Source of the DNA: Mytilus trossulus | Lineage: Eukaryota | Length of the DNA: 64,000 nucleotides | NCBI RefSeq assembly: GCF_036588685.1 | Contig: NC_086376.1 | Span: 83,329,014-83,393,013 of the forward strand | Direction: 5' to 3' | Part shown: piece after piece, positions 1-64,000 of the stretch | Layout of the letters: every line of letters begins with the position of its first letter | Numbering within the stretch: the stretch's first letter is position 1 | Translations under genes and position numbers: made by a program | The notes under the pieces: generated by a model | Told to the model about the DNA's origin: nothing | The model's input: the letters and a program-made list of their open reading frames with translations, nothing else | The model's database searches: none

Positions 1-1666
1 TAACAATACAAAAAGAGGTCCGCAATAAGTGGTGCACAGTTAGTCCCCATTGGAATTCCGATACCCCCAAAGCGAACAAAAATGTTATCTAGTAAAAATT
101 CAAGGGCATATATAGTATCAAAGCATGTCCAATTAACATAGTTTTTTTGTTTATTGCTACTAAAAAATGACCTAAAAAAGTTTGAACATATATATTCACA
201 TTCTGATTTTTTGAATGCCCATTTAATTAGGTGTGTGATTTTTTTCTTAATGAGAATGTGAGGCAATGTGGTATACAGGGTAGAAAAATCAAAACTTTGA
301 ACAGATTCAAAATCACCAATATAAGCATGCAATTTATCAAGTACTTCCAACGAGTTCTTGACACTCCAAAAGTAATTTATTCCACTATTTTCGAAGGCCT
401 TATTTGAACAATTTATTATAAGGTTTTTAATTGTACCAAGTGTGCTGGTAAGAATAATAGACAATTTAGTAGTTGAACAATGGCTTGAAGACGAAATAAA
501 TCTATATTTGTAAGGGGTTTTGTGTCCGTCTCATTTGGACTCAGATGGATAGTTCTGTTATTTGCATTCGTACATGTACCACATCTCTTTATATTATAAT
601 TATAAGTTATCTGAGGGTTTCTTATCGACCAGTGGTATAAAGCAAACATTGTGTAAAAACTCAATAAATAAGAGTCATTTGTTGCCCCCCCCCCCCTCCT
701 TTCCCCCATCTGAAATTGCATATACTGTCATTTCCCCCTTCTTTTCAATAATGTTAATCGCCTGATTATCTCGCAGAGAAATGTCCTTCACCATGTTATA
801 GGTTCTTACACATATCCAATAATTATCCAATAATAAAGAATTTTGGTTCTTTTAACATATTTGTATACGACACAATTGTTTGGCAGTCCTATTTGGGCTC
901 CATTGTCTGATTTTGAATATAAAGATCTGAAAATTGGGACACTATTGCAGTTTTTCCTTCAATTAAGAGGTTTGAAGTTTTTTTAGCAGAAACAAAAGAC
1001 AAAAATATGAAGTATCACAGATATCTGCATGATAGACTTATGTCTTTTAACGTCTTGATTATGTTGTGGGATAAATCACTTATAAATTGTTTTTTTTTTA
1101 ATTTAATTAGTCAAACTTGTAGCCTTATCATAAATCTTCCTTTATCCGCTTGAGCTTTTTCCTTTGTAAATATTGATGAACAAAAGCAATTATGACACAT
1201 TCAATTCATTCATTGCTGTTTACCTACGCCAACTATAGCAAACACTTCGTGTATTTTTAGTAGAATTTGTTTAGAAGTCCGAAAAAAGAACAACCTGAAT
1301 TCAGCAATTGGACCAACATCTTTGAATTCCAAGTGACAATAGAGGGTTTTTAAAACACGATGTTCGCTTTGAACTTGTGCTGATATAGGTTAAAACTCTT
1401 TTCATGGCGACTTGCTCTTTTGTTTTTCCTTTTCAATGCATACACAAAATAATGAGATAAATGTTTTTTATGGATGTAATTGTGTAGACAGTTTTCAGTT
1501 CGAATTATACACGATCCCTTTTATAATAAAAGTCTTTCCTAGAAAAAAAAAGCATTTAAAGAAAAGTGTAAAATACTTCCGTTTCGGGTCTGAAATAGAA
1601 ATATTAAAATTTATATCAATCAGACTATCTTTTTAAATTTCTATATTGAAATTTTACAGACTAGTC

Positions 1667-2179
1667 ATGTCATCTCAGTCATCACAGAAAAGAAAGTTTT
1701 CAACTCCTTTCATTTCACCCTTGTCGGCCGGTGTTAAAAAAATATCAGAAAACCATACAACCATACAGAAACAATACCACAACAGTAGTATTTCAGAGGA
1801 GAGAAGAGATTCTAGCAAGAATGGGTATAATCATAATAGCTGTCAGCCAAAAAGCCCGAAGAGAACACTTTATATATTCAAAGAACCGTTAGAAAATGCA
1901 GAAATCATTAGAAATGAAGTCACTTCAAGAAGAGAAAGGCGCTATTTAATACAACCAGCTATAGTAGAGAAAAATAAACCTATATCCACAATTTACGAAA
2001 TAACTGAGGAATCTGTAGATATTCAACCATATAACGTAGATACCTGGTTAAATGAATCTGCAAAAATAACTGCTACAAACTCAACGGTGTTCCATAGGAA
2101 TGCACGTGAATCTTGTCTTCAGAATCCTTCTCCAAAGAAAGCAAAGATTCCAAGGAAAACTGCAGCAACCGAAAGACAG
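1667..2179 (+). CDS. Probable first coding exon of an unidentified gene (MSSQSSQKRKFSTPFISPLSAGVKK...KIPRKTAATERQ). It is Ser/Lys-rich and shows no recognisable domain.
   Basis: A 171-codon open frame starts from an ATG preceded by ttttacag and ends at a CAG|gtattt donor. The ORF-track entry 1646..2287 begins at an alternative TTG and reads through into the intron. Confidence 0.4.
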
Positions 2180-2535
2180 GTATTTCCTCATCTTATAGAA
2201 TTTATAATTCTTACTTCTACTCAAATCATTTTGAGCACCGGTACCTTGATTCTTGCCTCGGTACAGTTATTCAAATTATTATTGTGAAATGTATATTGAA
2301 AACTTTTATCTATAAAAGTTACTTGAGATCCGCACCCAGTCGTTGGTTTATATTTATTGACAAGTCTAATATAAAAAAAAAAGAAAAAAAAGAAGAACTA
2401 GACATCATTTGATTCATTCATTTTTAAGCACTATACTAGACGATTATTTGCAATATAAAATATACACAGTCACAATACAATTGTTTCTTGCACCTGATCG
2501 AGCTTTCTTTCAATCTTATAGGAGCTATGAGCCTA

Positions 2536-3235
2536 TGCATGTATAAAATAGGAATACCCATGCATGTGTAAAATAGATTCATTCACGTCTCAGTCCTTAC
2601 AGCTGAACGGACGTGCTGGGTCAGCTCTCCTTTACCCGCTATCTTCGATGAGGGTTTATTGCTAGATGGTCAACGACATACTACTAAGATGACAGAAACC
2701 AATCCATGCCGTACAGAGAGACGTAGTAGTTGGCGTACCCGCGTTAACATGCCTCCAAAACCATTGTCTATTATGGGGAGTGTCATGCCGATTAACGTCC
2801 GAGGGCTGTATCCTAGGCTGTTGGGTGATACGACCTTCATTTTCCTGCCTCACGGCTTGGGTCCTGATAACGCTTCCTGTCATCTTTAGAACTACGTCCA
2901 CGATTCATCTACCAGTACTCCATCATCGAGGCTAGCGGGCTGCCAAGCTGACCAAACTGGCCCTGAAAGCAGCCGTTGTGAAGAAGTAAAATCCAAAATA
3001 GTCAACAAACCAAAAACAACTCACCAAAACCAAGATGGCGGCCTCCATTCGGCGTCCTTTGCTACCCGTTCCTGACCCACGGCACAAAATATTTAAATGC
3101 TCACCAATCGTCTTCGGGCACCGAGCCGACCGTGCGAGGGCTGAAAAGCCAGTCAAGGTCGTTAAACACTTCCATATATGTGTAAAATAGGAATACCCAT
3201 GCATGTGTAAAATAGGAATACCCATGCATGGCATG
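2536..3235. repeat. GC-rich segment of about 595 bp, bracketed by short tandem arrays of a 25-bp direct repeat (gtgtaaaataggaatacccatgcat). Probably an inserted element of unknown family.
   Basis: Base composition is sharply different from the AT-rich flanks. There are 1.7 repeat units on the left (2536-2577) and 2.3 on the right (3177-3235). I recognised no coding potential and no match to rRNA, snRNA, 7SL or tRNA. Confidence 0.5.
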
Positions 3236-3730
3236 ATACCGGCGGGTGCTATAATTCGAACTTTTCTGGTTGATGCTTCTTAATCTAAGTTCAGTTATTT
3301 GAATCGAGTTGAATTATATCTCTATACATAGTCTGATGTTTGATTCGATATTGCCTTATACACAATATCGAATCAAACACAAAGGCTGTCACCTAACACT
3401 TTTACGAATAAGAACTTGTTAGTTGCAATAATTATCAACCATCTTTTTGTATGATGTTAAAATTTTGTTGAAGAGAATGATTTTTGATTTATTGTAAAAT
3501 AAATCCATGAAAACATATAATACATATTATATTATGTCTCTGTTTTTAAAAACGGTTTCAATATAATACCCATTTCTATATAGAATAAAAAGTATCACGA
3601 AAATGATTTCTATTCTCGAATTGAATATTAAATGTATTATTATAGTACATGTTTATAGATATACATATTTTGCAGATTATAGAGTCAGACACGATATTTT
3701 TGAAATTTTTGTTGCATCTGCCAATTTCAG

Positions 3731-3812
3731 GTAAAGCTAAATGTGTTGTGCTCGATACTCAAGATGAAGAATGAACTACAAATAATACGAGACAGGCGAG
3801 ATAAGCTTTGTG
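3731..3812 (+). CDS. Possible second exon of the same gene (VKLNVLCSILKMKNELQIIRDRRDKLC), coiled-coil-like.
   Basis: aatttcag acceptor, TGTG|gtatgt donor, phase compatible with 1667..2179. Confidence 0.25.
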
Positions 3813-6204
3813 GTATGTTGATTATTCAAAGATATCTAAACAATATAATCACTTTCGTATTGAGAATGTTGCAGAAACCAATAAAACATTATTCCGATCT
3901 GCTGATCTAAGGGGTTGGTTAATAGGTTTACAAGACTTGGTAAAAAAATATATATATAAAAGTATTGATTGTTTTATTTTTATATTCAGAATGGCCTTAA
4001 GTGATTTTGAGGTCACTTTGTCAAAGGTCAAGGTCACAATAGCAATGATACACCATTTTTGGAAATTTTGGTTTCCAGATGTTCTTTTAAACGTACTACA
4101 TGTCAAACTTTCATGTCCTCCTTGATCAAGCTTTTCTATAAAGTGCCCCTTTAGAATGAAGAAGATTCCTTTTGACAATTAGATAAGGAAGTCAAAGGTA
4201 AAGGTCACAGTGCATTTAATAAAATTATGGTAACTTGAATTGTGATTAAAAACAACCCTATTGATTGTTAGGTTACCAGGTGAAAGGCCAATGCCACAGC
4301 AGCAATTGGTAAAATAAAATTGCTGCAAAATTATGTTTTTTTAAGTATGATATGTTTGTTATACGAGAAACTATCACCAAACTAAACCCTATTGACTCTT
4401 GTATTGGTAGGTCATACATTAAGTTCACGCTGGTTTCTATACACTATTTTTTTGAAAAAAGATTAGTTTATGAACAATTATATCATTAGATTCATAAATC
4501 AAATCTTTACCAATCTATGAAGGGATAATGCTCCTTCAGGTCAAAGTTCAAGGTCGCAGTAGCAGTTTATAGACTGGAATTTTGTAAAATTTTTGCTTCA
4601 CAGATAATACTTGTCAGCAACTACCAGCAATAATAGCTTTTGCACAAGTGCTTCTGTAATTTTTATCTTCACAACTTGTGTTTAAGATTGCTTTTTGTTG
4701 TGCAGTTTATTTTGGTCTTTTAGTCTTGGAATAATAGGGTTAAGGTTGAGTACTCACACACAGGTTAACTCTACCTACCATATATTAAAATATGCTTAAT
4801 GTAACCGCGAAATGATCACCAATCTTACTGGTCTCTTTCATTGTTTCTATATGTTTTCTCTGTCATTTTGAATTTGTTTTGTCTTCAGAACATTTGTAGA
4901 CTTGCTATATTTTGTCTGTATCAAGAATTTTAATATAAATAAATAAGACACAGACACTTCTCTATTGATAAATATTAACTTTCCCGAGTCTTTACCGGTA
5001 TTTTCTTTTTTTTCTGGATTGCTGTTTGTTGGCATTTACCCAATATCATCTGTTTCAGTGCACCTAAACATTTTCATTTTTCAAGTAGCAACCACATAGG
5101 ACTGATGTTTAGTATAGCAAGTAGACCTGAAAAGGAAATGTTATAAGACCTTATAAAGTATAAAATAAGTCTTTTTAAATGTGTGCAAGTTTTCTTATGT
5201 TTACTTTTTATATTACAGTCAACTTGAAGGAAATTACTATTTACCAAGAGGAGTAGGTTCTGAAACAGACAATTAATGAAAGCTATCAATATTCTTCGAA
5301 AAAGGACTGTGGACAAAGAACAAGTTTGTTTTTTCTAATGAACTGATATATCTTGTTGTGTATAAAGTTAGTATCAGGAATACTACATATATAATTGTTA
5401 TGTTTTCACTAGTTGAAAACAACTTATTTATTTGTGACACTTGTGATAAGATCTGCTATTTTCTGTTTTCAATTGGTAACTATATTGTTATTAAACTTAT
5501 CATGAAATAACCTGAGTCCTGTGTTTTTTTAATGGTCATGCTCAAGACTGTCATTCCTTTAATAAATTAAAGGTTTAAATTTAAGACTAAGGTCCTATGA
5601 GAATCCCTTTCTGCTCGACACTAAAAACACACAACACCACTGGTTGTTGATCTAAATGAGAATAAAGTATATTTTGGATTAACAGAATCAATCTAACATA
5701 ACAAACTCCCCTCAAAATATTTAAAGTTCACTATAAACCAATTCCAATTCTTTATGAATGAGTTATGACAGGTTGACAGAGGTCATAAATGATGTCATTG
5801 AACAATAAACTCTTATTAATGTGAAGTAATAACAAACAATGCAACATTTGGAATGTAGGCTCAGGAATGCGAAAGTCCACTTTACATCAATTGACCAGAG
5901 CCCAATAACTAGAAATACAAGGGAGGGTTATGAAACTTTTAAGAATAAATGACAGATCTGGTGAAAAAACACCTAAACTGTGGAAATAGATATACTTCTG
6001 CTGTTGTTTTTTATTTGGTCAGGTTGTTGTCTCTTTGACACATTCCCAATTTCCATTCTCAATTTTATGTTTCAACTGTATGTAATGTTGATAGGTAAAT
6101 GCAAATGTTTAAATTGCAATAGTAGTACTTTTGAAATTAAACAAAACCAAATATTCAATCAACAAAGACTGAAGGTAAAGGACTAAATAATTTCCATGGA
6201 AATA

Positions 6205-6545
6205 AAACTGCATACCAAATATCAAAGACTTATCATTTTTAGTGCCCTTTTTAAACTGACCTAATCACAAAACTTTCATATGTAAACTATGCAAAAGTCA
6301 ATAGAAAATGGCTGAGGAGATGTACCAGCACTTATAAAACTGCATACCAAATATCATTGACTTATTATGAGCAATGTGATTATTTTAAGGTTGAAATTAC
6401 TGAGGGGTCAAGACCAATCAATCTTCAAGGAAATGAGATGTGCCAATGCTTTCACAACTGCATACCAAATATCATTGACTTATTATGAGATATGTGATTG
6501 TTTTAAAGTCAAAATACCATGACTAAGGAGGCAAAGCTTCCCTCA
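6205..6545. repeat. Short tandem repeat of about 130 bp, roughly 2.5 units (aactgcataccaaatatcattgacttattatgag...).
   Basis: Direct repeats are visible at 6215, 6345 and 6465. Confidence 0.6.
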
Positions 6546-9500
6546 CAAAAGACCATTGTATGGCGATCTTAAAATGTATGTTGTTTAAGGCACAGAGTGT
6601 TGCTGGGTTGCTGTCTAAAAGATGTTTCCCTAACACCTATTTAATTAATATTTGTCTATTCTTACACTTAGAATGTATGAGCCTATGGGGTCTGTAACTG
6701 TCCTGTGAATTTCATTGCCTTTTGATTTTCTATAATTACTACTTTGCAGTCTATAGTCTTTAAATCTGGATATTAGGTAAATACAAATAATGATAAGTAA
6801 GGGTTACGCATTTTGAGCCTGATACAACAATATCTGTCTTCATAAGTTAATAGGAGACATTAATATGAAATATGTTGTAACAAATACTTCTAGTCCTAAG
6901 TGATCATGTATAATGGAAAAAAACAAAAACAAAAATGTTTAATTAACATTTTTTTATTCAAAACATATCAAAAACAAATGTATAACAACAAAAAAGTTAA
7001 CAAATATCTGTGATTTCTATCGCTTCTTAATGAGAAGATTGCTGAAATCACAAAACTGGTACATACAAATTGAAAAAAAACAAAATGTACTAACATTTTG
7101 GAAAATAAAAAGGAAATAAAAGATTGTTTAGGAATTTCTCAGATTTCTGATTATCATTCATTTCAAACTTTCTCTATTCCAACATGCATTCTGACACAGC
7201 ACTTCCAGTACTTTTCTTGCTTTCATCTTTCAGTCTACCAATCATTATTTTTCTTACTTCATCCATCCTTCCTCTTCTTTCACTCTAGCCATTTTCACAG
7301 TTTACCACAATCCACATTCTTTTGGCAATGACTTTCATTCCTTTATTTTCTTACATCTCATTCATCTCTTTTTCTCTCTTTTTTTGTATTTCACACACAA
7401 CATATAAATACTCTTTCACAATTTTTAAAATAGATGAAATTTGTGTACCAGCCATTTTGGTAAAATATCTGAGTATTTTTAATGATTTTTTTAACCACCC
7501 CCAAAATACAATAATTTTATGAAAAAATGTCTTATTATCTTTTCTATTTGACCCCCTTTAAAAATATAGAACAAAACTAAAAAAAAATAATACTAATAGT
7601 AATTATTGTTTAAAAATCAAGAAAATTAAAATCAAGCTAAGTTAACAAATTCATTTATTATATTTTCTTAAACATAAATATGTGAATCTTCCAAAGACTG
7701 GACTAAATAAAGTGACAAGTACTCTTCTACTTGTTTATATTTATTAGTCGTAAAAATTTACCTCCTGCAAAATAATCTATTAAAGTATACAATAAAACAA
7801 TTTACTGTGATCATCAATGTTGACATTTAAATGAGAGACCTATGCAGAAAGATGTGTCATACGTGCAACATGCATGTATCTAATTTCGGTTCCGATGGTA
7901 CCAACTTATATCTAGGTCAGTAAAACAACAACTTCTTGCATATTTAATGCATGTTACAATAATTAAAAAAAAAGGTGAAGTGTAATAGAAAGACATTAAG
8001 TTGTCACAGGTAAAAAAAAAGAGATCGTTGACAATATAAAATGTGTTTCAATTGTATATTTGAACGATGCAATAAAACCATAATTTCACCGTGGGAAATG
8101 TTTCAAGGCCAAAAACTGAGAAATAGAGTTAAATATATATTCTTCAGTTATAAACTTTGGTCTTGTTTTAATGCATATACTTTTAACCAGAATATAAACA
8201 ATACACTTGTTGTATCATATTTTATAAATCAGCAATAACATGATTTTTTTTTCAACTGTAACAATTATTTAGTTGGGTTAAAAAAACATCTGTTGTTTTT
8301 CAATGATAAATTGTTAAGAGAAGGTATCCTAAATATAACTTTTTAGGTTAACTAAAAAAAACCAACAGAACAGACAGTGTTTTATAGGGATTTAAAAAAT
8401 AACAGAAAACAAAAACTATCAATGGTAAAAACTGTTGAGTAAGGCCTATTAGTTCATAACTCTGCTCCATCATTTGTATACATAAACAGTAGAGTAAAGT
8501 GCAGGTTTTGCTGTGAGAACCCCTCCACCCACCTATTCTGAAAATAAAAAATATGGTGAAATGCACATGGCATTAAGTTATCATGACTAAGATTCATTGA
8601 CATAAAGTCAATTATCTAAGAAAAAGTGGATTCCTAATAGGAAGCTATCCTCATGCCAATATAACAAACTTTATATCATGGGAAATATCACAAAAATCTT
8701 CGGATAAAAAAACTTGTATATAAGGTGCACTAAAGATGCAATTACACACTGAATTCTGTTACATCACATTTAATGGCTTATAAGAAGTGACTGTAAGACA
8801 AACAATGAAACGATCAAACGAGAATAATGATGAATGCATACTCCCAACATCAATACCAGTAAGTGAGAAGGTAAATGATCAATACCCAACATCAGTACTG
8901 GTAAGTGGGACTATAATGACCGTCTTATTTGTTCATTGCACTAAAAATCATCACTACTCTTATGTACATATATACTATACATTTCTACTAAATGATAAAA
9001 ATAGTGAAAAATCTCAAAAGAGATAGTTTGTATCACCACAAATTAAACATGGTGATTACCTCTACAAAACAATGTAACTCCAATATATGCAATATAATAA
9101 CTTCTAAAACTGATATAAAAAAAAATATGTACAAACAAAGTTTTTCTTTTGTTATCTATCAAACTATCAATGAAACAAAATATACTAACAAAAATATAAC
9201 ATAACAAATATGAATTGTACTAAAAGTGTTAAACAAAATCTTATCAGATGATATACATATAATACAGCATATTCATTCTTTATGTAAAGAAAATGATATA
9301 AAAAAGTCTAAATGTCAGATATTGCACACACAATATACAAGCCATATAAATACAATATAAAGATTTTTAAATTCTAAAACATAAATTACTGGTAAAATTT
9401 TTGAATAATGTACAAACTCAATGCTTTAAAATGGGATGAAAATGTTTTCCAAAAATTATATCTTTACAGCATATTTTTGCTATGTTTATTTCACATGATA

Positions 9501-9813
9501 ATGTTAGAATTACTGAAAACTAGAAAATGCATATCTAAACAATTCTTATAAATTTAATTTGAAATTAACTAAAACAGACAGTGCATACATTAACAAATAT
9601 ATATCAAATTCTTAACAAATAGTCACAATATGCAATTGAATTCAATGCATTTTTTTTTCTTCATTATTTACATACAAAATTGTATATTTTTTTTCTATCT
9701 CCTTCAAAGTAAACACATTGCCACAATTAATTACAATTCCCTCTTTTTACAGCATCAAGTATGATGAATTCACCTTTGTCTTTCTCTGTGAAAATAGTAT
9801 TTTTTCTCTACTG

Positions 9814-9819
9814 TTTATT
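9814..9819 (-). promoter_or_regulatory. AATAAA polyadenylation signal overlapping the TEP1-like stop codon.
   Basis: The minus strand reads GGCAAATAAACAG, so the TAA stop lies inside AATAAA. Confidence 0.4.
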
Positions 9820-9955
9820 TGCCTCCACTCCAGGTCAAGTAATGAATGTTACCCAATTCATCTCCACAGGCAAGGGAGACAACTGAATATGGATTGTGTA
9901 AAACTTTCACAATTGTCATTGTGGTAACTGGTGCTGGACAGAAGAATAAACCAAC
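9815..9955 (-). CDS. TEP1: TEP1-like last coding exon (VGLFFCPAPVTTMTIVKVLHNPYSVVSLACGDELGNIHYLTWSGGK*), stop TAA at 9815-9817.
   Basis: tttatag acceptor. Phase 0 follows exon 54. The stop codon is followed by the 3'UTR. Confidence 0.75.
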   Translation of the reverse strand, partial: VGLFFCPAPVTTMTIVKVLHNPYSVVSLACGDELGNIHYLTWSGGK

Positions 9956-10284
9956 CTATAAAAGAATCATGCAATCAGTTATTAACAAATGCAAACAAGT
10001 ACAGTTTATATTCAGTTGGGATAGACATTTATAAAAGGAGGCCCAGTGAGTCTGCAGTGTAAAGACGAGCATGTTCTAAATAAGAAAAAAATATCTTCAA
10101 GTAGCTTCTTTCCAAGTTATATAAAATTTCATGGAGGTTATTCATGTTTTAAAAATGTATGAATTTTGAGACTGTTAAAAATGTTAACTGCCAAAAAAAA
10201 CCAAGTCATTTATCAGTAAAAGTATTTAAAAATATTTTCTTTACAAAATTTGCTTCAATTAGTTTTTGTTAATTATAAACTTAC

Positions 10285-10386
10285 CTGCTTCATATCTTTA
10301 TCCCATACTTTGACTGTTCTGTCTTGAGAAGCAGTGAAAATAAGATCATCTGTCATATCTACTGCTGTCACTGCTCCACCATGTAC
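10285..10386 (-). CDS. TEP1: TEP1-like exon 54, WD40 (VHGGAVTAVDMTDDLIFTASQDRTVKVWDKDMKQ).
   Basis: ttctag acceptor, CAG|gtaagt donor. Confidence 0.85.
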
Positions 10387-10590
10387 CTAGAAAATAAACA
10401 AAATTGAATAATGAAAAAAAATAATAACAATAATCTAAAAAAAGAACCTCAAGTTCAATGTGAATGGTAAATAATTTTGAAGAGTAAAGTCTCTAGATTA
10501 CTGGATGTATAAGGAAGAATGAGCGGTCAAAACTACATACTAAATAATGTAATTCTGAGCATGAATATTTTTAAAAATGTGTACACCTAC

Positions 10591-10761
10591 CCTTGTTGTA
10601 GATTTAGAGTTGGTTATCTGCCCTTTAGAATCTCCAATTATCTGTAGTTTGCCATCAACAGCCATGCTGTGTACCCAAACTGGTTGTTTCTTGTGCATTA
10701 ATACATCTGTGTCAACTCTGTTTGGAATCGAAATCCTGGTTATAACTTTTATGTTGCATTT
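10591..10761 (-). CDS. TEP1: TEP1-like exon 53, WD40 (KCNIKVITRISIPNRVDTDVLMHKKQPVWVHSMAVDGKLQIIGDSKGQITNSKSTTR).
   Basis: ctttcag acceptor, AGG|gtaggt donor. Confidence 0.8.
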
Positions 10762-10947
10762 CTGAAAGAACAGAAAGAATGATATACAGTGTTCTTGAAC
10801 CAGGTTTTCAATCAACCTAAAAATTAATACCATTATTTATAAATGGGGATTATGGAAAACAGATGATGCACCTGCTTGTATATTATGTTATAAGCCATTT
10901 TTAAATTAAAAAAAATATAATACATGTTGAAGAATGATTCTAATTTA

Positions 10948-13559
10948 AACCAGATGCTCCGCAGGGCGTAGCTTTATACAACCGCAGAGGTTGAACCCTG
11001 AACGGTTGGGGCAAGTATGGACATAACATTCAAGCTGGATTCAGCTCTAAATTTGGATTGTGATTAAATAGTTGACACAGCATAGGTTTCTGACACAGAA
11101 TGAATGTGTTCTAATGAAATTAAATTTTTTGTTTTCTCTTAGAGCAATTCACTATGCTGTTGAATATTATTCCTCTCAAAAAAATGTTTGAAGAAATTTT
11201 CTTTTTATTTATGAAATTTCAAATGAGAAAATTGAACCCATTTTTTTTAATCACATCCCCCTTTCCCTTATTCCAAAACTAATCTCAATTAAAATTTCTA
11301 ATGGAGTTTGCAACAATTACTACTCATTTAAATACATCATAAAATATTAAGATGTAAAAAAACTGCTTTTTTATCAGTTGGTAGTAAAAAGTGAATATAC
11401 ATTGTATATTGTATATATAACAAAGATTTAAGTTGATTCTGGACAAAGAAAGATAACTCCAAATAAAAAAAAATCTTACAATTAGATATTTCTTGCTTAC
11501 TATTCTGGACAAAGAAAGATAACTCTAATTAAAAACAAAATTGCTATTTCACAATATTTTGCAATAAGATATTTCTTGCCATTGCGCAATACTGTGCAAT
11601 TGAAAAGACTTGCTATTGCACAAAACTTAATATAATTATTTTAGATCCTGATTTGGACCAACTTGAAAACTGGGTCCATAATCAACCAGATGCTCCGCAG
11701 GGCGTAGCTTTATACGACCGCAGAGGTTGAACCCTGAACGGTTGGGGCAAGTATGGACACAACATTCAAGCTGGATTCCACTCTAAATTTGGATTGTGAT
11801 TAAATAGTTGACACAGCATAGGTTTCTGACACAGAATGAATGTATTCAAATGAACTTAAAATTTTTTGTTTTCTCTTAGAGCAATTCACTATGCTGTTGA
11901 ATATTAATCCTCTCAAAAAAATGTTTGAAGAAATTTTCTTTTTATTTATGAAATTTCAAATGAGAAAAATTGAACCCAATTTTTTATTCACATCCCCCTT
12001 TCCCTTATTCCAAAACTAATTTCAATTAAAATATTCTAATGGAGTTTGCAACAATTACTACTCATTTAAATACACCATAAAATATTAAGATGTAAAAAAA
12101 CTGCTTGTTATCACTGAATGGTAAAGATTATTTAAATTTACCAGTTGGTAGTAAAAAGTGAATATACATTGTATATTGTATATAACAAAGATTTAAGTTG
12201 ATTCTGGACAAAGAACGATAACTCCAATTAAAAAAAATTCTTGCAGATATTTCTTGCTTACTATACTGGACAAAGAAAGATAACTCTTAATTAAAAAAAA
12301 ATTTGCTATTTCACAATATTGTGAAATTAGATATTTCTTGCCATTGCACAATACTGTGCAATTGAAAAGACTTGCTATTGCACAATACTTAATATAATAA
12401 TTTTAGATCCTGATTTGGACCAACTTGAAAACTGGGCCCATAATCAAAAATCTAAGTACATGTTTAGATTCAGCATATCAAAGAGGCCCAAGAATTTAAT
12501 TTTTGTTAAAATCAAACTTAGTTTAATTTTGGACCCTTTGCACTTTAATTTAGACCAATTTTAAAACTGGGCCAAAAATTAAGAATCTACATACACAGTT
12601 AGATTTGGCATATCAAAGAACCCCAATTATTCAATTTTTGATGAAATCAAACAATGTTTAATTTTGGACCTCGATTTGGGCCAACTTGAAAACTGGGCCA
12701 ATAATCAAAAATCTAAGTACATTTTTAGATTCAGCATATCAAAGAACCCCAAGGTTTCAATTTTTGTTAAAATCAAACTAAGTTTAATTTTGGACCCTTT
12801 GGACCTTAATGTAGACCAATTTGAAAACGGGACCAAAAATTAAGAATATACATACACAGTTAGATTCTGCATATTAAAGAACCCCAATTATTCAATTTTG
12901 ATGAAATCAAGCAAAGTTTAATTTTGGACCCTTTGGGCCCCTTTTTCCTTAACTGTTGGGACCAAAACTCCCAAAATCAATACCAACCTTCCTTTTATAG
13001 TCATAAACCTTATGTTTAAATTTCATAGATTTCTATTTACTTATACTAACGCTATGGTGCGAAAACCAAGAAAAATGCTTATTTGGGTCCCTTTTTGGCC
13101 CCTTATTCCTAAACTGTTGGGACCGAAACTCCCAAAATCAATACCAACCTTCCTTTTGTGGTCATAAACATTGTGTTTAAATTTCATTGATTTCTATTCA
13201 CTTTAACTAAAGTTATTGTGCGAAAACCAAAAATAATGCTTATTTGGGCCCTTTTTTGGCCCCTAATTCCTAAACTGTTGAAACCAAAACTCCCAAAATC
13301 AATCCCAACCTTTCTTTTGTGGTCATAAACCTTGTGTCAAAATTTCATAGATTTCTATTAACTTAAACTAAAGTTATAGTGCGAAAACCAAGAAAATGCT
13401 TATTTGGGCCCTTTTTGGCCCCTAATTCCTAAAATGTTGGGACCAAAACTCCCAAAATCAATACCAGCCTTCCTTTTATGGTCATAAACCTTGTGTTAAA
13501 ATTTCATAGATTTCTATTCACTTTTACTAAAGTTAGAGTGCGAATACTAAAAGTATTCG

Positions 13560-13603
<44 letters not shown>

Positions 13604-14851
13604 CAACGTGATAGCAATATACGACGAAAATTTTTTCAAAATTTGCGGTCGTATAAAAATCTAAGTACATGTTTGGATTCAGCATATCAAAGAACCCCAA
13701 ATTATCAATTTTTGTTAAAATCAAACTAAGTTTAATTTTGGACCCTTTGGACTTTAATGTAGACCAATTTGAAAACAAGACCAAAAATGAGGAATCTACA
13801 TACACAGTTAGATTTGGCATATCAAAGAACCCCATTTATTCAATTTTTGATGAAATCAAACAAAGTTTAATTTTGGACCCCGATTTGGATCAACTTGAAA
13901 ACTGGGCCGATAATCAAGAATCTAAGTACATTTTTAGATTCAGCATATCAAAGAACCCAACCGATTAATTTTTTGTCAAAATCAAACGAAGTTTAATTTT
14001 GGACCCTTTGGACCTTAATGTAGACCAATTTGAAAACGGGACCAAAAGTTAAAAATCTACATACACAGTTAGATTCGGCATATCAAAGAACCCCATTTAT
14101 TCAATTTTGATGAAATCAAACAAAGTTTAATTTTGGACCTTTTGGGCCCCTTATTCCTTAACTGTTGGGATTAAAACTCCCAAAATCATTACCAACCTTC
14201 CTTTTATGGTCTTAACCTTGTGTTTCAATTTCAGAGATTTCTATTTACTTATACTAAAGTTATGGTGCGAAAACCAAGAAAATGTTTATTTGGGTCCCTT
14301 TTTGGCCCCTAATTCCTAAACTGTTCGGACCTAAACTCCCAAAATCAATACCAACCTTCCTTTTGTGGTCATAAACATTGTGTTCAAATTTCATTATTTT
14401 CTATTTACTGAAACTAAAGTTATTGTGCGAAAACCAAGAATAATGCTTATTTGGGCCCTTTTTTGGCCCCTAATTCCTACACTGTTGAAACCAAAACTCC
14501 CAAAATCAATCCCAACCTTTCTTTTGTGGTCATAAACCTTGTGTCAAAATTTCATAGATTTCTATTAACTTAAACTAAAGTTATAGTGCGAAAACCAAGA
14601 AAATGCTTATTTGGGCCCTTTTTGGCCCCTAATTCCTAAAATGTTGGGACCAAAACTCCCAAAATCAATACCAACCTTCCTTTTGTGGTCATAAACCTTG
14701 TGATAAAATTTTATAGATTTATATTCACTTTTACTAAAGTTAAAGTGCGAAAACTAAAAGTATTCGGACGACGACGACGACGACGACGACGACGCCAAAG
14801 TGATAGCAATATACGACGAAAATTTTTTCAAAATTTGCGGTCGTATAAAAA
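10948..14851 (+). mobile_element. Composite non-autonomous element, interpreted as Helitron/Helentron (HINE)-like. Its 5' module of about 740 bp occurs twice in tandem. The module is followed by an array of a 120-bp 'A' sub-repeat, an array of a 125-bp 'B' sub-repeat, a (GACGAC)n microsatellite and a hairpin tail. The whole 3' block (A sub-repeats, B sub-repeats, microsatellite and tail) is duplicated.
   Basis: The 5' start aaccagatgctccgcagggcgtagctttatacgaccgcag is conserved in three copies. The 3' tail ...(gacgac)n gccaacgtgatagcaatatacgacgaaaattttttcaaaatttgcggtcgtataaaaa contains an imperfect hairpin (atacgacg...cgtcgtat). The subterminal inverted 13-mer is TTTATACGACCGC. Confidence 0.5.
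13561..13603 (+). repeat. (GACGAC)n microsatellite inside the composite element.
   Basis: About 14 perfect GAC units. The same microsatellite recurs at 14767-14795 and 36594-36615. It also produces the poly-Arg and poly-Val artefact ORFs in the ORF track. Confidence 0.9.
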
Positions 14852-15100
14852 TCTGTTTGGAAAAATTTGATTTGAAAAGGACTATATACAATTTAAAATC
14901 AACTCAACATAATCATACCAGGTTATTATCATATTTTCAAAAAAATATTTGAAGAAAATAAAGTTGTTGAAAAGCAGGGAAAATCTCATTCATGACTTAA
15001 CATCAACAACACATTTCTTTTTGAGCTTTCACAACAATACTTGTTTCAACCTGCATGTAGATAAATTATAAAACAGCATGTACTTTGTATTAAGCTTTAC

Positions 15101-15224
15101 CTTTTCCATTGTAACTTTTATTTCAATGACCATTCCACTAGCAGTGGTAGCATACAGACATCCAGGCTTAGATTTTGTCTGATACAAACTTAATATCCAG
15201 TCGGCTTTATCCACTACACATTTT
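15101..15224 (-). CDS. TEP1: TEP1-like exon 52 (KCVVDKADWILSLYQTKSKPGCLYATTASGMVIEIKVTMEK).
   Basis: gttacag acceptor, AAG|gtaaag donor. Confidence 0.8.
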
Positions 15225-15769
15225 CTGTAACATTATAAAATTAAATTTAAATTGATTAAATGCCACCTTCAGCACATATAACTATAGCTATATCATGGTG
15301 GCTTGTTTAATTGGTTGAGGAAGCAATAGTACTCATAGAATATAACTTTGGCAGAAGAAAAAAACAATCATTTTCCATAAAGATCTTAGTCAATCCATTT
15401 TGCCAAAGCAGGGTCAGAAATAACAACCTCTGTAGTGAGTTTTGGCCCCTAAACCACAGAGTGAAATGAAAACAAAATTAGTTACAGCTACTTTAGACTT
15501 TTGATTATGAGAGATTGCATCTTTGCTCTTCTTCTGATAGCATTTTACAACAGTGTAAAATCTCATCAATATATGTCCATATGCTTATAAGATGCACTAA
15601 CAAGGCACAAGGTATGATTGACAGAATGGCAGATGGACAAATAGATGGACAAGCTGATTCATGTATTCACATGAAACTTTGGTTAAGGTATTAAAATAAA
15701 AGACAGAATGGACATAAATGCTGTTATCAAACTGAATAGTAGAACCAAGTATTCTCAAATTGTAACAGT

Positions 15770-16657
15770 CAGGGTTTCCGCTGGCGGTCGCCATTTTCGC
15801 AATTTGCGAAAAAAAATATAACTGTGGCGATTAAAATTCGTCATTGGCGATAGAATTTGGCGAAAGAAATATATAACGATTTATTTTCAGCCATCTTGTT
15901 TATTTACTTTTTTTCCGGTTTTTCTGACTTTACCGATCAGACAAAACTCGGAATTCATCTTGAACTCGTTAAGATTTGATAGAAAATCAATAATCAGCTG
16001 ATTGCATTCATAGCTATCGACATCAAAGGACTAATTAATAAAGGTGTTGATTATATGATATGACAAAATGATATTGTTAAATGGCTTCTGTCACATGTCA
16101 CAAAAGGGATTTATTAACCACTTTGTGACGCACGTGTTTGAATCAAAATTTTTACGCTTCCTCTCCTTCTTTTAATGATAGTCCAGAAAAGAAAATTGTT
16201 GTTATGACGAAAACTGTTCAAAAGCAAGAAAAGTCTCTGATTTAAAACTTTATCATTCAACTTTCATATAGGTAATTGATTTGAATTGGAACTTCAAAGT
16301 TGTTTCAGTTACACTTGTGTTTAAAGCATATTGTTTTACTTATTTACGATGGTATAGAAAAGAAAACTGTCGTTATGAAGAAATATATTCAAAAGGTTGG
16401 CATGAGAATAACCCTTCAATGTAATGACTACAACTTACATGAGCGATCAATTCCAAGTGATAAGATGCTTTGTTTTGTTGTAAAAAACACTTCCTATTTA
16501 GGGGGGGGGCGGGGCTTGAAAAAAGTGAAAATTTGAAGAAGAAAAAATATATGTGTATATGTGTGTTACTTGGCGAAAAAAATAATAAAGTGGCGAAAAA
16601 TATATTGTTTTGGCGAAAGAGGTGGCGAAAAAAATAATTGACCCAGGGGAAACCCTG
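15770..16657. mobile_element. hAT-superfamily MITE (non-autonomous, 888 bp).
   Basis: Terminal inverted repeats are CAGGGTTTCC(G/C)CTGG. The 8-bp target-site duplication is gtaacagt / gtaacatt. Subterminal GGCGAAA/TTCGCC repeats are present. There is no ORF. Confidence 0.7.
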
Positions 16658-16755
16658 GTAACATTCAAATACTCATTTGTTTGGGTATGTATATTATTGT
16701 TTGGTTTTTGTGTACTGGTAATTGACATTTCTGTTTTATCCAATAATAATCTTAC

Positions 16756-16893
16756 CTCTCAAACTGTTTGTTGTTCTTATAAACAGTTACTTCCCCTTTC
16801 CAATTGCCAGAGAAGACATGAGCTGAGGTTGTAGATTGAAGCAGACAAGTCACAGGTGTTGAACTGTTTTCTATTACAGTGGATTTCTCAACT
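16756..16893 (-). CDS. TEP1: TEP1-like exon 51 (VEKSTVIENSSTPVTCLLQSTTSAHVFSGNWKGEVTVYKNNKQFE).
   Basis: atttcag acceptor, GAG|gtaaga donor. Confidence 0.75.
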
Positions 16894-17737
16894 CTGAAAT
16901 ATAGGACAAACTCTATATTTTGTAGATAAGCATTAGCATAGCAAAGTTTTTGTTCTATGTACAATTTCATGGCAAACAAAAATTATTGAATAATCTGTAC
17001 AATATAAAAAAGAAGATGTGGTATGATTGCCAATCAGACAATTCTCCATAAGAGACCAAAATTACACAGACATTAACAACTATGGGTCACTGTACGACCT
17101 TCAATAATGAGCAAAGTGCATACTGCAAAAACAATTAATCGTGATTTACACTAATGAGCTTCGGTGTGTATAAAGTGAGGATTAAGACTTCCGTTGATGA
17201 TCACCTAAAAACTACTCAATTCAGCATCTTTTATCTTGTTGTATTTTCTTTTGAAAAGAAAGAGTGAGATAAAACAAAATAAATAGAAATCAAAATTTTC
17301 TTAAATCTCTTGTGTCCGAGAATAAACAATTTTGTCAGCTATAACCAACCTGAATTACGAAACTATCGATTGGAAAAGCCATAGGATTTTTTTTAATTGA
17401 AAAAATTGAAAAGTAAAAATAATGTCATTATAATAATAAAAGACTGTGACAAACAAATACATCGATCTGATACTAAAATATTGATCCCCTTGCCATATTC
17501 CCCCCCGGATTTATTTTAGCTTTACCAAGTTAAACAAGAGTTGTGTCCCTTAGATTGTAAAACTTCTGGTGTTCGTTTGAGTCGAACTACGTGTATCTCG
17601 AAATATTTCTCTGGTCCGGCTGTATGTGTAAGATGAGTTACACTTGTAAATACTATTGCAAAGGGAAATAACTAAATAATAGACTAGAATAAAATAGAAA
17701 TCAGGTCTACATTTAATTTCGTCATTGTAAGACATAC

Positions 17738-17856
17738 CTCTTAATGTTCATGCCTTCTCTTGTGACAGACCAAGAAACAATTTGTCCATCTTCACCTGCT
17801 GTTATCATAGTATTGTCAATTTGGAATAAAGCAGCTGTAACAGAATACTTGGATAC
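17738..17856 (-). CDS. TEP1: TEP1-like exon 50, WD40 (VSKYSVTAALFQIDNTMITAGEDGQIVSWSVTREGMNIK).
   Basis: gtcacag acceptor, GAG|gtatgt donor. Confidence 0.8.
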
Positions 17857-18088
17857 CTGTGACAAACGAAATAACATATAATTGCAAATGAAAAACATAG
17901 TACATTATCAGCTTACATTAAAACTAGATTACTGAAATTTCTCATTAATCAGTCACAACAAAACTGAGAAAATATGTGCCTTGATTTAAAAAAAAACTAA
18001 AATAAAAAAAGAATCCTTTGAATTATTTTGAGGTTTTACATGCTATTTTTGGACTTACATACAACTTTATTCAATAAGATAAGTTTAC

Positions 18089-18152
18089 CTGCATCGTTCT
18101 CTCACAAACAAATACACCATTGTTTATGCTCCAGAACTTGACAACACCATCC
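18089..18152 (-). CDS. TEP1: TEP1-like exon 49, WD40 (DGVVKFWSINNGVFVCERTMQ).
   Basis: ttgaag acceptor, CAG|gtaaac donor. Confidence 0.75.
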
Positions 18153-18764
18153 CTTCAATAGAATAAAACAACATGTTAAACTAAAAAAAAAAAATGATTA
18201 ACAAAAGTATATTTATGAAATTAGGAATGCATCAAATAACAAATCTTACTTCTGGTTTTGTTATATACTGGTGATATTTAATTCCAAAAACATATGTATT
18301 AAATCATTTCTGATGATATTCACAGATAATGAAATATTTTATCTGATAAAATTGACAATAGCCCCAATAGTTTTCTTTAGGAAAGTACACTTTTTTTTAT
18401 TTGGAAGACAAGTGCTATTGAGAGGACAGAAATATGGTAAATCTTCAACAAAAAGAGAAGGAAATTGTTCCCCATATTCTTTTAAAAGTCTTTCTTGTGA
18501 ACAAAAATTCTATCATAGGAGAGATCAACAATAATAATATAAATAATTTAATGTAGTAATGAATGAGATCTTTTTTAAAATCACTTTTCTCTCAATTACA
18601 GAAGACAATTTTACCCTCATTAAATTTGGACATTCTAAACAACTGGCTGAACATTATGTATTAATGAGCACCAAACAATTGGAGAAAATTAAGTAAGATA
18701 TTTCATTGGATTGTATTCTTGTGTAAAACTATCTTTTCTATTTCAATCTATGCTGATCTCATAC

Positions 18765-18976
18765 CTGCTTCCAGTCAGTAATCCTGTTCCATTTTCTATA
18801 CAACTGACAAATGTCACTGATCCATTATGTCCTGCATCTGATGGTGTTGTTGACAACTCAGGAGCCCACAGACGGACAGACTTGTCTAGACTGCTTGTAC
18901 ACAATTTTCCCTGTGAGTCAGATGATACACTGAGTACTCTGTCATCGTGTCCAGACATACTGGCCAGCTCATTAGC
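18765..18976 (-). CDS. TEP1: TEP1-like exon 48, two WD40 repeats (ANELASMSGHDDRVLSVSSDSQGKLCTSSLDKSVRLWAPELSTTPSDAGHNGSVTFVSCIENGTGLLTGS).
   Basis: tgttag acceptor, CAG|gtatga donor. Confidence 0.85.
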
Positions 18977-19359
18977 CTAACAAACAAATAATACAGATGT
19001 ACATACAAACCATAACTAGGCAATTATAAATAATAAACACTTTGAATTAAGCTTTGGAAAAAACAAATTAAATTCAAAATCATGAGAGATAAAAATAGAT
19101 GATCCAAACCAAATTTAGAACACATCTAAGAGATTTTTTGCTTTAAAGTTCTACAAATTCTGTCAAGAATTGTACCCATGAGAATGCTTACAAGATAAGA
19201 CGCACAATGGATGAAAGCACCATATTACTATATCCACTTAACATCATTGCATTAAGGACAAAAACACACAAACCCAATCTGATGTTCTGAATAAAGTTCC
19301 ACCTCTGCTTAAGAAACCCTAACACCTTTAAGATTGAGAAAAATGCAAATTGTTTTTAC

Positions 19360-19508
19360 CTGCAATGGTTGCCATACCCTGACTGTACCATCATCTCCAC
19401 AAGTAGCTACCAGTACATCATCCATCTTTACACCTGGACGTTTGGATTTCTTTGTCTTCTTAGCAGCCTCTGCTGTTTCTACCATATCTGCCCACGATTT
19501 GTTTGCAT
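19360..19508 (-). CDS. TEP1: TEP1-like exon 47, WD40 (ANKSWADMVETAEAAKKTKKSKRPGVKMDDVLVATCGDDGTVRVWQPLQ).
   Basis: tttaaag acceptor, CAG|gtaaaa donor. Confidence 0.8.
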
Positions 19509-20226
19509 CTTTAAAAAAATTGACAAATTGGTATGCATTACAGCTTCTTGTCATTAAGAGAATTTTGTGTAAGTCTAAAGGAATTCTGTTAGATGGTTTT
19601 CAATGAAAATTTGATTGACAATGTGCGACACAAATGCTGAAACAGCTGAAATCCTGGTATTGCCCCAGATGGACACTGCCAGATGACAAAATAATGTGGT
19701 TTCAGTGAAATTTATTATTGGTTGATTTCGAGCTATCTTCACATCTTTATAATAATATTGCTTGCACTCGGACCATGACAACATCTATGTTTGTTCTTAC
19801 ATAATTCAGTGCCTTAAAACGATACACTGTTATGATTGAAAAATCAAGTTTGCAAAAAATTAAAGAAAAAAATTCTGAAACAAAGTGAATAAATATGTAT
19901 ACTGAAAAGAAGAATACATTTCTTTACATTTAGTTTGTTATTTATAATACAATATTGTCAATTATATCAGAAATTTTCATGCTGTTTATGTTTTTGACAT
20001 AATGGCATGACATACCAGGATAAGGTTCGCAAAAAAACAACAAAAAAACTTGTATTCTTTAATGGCATTATTTTTATTCAGCATTTCCTTAAATGACAAT
20101 AACTTCCTATACACTGTTGTTCATTGCTAAACAATCTCAATAAGAAAGGATGCAAGGATTCCTAAATTTTAAAAAAAGAAATGTTTCTTGAGATCCCTGG
20201 ACAAGCGGAAGTGTTAAAATATTTAC

Positions 20227-20383
20227 CATCTTCTTCCTCTTCAGTGTCATCCTTGCTTGTTTTAACAATCATATCACACCCATTTACTCTCTGTGTATGT
20301 CCATACAGGGTTGTAATCTCTGTACCTTTCTGTGACCAAACTTTGACAGCTCCATCACTACTGCAGGACACTATACATCCATA
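20227..20383 (-). CDS. TEP1: TEP1-like exon 46, WD40 (YGCIVSCSSDGAVKVWSQKGTEITTLYGHTQRVNGCDMIVKTSKDDTEEEED).
   Basis: tctgtag acceptor, ATG|gtaaat donor. Confidence 0.85.
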
Positions 20384-20917
20384 CTACAGAAACAAAAAAG
20401 TTCAATAGTGAGCGATTTCTGATTTATGCTACCCAAGTATATAGTATTTTGGTAAACAGGAAGTTTGAGAGCAATGGATGTGAAAATATATCAAATATAT
20501 CAAAATTTAAATTTTGTTCACGAGTTGAAAAATGCAAAATGAGTTGATTTCACAACTGTCTTTTAATCAATTTGCTGACCAATAAAAGTTCAAAAGCCTG
20601 AAAAATGCATATGTTACTATGCAACGCCCTTAAGTACTGGAAAACAGTAGCAAGTGTCTGACAGTTCGGAAAAGGGCTCACACCTTACTTAGAGCATCCC
20701 TTAAGTGACATTGATTGTCGATATGCACATCTGGTGCAGGAAAATTGATACTGTTTATGTTATTACAACTCACCACTGCTGAAGGACTGACTTAATATGA
20801 AGCCATCTTGTACAGAAATTTTTGAGTAAGGGAAAAGAAATTTTTAGTTTACTCAACATATTGATTGAGTGCAAAGGGATTCCCTAATTATTTTGAATCC
20901 TTATTCTAATGACTTAC

Positions 20918-21025
20918 ACTATAGGAGATAGCATTAATTCCAGCCATGTGACCTGTTAGTGTGGATTTCTCTGTTCCTGTGGCAGTATCCCAAACCTTTA
21001 AGTTGAAATCAACGGAAGAAGTCAC
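20918..21025 (-). CDS. TEP1: TEP1-like exon 45, WD40 (VTSSVDFNLKVWDTATGTEKSTLTGHMAGINAISYS).
   Basis: ttttag acceptor, AGT|gtaagt donor. Confidence 0.85.
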
Positions 21026-21498
21026 CTAAAAATAGAAATATTAGTGGGCATTTAGTTTAAAATGTATACAAATAGTTGACTGCTATCATTTCAAACACAA
21101 GTGATTTAGGCATTTGTCTCATTTCTATCTGAATTTTATTTTATTAGCAAACATAGCCATAAAGAATTATTACCTGAAACAACAATCCAGGCTAAGTATT
21201 GTTGTTTGCATTTGGACTGATCAACACTTCAATTGCTTTTTTTTCCATTTATATTTGTGACAATACTAAACTGTTGATACAGAGATATGTCTTGCCTGTA
21301 TGCAATTTTGATAGCCTAATACAAAATAATGTTGAAATCAAAATGACAACATGTAAATTAACATGTAAGCTATAAGGCACAACTTTCAGTCTCTTTAACC
21401 ATGACTAGTGTGGCATGGCAAAAAAATGCAATAAATCTAAACTAAGTGAATATGAGAACTCAATCTTTTTTGGATACTATTCAGTCTGTAATACTTAC

Positions 21499-21615
21499 TA
21501 TGAAGTCTGCTATATTTGACCATTGACATCCAGTTATCCAGTCTTTATGACAATCACTCATCACATTCATAAGAAGTGGTTCTGTTTCCCAGGTCACCTG
21601 GTAAATTCTTATACT
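21499..21615 (-). CDS. TEP1: TEP1-like exon 44 (SIRIYQVTWETEPLLMNVMSDCHKDWITGCQWSNIADFI).
   Basis: tatcag acceptor, ATA|gtaagt donor. Confidence 0.75.
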
Positions 21616-21996
21616 CTGATAGAAAAAGGGGATAAACATTATATTAAATAAATAATTATAAGATAACAAATGTTCTTATCTACATTGATTTTGTTCACTG
21701 AACTTTTAAAGCTTTCTATATTAATGGGCCATGCTTGTTTCTGAAGGTTGTATCGTGACCTTTAGATGTTTACATTCACATCAGTTGGTCTATGGGGGAT
21801 ATTCGTATCAATGGCAATCATATCACATTTCCTTATTTTATATCTTTATACAGATGCTTGAGAAAAATTAAAATACAAAATATACAATATATATACAAAA
21901 TATTTATGAATTATACAACTTAGGTTTATGTTAAACTGTTATAAAATTTGTTGCTGAAGCTTTAGCAAGTTAATTTAACTTTTCTTAAAAACTTAC

Positions 21997-22102
21997 TGCA
22001 TCCCTGCTTGCTGTTGCCAATAATGAGCCTTCACTGTTAAAAGTACAGCTGGTTACCGGTCCTACATGGCCTGATAAAGTGGAATACACTTTGAGCTTAT
22101 TT
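21997..22102 (-). CDS. TEP1: TEP1-like exon 43, WD40 (NKLKVYSTLSGHVGPVTSCTFNSEGSLLATASRDA).
   Basis: ttgcag acceptor, GCA|gtaagt donor. Confidence 0.85.
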
Positions 22103-22621
22103 CTGCAATCATAAATAAATAAATGAATATAGTAGTGTTAACATTTCACTTGTCACAAAAAAGAATTTAATTATTCAAAGTATCCAGAATTCAAGCATTT
22201 GCATGTGTGAAATTCAAAACTCAGAGCCTCAGTGATGACTGGCTAGTGATAAAGTAGTTTGACATCTAGATCACCTAGCCAAGGCAGGATCCTCCCTGAA
22301 AATGAATGGGAGAGATGTTTATAATACCTCTACATTCAACACTTTCATTGAGGAAGTTAGGATATATCAAATGAACATGTTTATATAAAACTGGCAATGT
22401 ATGCTTGTGTCAGGGAAATCAATTACCTTCACCTCGATAATCATGGCAAAAGCTGTATAAATGATATTCAAGGTACATATTAATGAAAATAAACAACACA
22501 TCCAGAAAATAGGACTCAAAATAACATTTTTAGCTTTAACCACAAATGACAGTTATTTTTTAATTGACAGCACACTATTTTAAAACTCCTACCCCTTCCA
22601 ATTTTTTGGTTAAATGCTTAC

Positions 22622-22779
22622 TTCTTTGATAAATCTTTCTCCTTTGGTGCTGGAAACAATGTACAAGTAAAATCTTCTGATCCTACAGCCATCAATGTTT
22701 TGGTCAGTGCTAAACACAGTACAGGTTTGGTGAAAGTTGTCAGTCTAATACCTCCTACAGATTCTTTTGTACTTGTTAT
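22622..22779 (-). CDS. TEP1: TEP1-like exon 42 (ITSTKESVGGIRLTTFTKPVLCLALTKTLMAVGSEDFTCTLFPAPKEKDLSK).
   Basis: The ORF track shows an open frame here. atttcag acceptor, GAA|gtaagc donor. Confidence 0.75.
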
Positions 22780-23176
22780 CTGAAATATTCCAGTTACCAT
22801 TAGAGTCAAAATAAAGGGATATTTTAATACTACTGTTGTCTTCAGCTCTACCTCCGTTATTTTACACTATATTTTGTAATTATTGAATTTTGGATGTAAC
22901 ATGTCTTCTGATTGGCTGACAGTGTTTCGATTATCATATCATAGACATTATTTTGTCATGTGACTGTGACGTCATTAATGCTTTTTCATGATTTAAGGCA
23001 GTTTAAAATTGAATTTAGAATTAAATTATAAGGAATGACTGTAATGACTGTCATATTTGGACTATTATTCAGTGTGCACCACATGTTTTATGGTATCTCT
23101 TCATAGACAGAAAAATATTACAGTGATTCCTTAAACAGTTTACACTAACAGTCATTCCTTAAACAGTTTACACTTA

Positions 23177-23280
23177 CAGTCATTGTATTATCATCTGATC
23201 CTGCTGCTACCATGCCATCTCCAACATATTTGATACACCTTACTGATGCTGTATGGAGTTTATTGTCAAAAATTTCCCAT
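23177..23280 (-). CDS. TEP1: TEP1-like exon 41, WD40 (WEIFDNKLHTASVRCIKYVGDGMVAAGSDDNTMT).
   Basis: ttgtag acceptor, ACT|gtaagt donor. Confidence 0.8.
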
Positions 23281-23708
23281 CCTACAATAATTAAGAAATA
23301 ATGACTATTTTTCAACTTAATTGATTACATACAATTGATTATAAAAATTAATTGAAATATCTAATTGCTGTCTGTATGAAGAAGTTTGATTATCTCCCTT
23401 GTTACACATGCAACTTGTCAACCGATGAAGTCAATTATTAATTTCAGTTGCAAAAAGTTTTGATTGAGAACAGGGATTTGTGCATACCTTCTGCTCAAGA
23501 TTCCTTTAAAAGGCAATAACATAATGTGATAATTACGACAATCTTAGTTGATAGACATCCACTTTTATCAATTGTCTGAGTTTTCCATCAAGCCTCAGGA
23601 AGAAGCTCTTAAAATAAAACTTCACAAGCTGATCATTTTGGTGTTCTCCCTCCTCAGAAGGCAGAAATTGTATATCATAAACTATTTTTTAAAAGATTTC
23701 AATTTTAC

Positions 23709-23856
23709 CTGTCATAACGTCAAAAGCTCTGATATTTCCACTGTGGTATCCAACAAATACAACATCACAATCTGGGTGAAGTGCTACTGACATGGCAGCT
23801 CCATGTTCCTCCATACCAATACATTGGACTGGTTTCCCAAGGTTCCCAGACCATAC
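23709..23856 (-). CDS. TEP1: TEP1-like exon 40, WD40 (VWSGNLGKPVQCIGMEEHGAAMSVALHPDCDVVFVGYHSGNIRAFDVMT).
   Basis: ttgaag acceptor, CAG|gtaaaa donor. Confidence 0.75.
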
Positions 23857-23984
23857 CTTCAAATTCAAAATATCACATTATGACATATCAAAGATATTGA
23901 ACAGGGGTTACTCCTGGAATAGATGTATTTGGACACTACTTTTTTTATATCACACAATCCATAATTTTTCTTTTTACTGCAAAT

Positions 23985-24052
23985 TCAGAAATTATTGCGA
24001 TGTTTTTATTATTGCGAAAAATGTGACAGGGTTATAATCGTTATAATCCTAT
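23985..24052. repeat. Dispersed palindrome-containing repeat of about 55 bp (attattgcgatgtttttattattgcgaaaaatgtgacagggttataatcg). A second copy lies at 43175-43235.
   Basis: Two copies about 80% identical, in the same orientation, both within TEP1-like introns. Confidence 0.5.
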
Positions 24053-24080
24053 AAACTACTTCAACACATGATATCCTTAC

Positions 24081-24179
24081 CTTGACTTTATGGTCATCAC
24101 TAACTGTTATCAATTCTTTACCGGATGGAGAGAACGTCAGTTTGTTGATAGGTAGCGAGTGACCCTGGATATTACCAAC
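24081..24179 (-). CDS. TEP1: TEP1-like exon 39, WD40 (VGNIQGHSLPINKLTFSPSGKELITVSDDHKVK).
   Basis: ccttcag acceptor, AAG|gtaagg donor. Confidence 0.85.
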
Positions 24180-24541
24180 CTGAAGGAAATAAAACAATAT
24201 TTCATTTAGAGGGTACATAACACTTCAGGAGGCTATGAAATAGTATTGTGAAATTAAAGCATCTTTTTAACACAGATGAAATTTTCATATCATTATCATG
24301 ATTTTGACATTTTTTGTTGTTTCAAGTGGAATCCACTGGCCCGATCCCATTAGTAAAATATTTGCTATTTGTTGCTTCCTTTAATGTCCAGTAGCAGATA
24401 TTTCATGCATTTATTCAGGACTAGAATTTAATTACATTTGGAGATTGTTCAATTGATAACTCATCTATTGAAGAAAATAAAAGATGGAAACCATGCCTCC
24501 TTGTCACTCTCTGCATAAAATGAATGTAAACTATTGTTTAC

Positions 24542-24661
24542 CTGTGTTCCATTGAATGCTGACCAGAGTTTAACATCACCATCTAAGGAGGCTGAGGCAA
24601 TGTGACGTCCTGATGGAGAGTAGGCTACATCTCTCACTGATGTCTTGTGTCCTCGTAACAC
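24542..24661 (-). CDS. TEP1: TEP1-like exon 38, WD40 (VLRGHKTSVRDVAYSPSGRHIASASLDGDVKLWSAFNGTQ).
   Basis: Canonical WD40 GH...WD repeat. ctttcag acceptor, CAG|gtaaac donor. Confidence 0.85.
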
Positions 24662-25350
24662 CTGAAAGGAGAAACATTTTATAACTTCTAGAATCTTATT
24701 TGTTATTTTAAACAAGGGTGAACATTCAATTCTACCAAAAGGTTTTAATTATTCTTTCAAAAAAGTTCTTCAAATTTGCTATCTACATTTGTGCATTGAA
24801 CACCAGATTCCCATGTCACAAACAATTCAACTTGTACACTTGATTTGAGAAAGTAGGAATCATTTTCTTCATGAGTAATGGATTTTAGTATTAAAATTTG
24901 ATTATTGGTCAGTAATAAAGATAAATTAGAGTTGACATTATGGAACCTTCTTGACATCGATTGAAATATCACCATTTTCAACTGAATGACCTCTTCCTTG
25001 TAATCAGTCTAGCTTTTTAAAAAGCGTAAATACATGCTTACTGTTTCCTAATGAAAATGTTTAAGGAAATTGCTATTTGAACTAATCCTTACCCATACCA
25101 TATCTATAACCAACACAAGCTTAAACCCTTACTCTATCTCAAATCTTGAACTAACCATAACCTTACATTAACCATATAATGAACACTAAACCTTTGATAC
25201 AGGGAACCCTAATGTAAAAGAAGTCTTCAGAATTATCTAAAATACCCCAAATGTTGTTTTTTTTGTGTTTCCAATCCCACTTAAATATCTTTTTACAAGA
25301 TTCCTATAAACCTGGAAACACATCCTAAAATATTCAATGCCAATACATAC

Positions 25351-25456
25351 TGCTTTTCTCTTCCTGTGAAATATATCCCAGATCTTTATTGTGGCATCCC
25401 AACTTCCTGTAACGATCAGCTGACCTTCTGGGTGGAAGTCAACACAGTTCACTTGG
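25351..25456 (-). CDS. TEP1: TEP1-like exon 37, WD40 (QVNCVDFHPEGQLIVTGSWDATIKIWDIFHRKRKA).
   Basis: atttcag acceptor, GCA|gtatgt donor. Confidence 0.8.
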
Positions 25457-49673: not shown

Positions 49674-50220
49674 CTCTGGGTACCTATTAAATAATAATTG
49701 AGGCAATGATTAAAATTATTTTTTCTCCATCAGTTTCAGCAAAGATAAGTGATAGAACACAATAAAACATTACATCGTAAAGTAGCTGTATGTTCACTCT
49801 GATACACCAGGAACAAAACAGGGAAAAATCTATTGGGAAAATCATTTTCAAGATATATATTTTTGATAAAATTTCATTTTATTTTTTGTTAAAATATGCA
49901 GTTTTACAAAGATATTAGCTTCATAAAAAGAATTTTTAAACCTCAATTTTTCTAGAGTCATGGATTTAAACTCTTTGGACAAACATTTAATCAACACACA
50001 TAGTTTACAAATTCACATTGTTATTTTCAGCAATATAAACAAGTCAGTAGTGGATTTTATGACTATCTGTAAAATTTTAACCTTTTATTTTACATGCCCT
50101 TAATGATCATGCACAAAATTTAAATAGTTCCTAGAAACTACGACTTGACACGGGCATATTATACAGATTATTTTATTAACTTTTAGATGCACAGACTAAG
50201 TCATTTTTTAAGTGTACTTA

Positions 50221-50355
50221 CTTTTTACCGATAAGAGCCATGACATGGTATACTGGCTCTGTGATATGTAGTTTTCTGATCAGCTGTTTCAGTGAAAAAG
50301 ATGTCTTCTCAATCTCTTCTTTCGATTCTTTATCATCATATATAACATCTGATAT
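50221..50355 (-). CDS. TEP1: TEP1-like exon 7, TROVE (ISDVIYDDKESKEEIEKTSFSLKQLIRKLHITEPVYHVMALIGKK).
   Basis: Matches Ro60 '...LLRLSHLKP...' region. cttag acceptor, AAG|gtaagt donor. Confidence 0.8.
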
Positions 50356-51085
50356 CTAAGAATTAAAAACAAATAAATAATGTATGTTAGTTAGACATCT
50401 ACCCATCAACACATACACAAAATGACTGCTAGATGTGAACATATGAACAATACAATATTACAAGCACTTAATTCTTCGGAGACTAAACAAATTGTGAACA
50501 AATTAACCTGAGACTAATCAATGGTCTACCATAACATAAAATTCCCACAATGGGGAGCAACTTTTAGATAACGGATGACGTTCGTTTCATAAGATTCTGA
50601 AAAAATCTACTATCTTGGTAAAAAAATTGAATAAGAAATAGATAATAATAGTACATTTCTTGGAATAATACAAAATTTTGTTATCTTTAATTTTTGTTGG
50701 AATGTAGTGCCACTGTCTGCACAGTTCAGTTTATTGAAAAATTCTTTTATGGCCTTCACAGGAATAAAGATTTAGATTTTGTAGTATCTATACAAATAAA
50801 AGAAAGAACTTGATCCTGTGTGATGTTACATGTATTAGGTTTAAATGGAAATGCATGATTTTTTTTAATTTATATCTTGAAAATATTTAACCCTTCTATT
50901 TACATGTTTGTCCTGAATAATAATGTTTAATTAAAAACCCAATAAAAAATTAGGTTGCAATAAATATACATGTTATTGATTTGTAAACAACTCACTATTT
51001 AAATGAGAAAAAATGGTTGCATCCTAGCATGTATTTTTTTTTAAATTTTAAAAAGTTGGTAGACATACAATATTTATGAAATTAC

Positions 51086-51339
51086 CTGTCTTTTCATCTT
51101 GGATTCTTCTTCCTCATCTGAAGAATCTGAAGAATCTGATGAAATGTCATCTGGCTGTGGGGGTACAAAACTGCCAAATCTAGCTCCCCTACCTCCTCTA
51201 GTAAAACCTCCTCTACCACGACCTCTACCTCCTCTGCCACCTCTACCGCCTCTCACAGCTGATCCATCATCTTCTTTCTCCTTATTTTTTCGTTCTTTCT
51301 TCTTTTTCTTCTTCCTAGAACTTTCTTTATTATACTTAG
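51086..51339 (-). CDS. TEP1: TEP1-like exon 6. A Lys-rich stretch is followed by an RGG box (RGGRGGRGGRGRGRGGFTRGGRGARFG) and an acidic Ser-rich stretch (DSSDSSDEEEE), all inserted within the TROVE region.
   Basis: tttcag acceptor, CAG|gtaatt donor. Phase links exon 5 (AKY...) to exon 7. Confidence 0.7.
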
Positions 51340-52090
51340 CTGAAAGTTGAATTCAGAAATAAATCTTTCTTGAAATACTCTATGCTCATTTTTAGAAGTT
51401 TAGGCATTACATGAATATTTGTCAAAATCCTTATATTGAGCATCGTGAAATTTAAACATGATTAATAGAACTTTATAAACTTAATGTATTTCAACAGGAT
51501 AACTAGACAGAAGCGGCCCCCTCTTTCCCCCACATTCCAAAGCACATAAATACAGAGAATTTGAAGAAATACAACAGAGCACTAATGTTACTAAGTGCTC
51601 TGTTGTATTTATTACTCTGTTTATTAATTAGTAATAATGGAGTTAATAGCACATATTTCATTGCTAGTACATTTTTGTACCAGTAGAAGTACCATTGAAA
51701 TATTCACAGCAATAGAAGTTTCTCTTCTCTTCATTCTTCTTTGTACTTAAGTTTAATACTTGGATGCCTTTAGCTCTAGAATAGACACTATCCAGCATTA
51801 ATATGAATGCCCTCTGTCTAACTATAAATAGCAATTTTCTCTAACAAAATATAGATTATCTCCTTTTTTTACCCAATTTTCAACCATCTGAAATAGACAG
51901 TTTATTCAAACAGTTTTAAATGTTCTAAACAGTCTAGCATACATGTACATGTGACATTTTAACTGTCAAACAAGATATAAGGCAGTCACTGAAATGGCCG
52001 TCTATTGCCATCAGAGTTCAAAAATTAATGTTCTGAAAATGTAACAGAAATTATGCAATATACATTCTAAAACCAAAATGCTTTTCTTAC

Positions 52091-52187
52091 CAAGCTGGTA
52101 TTCATCAAAGTCAGGAAATTTAGTCATCATAACTCTTCTTAGCGCTGAGGGTAATGCCCCTTGTGTCAAATGTCTGTCATGGAAAGC
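52091..52187 (-). CDS. TEP1: TEP1-like exon 5, TROVE (AFHDRHLTQGALPSALRRVMMTKFPDFDEYQL).
   Basis: Open frame, tag|G acceptor, TTG|gtaag donor, phase consistent. Confidence 0.8.
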
Positions 52188-53295
52188 CTAAAGAAATAAA
52201 ACACAAGACATGTATGTTAAACCCTGTGCACTATGAAACTGAAATATGATAAAACAGTTTCTCCAATTCTTACTCATTTTATCTCTTTTATTTTTTATTT
52301 AATCAACATATATGGCTTGTTTGTAATTGATCTCAATTCTTCATTGTTCTTAATTTGGATATATATGATTTAGGACATCAAATTATCAGCGAAACCCTCT
52401 TTTTAAATTTAAAAATTTAACTGTCTCAAGTTGATAAATATTGAATCACACTCGATGCAGTGGTAAAATCTATATTTATACACAGTTTATATAAATGTAC
52501 ATTTGAATTAAAACATCAGTGTACATGTTTTACTATCAATTTAATATCACAACAATATATGATATAATTTCCAAAATACAGATTAAATTGAAGTTTTGTA
52601 AATTCTTTATGGTTACGATCTACTAAATATTAGTTCAAGTTTATAAAAAAAACTTTCATGCATAGATAATTTCTGGCATTAACTCAGGCTTTGGAATCAA
52701 CATATCAAAGTTTTTGATTTGGTGTTTCAAGCATAAATTTTGTACTCCAAGTACTGAGTAAAGTTTTATGACTCCAGCCACAGGTCTCTTCTGGAGAGTT
52801 GTCTCGTTGGCAATTATATCACAATTTCTTGTTTTTGTACATCTTTTCTTTAATGGATTTCATTTATTTTTAAAAACCTTTCTTCTAACTCCATTGAACT
52901 CTTTAAATTTAGAATTTAGTGGCAAATTCAGGTGGAACTTAGAATTGGTTAAATGGATTTTTTGGTTTAACATTCTCAAAATTTCAATCCTGACAATAAC
53001 CCTACAATTTCAAACAATAGATCAGCCACTGTTTTCTTATGCAAGAGCATGTTTTGGTCAATCTTTAAGAGCAAACTGACAACAATTATCAATTAATTCT
53101 GTACTTAAAACATGTTCGAGTAGAACAATCAATAGCATCGACATACTTATTATTTAGATCAAATGCAACTGACAAAATAACAAAATTAAGCACCATGAAA
53201 ATAATTGAGTCCCTTGAGTTAATATTGCATCACAATACTGACATATCTGTGGTATTACCAAATTATCTCCCTTTGGTAACCATACCAGAACTAAC

Positions 53296-53457
53296 CTGAT
53301 ATATTTCAGCTACTTCTATCCAGTCTGATGGTAAACTTATAGAGGCACAGTAGTATTTCTTTAAGAATGGTCTGCACAAATCAATATTAGCTGCCATGGC
53401 TAACAGAAAGTTTGCTGTTGTTCTTATGTTTAGTTGTTTTCTGGTATATAGTGCAAC
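53296..53457 (-). CDS. TEP1: TEP1-like exon 4, TROVE (VALYTRKQLNIRTTANFLLAMAANIDLCRPFLKKYYCASISLPSDWIEVAEIYQ).
   Basis: Strong similarity to Ro60 'LAVYARKELNIRSTANF...'. Canonical splice sites. Confidence 0.85.
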
Positions 53458-53665
53458 CTATAAATAAAAAATTATCAACTTAAGCAATAGTGCAGGCTAA
53501 AAAAGATTTTTTTTATGAAATCATTCCATCCAAATACTCTTTCAAGATTAACATATTTGTATCCTCATAATCATGATAAACCATCATTAAAATTCACGTT
53601 TTTTACAGCAATATCCCCCATTGAGACTCTGTGGGAGATAAAGAATGTATCAAACATGTACCTAC

Positions 53666-53800
53666 CTTCAATACAAACTCTGGATCATAAACAACCAACT
53701 TCTTTGCCATGTTGGATAGTGCTATTCTAGTATTGTCTTCTGAATTTCTAAAATTAGGTTGGCAAATAAGTGATCCACTTACAGCATTGATGAAACCAAG
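53666..53800 (-). CDS. TEP1: TEP1-like exon 3, start of the TROVE module (...MAKKLVVYDPEFVLK).
   Basis: Ro60/TROVE-like sequence, phase 0 to 0, with an aag acceptor and an AAG|gtaggt donor. Confidence 0.75.
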
Positions 53801-54195
53801 CTTAAATAATAAAATAATAAATACATGTTATTCAATGATTTTTTCCATCACGTAGAAAGCAAAATTATAATAGAATTACTTAAACATTTCCTGTCAATAT
53901 GTGTTTATAAACCAATTTGTTGAATATGTTCATTTTTCAGGCAACTGACTGTAAATAAATGAATTTAAAATCTTTAATGAAACATACAACTCAAAGTGAT
54001 TGAGCTACAATGTACAACTTTAACATTGTCAATTTGACAGGTAGTTCAGTATCTACCAACTTAACCTGACATTTATAAAATCCCTAAATATTTAAGAAGT
54101 CAGTGGATTATAATGTCAATGATCCTTATGATTATGTATGACAAATTCAAAAAAAGGCCTGATTTTGGCACTAGATACCGAGAAGAAATTAATAC

Positions 54196-54941
54196 CTTTA
54201 TGCCATTCACATCATGTAATGGTTTAGAAATAGGTTTCAAACTTGGATCCTGTGCTGGTGATACGAAGTCCGGGATATCTATTCCTTTATCTTTAATGTC
54301 TATTTCTAATTTATACTGTGGTGGTTTGACTTCATATCTTGTTATGGTAGTTACTTTCCCATCACTGTTCACCATCTTCTTTTTTGATTTGACTGCAGAG
54401 CGATCATTACTCTTTCTTTTTGTTGTCTCCTTTTTATCTGAGCTCAATTGCCTTGATAATGAACTTTGAGTTGAGTAACTGCTTGAACTAAAGGATGTGA
54501 CTGGTTCTATTTTTATTGTGACGAGGGGTGAAGTTGACTTCAGTAAATTAGATTGTAAATTTTCCTTAAACATGGAAGACGTTTTGTCAGTTCTAGTATC
54601 ATTACTTCTTAATGAGCTAAGTTTTGATTGGTCAGGCTTTGTCAGAAGACTGCTTGTTAAATTGGAGGATGGGCCAAGTCTACTACTTAAACCTGATGAC
54701 AGACCAAGCCTACTAGACAAATTGGATGATGTGGTCAAACTGCTGGTCAAATTTGATGTCAATCCTGGTCTTCCTGACAATGAAAAACTTGACTTTGTTG
54801 GTCCAAGTAATGTATTGTGTAACGCTGAAGATGTAGTATTTCCGCCAATGTTTGAAGAAGTTTGGTCAAGCCTACTTCTTCCAGATGTTGTCACAGAAGA
54901 TGGCTTCTCTGTTTTTACCAATCCTGCGGTTAGGCCTAAAC
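54196..54941 (-). CDS. TEP1: TEP1-like exon 2, a 746-nt Ser/Thr/Leu-rich exon with short degenerate repeats (e.g. SSRLGLSSGLSSRLGPSSNLTSSL). It may correspond to the TEP1 N-terminal repeat region.
   Basis: The reading frame is open across the exon. It has a ttttttttag acceptor and an AAG|gtatta donor. Phase is consistent with exons 1 and 3. Confidence 0.65.
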
Positions 54942-55606
54942 CTAAAAAAAAACAGTTGTATTACATTTTTCATTCTTTATGAAATGGTAGTGTTTTTTTA
55001 GATTCCCACATAAAAGTTTGTTATGTAAATTATTCATTCTTTGTGTACATATTCATGACCTGAACACATAAAATTATCTAATTTTTCAAAAAGTGCAACA
55101 ATCAAGATCTGGCAAGTGTTAATATGTTGTTCTATCAGGTACAGAAATTTCCTAATTTTTTTTTATGTTTGTAAATTTGAGTGTCAAAACTTACAATTTT
55201 TTGTACATATACCATTAAACAGTAAGCATGTGGCACGTGGAGTTCTTTTATACAAGACCAGTTCTCTGTCCTAATACATGATTATGTAAGTAACTTCAAA
55301 TATAATGGAATAATTATACATAATTTGGAGATATTGGCAGATCTTCCAAATTCTCAGTTTAACATGCACACAACTTGTCTAGAATCATAGCATTTCATTG
55401 CTCAATTTAGAGCTTACTTTAAGAAACAATGTATAGACACCCAACTATGGTTGAAGACAGTGTGTTGACATGTATGTGTCTTATTGAGTTTTTGTGTTGT
55501 TAGGTATATGTATTATTGACTTTTATCTCACATCTCCTTTTATTCATCAAAACCTTCTTAGGTTGATTCATGCTGTTAAAACTTTTATTGTAAAACTAAA
55601 ACATAC

Positions 55607-55721
55607 CAGTTTGTGATGTCAATTCTGTCTTCAGTGACCATTTTGACATCAATGATGAACTAGTTGATAACATCGACTTGTTGTCTCCCATTAGGAGTTT
55701 GTTTCTGTCAGTTGACGACAT
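55607..55721 (-). CDS. TEP1: TEP1-like coding exon 1 (MSSTDRNKLLMGDNKSMLSTSSSLMSKWSLKTELTSQT). The exon itself runs to about 55730 and includes 9 nt of 5'UTR.
   Basis: The ATG is preceded by a tttcag acceptor. The donor is CTG|gtatg. The phase (1-nt carry) matches the next exon. Confidence 0.6.
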
Positions 55722-56944
55722 TTTCTATTTCTGAAACAGAAAATTTACAAATAATATTCTATGAATATAGATTATAGTCATTATTTACAATACTTATTAT
55801 GTATGATCAACTAAGTAATTAATATATCATAAGCCTTTTCTATTTGTTGTTGATAAGTTTGTGCTAATAAAATATATTTGTATTAATATTTGTTCTGTTT
55901 TTAAATATAACTGTTACCAAAGAAACAGCGCTGTATTCCCTGCTCTACAGCCATTTAGATGTTGTATCATAAATAAATAAATGAAGAATGCATCCATGCA
56001 TATATATATATATGGGACACAGATTAATTTTCCCTGATGAATAACGACGAATCACAGTAAAATTTTAACCAATATATATAACCTTAGAATAATGTTAACA
56101 GAAATTGACTGATTTTAAATGCATATAGGCATACGGTGCAGTCCTGTGTATCTGCACACTCAGACTTATGACTTCACTTTTTTCAACTGATAAAACAAAT
56201 AAATGGATGATATTGTGTTAACACATTCATAACATACTTTTATTTTATAAAATATTCTGTTGGTATGGTTTCAACCTCAAGATTTTGTGAAATATGTGTC
56301 CAAAATTAGGGAAACCCCTGTTCTGGGAATTCCTCCAGTGATTTCATGCATGCCTTCCAACAAAATTATTTCAATCTGATATAATTTTGACTTATAAAAA
56401 AACACATTTTATCTCAAGATGTATTTTTTTTAAAGGAAATTGGCCTTGTTAATCATGTGATTGCAGTATTATTTAACTCTTGAACTTATCAATTCTATTC
56501 TTTTTAATCCCTTTCGGAAGGCTAAAACAATAACAAGAACAATTTCATTTTTGCTAATTGACTATATGACTAAATCAGCTAATGTGCGGTATCAACAGCC
56601 GTGCAGACACCAGGGACTCCACTGTACATATACCTATCCTCCTGGTCTAGTATAATAAATTTGAGGGAAACTTGTTATCTTATGAAGTTATGTGCTTATT
56701 GACATTTATCCATAACTTATTTCTTGTATAAATATGTTCTTTTAAATTGAAAAGGGTGATGCTACTATACTTCTTCAAGTCTAACTCAACACTTTTCAAT
56801 AGTCAACAAACAAGAAAAGATACTCACCCACTACAACATCAACTGTAAATATATAGCTAAATCAGTATTAAATGTGCTTCAGTAGTACAATTTTAAACTA
56901 AAACATCAAAACAGCTACTCCTATAAAGAGCATATCATATTTAC

Positions 56945-57110
56945 CTGGTTAGAAGAATCAGGAAAATCGGTATTTCACAACGATTTCACCATCATTGCTT
57001 GTGCTGACAGGACATTTTCCTAAACCAAAAGTCGTAGTGCAAACAAAACATTCGGGTCACTCCGGACCTGGCATTTGTTGGATGAAACAAGCCGAGAAGC
57101 TCCGAGTGAA
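56945..57110 (-). other. Putative non-coding first exon (5'UTR) of the TEP1-like gene. The donor sits at about 56945 and the TSS is not defined.
   Basis: On the minus strand there is a CCAG|gtaaat donor. A locally GC-richer segment lies upstream. The next exon starts with a tttcag acceptor 9 nt before the ATG. Confidence 0.25.
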
Positions 57111-57309
57111 GAAAACAAAATCATTATTTATATTTTGATACTCAAATATGTCATGGTTTAAGAATAAAATCGTATACTTTGTAACAACTTTATGATTTAA
57201 AAAAAAATGTTAAATACTAAAAATGGAAAAGAACGATCAATTTATCGTTGTTGTCAAATAATTTCGTGGATTACGGGTTCGCTGTTAATGTTCTAGACTG
57301 TCCTTTTAA

Positions 57310-57320
57310 TTTCCCGCCAT
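57310..57320 (+). promoter_or_regulatory. E2F-like motif TTTCCCGCC about 60 bp upstream of the MCMBP ATG, within the TEP1/MCMBP head-to-head intergenic region.
   Basis: Matches the E2F consensus TTTSSCGC. MCMBP is a replication-associated gene. Confidence 0.35.
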
Positions 57321-57378
57321 TTCCCATCACATTGTTCCTTTTCTTCAGTATTTTGTTGATTGCTAGTACTATAGAAAA

Positions 57379-57439
57379 ATGCCTGGTATTGGTGATGATT
57401 GGATTAATAACCCATTGGCCATAATTCAAAACATTATTG
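57379..57439 (+). CDS. MCMBP: MCMBP (MCM-binding protein) exon 1 CDS (MPGIGDDWINNPLAIIQNII).
   Basis: Aligns to the human MCMBP N-terminus MPCGEDWLSHPLGIVQGFF. The donor is TTG|gtaaatcg. Confidence 0.8.
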
Positions 57440-57699
57440 GTAAATCGCTGATATTAACAAACATATTTTTTTTTTTGCATATTTGCATAACTGGACACAT
57501 TGGGGCTCACTTTAAAGCTTCTTTTGTTGAAAATTTTGTAATGATGTGCCAGTTGTCTAGTATGTGTTCCATATGTAAACACTATCTTCACGCTGGAATG
57601 CCCTTACCGTCGAGCGTCAAACTTATTTTCAGCTACTGTTACTGTCAAATTGGTTAGGGTAGTAATGCCCAGTCATTTTCGGCTACCGTTAGCGTCAAA

Positions 57700-58200
57700 T
57701 TGAATAAAATTTTACTGTGATTTGCAGTGGTAAATCCAGGGGTTGGAACCCCTCCTTTTTTTTTTGGACGATAAACGCATATGAATGGGGACATATAGTT
57801 GGATCTGCCCCTTGTTTGTCAGAGGTCTCAAATAATAACCGTCTTCAAGCTTAACATGTGATTCGTCAAAATCATTCAAATGTTTAATCGCCCAAAAGAA
57901 AGTGCACATTTTATCATCATGCATCTAAAATTACCGTTAAAGTCATTTGGCAAGAAATTTTACTGTGATTCATTATGAAAGTACCCCCATTACTACCCTC
58001 ATAAATGTTATGTAATTTGTCGAAATATCCTCATTGTTATAAGTCGGAGGTCTCAAATAATTATCGTTACTCTTATTTTTTTAGAAATTTGTATGTAATT
58101 CGTCAAAATCAGTCATTTTTTTTAATGTTTATAAGAGAAAAGAGTGTTCATTTTACCATTATGCATAAAATTACTGGTAACATCATTGGCAAGAAAACAA
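57700..58200. repeat. Tandem duplication of about 270 bp in MCMBP intron 1.
   Basis: Two similar blocks (...ttactgtgattt...ggtctcaaataat(a)a(c)cgt...gtaattcgtcaaaatca...). Confidence 0.4.
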
Positions 58201-60949
58201 ATATTAATTTAAAATTTGTTCTGCAAATACATAGAAGTCAAACAGACAATAATAAAGAATTTGTAATGCTCGGAAACAAAGGAACAGCATAGATCAATGC
58301 TCTTATCCTAACATGGATATCTCTACTGTATAACATTTGCTTTGTCAATACTACAAGCTTGGTCTTGTTGTTCAGCATGATGACTGGGTGTATTTGTGTC
58401 TGCCTAACACTATTTAGATGTGTCAATAAGACATTTCTCTATCCAGGTCACAACTACAAGTTAACAATAATTGGCAAAAGTTTGGCCTTTGACACAGAGC
58501 TTGGGTTTAAACTTACAGGTAAAAATAAGGCCTTCAACACAGAGAACATACATATGTCATAGAAAATATTTGGGATGTAGACTTCTTGACAATGCTTGAT
58601 GTTAGTACAATTGTAGTAAAAGAAAACAATTGAGTTGGGTTGTTGGACCATACAGACATGTGACAGAGTTGTCAAGTCACAACTGGAGATTTGGAAATTT
58701 TCAGCTGGAGTTTGGGCCTCATAACTGGAGATTTTTTATCGACATTTTAATCGACGTACGCAATGGTTTTTTGGTGTTTAAACTGCATATTTTCCTTTTT
58801 TGTTAATGATTTTATAACTCCATAGCCATTTTTACTTGATAGAAGTAGAAGATCAGGGGTTTTTAAATATTTATTTATTATACATAAAGTTCAAGATAAA
58901 GTGATCAGCCTTCATATATAGGTGGTAAAAAGTATCTCTGCTTAAGCATCATTGTTAATTTTGGTACCACTAACTGAACTGTGGTGTAGAATTGATAGAG
59001 TTGTGAGCTTTCTGGTGGGTTTGTTGTCTCCATATGTTAGGTCAAGTCATTAGAGTCACCATAGTCAGCTTTGCAACAAGTGTAGTAGACATACATATCA
59101 TGTCTCAGTTCATTAAGATATTTGTCGTGTAGGTTAAGTAATACAACTGTTTAATGTTTTTAACAGCATCACAAAAATGTTGTTGTTTATACAACTTTAA
59201 TTAATCCATTGTCAGTATTTCACTTTTAATCATCAAGGCATGTGTCTTAAACTTGCTAGTTGATCACCAGGTAATTACCAATACTCTTTTATTGCTGTAT
59301 ATACAGTCTAATCCTTAACACCTTCATAGATAACTCAAGGCTATTTACCTTTTGACATCAAAACAGTTAAAGGAAACTTCCGTTTTTCTCGGACTTTTCC
59401 GATATGAATTTCGAGTTTCTCTGACTTTTTCTCTGTCAGTACCACTTTTGTAAACAAAAATTTCTACTGATTTTTTTTCGAGGTTGACATTTTCAAAAAG
59501 CGGAAGATTTCAAATTTAAACGGGAGGGACGGAAGAGGGTCTTAAAAGCGGGAAATTTTGACTCCCGCCGGAAGAATCACATGTATGACCATAAAAGAAT
59601 ATCACATCTTCCCTTTCATTTATTGACAAAATTCCTGAAATATATTTACAGAGCTCCAGATAAGAATTCATTAATTGGGGTTTTTACCCACCATTTTCTT
59701 ATATAATTGGGTGATAAAGTTTTTTAATTGAATTATCAATTCCAATTCACCCCTCAGGTTAATATCAAATCGGGTTTTTCACCACCAAGCTCCTTAATGT
59801 ATTGGGTTTTTTCATTGACACAATATTGAATATTTAGGCAATATCAACCCCAATTTTTTCCATCTTAAATTAATATGTTTCTGTCTTTGTTTAGCTCTTT
59901 TATTTGGTTTAGGGTTATGGTTAGGGTTATTTGCTAGCTGTTTTATTTGGTTTATTCACTGAGGAGCAATTGTAGGTTTAATTTGTGTCCGGTTTCAAAC
60001 CTTTTGCCAGTTTTGTATTTTCTCACAAAAAAGGATATGTGTATTCACAGGCACTCGTCTTATACCTTTATATAATAAATTCTGAGACCAGTGCCTGATC
60101 AGTGGCTGTGTGCATGGTGTGTGTATTCATTAATTAACCGTAAAATGAATAAAAAATAGTTACTGTATATAAACTCTAATTATACTTGAATGATTTTCTT
60201 TTATTCAATTTACATAAATCTGGGTTTAGTTGTCTTTTATTAGAACTTTTGATTTCTGATGCTTTATCATTTCTTAATTGATTAAGCCTTTCACTTTTTC
60301 CAACTGAATTCGTTTTTGATGAAACACCGTGTTTATTAGCAATGTTTTCGCCCGTGCGTTCGATGGACGCTTCCTAAAGACACTGGCTGAGTCTTGTCAT
60401 CATTATAACTTTCCCTCAGTTTTCCAAAATAAGCCGAAAACATGCTTCTATTCAATATTTTAACTGGACATTCACTTTCGTTTTAATTCGATGTATGTTA
60501 TGAAAAATCCCGAGCAATGCAAAAAAAATATGACTCCATGACACACGCTAATAGGATAAACACCGAGAAGATCGAAATATTTACAAAAACACGTGTACCT
60601 ATTGAGCAACAGAAAACTCAAACAGGGACTCATTTCAGCTACTTGATGCAGGGATCTATTTTTAGAACGACAGGAAATTTCCAATTATAAATATTATAAA
60701 AATAGTTTACGCGACGACTGTAAACAGATAAGGGTAAATAACACAAACGGTAGCCAATAAAAGGGTTGAGAACTCATGGTTTTGGCATATAATTGGGTTT
60801 TCCGTTAAATTAATTGGGTTGTTGAACCCTTCAATGGACAATTGCATTGGGTTTTCTATTATTTGTATTGCGTGATCACGCAAATACGCAGCTTATCTGG
60901 AGCTCTGTATTTATATATTTTATTTACTTCTACAATCAGTGTTCCAGCT

Positions 60950-62105
60950 AGGCCGTTTTCAGAGGGCGCGGCGCCCGCCCTTTTCCGAGTGGCGCCCTGT
61001 GCCCTATTTACAGTTTCCAGGGCGCCCTGCCTTTTTAGCTCACCTGGCCCAAAGGGCCAAGTGAGCTTTTCTCATCACTTTGCGTCGGTCGTCCGTCGTC
61101 GTCGTCCTGCGTTAACTTTTACAAAAATCTTCTCCTCTGAAACTACTGGGCCAAATTAAACCAAACTTGGCCACAATGATCATTAATGTATCTAGTTTAA
61201 AATTTGTGTTTTTTTACCTGGCCAACTAACCAAGATGGCCGCCATGGCTATAAATAGAACATAGGGGTAAAATGCAGTTTTTGGCTTATAACTCAAAAAC
61301 CAAAGCATTTAGAGCAAATCTGACATGGGGTAAAATTGTTTATCAGGTGAAGATCTATCTGCCATGAAATTTTCAGATGAATCAGACAACCCGTTGTTGG
61401 GTTGCTGCCCCTGAATTGGTAATTTTAAGGAAATTTTACTGTTTTTGGTCATTATCTTGAATATTATTATAGATGGAGATAAACTGTAAACAGCAATAAT
61501 GTTCAGCAAAGTAAGATTTACAAATATGTCAACATGACCAAATTGGTCAGTTGACCCCTTTAGGAGTTATTGCCCTTTATAGTCAATTTTTAACCTTTTT
61601 TCGTAAATTTCCATATCTTTTACAAAAATCTTCTTCTCTGAAACTACTGGGCCAAATTAAACCAAAATTAGCAACAATCAACATTGATGTATCTAGTTTA
61701 AAATTTGTGTTTTTTTACCCGGCCAACCAACCAAGATGGCCACCATGGCTAAAAATAGAACATAGGGGTAAAATGCAGTTTTTGGCTTATATCTCAAAAA
61801 CCAAAGCATTTAGAGCAAATCTGACAAGGGGCAAAATTGTTTATCTGGTCAAAATCTATCTGCCCTGAAATTTTAAGATGAATGGGTCAACTGGTTGTAA
61901 GGTTGCTGCCCCTAAATTGGTAATTTTAAGGAAATTTTGCTGTTTTGGATTATTATCTTGAATATTATTATAGATAGAGATAAACTGTAAACAGCAATAA
62001 TATACAGCAATTTAAGACTAAAAAATAGGTCAAAATGACAAAAATGGTCAATTGACCCCCTATGAAATTATCGTTTTTATAATCAATTTTTAACAATTTT
62101 CATAA
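60950..62105 (-). mobile_element. Related element in minus orientation. A tail containing (GTC/GAC)n and a perfect 14-bp hairpin (agctcacctggccc aaa gggccaagtgagct) is followed by two tandem copies of a 490-bp internal repeat.
   Basis: The minus-strand tail gacgacgacgacggacgaccgacgcaaagtgatgag parallels the plus-strand tails gacgacgacgccaacgtgatagc. The 490-bp units are 61125-61610 and 61612-62105. Confidence 0.4.
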
Positions 62106-63504
62106 AATTTGTGAATTTTTACTAACATTTTCCACTGAAACTACACGGACAAGTTCATTATAGATAGAGATGATTGTAAGCAGCAAGAATGTTTAGTAAA
62201 GTAAGATGTACAAACACATCAAAATCACCTAAACACAATTTTGTCATGAACTGTCTGCTTCCTTTGTTTAATTCACATATACCAAGGTGAGCGACACAGG
62301 CTCTTTAGAGCCTCTAGTTTGAAGATCGATTGCATATTAATTTGTTTGTATTGATATGATACGCTAATTACTAAATTTTACCTGGGAAAGAGTTTATGAC
62401 TTTGTTTACGACCCCAAGCTAATCAATGGTTACAACAGGTGTCATAATCTGTTGTTATAGGTAATCCGTTTATCGGATGGGTTATTAATGATCATCAACA
62501 TTAATTCATTCAAATACAATAGGTCAGTCGGCAATTATCTTTTAAGAAATGTGCGTACAACAACATGGGCACAATTTGCAATGTTTACCGTAGTTTCATG
62601 GAGGAAACGTAATGACAGAAAGTTGGATAACCATAATAAACTTGTGGAAGACATTGTTTTACTTGTTTTCCGTAAAATAAACAGAAAATTCAGACGTATT
62701 TGTCATTGACTGCCTTCATTTTTTGATACGAAAATAACAAAACCATGCCATACATGTATTGTGATTATATTTACATCATATTTACGTACTGTTTATAATC
62801 CTCCATAGAAGAAGCACACCCGAATAAAGAAAGATAACTCAATCTGATTTTTCCCCCTAGCATTGAGTAACCCATTTACATATTCTAAAATATGTCTACA
62901 TACTTCTTGCTTAAGAATATATATGTTTAGGTATTTATTTTGAGTTATAGGAAAAGTTAAAGAGGGTCTTAGTAGCAGTGTTGGTAGGGTGCCTTGGTCA
63001 TCTTTTTCTTTATACAATTTTTCACTGTTTCTTTATATCCTAAAAGTGTGAATTTACTGAGCACAGCTGTTTTGTGCTGTATTGCCATTAAAGCACAGCA
63101 GGGGTAGAAAGGTGAAACTGGTAAAATGTGGCAGTCCATAGAAACAGTATGAAACATGTCACCTTTCAAAACATACTGCATATAAAGTTCAACTGTGCCA
63201 AGCAATGATAAAAAAAACTTGTGTGACAAGCTGCTTGACAAGTTTTTCAGCCTTAAAAGTAGAAAGATAGAGTTCTATATGGGCTAATGATGTTGTTTTT
63301 GTATAACCTGTGATTCAATGAAAAACACAAATGTTTGATTAACATCTTTTATTAAAATATGCCCTTTTCATAGTATCATATCACGCGTTAAATGCCCTTT
63401 TTCAGGATTGGCACCCTGCCCTTTTGAAAACCTAGCTGGAACACTGACAATGTATTTACATGTAACAAGTTATCCAATGAAGACTGGATTTTGTATACTT
63501 TCAG

Positions 63505-63578
63505 ATAACAAACAAAATGATAATGGTGTTAAAGAATACTTCAGCAGTAAGCTGCAAACCAACTATGCTCTGAGTTGG
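63505..63578 (+). CDS. MCMBP: MCMBP exon 2 (DNKQNDNGVKEYFSSKLQTNYALSW).
   Basis: ctttcag acceptor. Phase joins exon 1. Aligns to human ...VIEYFKEKLKENNAPKW. Confidence 0.8.
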
Positions 63579-63870
63579 GTAAGTTATTAGGGGTTAAGTT
63601 TTTTGCCCTAAGTTGGGGGATAAGTTTTAGAGTGTTTTAATTTCTTATGTCCTGAGTTGGAGGTAAGTTGGGGTGTTTAAATCTATTGTCCTGAATTGGG
63701 GGTACATGCAAGTTGAAGTAGGTTAATTATTTGCCTTGAGTTTGTTTAGTTCAGGGGGTTGAAACTTTAAACATAATATGTGAAATGTTAATAGGTGGGA
63801 AGTCATGATTTACAGTAGAAATACAGAAAGAGCAGAATTTTTGCTTAAAAAGAGTTTGTCTTATTTGCAG

Positions 63871-64000
63871 GTACCAAGTCTGAATGATACTCCACTGCAT
63901 ACCCTACAACCAAACTCTTTAGTAAGATTCAGATGTATGGTACAGGATATATATGATCCAGAATTCTACCTTGGACTCTATCAGGTGAAGGATTTAGAAA
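63871..64000 (+). CDS. MCMBP: MCMBP exon 3, running to the window edge ([38 protein letters not shown]...).
   Basis: Near-identical to human [38 protein letters not shown]. tttgcag acceptor. A possible donor lies at about 63982. Confidence 0.85.

Follow-up and report, generated by a model that had tools for sequence, protein, structure and literature searches.

TEP1, a component of telomerase and of vault particles, is a large protein that binds RNA and cleaves NAD; in vertebrates it carries, in order, a TROVE domain, a vWA-like/DUF5920 region, a DUF4062 (TIR-like NADase) module, a NACHT-type NTPase, a helical domain and ~21 WD40 blades. In Ro60, too, a vWA-like region comes after TROVE, but the protein is only ~540 aa long, with no NADase, NTPase or WD40 portion. 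NWD1/NWD2 share the DUF4062-NACHT-helical-WD40 organisation and APAF1 the NTPase-helical-WD40 organisation; neither has the TROVE module, and APAF1 carries a CARD in place of DUF4062. The DUF4062 module has been described as a TIR-like NADase, whose activity in human TEP1 depends on E1008 (bioRxiv 10.64898/2026.05.01.722283; 10.64898/2026.09.04.749371), and no NADase activity was seen with NWD1 or NWD2 purified at full length, whereas TEP1 was active (bioRxiv 10.64898/2026.05.01.722283). The DUF4062/NIR proteins of bacterial defence (Swarozyc, Avs-NIR, Vulcan, Vesta) are described as having a homologous NADase domain, TIR-like and with a catalytic Glu, that is often fused to STAND NTPases; they are prokaryotic, belong to phage-triggered abortive infection and have no TROVE/WD40 context.

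The window (the whole 64,000-nucleotide stretch of Mytilus trossulus DNA that was analysed) holds, with a probability of about 0.93, one protein-coding gene, intact and read from the minus strand, that is the mollusc TEP1 ortholog. By its sequence alone the source would be placed most likely among the bivalves. The locus is an ordinary ortholog of an already known gene.

Gene structure on the minus strand

Stop-to-stop open frames and tblastn with TEP1 homologues gave a colinear exon series, which was then curated into a chain. The resulting 55 coding exons, with the 5′ end at high coordinates, were rebuilt independently of the first-pass annotation, which had proposed about 55 phase-consistent exons and left their strand unstated. 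The predicted junctions are GT-AG in 54 of 54 introns, all phases are compatible (28/9/17 in phases 0/1/2, n = 54) and intron lengths range from 185 to 4339 nt (median 478). The 8127-nt CDS has 2708 codons and no internal stops; the product (2708 aa) agrees with the earlier estimate of about 2,700 aa and is comparable in length to human TEP1 (about 2630 aa). Its exons are spread across 45.9 kb, or across 47.3 kb with the putative 5′ UTR exon counted in. Within the span first given, 9815-57110, the exons are real, but the 5′-most ~1.4 kb is non-coding and the coding region runs from ATG 55721 to TAA 9817-9815.

56945..57110, minus: putative non-coding 5′ exon (5′ UTR); 5′ limit as placed in the first-pass annotation
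55607..55721, minus: exon 1; ATG at 55721; donor gtatgt
54196..54935, minus: exon 2, Ser-rich (22% Ser) low-complexity; open frame; AG/GT; phase 1→0
53666..53800, minus: exon 3, TROVE start; tblastn 61-67% to P0001/P0005; phase 0→0
53296..53457, minus: exon 4, TROVE; tblastn 80-86%; phase 0→0
52091..52187, minus: exon 5, TROVE; tblastn 62%; phase 0→1
51086..51339, minus: exon 6, K-rich/RGG/acidic-Ser low-complexity insert in TROVE; phase 1→0
50222..50355, minus: exon 7, TROVE; tblastn 65-74%; phase 0→2
49526..49683, minus: exon 8, TROVE; tblastn 77-81%; phase 2→1
49074..49183, minus: exon 9, TROVE; donor NE/gtatgt (score 7.8) preferred to read-through; phase 1→0
48157..48247, minus: exon 10, TROVE; phase 0→1
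46906..47104, minus: exon 11, (RG)n-rich insert in TROVE; phase 1→2
46048..46228, minus: exon 12, TROVE end; tblastn 62-68%; phase 2→0
45345..45491, minus: exon 13; tblastn 55-56%; phase 0→0
44051..44137, minus: exon 14; in-frame, 87 nt; closes 29-32 aa homologue gap
43439..43578, minus: exon 15, DUF5920; tblastn, Pfam; phase 0→2
42885..42956, minus: exon 16, DUF5920; tblastn 71-83%; phase 2→2
39774..39932, minus: exon 17, DUF5920 end and linker; tblastn; phase 2→2
39412..39588, minus: exon 18, DUF4062/TIR-like NADase start (RVFISSTFRDMHGERD; R1007); tblastn 85%; PDB 11gz alignment
38891..39133, minus: exon 19, NADase core, R1075 and predicted catalytic E1107 (codon 38973-38971)
37832..37945, minus: exon 20, NADase domain; tblastn, PDB 11gz alignment; phase 2→2
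37386..37506, minus: exon 21, NADase domain end; acceptor 37506 preferred to 37529; aligns gap-free to human TEP1
36982..37167, minus: exon 22, Walker A GKPGTGKS (K1270)
33834..34009, minus: exon 23, NTPase; tblastn; phase 0→2
33368..33515, minus: exon 24, Walker B VVIFMDGLD (D1359)
32551..32727, minus: exon 25, NTPase; tblastn
32204..32296, minus: exon 26; tblastn 71-80%
31749..31881, minus: exon 27, winged helix HTH_NWD1; tblastn, Pfam
31119..31296, minus: exon 28, HTH_NWD1; tblastn, Pfam
30596..30702, minus: exon 29; tblastn; strongest donor of the gene
30100..30188, minus: exon 30, APAF1_C-like helical domain; donor gtgagt
29539..29653, minus: exon 31, helical; Pfam
29085..29190, minus: exon 32, helical; Pfam
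28312..28480, minus: exon 33, helical end and start of first WD blade; tblastn, repeat HMM
27464..27559, minus: exon 34, WD40
26640..26764, minus: exon 35, WD40; first 90 nt within 122-bp tandem repeat
25806..25955, minus: exon 36, WD40
25351..25456, minus: exon 37, WD40
24542..24661, minus: exon 38, WD40; acceptor 24661 brings phase back
24081..24179, minus: exon 39, WD40
23709..23856, minus: exon 40, WD40
23178..23281, minus: exon 41, WD40, TEP1 2nd propeller
22622..22779, minus: exon 42, WD40
21997..22102, minus: exon 43, WD40
21499..21615, minus: exon 44, WD40
20918..21025, minus: exon 45, WD40
20227..20383, minus: exon 46, WD40 and acidic insert
19360..19508, minus: exon 47, K-rich insert and WD40
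18765..18976, minus: exon 48, two WD40
18089..18152, minus: exon 49, WD40
17738..17856, minus: exon 50, degenerate blade
16756..16893, minus: exon 51, degenerate blade
15101..15224, minus: exon 52, degenerate blade; starts with small indels vs Elysia
10591..10761, minus: exon 53, degenerate blade
10285..10386, minus: exon 54, WD40, TEP1 C-terminal propeller
9815..9955, minus: exon 55, ends in TAA (9817-9815) overlapped by AATAAA; PF25048 to residue 2704

Every ATG within 57110-56945 meets a stop inside that exon, which leaves an untranslated first exon as its sole possible role, and as such it is putative. Its donor (AACCAG/gtaaat at 56944) is paired with the acceptor cag/AAATAGAAAATG at 55732, where exon 1 probably starts, giving 11 nt of UTR. 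The predicted coding start at 55721, with in-frame Met 11 or Met 17 as alternatives, is preceded 6 nt upstream by an in-frame TAG, and the motif SSLMSKWSLK of exon 1 is common to Saccostrea and Solemya TEP1 N-termini. At the other end, the overlap of stop and AATAAA described earlier falls inside GGCAAATAAACAG; the poly(A) site is likewise a prediction.

Exon 2, previously singled out as a Ser-rich repeat exon, consists of degenerate S-R-L-G-x-S-S-x-L repeats and aligns in its 3′ part to P0001 and P0005. In length, the 85 aa of exon 6 correspond to the 80-83 aa left unaligned in the same two proteins between the flanking exons, an RG-rich stretch also occurs in Solemya at the position equivalent to exon 11, and the Lingula alignment crosses exon 14 with no gaps of at least 5 aa. 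For exon 30 the donor at 30100 was chosen over 30079 because Octopus lacks the 7-aa insertion. Indels of 9-12 aa relative to Elysia near exons 52-54 could reflect slightly misplaced splice sites.

Transposable-element and satellite insertions at the locus are confined to introns. The 122-bp tandem repeat that takes in the first 90 nt of exon 35, with nearly identical partial copies of that exon, could disturb splicing or be an assembly artefact.

Domain content and identity as TEP1

The spliced product carries, in order, a Ser-rich N-terminus, TROVE, DUF5920, DUF4062, a P-loop STAND/NACHT-type NTPase, an NWD1-type winged helix, an APAF1-like helical domain and WD40 blades; from TROVE to WD40 the order agrees with vertebrate TEP1. 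Pfam places TROVE at residues 288-765 (E=6e-106), DUF5920 at 858-973 and DUF4062 at 999-1092 (E=3e-16), the last in agreement with the module recognised earlier by its motif. The region once called vWA-like is DUF5920; Pfam finds no match to the VWA family in the product. P-loop NTPase families occupy residues 1231-1395, where AAA_22 exceeds its cutoff and AAA_16 (32.4 vs 32.6), NPHP3_N (24.3 vs 24.8) and nSTAND1 fall just under theirs. For the NACHT domain of the first-pass annotation, the Walker A and Walker B motifs are both present and related STAND families hit, but the Pfam NACHT model itself is sub-threshold (17.2 vs a gathering score of 26.7 bits). HTH_NWD1 (1487-1602) and APAF1_C (1634-1737) follow, and two TEP1-specific propeller families are matched, Beta-prop_TEP1_2nd (PF25047; 256 bits vs cutoff 89, E=3e-76) and Beta-prop_TEP1_C (PF25048; 153 bits vs cutoff 32, E=3e-45). 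Pfam detects 12 WD40 stretches and a repeat HMM built from the TEP1 model itself 14 distinct units; uncovered gaps leave room for ~7 more degenerate blades, or ~21 in all, so that the initial figure of about 20 was fair.

The closest relatives in the database bear the name telomerase protein component 1 (Saccostrea, Lingula, Octopus, Branchiostoma, Elysia, vertebrates), and TEP1 proteins so named together cover residues 182-2704 in colinear order. By blastp, identity is 57% to Solemya (model residues 239-1189, 980 columns), 54% to Lingula (803-1612, 819 columns, no gaps of at least 5 aa) and 41% to Elysia (1532-2704, 1251 columns, both C-termini reached); a single protein, P0011, covers 509-1877, and three segments of a primate TEP1 fragment (P0015) align at 35-53%. 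Chance is excluded by the TROVE match together with blastp matches at E=0.0 for three TEP1 homologues (819-1251 aligned columns each), found in the Pfam and BLASTP check that had been proposed for the spliced translation. The sequence thus supports the earlier identification of a complete TEP1 ortholog. NWD1/2 and APAF1, set aside from the outset, are ruled out by the TROVE domain, and Ro60 by the presence of NTPase and WD40 domains; among solved structures, proteins with a TROVE domain match no better than E=8.5e-5 over ~80 residues.

Two or more genes on the same strand, one with TROVE/DUF5920/DUF4062 followed by one with NACHT/WD40, would resemble the Solemya velum locus, annotated as two adjacent genes (a 1190-aa TROVE-DUF5920-DUF4062 product and, 1.1 kb on, a 1752-aa TEP1-propeller product). 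Such a division is very improbable here: from exon 20 to exon 23 the frame stays free of stops and the phases are compatible, and the supposed break offers neither an in-frame terminal exon nor a new ATG-initiated exon. Moreover, single proteins bridge it (Lingula P0022, model residues 803-1612; P0003, 518-1516; P0011, 509-1877; Octopus P0054, 752-1724), and the transcript-derived ORF P0004 joins TROVE, DUF4062 and STAND NTPase families. An annotation artefact is the simplest account of the Solemya split. Slightly less probable still is a lineage-specific paralog or an expressed but decaying copy, as the near-identical tandem copies of part of exon 35 and the intronic transposable elements of this structurally dynamic locus might suggest, against 2708 open codons, intact catalytic and Walker residues, insertions in introns only and 54-57% identity over ~800-1000 columns to other lophotrochozoan TEP1 with no frame disruptions.

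A single TEP1 ortholog thus remains the preferred reading. Other lophotrochozoan TEP1 proteins (Saccostrea cucullata 'telomerase component p80-like', Solemya velum, Lingula anatina, Octopus sinensis, Elysia marginata) are colinear with it at 41-59% identity (maximum overall 57-59%, too distant for the same species) and show no exon-sized gaps; in the database they are represented by fragments or split models, whereas the present locus gives an uninterrupted full-length one. Unlike the vertebrate protein, the present one has a Ser-rich N-terminus, with a SKWSL motif common to other bivalves, and K/RGG/acidic (exon 6) and (RG)n (exon 11) low-complexity inserts inside TROVE; Pfam finds none of the 30-aa TEP1_N repeats (PF05386) of human TEP1 in the spliced product.

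The NADase module and its predicted working

The solved human TEP1 domain (PDB 11gz) matches the present protein with E=1.8e-64. In this alignment human E1008, R908 and R976 correspond to E1107, R1007 and R1075 (3/3 conserved), and R954 to K1053, an Arg to Lys change. For the mollusc protein, the analysis shows gene structure, domain content, colinearity with TEP1 proteins and conserved catalytic residues; that it is expressed, binds RNA, cleaves NAD and associates with vaults is inferred. By homology to human TEP1, TROVE and the vWA-like DUF5920 would bind small non-coding RNAs (vault RNA, telomerase RNA), while the NACHT-type NTPase, winged helix, APAF1-like helical domain and three WD40 propellers (~21 blades) would form an NLR/STAND-type switch and scaffold. 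This switch may control oligomerisation, and hence NADase activity, inside the vault particle.

Exon structure and ends of the gene

The window is AT-rich (~31% GC over its whole length) and eukaryotic in character. A stop-to-stop frame listing of the minus strand contains dozens of short open segments, from ~55.7 kb down to 9.8 kb, with translations readable as TROVE, DUF4062, P-loop NTPase and WD40, and this series assigns the TEP1 gene to the minus strand. The first-pass annotation had left the strand unstated.

Exons were chained by a dynamic programme combining codon bias, homology and splice-site PWMs with stop checks on split codons. Automatic runs returned 63–65 exons and 2413–3078 aa, varying with the weights, and ~50 exons were the same across all runs; the output was not adopted as it stood, with weak donors read through (e.g. 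49183-48978 and 37167-36782) and micro-exons added. The curated model therefore consists of the run-stable exons together with the remaining junctions, which were set by hand from candidate splice-site tables and homologue alignments. Its main features are as follows.

55721 to 9815, minus strand: 55 coding exons, from ATG 55721 to TAA 9817-9815
57110-56945: putative non-coding first exon
55721-55607, minus strand: exon 1
51339-51086, minus strand: exon 6, within TROVE
47104-46906, minus strand: exon 11, within TROVE
39588-39412: segment carrying RVFISSTFRDMHGERD
37167-36982: segment carrying GKPGTGKS (Walker A)
33515-33368: segment carrying VVIFMDGLD (Walker B)
26675-27145, minus strand: 122-bp tandem repeat at the intron 34/exon 35 boundary

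The coding sequence (8127 nt, 2708 codons) has no internal stops, and all 54 introns are GT-AG, with lengths of 185–4339 nt (median 478) and with 28, 9 and 17 in phases 0, 1 and 2, respectively. The earlier estimate of some 55 exons in consistent phase and a protein of ~2,700 aa is thus borne out, and the three motifs that it quoted are present in the segments listed. Among the discarded candidates, donor 30079 adds a 7-aa insertion missing in Octopus and acceptor 24731 is in the wrong phase; acceptor 37529 and micro-exons at 48798, 48420, 44709, 37660, 34369, 28883, 25103, 23490, 22295, 12866 and 12285 were also dropped. Across the whole window, neither Rfam nor a tRNA scan gave a match.

At the 3' end, the stop codon sits inside GGCAAATAAACAG, confirming the AATAAA said to overlap the TAA, although in DNA this AT-rich the hexamer is weak evidence for a real poly(A) site. 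At the 5' end, the product of exon 1 begins MSSTDRNKLLMGDNKSMLSTSSSLMSKWSLK; this exon is backed by homology, since the motif SSL(L/M)SKWSL forms the extreme N-terminus of the Saccostrea cucullata and Solemya velum proteins. An in-frame TAG lies 6 nt 5' of ATG 55721, and the predicted start codon is Met 1, 11 or 17. A good acceptor (cag/AAATAGAAAATG) is found at 55732, 5' of the exon 1 ATG, and the segment 57110-56945 ends in a good donor (AACCAG/gtaaat). Since every ATG within this segment reaches a stop inside the same stretch, it could serve only as a non-coding first exon, and its assignment as such is a guess from these signals.

Domains, homologues and identity

The spliced 2708-aa model was searched against Pfam profiles, and the matches above the family cutoffs that define the architecture are listed below.

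Table. Pfam matches of the predicted protein (scores and family cutoffs in bits)
TROVE, PF05731: residues 288-765, 356 (cutoff 23), E=6e-106, profile 23-442 of 442
DUF5920, PF19334: residues 858-973, 39.4 (cutoff 27), E=6e-10
DUF4062, PF13271: residues 999-1092, 59.7 (cutoff 24.7), E=3e-16
HTH_NWD1 (winged helix): residues 1487-1602, 34.5 (cutoff 27)
APAF1_C (helical): residues 1634-1737, 37 (cutoff 22.8)
Beta-prop_TEP1_2nd, PF25047: best stretch 2071-2292, 256 (cutoff 89)
Beta-prop_TEP1_C, PF25048: residues 2630-2704, 153 (cutoff 32)

Annotated TEP1s likewise carry DUF5920, the family that follows TROVE here. No VWA family of Pfam matches the spliced model, the 'vWA' label for the region after TROVE being literature usage (bioRxiv 10.64898/2026.05.01.722283). 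Within the P-loop NTPase region (residues 1231-1395), AAA_22 exceeds its cutoff (27.3 versus 27 bits), AAA_16 (32.4 versus 32.6) and NPHP3_N (24.3 versus 24.8) lie no more than 0.5 bit under theirs, and nSTAND1 (20.8 versus 27.1) and Pfam NACHT (17.2 versus 26.7) are sub-threshold. Both Walker motifs can be read directly in the model, and precomputed PF05729 is present on lophotrochozoan and vertebrate TEP1 homologues. Pfam WD40 matches 12 stretches, and a repeat HMM made from the TEP1 model itself finds 14 distinct blade units; the intervals without a blade match are long enough for ~7 further degenerate blades, giving an estimated total of ~21, in keeping with the roughly 20 repeats first proposed. 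The last propeller match (PF25048) stops 4 residues short of the stop codon. The 30-aa TEP1_N repeats (PF05386) are not detected in the spliced model at E≤0.01; among the N-terminal-half database matches they occur only in mammalian ones (the primate TEP1 fragment P0015, and P0029 and P0041), and are thus no family-wide defining feature.

Databases were queried with rough exon concatenations, one for each half of the protein. The best matches of the N-terminal half are named telomerase protein component 1 or p80-like, with relatives in Solemya velum, Saccostrea cucullata, Branchiostoma, Lingula, Octopus and many vertebrates. Elysia marginata TEP1 heads the matches of the C-terminal half, with 38% identity across 94% of the query. 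Most of the entries below it are generic WD40 proteins; further TEP1-named ones (P0123 and P0199) rank 3rd and 79th, and a Batillaria homologue (P0240) ranks 120th. In tblastn of homologues against the window, the HSPs are strictly colinear on the minus strand, with per-exon identity to bivalves of up to 86%.

Table. Blastp alignments of the curated model with homologues
Solemya velum, P0001: residues 239-1189, 57% identity
Saccostrea cucullata, P0005: residues 182-420, 59% identity
Lingula, P0022: residues 803-1612, 54% identity, no gaps of at least 5 aa
Octopus, P0054: residues 752-1724, 37% identity
Elysia marginata, P0121: residues 1532-2704, 41% identity, reaching both C-termini
P0011: residues 509-1877, 38% identity

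These alignments overlap and are colinear over residues 182-2704 of 2708. They contain no exon-sized insertions or deletions, and the only larger differences from the homologues are the low-complexity RG/RGG inserts of exons 6 and 11, together with several indels of 9–12 aa near exons 52-54. On this sequence evidence the gene is a TEP1 ortholog, well traced but ordinary; annotated TEP1 orthologs already exist for molluscs, brachiopods and chordates.

The suggestion that two separate genes are present, instead of a single TEP1, has its sole hint in the Solemya annotation, where a 1190-aa product is followed by an adjacent 1752-aa product. In the window, however, reading frame and phases run on across the supposed break, a terminal or initial exon signal is absent there, and single proteins and a transcript-derived ORF of other species bridge it. 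At the Solemya locus (GCA_048127485.1, JBHNWI010000006.1:128352176-128416083), the two annotated genes lie on the same strand 1.1 kb apart, the first encoding TROVE-DUF5920-DUF4062 and the second the TEP1 propellers, and the N-terminal half spans 44 kb by itself. The annotation has probably divided a single TEP1 gene in two there.

A pseudogene or paralog of TEP1 is unsupported, given 2708 open codons and intact catalytic and Walker residues. Other families are set aside on architecture. NWD1/NWD2 (DUF4062-NACHT-WD40 without TROVE) and APAF1 are excluded by the strong TROVE domain, and for APAF1 neither CARD nor NB-ARC gives a Pfam match, only the APAF1_C family. In Ro60, TROVE and vWA make up the whole protein (~540 aa), whereas the present model runs on for another ~1700 residues that include NADase, NTPase and WD40 parts; solved TROVE-domain proteins match the model in a PDB search only at E=8.5e-5.

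Inserts, repeats and neighbouring sequences

Exon 6 encodes a stretch rich in K, RGG repeats and an acidic stretch rich in Ser, and exon 11 an (RG)n insert. Solemya is likewise RG-rich at the exon-11 position, whereas the more distant homologues P0003 and P0011 are without the insert residues of either exon.

The tandem repeat comprises 3.9 copies, 99% identical, of a unit made of the last 32 nt of intron 34 and the first 90 nt of exon 35, and reflects either duplication in the very recent past or an artefact of assembly. Each copy carries a ttttttag acceptor and an internal ACCAGT/gtatgt site, making in-frame 42-nt pseudo-exons possible. Copy 1 contains a TGA, and a further partial copy, of the exon 35 3' end, lies at 26570-26523. 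Pseudo-exons of 42-141 nt (acceptors 27130, 27008 and 26886) and the 48-nt partial copy were dropped from the model because their extra residues are missing in Elysia, P0011 and P0090.

Other elements were observed in the introns and flanks.

39893-42322, plus strand: non-LTR-type reverse-transcriptase ORF, antisense in intron 16
35400-36600 (intron 22), 12205-13660 and 13655-14850 (intron 52): copies of a composite interspersed element, with a fragment at 11440-11685
63784-63999, plus strand, right edge: open segment matching MCM_bind
3-530, minus strand, left edge: 176-aa open segment
1637-2284, plus strand, downstream of the TEP1 3' end: Ser/Lys-rich open frame of 213-216 aa

The intron-16 element occupies most of a 2952-nt intron and has ~810 codons in one frame with a single stop at 41006-41008, Pfam RVT_1 matching both halves. 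The closest relatives of its ORF are bivalve and ENA sequences (52-71% identity). Its best matches are only 63-71% identical (ENA contigs and a Mytilus trossulus protein, the latter 68% over 60% of the query), with other named matches in Dreissena, Mercenaria, Ostrea and Pinctada at 49-55%. Together, the relatives of TEP1 and of the retrotransposon indicate a bivalve source. In the composite element, whose copies are 90-95% identical, internal tandem arrays with units of 35 bp, 135/261 bp and ~160/320 bp precede a (GAC)n microsatellite; its make-up is presumably like that of the satellite-bearing MITEs or Helitron-like elements known from bivalves.

In the flanks, the Pfam scan covered three selected open segments. 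The right-edge segment (PF09739, E=5e-19, profile 4-54 of 577) probably corresponds to coding exon 1 of an MCMBP ortholog, divergent from TEP1 and ~6.7 kb from its presumed 5' end. The left-edge segment has reverse-transcriptase-like motifs (FDFSTLYTTLPH and GIPMGTNCAPLIADLFLY) and no Pfam match at E≤1, and is probably a degraded retroelement fragment. The Ser/Lys-rich frame, which might be an exon of a neighbouring gene, has no Pfam match.

The NADase domain and implications for mollusc TEP1

Two preprints of 2026 describe DUF4062 as a TIR-like NADase domain, also named NIR, and report hydrolysis of NAD+ and NADP+ by human TEP1, both purified and in reconstituted vaults; the activity needs E1008 and is lowered by mutation of R908 or R976 (bioRxiv 10.64898/2026.05.01.722283; 10.64898/2026.09.04.749371). 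The solved human domain, PDB 11gz ('Telomerase protein component 1', 220-residue chain), matches model residues 995-1207 (E=1.8e-64). With chain residue 3 numbered as human 896, all four named positions match the stated residue types. Human E1008 then aligns with E1107 (SVTELEM; codon 38973-38971), and R908 and R976 are conserved as R1007 and R1075, whereas R954 corresponds to a lysine, K1053. With the catalytic Glu and all but one of the three active-site Arg in place, mollusc TEP1 is predicted to be NADase-competent. That eukaryotic NIR domains keep the catalytic Glu had already been reported (bioRxiv 10.64898/2026.09.04.749371).

Binding of vault and telomerase RNA, vault residence and NAD+ hydrolysis have been demonstrated for human TEP1 only (10.64898/2026.05.01.722283; 10.64898/2026.09.04.749371). 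By analogy with the family, we infer that the TROVE domain of the mollusc protein would bind RNA and that its STAND/WD40 part would control oligomerisation. It is very improbable that bivalve TEP1 is functionally unlike its vertebrate counterpart, acting as a variable NLR-like NADase sensor and not as a housekeeping vault subunit. On that reading, the RGG/(RG)n and acidic inserts in TROVE, specific to the lineage, might alter its RNA clients, and the 42-nt pseudo-exons of the tandem repeat could insert 14-aa units into the first propeller.

The main outcome is confirmation of a hand-traced gene model. The window provides a full-length, uninterrupted model of a bivalve TEP1, whereas the mollusc and brachiopod records retrieved from public databases are either fragmentary or split between predictions. 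The conserved NADase residues fit the claim of the preprints of an activity ancestral among animals, and add little beyond it.

What the first reader, a model, noticed from the sequence alone, without database searches (positions are those of the whole stretch)
10948..14851. Composite non-autonomous element with internal satellite arrays, a (GACGAC)n microsatellite and a 3' hairpin (Helentron/HINE-like)
The same architecture occurs at 10948-14851 (with the 5' module doubled and the 3' block doubled) and at 34878-36671. It begins with a conserved 5' end (aaccagatgctccgcagggcgtagctttatacgaccgcag). About 740 bp of unique sequence follow. Then comes an array of about 4 units of a 120-bp sub-repeat, then an array of about 3-5 units of a 125-bp sub-repeat, then (GACGAC)n, then a tail ending ...tatacgacgaaaattttttcaaaatttgcggtcgtataaaaa that can fold into an imperfect hairpin. 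Inverted 13-mers (TTTATACGACCGC) lie near both ends. A tail with (GAC)n and a perfect 14-bp hairpin recurs in the opposite orientation at 60950-61125, next to 490-bp tandem repeats. An orphan tail sits at 36888-36965. A 3' hairpin together with satellite arrays carried inside a non-autonomous element is the signature reported for Helentron-derived elements (HINEs) that seed satellite DNA in bivalves. I am inferring the family, not demonstrating it.
Basis: partly seen in the sequence, partly recalled or inferred. Interest (0 to 1): 0.7.

Follow-up and report, generated by a model that had tools for sequence, protein, structure and literature searches.

The report
Nested satellite-carrying Helentron-type transposons (HINEs)
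This is an ordinary, though well preserved, bivalve "HINE": a non-coding rolling-circle-type transposon about 2 kb long that carries two short satellite arrays, with a young copy inserted inside an older copy at the flagged locus.

Summary
The repeat is real. The block 10948-14851 is not an element with doubled modules. It is a young 1,971-bp copy (Y, 11684-13654) inserted into an older 1,933-bp copy (X, 10948-11683 + 13655-14851). A third copy (C2, 34879-36671) sits inside the tandem array of a different composite element. I recovered two more full-length copies (94-99% identical) and several diverged relatives from metagenome contigs, so the family is dispersed and recently active.

Read on the minus strand, every structural hallmark of a non-autonomous Helentron (HINE, the pearl/DINE-1 type) is present:
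- a T-run, then a 5' subterminal inverted repeat;
- a nearby complementary repeat, then a (GTC)n microsatellite;
- two tandem arrays, 4 x ~160 bp and 4 x ~131-135 bp;
- a 3' subterminal inverted repeat, a short palindrome, and an 8-nt terminus.

Two filled/empty site pairs show insertion next to a T5 run with no duplication beyond an ambiguous TT.

His orientation is reversed: his "3' hairpin" is the 5' inverted-repeat pair. His repeat unit lengths are wrong. His "orphan" and "opposite-orientation" tails belong to two other composite elements; the second is a complete HINE of another family.

No autonomous partner could be sought. This is a new member of a known kind, of low to moderate interest.

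The parts
10948..11683 (-). Outer copy X, right-flank (3') part: terminus, palindrome 10956-10972, 3' subTIR 10973-10985 (one mismatch), long non-repetitive region, and the start of array 1 up to the insertion point ...CCATAATC
   Evidence: When joined to 13655-14851 it aligns without a gap to four other full-length copies.
11684..13654 (-). Inner copy Y, complete young element (1,971 bp net insert, AACCAG...GTCGTAT on the plus strand), inserted into X
   Evidence: 99.1% identical to L001 and 98.7% to C2, but only 94.5% to X. Searches give the boundaries.
11692..11708 (-). 3' palindrome of Y (minus strand GCTACGCCCTGCGGAGC; 7-position stem with one internal mismatch, 3-nt loop), 8 nt from the element end
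   Evidence: the hairpin is predicted but not exceptional (z -0.6 to -1.45); 94% of cells paired across 6 distinct variants, with no compensatory change.
11709..11721 (-). 3' subterminal inverted repeat of Y (plus TTTATACGACCGC; minus GCGGTCGTATAAA)
11722..12397 (-). Long right-flank region of Y, mostly non-repetitive, including a 35-bp x 2.7 tandem repeat at 12296-12389. Element nt ~181-715 are absent from related short variants.
   Evidence: L004, L005, L008 and L010 join the ~180-nt head almost directly to array 1.
12398..12930 (-). Tandem array 1 of Y: 4 monomers of ~131-135 bp arranged as 2 x 261-bp higher-order units
   Evidence: period 135, 77% match; period 261, 90% match
12923..13552 (-). 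Tandem array 2 of Y: 3.9 monomers of ~160 bp (320-bp higher-order unit); monomers contain GGGCCC
13560..13602 (-). Microsatellite of Y: (GAC)14 on the plus strand, (GTC)n on the minus strand. It ranges from 7 to about 17 (partly interrupted) GAC units among copies.
13618..13626 (-). IR of the left flank of Y (plus TATACGACG), complementary to the 5' subTIR and separated from it by 18 nt
   Evidence: hairpin dG -11.1 kcal/mol, z -1.75
13645..13657 (-). 5' subterminal inverted repeat of Y (plus GCGGTCGTATAAA), abutting the A5/T5 run 13655-13659 that also belongs to the interrupted target in X
13655..14851 (-). Outer copy X, left-flank (5') part: rest of array 1 (13655-14139), array 2 (14130-14754), (GAC)9 at 14767-14794, IR 14810-14818, 5' subTIR 14837-14849, A5 run
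34879..36671 (-). Copy C2 (1,793 bp with the A5 run): palindrome 34887-34903, 3' subTIR 34904-34916, array 1 35592-36128, array 2 36117-36580 (one 160-bp monomer fewer), (GAC)7 at 36593-36613, 5' subTIR 36657-36669. It is inserted in the tandem array of element H.

Best explanation
The locus holds copies of one family of non-autonomous Helentron-type transposons (HINEs; the bivalve 'pearl'/DTC84/Cg_HINE kind, equivalent to Drosophila DINE-1).

Canonical orientation is the minus strand of the window. In that orientation the element reads:
- target T5 run, then 5' subTIR ATACGACCGC;
- an 18-nt AT-rich spacer, then the IR CGTCGTATA;
- about 16 nt, then a (GTC)7-17 microsatellite;
- 3-4 x ~160-bp tandem repeats, then 4 x ~131-135-bp tandem repeats;
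- about 680 bp of mostly non-repetitive sequence;
- 3' subTIR GCGGTCGTATAAA, palindrome GCTACGCCCTGCGGAGC, terminus ATCTGGTT.

Shown here:
- The block 10948-14851 is a young copy (Y) inserted into an older copy (X) inside X's first array.
- C2 inserted into the repeat array of another composite element.
- Both insertions add exactly the element sequence next to a pre-existing T5 run, with no target duplication beyond an unresolvable TT.
- Copies exist at other loci at 94-99% identity.
- The element ends are more conserved than the interior.
- Array copy number and microsatellite length vary among copies.

Inferred, not shown:
- Mobilisation in trans by the Rep/helicase(/endonuclease) protein of an autonomous Helentron that recognises the subTIRs and the 3' palindrome. 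This would be rolling-circle-type transposition, carrying the internal satellite arrays to new sites as passive cargo.
- Expansion and contraction of the arrays by unequal exchange or slippage.
For: - Nested insertion: X joined across Y (10948-11683 + 13655-14851) aligns collinearly and without a gap at the junction (GGGTCCATAATCAAAAATCTAAG) to Y, C2, L001 and L002. Both halves of X carry the variants of the L002 subfamily (X-L002 96.6%). Y belongs with L001 and C2 (99.1% and 98.7%). X-Y identity is only 94.5%.
- Second filled/empty pair: removing 34879-36666 restores the host ~190-bp unit in register with three paralogous units (...TTTTC-AAAAA-CTTTAACC).
- HINE hallmarks: subTIR pair, 6 hits against 0.28 expected. 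5' subTIR/IR hairpin. Microsatellite and two arrays. Palindrome 8 nt from the end. These match the definitions in PMC4067079 and PMC7492417, including the rare two-array elements.
- Dispersal: two further full-length copies in JGI metagenome contigs with unrelated flanks. Related copies on 7 contigs of ENA assembly ERZ6864376.
- Junctions: all 11 left-flank ends read GTCGTAT+AAAAA, and 10 of 11 are followed by a non-A base. All 9 right-flank ends have at least 2 A before CCAG. Flanks are otherwise unrelated.
- Conservation: the two ~60-nt ends have 1/60 and 1/56 variable columns, against 5.7-9.3% in the interior.
- No coding or RNA signal: the longest ORF is 100 aa. Its only database relatives are ORFs from other copies. 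There is no Rfam or tRNA match.
- A second, complete HINE family in the window (61032-62318) has the same layout and a near-identical 3' terminus, TCTAGTT against TCTGGTT.
Against: - No autonomous Helentron (Rep/helicase ORF) with matching termini was found or could be searched for. The window has none and the host genome is not available in the tools. The Cg_HINE authors also failed to link their elements to an autonomous partner.
- The 3' palindrome is weak: a 7-position stem with one mismatch, fold z -0.6 to -1.45, and no compensatory changes.
- The junction data cannot separate 'no TSD, insertion in a T-run' from 'a 2-bp TT/AA target-site duplication'.
- The right flank (~740 bp) is much longer than the ~60 bp reported for Cg_HINE.
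Confidence: 0.85

Rival explanations
1. A cut-and-paste MITE with a 2-bp AA/TT target-site duplication, mobilised by a DDE transposase. This is the original interpretation of pearl/DTC84 elements.
For: Both filled/empty pairs show a net gain of the element plus two A (plus strand). That is arithmetically compatible with an AA duplication. At least 2 A precede CCAG at all 9 right-flank ends. PMC3879986 proposed an AA TSD for this architecture.
Against: The inverted repeats are asymmetric: one is terminal and the other lies 25 nt inside, followed by a palindrome. That is the Helentron layout, not a TIR layout. An invariant A5 run rather than A2 abuts one end in 10 of 11 cases. The literature has re-classified this architecture as HINE because autonomous Helentrons share these ends in mites, mosquitoes and Drosophila (PMC4067079).
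Confidence: 0.07
2. A local segmental or tandem duplication: one element whose 5' module and 3' block were each doubled in place.
For: One search shows 10948-11685 ~ 11684-12447 (91%) and 12446-13659 ~ 13655-14851 (93%).
Against: The 'duplicates' are not each other's closest relatives. Y is 99.1% identical to a copy on another contig (L001). Both parts of X carry the diagnostic variants of a different subfamily (L002). The breakpoints coincide exactly with complete element termini, and excising Y restores an intact X.
Confidence: 0.02
3. A SINE or other retroposed element ending in a short A-tail on the plus strand.
For: The plus-strand copy ends in AAAAA.
Against: The A5 run has fixed length and pre-exists in both empty sites. 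There are no flanking target-site duplications of 5-15 bp. There is no tRNA, 5S or 7SL-type head or any Rfam hit. The element is ~2 kb long with subterminal inverted repeats.
Confidence: 0.01
4. A canonical Helitron-type non-autonomous element rather than a Helentron.
For: It belongs to the same superfamily and has no clear TSD. Repbase files the oyster HINEs under 'Helitron-N' names.
Against: In neither orientation does it begin with TC, end with CTRR, or sit between A and T. It has subterminal inverted repeats, which canonical Helitrons lack (definitions).
Confidence: 0.04

Closest known systems
[quoted passage not shown] 2020, PMC7492417)
   Same: Left flank with a 5' subTIR (11-12 nt), a nearby complementary IR and a GTC-based microsatellite. 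Central satellite-like repeats of ~160 bp, exceptionally two consecutive arrays. Right flank with a 3' subTIR followed by a palindrome. Insertion in T-rich/TT sites without TSD. Frequent insertion into other repeats. Modular reuse of flanks with different arrays, seen here in L006.
   Different: The microsatellite unit is a trinucleotide (GTC) rather than GTCY-type tetranucleotides. The IR spacer is 18 nt against 1-12 nt. The right flank is ~740 bp against ~60 bp. No sequence comparison was possible: the substructure table is illegible in the held copy and Repbase is not available.
pearl family (C. virginica CvA/CvE/CvG), DTC84 of Donax trunculus, MgE of Mytilus galloprovincialis
   Same: Layout L flank - core repeats (up to ~5-6 x ~160 bp) - microsatellite - R flank. 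The inverted motif is subterminal in L and terminal in R, with AA at the ends. This is exactly the plus-strand reading of the present element (PMC3879986).
   Different: Those elements carry one array and short (~50 bp) flanks. MgE is reported to lack the microsatellite, whereas this family has one. One diverged relative on L006 lacks it. The original papers (Gaffney 2003, Kourtidis 2006) are not held, so identity with MgE or the Mytilus satellites could not be tested.
DINE-1 / HINE-Mo and their autonomous Helentrons (Thomas et al. 2014, PMC4067079)
   Same: 13-bp subTIRs. An IR 3-22 bp from the 5' subTIR. A microsatellite and optional central repeats. A 3' stem-loop 8-35 bp from the end. A TT target, with a string of 2-5 T at the boundaries.
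   Different: In arthropods the autonomous partner was identified (98% identical ends). Here it was not. Here the T5 run next to the 5' subTIR pre-exists in both reconstructed empty sites, so it looks target-derived rather than part of the element.

Membership tests
HINE (non-autonomous Helentron) | Pair of ~11-15-nt subterminal inverted repeats, one near each end | tested here: met
   TTTATACGACCGC / GCGGTCGTATAAA pairs in all three window copies. 6 matches against 0.28 expected. Also present in L001, L002 and diverged relatives.
HINE (non-autonomous Helentron) | Short IR complementary to the 5' subTIR a few to ~22 nt away, in the left flank | tested here: met
   CGTCGTATA lies 18 nt from ATACGACCGC. 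Hairpin dG -10.5 to -11.1 kcal/mol, z about -2.
HINE (non-autonomous Helentron) | Microsatellite in the left flank, followed by central tandem repeats | tested here: met
   (GTC)n microsatellite, about 7-17 units (partly interrupted); arrays of ~160 bp and ~131-135 bp.
HINE (non-autonomous Helentron) | Palindrome or stem-loop after the 3' subTIR, ~8-35 nt from the 3' end | tested here: met
   GCTACGCCCTGCGGAGC lies directly after the 3' subTIR and 8 nt from the end. It is weak: one mismatch, z -0.6 to -1.45. 94% of cells are paired in 6 variants, with no covariation.
HINE (non-autonomous Helentron) | Insertion into TT or T-rich sequence without target-site duplication | tested here: met
   Two filled/empty pairs and 11 + 9 junctions. 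Insertion is next to a T5 run with a net gain of the element plus TT. A 2-bp TT duplication cannot be formally excluded.
HINE (non-autonomous Helentron) | No coding capacity; multiple dispersed copies | tested here: met
   ORFs are at most 100 aa and have relatives only in other copies. Copies occur on at least 9 other contigs.
HINE (non-autonomous Helentron) | Autonomous Helentron (Rep/helicase, usually with an endonuclease) sharing the same termini in the same genome | not testable with these tools
   No such ORF occurs in the window.
Canonical Helitron | 5' TC, 3' CTRR, a hairpin ~10-12 nt from the 3' end, insertion between A and T, no terminal inverted repeats | tested here: not met
   The ends are ATACGAC.../...ATCTGGTT (minus strand) or AACCAG.../...CGTATAAAAA (plus strand). 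Inverted repeats are present.
TIR-type MITE (cut-and-paste) | Inverted repeats at both extreme termini, plus a fixed-length target-site duplication | tested here: not met
   One repeat lies 25 nt inside the end. Only an ambiguous AA/TT could be a duplication.
SINE | Pol III-type head (tRNA/5S/7SL), a variable A- or simple-repeat tail, flanking duplications of variable length | tested here: not met
   No tRNA or Rfam hit. The A5 run is fixed and pre-exists in empty sites.
Known bivalve satellites (BIV160/Cg170 family; Mytilus ApaI satellites, Mg1-Mg3) | Sequence similarity of the ~160-bp and ~131/261-bp monomers to published monomers | not testable with these tools
   No reference sequences are held. 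The Kourtidis 2006 paper is not in the library. The monomer length (~160 bp) and the GGGCCC sites are only a lead from memory.

The most novel reading that the evidence does not exclude
The T5 run that abuts the 5' subTIR may not be part of the element. It may be a required target sequence that is not duplicated.

Evidence in favour:
- The run has exactly five T at 10 of 11 independent ends.
- It already exists in both reconstructed empty sites.
- A second family in the window also follows a T5 run and ends in nearly the same 3' heptamer (TCTRGTT).
- A head-to-tail junction on L010 joins ...TCTAGTT directly to AGCTCACC... without a T5 run.

This would mean these Helentron-type elements integrate 3' of a fixed oligo-T, in the way bacterial HUH transposons (IS608 with TTAC, IS91 with its tetranucleotide) insert next to a fixed target. 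It would sharpen the long-ambiguous 'TT target or TT duplication' question.
Probability: 0.3. Interest if true: 0.45.

Novelty: new member of a known kind. Interest (0 to 1): 0.25.

Why it matters
Satellite-carrying HINEs are the accepted vehicle by which short satellite-like arrays are scattered through bivalve genomes, so the finding mainly confirms that picture in another bivalve genome.

Its practical value is threefold:
- The nested copy and the copy inside another element's array give two exact filled/empty site pairs, which define the element ends to within 2 nt.
- The family shows recent activity (copies 99% identical), copy-number change in its arrays and microsatellite, modular swapping of internal sequences, and a solo monomer elsewhere. 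These are all steps proposed for satellite seeding.
- For annotation, the block 10948-14851 should be masked as two elements rather than one. The neighbouring 'tails' belong to two other composite elements.

Tried and rejected
- Species identification. The LINE reverse-transcriptase ORF only reached the level of 'bivalve': best unnamed hits 62-63% identity, and named hits from Mytilus trossulus, Dreissena, Mercenaria, Ostrea and Pinctada. The host STAND/P-loop gene exons gave three unnamed fragments.
- The contig holding the best RT hit (L003, 22 kb) has no copy of the element.
- Look-up of the Mytilus trossulus protein found nothing on record.
- Exact look-up of an element-internal ORF found nothing. 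The homology search with such an ORF did work.
- Literature. There were no hits for 'ApaI satellite' + Mytilus. Kourtidis 2006 is not held. The M. galloprovincialis genome paper says nothing on these elements. The Cg_HINE substructure table is illegible in the held copy. So there was no sequence-level comparison with MgE, pearl, Cg_HINE or Repbase.
- Rfam and tRNA scans found nothing, so the SINE idea was rejected.
- The covariation test of the 3' palindrome showed no compensatory change and is uninformative.
- I searched for a partner of the putative subTIR of element H (GTCGAGCCTTCGAC). None was found in the window, so H's 3' boundary stays uncertain.
- 'Doubling by local duplication' was rejected on subfamily-diagnostic sites.
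Full report
**1. What is in the sequence**

The window is AT-rich (about 27-36% G+C per 2-kb window) and eukaryotic. It holds spliced exons and a LINE reverse-transcriptase ORF whose named relatives are all from bivalves: Mytilus trossulus, Dreissena, Mercenaria, Ostrea and Pinctada.

- 11684-13391 matches 34879-36583 at 96% over 1.7 kb.
- 10948-11685 matches 11684-12447 at 91%.
- 12446-13659 matches 13655-14851 at 93%.

Tandem Repeats Finder shows two internal arrays.
- The first has period 135 with a 261-bp higher-order unit, that is four monomers.
- The second has period 159-161 with a 320-bp higher-order unit. It has 3.9 monomers in two copies and 2.9 in the third.

A perfect (GAC)n run follows each array. 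The 13-mer TTTATACGACCGC occurs six times, as three inverted pairs, against 0.28 expected by chance.

**2. The 'doubled' element is a nested insertion**

I joined 10948-11683 to 13655-14851 (copy X). I aligned it with 11684-13659 (Y), 34879-36671 (C2) and two full-length copies found in metagenome contigs (L001, L002). The results come:
- X is collinear with the others over its full 1,933 bp. There is no gap at the junction (GGGTCCATAATC|AAAAATCTAAG).
- Both halves of X carry the diagnostic variants of the L002 subfamily (X-L002 96.6%).
- Y belongs with L001 and C2 (99.1% and 98.7%) and is only 94.5% identical to X.

A local duplication would make the duplicated parts each other's closest relatives, and they are not. 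So a young copy Y inserted into the first array of an older copy X.

**3. A second filled/empty pair**

C2 lies inside a tandem array of ~190-bp units belonging to another composite element, H (about 34310-34878 plus 36667-36970). Removing 34879-36666 restores that unit in register with three paralogous units, which read TTTT(C/T/-)-AAAAA-(C/T)TTTAAC.

In both pairs the net insert is AACCAG...GTCGTAT, or a rotation of it by up to 2 nt. It is placed at the edge of a pre-existing A5 run, which is T5 on the minus strand.

**4. More copies**

The DNA-pattern scan of metagenome contigs gave two complete copies with unrelated flanks.

I then used a spurious ORF that runs through array 1 as a protein query. 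It returned 37 ORF clusters. All seven contigs I fetched come from ENA assembly ERZ6864376. All carry related sequence at about 70-97% identity. They show several things:
- Short variants join the ~180-nt head almost directly to array 1 (L004, L005, L008, L010).
- One copy has the same left flank on a different internal module, and another lacks the microsatellite and IR (L006).
- A solo array-1 monomer is 96% identical to the family and sits in unrelated DNA (L009).

Across 11 left-flank ends the sequence is always GTCGTAT+AAAAA, followed by a non-A base in 10 of them. Across 9 right-flank ends at least two A precede CCAG. Otherwise the flanks are unrelated.

Among the five full-length copies the terminal ~60 nt have 1/60 and 1/56 variable columns. 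The interior has 5.7-9.3%.

**5. Classification**

The defining descriptions come from Thomas et al. 2014 (PMC4067079) and Vojvoda Zeljko et al. 2020 (PMC7492417). They list these features:
- a 5' subTIR with a nearby complementary IR and a microsatellite in the left flank;
- central tandem repeats, exceptionally two arrays;
- a 3' subTIR followed by a palindrome 8-35 nt from the end;
- a T-rich/TT target and no target-site duplication.

Read on the minus strand, the element has all of these in the right order:
- T5, then ATACGACCGC;
- 18 nt, then CGTCGTATA;
- 16 nt, then (GTC)n;
- the 160-bp array, then the 131/135-bp array;
- about 680 bp of mostly non-repetitive sequence;
- GCGGTCGTATAAA, then GCTACGCCCTGCGGAGC, then ATCTGGTT.

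His '3' hairpin' is the 5' subTIR/IR pair (dG about -11 kcal/mol, z about -2). The real 3' palindrome sits in his 'conserved 5' end'. His orientation is that of the older pearl/DTC84 descriptions, which also noted 'AA' ends (PMC3879986).

The 3' palindrome is present but weak. It has one internal mismatch and a fold z of -0.6 to -1.45. It stays 94% paired in six sequence variants through G-T wobbles, with no compensatory change.

Other classifications fail:
- Canonical Helitron features (5' TC, 3' CTRR, A^T target) are absent.
- SINE features are absent. There is no tRNA or Rfam hit, and the A5 run is fixed and target-derived.
- A TIR-type MITE is disfavoured because the inverted repeats are asymmetric. 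A 2-bp TT/AA duplication cannot be formally excluded.

**6. Mechanism**

Shown:
- repeated, precise insertion of the whole unit next to oligo-T, including into other repeats;
- recent activity;
- conserved ends;
- variable array and microsatellite copy number (C2 lacks one 160-bp monomer; the microsatellite varies from 7 to about 17 GAC units);
- modular exchange of internal sequence.

Inferred from what is known of the superfamily:
- mobilisation in trans by a Helentron Rep/helicase through a rolling-circle-type reaction, with the arrays as passive cargo;
- dispersal of satellite monomers by this route.

No autonomous partner could be sought. None lies in the window. The oyster study also failed to link its HINEs to one.

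**7. The other 'tails'**

The tail at 36888-36965 is the left-flank end of element H, not an orphan.

The 'opposite-orientation' tail is the left flank of a complete third family, T3, at 61032-62318 on the plus strand. This is the canonical orientation. It reads:
- T5, then AGCTCACCTGGCCC;
- AAA, then GGGCCAAGTGAGCT (13 of 14 positions paired, z -4.1 to -4.8);
- (GTC)n, then 501-bp repeats x ~2.3;
- CCAAGGTGAGCG, then the palindrome GGCTCTTTAGAGCC, then TCTAGTT.

Its 3' heptamer nearly equals that of the main family (TCTGGTT). Its left flank shares 82% identity over 51 nt with the main family's.

T3 lies inside a 2.5-kb unit bounded by perfect 17-nt inverted repeats (60936-60952 and 63431-63447). 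That unit is flanked by a 5-bp direct repeat, ACAAT, so it is probably a cut-and-paste element.

On contig L010 a T3-like 3' end (...TTCTAGTT) abuts a T3-like 5' end (AGCTCACC...) head to tail. This fits rolling-circle elements. It is weak evidence, because it rests on a single short metagenome contig.

**8. Verdict**

- The element is a new member of a well-described kind.
- Interest is low to moderate.
- The only point that might interest a specialist is the invariant, pre-existing T5 next to the 5' subTIR. It hints at a fixed oligo-T target rather than element-borne T's.

Noticed in passing
window 61032-62318 (+): A complete HINE of a different family (T3): T5 run, subTIR AGCTCACCTGGCCC, IR GGGCCAAGTGAGCT, degenerate (GTC)n, 501-bp tandem repeats x ~2.3, 3' subTIR CCAAGGTGAGCG, palindrome GGCTCTTTAGAGCC, terminus TCTAGTT. 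Its left flank is 82% identical over 51 nt to that of the main family.
   Followed up: partly
window 60936-63447: A 2.5-kb unit bounded by perfect 17-nt inverted repeats (TCAGTGTTCCAGCTAGG / CCTAGCTGGAACACTGA; imperfect similarity extends further inward). If the repeat is taken to start at CAGTG, it is flanked by a 5-bp direct repeat ACAAT. It is probably a non-autonomous cut-and-paste transposon, and T3 is inserted in it.
   Followed up: partly
window ~34310-34878 and 36667-36970 (-): Element H, host of copy C2: ~190-bp tandem units, a (GCC)3/(GAC)3 microsatellite, a tail with TCGAC/GTCGA hairpins, and an A5 end. A perfect palindrome GGGTTCcgcaGAACCC lies near its other end. No convincing subTIR partner was found, so its boundaries are uncertain. 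A 71%-similar unit fragment lies at 10099-10221.
   Followed up: partly
window 33340-37182 (-): Exons of a STAND/P-loop NTPase gene (GKPGTGKS motif; one database relative carries PF20703) lie at about 37182-36980, 34000-33830 and 33490-33340. H and C2 sit in the intron between the first two of these exons. The end of H lies about 12 bp from the GTAAGA splice donor.
   Followed up: partly
window 39893-42322 (+): A non-LTR retrotransposon fragment: two adjacent ORFs (370 aa and 435 aa) with a reverse-transcriptase domain. Best database identity is 62-63% and all named relatives are from bivalves.
   Followed up: partly
window 26675-27145: A 122-bp tandem repeat, 3.9 copies at 99% identity, with degenerate partial units just upstream (about 26530-26660). 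No HINE-type flanks or microsatellite were seen by eye.
   Followed up: no
L010 2700-2735 (minus strand): Head-to-tail junction of two T3-like elements: ...GGCTCTTGAGCATTTCTAGTT directly followed by AGCTCACCTGGCCC..., without an intervening T5 run. The same contig holds three main-family-related right-flank heads.
   Followed up: partly
L009 655-775: A solo ~120-bp array-1 monomer (96% identical) embedded in unrelated sequence, with no other part of the element nearby.
   Followed up: no
L006 1-182 and 390-1081: The same left-flank end (IR + subTIR + A5) is attached to a different internal sequence. A second copy has array 2 joined almost directly to the terminal subTIR, with no microsatellite or IR. 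This is evidence of modular reshuffling.
   Followed up: no
L001 1-92 (plus coordinates of the locus): Beyond its A5 end, this copy's flank is internal sequence of another copy of the same family (equivalent to window ~12237-12330). The flank at its other end is unrelated. This is either an insertion into another copy followed by rearrangement, or a short-read assembly chimera.
   Followed up: no

Follow-up and report, generated by a model that had tools for sequence, protein, structure and literature searches.

A basic, RG-rich loop in the TROVE module of a mussel TEP1 ortholog, placed by alignment beside the RNA-binding surface

In mammals, TEP1 is a vault-resident protein that binds vault RNA, telomerase RNA, or both. 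Vertebrate TEP1 proteins (telomerase-associated protein 1, TROVE1) are built, in order, of a TROVE module, a vWA-like domain, a DUF4062/TIR-like domain, a STAND NTPase, and WD40 repeats. Three preprints from 2026 describe the DUF4062 domain of TEP1 as a TIR-like NADase; according to one of them, the RNA binding of the TROVE region has limited sequence specificity and may regulate the NADase. The Ro60 family (TROVE2; 1yvp, 9nen, 2nvo, 9kop), here Ro60, Rsr, and phage Ro60, has a TROVE ring and vWA fold in common with the mussel protein analyzed in this study. In Ro60, H187 is essential for contact with Y RNA (PMC4030889, PMC11277228), and in phage Ro60, mutation of R163, R169, R173, or R178 lowers the binding of Yrl2 RNA. 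Members of this family possess neither an RG box nor an acidic tract, and they lack the NADase/STAND/WD40 extension. We know of no solved structure for the TROVE module of TEP1. K170 and R174 of Ro60 reportedly play a role in the central cavity, in work by Stein in 2005 and Fuchs in 2006.

In RGG/GAR proteins, a tri-RGG pattern occurs within a segment predicted to be disordered, as may also be the case in the mussel loop; their box is located in a terminal tail or in a linker beside an RRM or KH domain, whereas that of the mussel protein is part of a loop within a folded ring of helical repeats. RNA-binding proteins of this kind include nucleolin, fibrillarin, FUS, FMRP, and hnRNP U, and both nucleolin and Nopp140 combine RGG or K-rich tracts with acidic Ser-rich CK2 tracts. 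A full-text literature search found, among the matches listed, no work treating TEP1 and RGG together.

The window analyzed here is the whole 64-kb stretch of Mytilus trossulus DNA, and its minus strand encodes the same domain order as vertebrate TEP1. The TROVE model PF05731 matched with an E value of 6.9e-108 (362 bits; cut-off, 23), the Pfam match being split in two by a loop. Directly after the TROVE ring, exons 46049-46233 and 45343-45492 encode a vWA-like domain with 42 to 66% identity to the vWA domains of homologs; the profile of alignment A1 aligns this part with the vWA domain of Ro60, and its MIDAS-like motif is degenerate (FCDVGENM versus the consensus FCDVSGSM). DUF4062 (PF13271), the predicted TIR-like NADase domain, is encoded by exons 39411-39587 and 38890-39135 (E = 1.1e-17; 64.5 bits; cut-off, 24.7). 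The STAND NTPase was recognized by the AAA_16 (37.5 bits; cut-off, 32.6) and NPHP3_N (28.1; cut-off, 24.8) models and contains the P-loop GKPGTGKS, while the NACHT model scored 21.5, under its cut-off of 26.7. WD40 repeats were matched in five stretches (E = 2e-49), and TEP1 propeller models matched weakly. The motifs QLAKYN, LKxLIRxLH, and LPFMAMLRNLRN are shared with vertebrate TEP1. Judged by its TROVE, vWA, DUF4062, STAND NTPase, and WD40 parts, the gene is an ortholog of TEP1. Identification as Ro60 (TROVE2, about 530 aa) was considered and rejected, the loop being 101 aa long rather than 5 aa and the TROVE part being followed by DUF4062, NTPase, and WD40 exons. An Rfam scan of the 64-kb window detected no vault RNA and no other Rfam family.

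Our analysis centered on one exon of this gene, for which the first-pass annotation had reported an RGG box and an acidic Ser-rich tract within the TEP1 TROVE module; all three peptides quoted there were found in the translation. The exon, its parts, and the related exons are as follows.

52091-52187, minus strand: upstream TROVE exon (exon 5), encoding AFHDRHLTQGALPSALRRVMMTKFPDFDEYQL and base 1 of an Ala codon; phase 1 donor, G/gtaaga
51086-51339, minus strand: TEP1 coding exon (exon 6), 254 nt, equal to 2 nt plus 84 codons; identified by splice sites, frame, and an orthologous exon in Patella
51332-51337, minus strand: Lys-Tyr codons AAG TAT; in alignment A1, the Lys is invariant (K133) and the Tyr nearly so (Y134, at least 90% of sequences)
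51266-51328, minus strand: Lys-rich basic tract KESSRKKKKKKERKNKEKEDD, with NLS-like K-K/R-x-K/R matches
51173-51253, minus strand: tri-RGG/RG box 1, RGGRGGRGGRGRGRGGFTRGGRGARFG, with 8 RG and 5 RGG within 27 aa
51104-51151, minus strand: acidic Ser-rich tract DDISSDSSDSSDEEEE, with CK2-type S-x-x-D/E sites
50222-50355, minus strand: downstream TROVE exon (exon 7), with a phase 0 start, ISDVIYDD; encodes ISDVIYDDKESKEEIEKTS, at which the loop ends in acidic residues, followed by the helix FSLKQLIRKLHITEPVYHVMALIGK
46906-47104, minus strand: RG box 2 exon (ring-to-vWA linker), (Q)KKIVQEAEIAAQYVALGIPQPSERARGRGRGRGRGRGRGRGGGADGEVQWWIEKRNKKKAEAGKA(K); RG run at 46974-47027

Exon 6 is bounded by the acceptor tttcag/CT (51340/51339) and the donor CAG/gtaat (51086/51085). 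Its product, of which KYNKESSRKKKKKKERKNKEKEDDGSAVRGGRGGRGGRGRGRGGFTRGGRGARFGSFVPPQPDDISSDSSDSSDEEEESKMKRQ is the minus-strand translation of 51086-51337, begins with A-K-Y-N-K-E, the last residues of a TROVE helix, and continues with most of the 101-aa loop. Exon 5 is 62 to 71% identical to its counterparts in the Adineta, Branchiostoma, Patella, and P0009 homologs (tblastn). At the junction of the two exons, FPDFDEYQL and a final G are joined to CT, so that G+CT gives Ala and the junction reads QLAKY; the AKY previously assigned to the upstream exon is in fact encoded within exon 51086-51339. The expectation that skipping this exon would shift the frame was borne out, as exon 5 joined straight to exon 7 reads G+AT ATC AGA TGT TAT ATA TGA, with a stop after 6 codons. 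The frame between the exons at 52091-52187 and 50222-50355 is thus kept only with exon 6 in place, which supports its inclusion. On the evidence of splice sites and frame, 51086-51339 is a real and obligatory coding exon of the minus-strand TEP1 ortholog. Two other open reading frames were rejected: the plus-strand 83-aa ORF at 51099-51350 is the reverse complement (antisense) of the low-complexity coding sequence, and the ORF at 52659-52859 is not an extra exon, exon B joining exon 5 directly as it does in Patella (EIYQ/AFHD).

The loop is composed of three blocks with net charges of +6 (Lys-rich), +9 (RG box), and -10 (acidic, counted over the last 41 aa of the loop). Four K-K/R-x-K/R matches are present. 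RG box 1 contains a regular-expression match, RGGRGGRGGRGRGRGG, to the tri-RGG pattern RGG(X0-4)RGG(X0-4)RGG, under the RGG/RG motif definition reportedly given by Thandapani et al. in 2013. A six-frame scan of the whole 64-kb window showed at least four RG within 40 aa in just two places, 51086-51339 and 46906-47104, and both are in-frame exons of the TROVE module of the TEP1 gene. The RG density of exon 51086-51339 is therefore not due to chance. The physical state of the blocks was read from the AF2 model of an RG-bearing homolog, P0001 (51% identical). In that model the core has pLDDT values above 90 and the RG box, flanked by helices predicted with confidence, has values below 50, while the K-rich start of the loop is helical (helix 372-389; pLDDT, 84 to 90). 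By analogy with the homolog, RG box 1 of the mussel may be disordered, and the Lys-rich block is probably a helical extension.

To place the loop within the ring, the protein was compared with TROVE proteins of known structure. A single-sequence search of the PDB got no further than phage Ro60, apart from chance RGG matches (e.g., SERBP1 and SmD1), and Ro60 was reached with a profile. The A1 profile matched phage Ro60 (9kop/9l5y; E = 3e-33), Xenopus Ro60 (1yvp), human Ro60 (9nen), and Rsr (2nvo). In a Foldseek search with the AF2 model of P0001, all seven matches with E values of 0.001 or less were Ro60-family structures. Identity was 11 to 16%, and the residue-level placement is a sequence alignment to Ro60 proteins, not a matter of coordinates. 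By this alignment, K133-Y134 would correspond to K170-Y171 of Xenopus Ro60 and K158-Y159 of phage Ro60, the match to Ro60 being made through phage Ro60 and spacing. The helix FSLKQLIRKLHITEPVYHVMALIGK carries K239 and H246, which the direct profile alignment equates with K180 and H187 of Ro60. The loop-flanking K-Y and K...H are kept in Ro60, Rsr, and phage Ro60, where they belong to the RNA-binding surface or adjoin it. Between them lie 101 aa in the mussel versus 5 aa (KQRNG) in Ro60; the corresponding stretch of phage Ro60 is about 9 aa (KRARRVVSQ), and the loop site there falls between R163/R164 and R169. As aligned, both ends of the loop join the ring between positions matching RNA-contacting residues of solved TROVE proteins.

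Taking these results as a whole, we favor, with moderate confidence, a TEP1 exon with three charge blocks whose loop would act as an auxiliary RNA-binding arm tuned by the acidic block and by methylation. An electrostatic arm of this kind is the most likely role of the loop, and its RNA binding, methylation, phosphorylation, and autoinhibition are inferred. The three-block loop would emerge beside the specific TROVE RNA-binding surface, where its basic blocks could make low-specificity electrostatic contact with RNA. Such an arm would raise the capture of, and affinity for, small structured RNAs, e.g., vault RNA or telomerase RNA. The acidic block, with its CK2-type phospho-acceptors, may mask the basic blocks intramolecularly and so tune RNA binding, and arginine methylation would be a likely second way of tuning.

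A possible but rather unlikely alternative is neutral low-complexity drift, in which 9-bp units underwent replication slippage at a permissive surface site and so produced RG, K, and SD tracts that are tolerated but have no specific function. The distribution of the loop bears on this directly. RGG and K-rich words dominated the homolog search made with the full low-complexity query (64 hits among 8000 candidates), and it was redone without those parts. Every eukaryotic TEP1-type protein sampled has a loop at the K-Y site, whereas prokaryote-type TROVE proteins and Ro60 have 5 to 6 aa there. Drift would account well for its hypervariable length (11 to 256 aa; median, 48 aa) and sequence, for the whole galectin-like domain that it holds in some lineages, and for the lack of an RG box in most lineages, including loop 1 of Mizuhopecten. 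Weak 9-bp repeats also underlie the RGG and SDS tracts (TRF), but the codons of RG box 1 are mixed (AGA/AGG/CGA/CGT with GGT/GGA/GGC) and do not form pure repeats. Drift also fits poorly with the conserved basic start of the loop: among eukaryote-type loops of at least 11 aa, the first 20 residues are positively charged in 164 of 167 (mean, +6.0). Furthermore, the block order of K-rich, RG, and SD-rich is common to Patella, Mya, and the mussel, at least one of the two RG boxes of the module is kept in 5 of 6 molluscs sampled, and RG boxes recur in rotifer and amoebozoan versions of the same loop.

The survey also changes how the exon itself is to be seen. The first-pass annotation had described the segment as an insert, but it does not interrupt an otherwise compact domain, and its RG box is not confined to this genome: a basic, hypervariable loop occupies the same position in virtually all TEP1-type TROVE modules of eukaryotes, and loop RG boxes are also present in the orthologous exon of Patella, in Mya arenaria, in bdelloid-type rotifers, and, among amoebozoans, in the transcriptomes of both Flamella and Phalansterium. 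As to whether orthologs would reveal the segment as a conserved part of TROVE, this proved true of the loop and its basic start and untrue of the RG box. Since exon 6 encodes the conserved TROVE core K-Y together with a loop present across eukaryotic TEP1, it is not a foreign insert. The loop of vertebrate TEP1 is likewise basic (e.g., NPRTHRAKRRPHRPPRPPKE... in the sperm whale and NTRKQRCKSD... in sharks); unlike that of the mussel, the vertebrate loops sampled are 32 to 59 aa long and have no RG/RGG box and no SD-rich acidic tract. In line with the earlier claim about vertebrates, no RG box was found at this site in TEP1 of four sharks, bowfin, or sperm whale, and among the other groups sampled, the loop RG box was absent in amphioxus, arthropods, and one nematode.

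Within molluscs, Patella vulgata (LOC130012329 and the adjacent model) resembles the mussel in loop, block order, and RG box 2, and its orthologous exon matches that of the mussel in where its introns fall, in their phases, and in the acceptor sequence, CTAAGTATAATAAAGA. In Mya arenaria (WAR22045.1) the loop bears an RG box at this site, and box 2 is lacking. In Mizuhopecten yessoensis (XP_021378535.1) box 1 is absent, the K-rich tract running directly into the SD-rich tract, and Solemya retains only a vestige of box 1. RG counts for box 1 and box 2 are 8 and 8 in the mussel, 8 and about 7 in Patella, 9 and 0 in Mya, 2 and 9 in Solemya, and 0 and 7 in Mizuhopecten. Homologs of box 2 were found in Patella (L001 15972-16187), Mizuhopecten, Solemya, and amphioxus P0286; the ring-vWA linker of the vertebrates sampled has no RG box. 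SD-rich tracts similar to that of the mussel are present in Patella, Mya, Mizuhopecten, Solemya, P0009, P0010, P0031, and P0060. The 101-aa mussel loop is the longest plain loop aligned, and the mussel has both boxes at full strength. Outside molluscs, Adineta steineri possesses the same loop and block order, and rotifers have no introns flanking the loop. In Adineta, the RG box and both TROVE flanks lie in one continuous exon, so the RG box there cannot be a splicing artifact. By these comparisons, the RG box is a lineage-variable addition to a widespread TEP1 loop.

We consider it unlikely that the loop is chiefly a localization or condensate signal targeting TEP1 to the nucleus, the nucleolus, or RNP granules. 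The combination of K-rich NLS-like, RGG, and acidic-Ser blocks is a signature of nucleolar proteins (nucleolin, Nopp140, fibrillarin), and the four K-K/R-x-K/R matches, the tri-RGG, the CK2-type sites, and the block charges all agree with such a signal. However, the loop is no free tail and lies inside a folded RNA-binding ring, about 5 to 10 residues from RNA-contacting positions, and according to the literature, vault TEP1 is mainly cytoplasmic. A localization role would be compatible with an RNA-binding arm.

It is improbable, in our estimation, that RG box 1 is a facultative cassette, an in-frame exitron whose splicing would yield an RG-less, scallop-like isoform. The candidate is as follows.

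51155-51256, minus strand: candidate exitron (hypothetical), GCT/GTGAGA...TTTTGTACCCCCACAG/, acceptor end CCCACAG, 102 nt, in frame

This segment has the sequence features of an exitron (GT...AG within a coding exon, length a multiple of 3), and its removal would take out exactly VRGG...SFVPPQ. It begins at the sole GTRAG of exon 51086-51339, exactly before the RG box, and ends in a pyrimidine-rich CAG acceptor just past it; such sites are rare in the other coding exons of the gene, with 2 GTRAG and 1 acceptor-like site in 2172 nt, and the Mizuhopecten protein, with K-rich fused to SD-rich, resembles the putative spliced product. The observation was nevertheless made post hoc, the sites are not conserved in Patella, the adjacent introns are about 730 to 750 nt long, and AG and GT are naturally frequent in RG-coding DNA. 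We likewise give little credence to the wider proposal that one or two position-swapping RG boxes tune RNA capture by an RNA-sensing TROVE module, with box 1 of the mussel also a switchable exitron cassette. Finally, that 51086-51339 is no real exon (an antisense or chance ORF, or a piece of another gene) is extremely improbable despite the plus-strand ORF, being refuted, as far as sequence evidence goes, by the consensus splice sites, the frame restored between two conserved TROVE exons, the invariant K-Y, and the orthologous exon of Patella.

Collectively, these findings describe a known protein elaborated with low-complexity sequence and not a new system. To what was known of TEP1, the survey adds a basic loop that, by alignment, appears to be threaded between RNA-contacting ring positions in the eukaryotic TEP1 proteins sampled, and it adds that in several lineages this loop, or else the linker that follows, has become a true RGG box. 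The auxiliary RNA-binding arm that we favor would thus be a concrete, mutable element for tests of RNA capture and its regulation in TEP1, with natural variants that carry both boxes, one, or none.

The exon at 51086-51339 on the minus strand of the TEP1 gene (exon 6) is 254 nt long, that is, 2 nt plus 84 codons. Read from 51339 to 51086, it runs ...tttcag/CT AAG TAT AAT AAA GAA ... AAA AGA CAG/gtaat, and translation in frame from 51337 gives KYNKESSRKKKKKKERKNKEKEDDGSAVRGGRGGRGGRGRGRGGFTRGGRGARFGSFVPPQPDDISSDSSDSSDEEEESKMKRQ. The parts of the gene that concern us here are the following, all on the minus strand:

52091-52187 (-), upstream TROVE exon, ending ...FPDFDEYQL plus one base at the donor G/gtaaga
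51266-51328 (-), K-rich tract, peptide present in the exon translation
51173-51253 (-), RG box (box 1), peptide present in the exon translation
51104-51151 (-), acidic tract, peptide present in the exon translation
50222-50355 (-), downstream TROVE exon, entered after ttcttag/ in phase 0 and starting ISDVIYDDKESKEEIEKTSFSLKQLIRKLH...
46906-47104 (-), exon of a second RG box (box 2), ...PQPSERA RGRGRGRGRGRGRGRGGG ADGEVQWWIEKRNKKK...

The G left over upstream and the CT that opens exon 6 together encode Ala, so the junction reads ...DEYQLAKYNKE.... The first full codons of the exon specify core TROVE residues, K133 being invariant and Y134 nearly invariant in our alignment of TROVE homologs. The first-pass annotation had placed exon 6 between two TROVE exons and had quoted from it K-rich, RG-box and acidic Ser-rich peptides; clean splice sites do join it to both neighbors, and all three peptides occur in the translation of 51086-51337. 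Its further claim that skipping the exon breaks the frame also held, as joining exon 5 straight to exon 7 gives GAT ATC AGA TGT TAT ATA TGA, a stop after six codons. A non-exon reading of 51086-51339 was rejected. A six-frame scan of the 64-kb window gave only two places where at least four RG dipeptides fall within 40 residues, both of them in-frame exons of the TEP1 gene. The RG-box exon is thus confirmed, and its RG density is not due to chance.

The spliced TROVE region, assembled from splice sites and tblastn, comprises 556 aa and matches Pfam TROVE (E = 6.9e-108) in two stretches split by the loop, the segment between K133-Y134 and K239/H246. Minus-strand exons downstream encode DUF4062 (E = 1e-17), a STAND-type NTPase (AAA_16 and NPHP3_N over their cut-offs, NACHT under its cut-off) with the P-loop GKPGTGKS, and WD40 repeats (E = 2e-49). 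These domains make up the TEP1 architecture, and the gene is a TEP1 ortholog of the ordinary kind. The vWA MIDAS-like motif at 46049-46233 (-) is degenerate (FCDVGENM versus the family consensus FCDVSGSM), as in other animal TEP1, and metal-dependent ligand binding may therefore be lost. In Mytilus coruscus, a LAMP-like model ("LAMP1_2," P0064) carries a terminal TEP1 TROVE exon 93% identical to window 53296-53457; this LAMP-TEP1 fusion is apparently a chimeric annotation and hints that TEP1 has a LAMP-family gene as its neighbor in Mytilus. Together with the GC content, the 93% identity makes a mytilid mussel, or a near relative of one, the probable source of the window.

Elsewhere in the window, where GC content is 31.6%, 3.9 copies of a 122-bp unit, 99% identical, lie in tandem at 26675-27145, each copy holding the same WD40-exon sequence (ELHTFRGHANAITSVCFVGQSMLCSAGLDN) plus flanks. 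Since this period is not a multiple of 3, one copy at most is usable in frame; the array seems to have arisen by a very recent tandem duplication within TEP1. Introns also contain long arrays of related repeat units (about 11100-14900 and 35300-36800), with open reading frames reading ...KSKYMFRFSISKNPK..SIFVKIKLSLILDPLD.... These arrays, which include runs of a triplet coding for R or D (poly-R at 13536-13835 and 14640-14867), resemble satellite or transposon-derived sequence. At the left edge, a 176-aa open frame (3-530, -) looks like a retroelement fragment, and an open frame at the right edge (63784-63999, +) is probably the start of a neighboring plus-strand gene.

About 290 TROVE proteins were gathered by two word-indexed searches and one exhaustive profile search, and the loop was extracted between the conserved Q-L-A-K-Y and x-L-K-x-L-I-R-x-L-H anchors. 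The site holds 5 to 6 residues in prokaryote-type TROVE proteins and 5 in Ro60. Eukaryotic TEP1-type proteins in which both anchors are present all exceed this, with loops of 11 to 256 aa (median, 48). Of the 167 loops with 11 aa or more, 164 carry a net positive charge over their first 20 residues (mean, +6.0), typically as N-K-E-K-x-x-K-K-K. At 101 aa, the loop of the window is the longest plain one among 68 aligned sequences. Four homologs (P0021, P0023, P0063, and P0106) carry a galectin-like insert of about 230 to 240 aa after QLAKY, which in P0021 is a match to Pfam Gal-bind_lectin (E = 1.4e-5), so that an entire folded domain can be accommodated in the loop. The loop is thus a conserved, basic, insertion-tolerant feature of TEP1 and no insert peculiar to this genome. 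The proposal of a lineage-specific insert in TROVE therefore fails for the loop itself and stands for the RG box, which varies among lineages.

The alignment profile matches the Ro60 of phage phiLo (9kop/9l5y; E = 3e-33) and Xenopus (1yvp; E = 4e-15), as well as human Ro60 (9nen) and Deinococcus Rsr (2nvo). An AlphaFold2 model was built from a 72-sequence alignment for the RG-bearing Adineta steineri homolog (P0001), 51% identical to the module of the window. Its TROVE core has pLDDT above 90, and its seven Foldseek PDB matches with E <= 0.001 are all Ro60-family structures. The K-rich start prolongs the preceding helix (residues 372-389; pLDDT, 84-90), the RG box (397-440) falls below 50, and the acidic end leads back to helices. 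In HMMER alignments, Xenopus Ro60 reads V168-T-K170-Y-K-Q-R174-N-G-W-S-H-K180-D-L-L-R-L-S-H187; K239 and H246 of the window pair directly with K180 and H187, and K133-Y134 were equated with K170-Y171 through the phage alignment and the spacing from the preceding ALRK motif, there being no direct HMMER pairing. K170 and R174 are reportedly central-cavity residues whose mutation abolishes misfolded-RNA binding, as work by Stein in 2005 and Fuchs in 2006 is said to have found. H187 is a conserved histidine on the outer ring surface, essential for direct Y RNA contact (PMC4030889), and an H187S mutant has been described (PMC11277228). Phage Ro60 (numbered as PDB chain index minus 9, which makes every residue mutated in PMC12135203 R or K) reads K158-Y159-K-R-A-R163-R-V-V-S-Q-R169-L-A-I-R173-L-T-H176-P-R178. 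There, R163A, R169A, R173A, and R178A each weaken Y-like RNA binding, and R178 makes a direct backbone contact (PMC12135203). By this alignment, the TEP1 loop leaves the ring just past the R163 equivalent and re-enters just before that of R169. RNA-binding positions thus lie within a few residues on either side of it, and it emerges at the RNA-binding region of the TROVE ring.

The RG box itself, scored at three or more RG, was absent from the loop in all vertebrates sampled (four sharks, bowfin, and sperm whale), bearing out the suspicion that it is not a vertebrate TEP1 feature. It was likewise absent from the amphioxus and sea urchin, the horseshoe crab, spiders, and centipede, and the priapulid, nematode, fluke, and Acanthamoeba sequences sampled. 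The Patella vulgata TEP1 locus has an orthologous exon of 182 nt, entered at phase 1 and left at phase 0, with an identical acceptor sequence (cag/CTAAGTATAATAAAGA) and the same block order: AKYNKDSSKNKNKKEKQGSF RGRGRGRGGGRGRGRGGRGG VTIASTAKP SDSDSDSDDEEK. The annotation of this locus (OW026350.2, L001 6001-17910) cuts TEP1 just past the RG-box exon into a 427-aa "uncharacterized protein LOC130012329" ending ...SDSDSDSDDEEKK and a 2213-aa model starting inside the next exon. The split is probably an artefact at a low-complexity exon; the 427-aa model may also be a genuine short isoform. Mya arenaria WAR22045.1 has an RG box in its loop (...SSGKKKRKKERLQKEQSGEAT RGGGRGRGRGASRGSRGGRGASRGARGG ... 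DSDTSSSESDSESDSDSDEE), as do P0042, the amoebozoan transcriptomes of Flamella aegyptia and Phalansterium solitarium, and a cluster close to P0001, presumably bdelloid rotifers, with 7 to 9 RG. The RG box of Adineta steineri is unambiguously protein-coding, since a single continuous exon spans the loop together with the conserved TROVE flank on either side. Solemya velum retains a vestige only (ARGRGA), and in the Mizuhopecten yessoensis model the K-rich tract runs straight into DSDSSDSSDSDSEDE...KRQISNIVYDEKESE, RG being absent altogether.

Box 2 lies in the linker joining the helical TROVE ring to the vWA domain. Homologs in Patella (L001 15972-16187), Mizuhopecten, and Solemya are followed by the same E-x-W-W-L-x-K-K-K motif; amphioxus has 10 RG at this position, and the amoebozoan Gocevia a weaker run. 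A 656-aa Branchiostoma model (P0008) ends ...AAEWAGTWKRAWRRAWWWAWQG where P0286 (2718 aa) has ...SGRGRGRGRGGGRGGGRGRGRGRGRRGG, and may be RG-box DNA read out of frame and then truncated.

RG counts in the loop (box 1) and linker (box 2)
Window: box 1, 8; box 2, 8
Patella: box 1, 8; box 2, about 7
Mya: box 1, 9; box 2, 0
Solemya: box 1, 2; box 2, 9
Mizuhopecten: box 1, 0; box 2, 7

At least one box is kept in five of six molluscs sampled; the exception, with neither, is Octopus, represented by a model that seems mis-spliced at the loop site. These counts indicate that RG content is kept in the module while its position shifts, which argues for a composition-level function over a precise structural one.

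The loop has three charge blocks (+6, +9, and -10), a tri-RGG, four K-K/R-x-K/R matches, and CK2-type S-x-x-D/E sites. The likeliest reading is that the basic helix and the RGG box form a flexible, low-specificity RNA-binding arm cooperating with the specific TROVE surface, which fits the limited sequence specificity reported for the TEP1 TROVE region. The acidic, phosphorylatable block may fold back onto the basic blocks and tune binding, with arginine methylation as a likely second control. Neutral low-complexity drift in a permissive loop would account for its hypervariability and weak 9-bp repeats; we think this rather unlikely, given the conserved basic start, the block order shared by a gastropod and bivalves, the heterogeneous codons, and the retention of at least one RG box. 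The composition is also compatible with a localization or condensate signal of the nucleolin/Nopp140 type, an improbable explanation by itself and one that does not exclude an RNA arm. That box 1 is a facultative cassette seems very doubtful: the only GTRAG of the exon (GCT/GTGAGA at 51256) and a pyrimidine-rich CAG acceptor ending at 51155 (TTTTGTACCCCCACAG) bracket exactly VRGG...SFVPPQ as an in-frame, 102-nt candidate exitron (51155-51256, -) whose product would resemble the scallop loop, and such sites are rare across 2172 nt of other TEP1 coding exons, but the pattern is post hoc and absent in Patella. As for the RNA-binding arm, it could, speculatively, feed into enzyme regulation, since recent work reports NADase activity of TEP1 DUF4062 in vaults and its possible regulation via the TROVE/vWA region.

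RGG boxes are textbook motifs. In a full-text literature search, none of the 12 papers listed out of 50 matches combined TEP1 and RGG, and the loop is neither resolved nor discussed in the TEP1 literature examined. What is new is that a conserved basic loop at the TROVE RNA-binding face has an RGG elaboration that varies among lineages, and that the linker which follows has a second box. The RG-box loop is real and conserved among molluscs, and it suggests a mechanism that can be tested directly; it is still a low-complexity segment to which a function is assigned by inference only.
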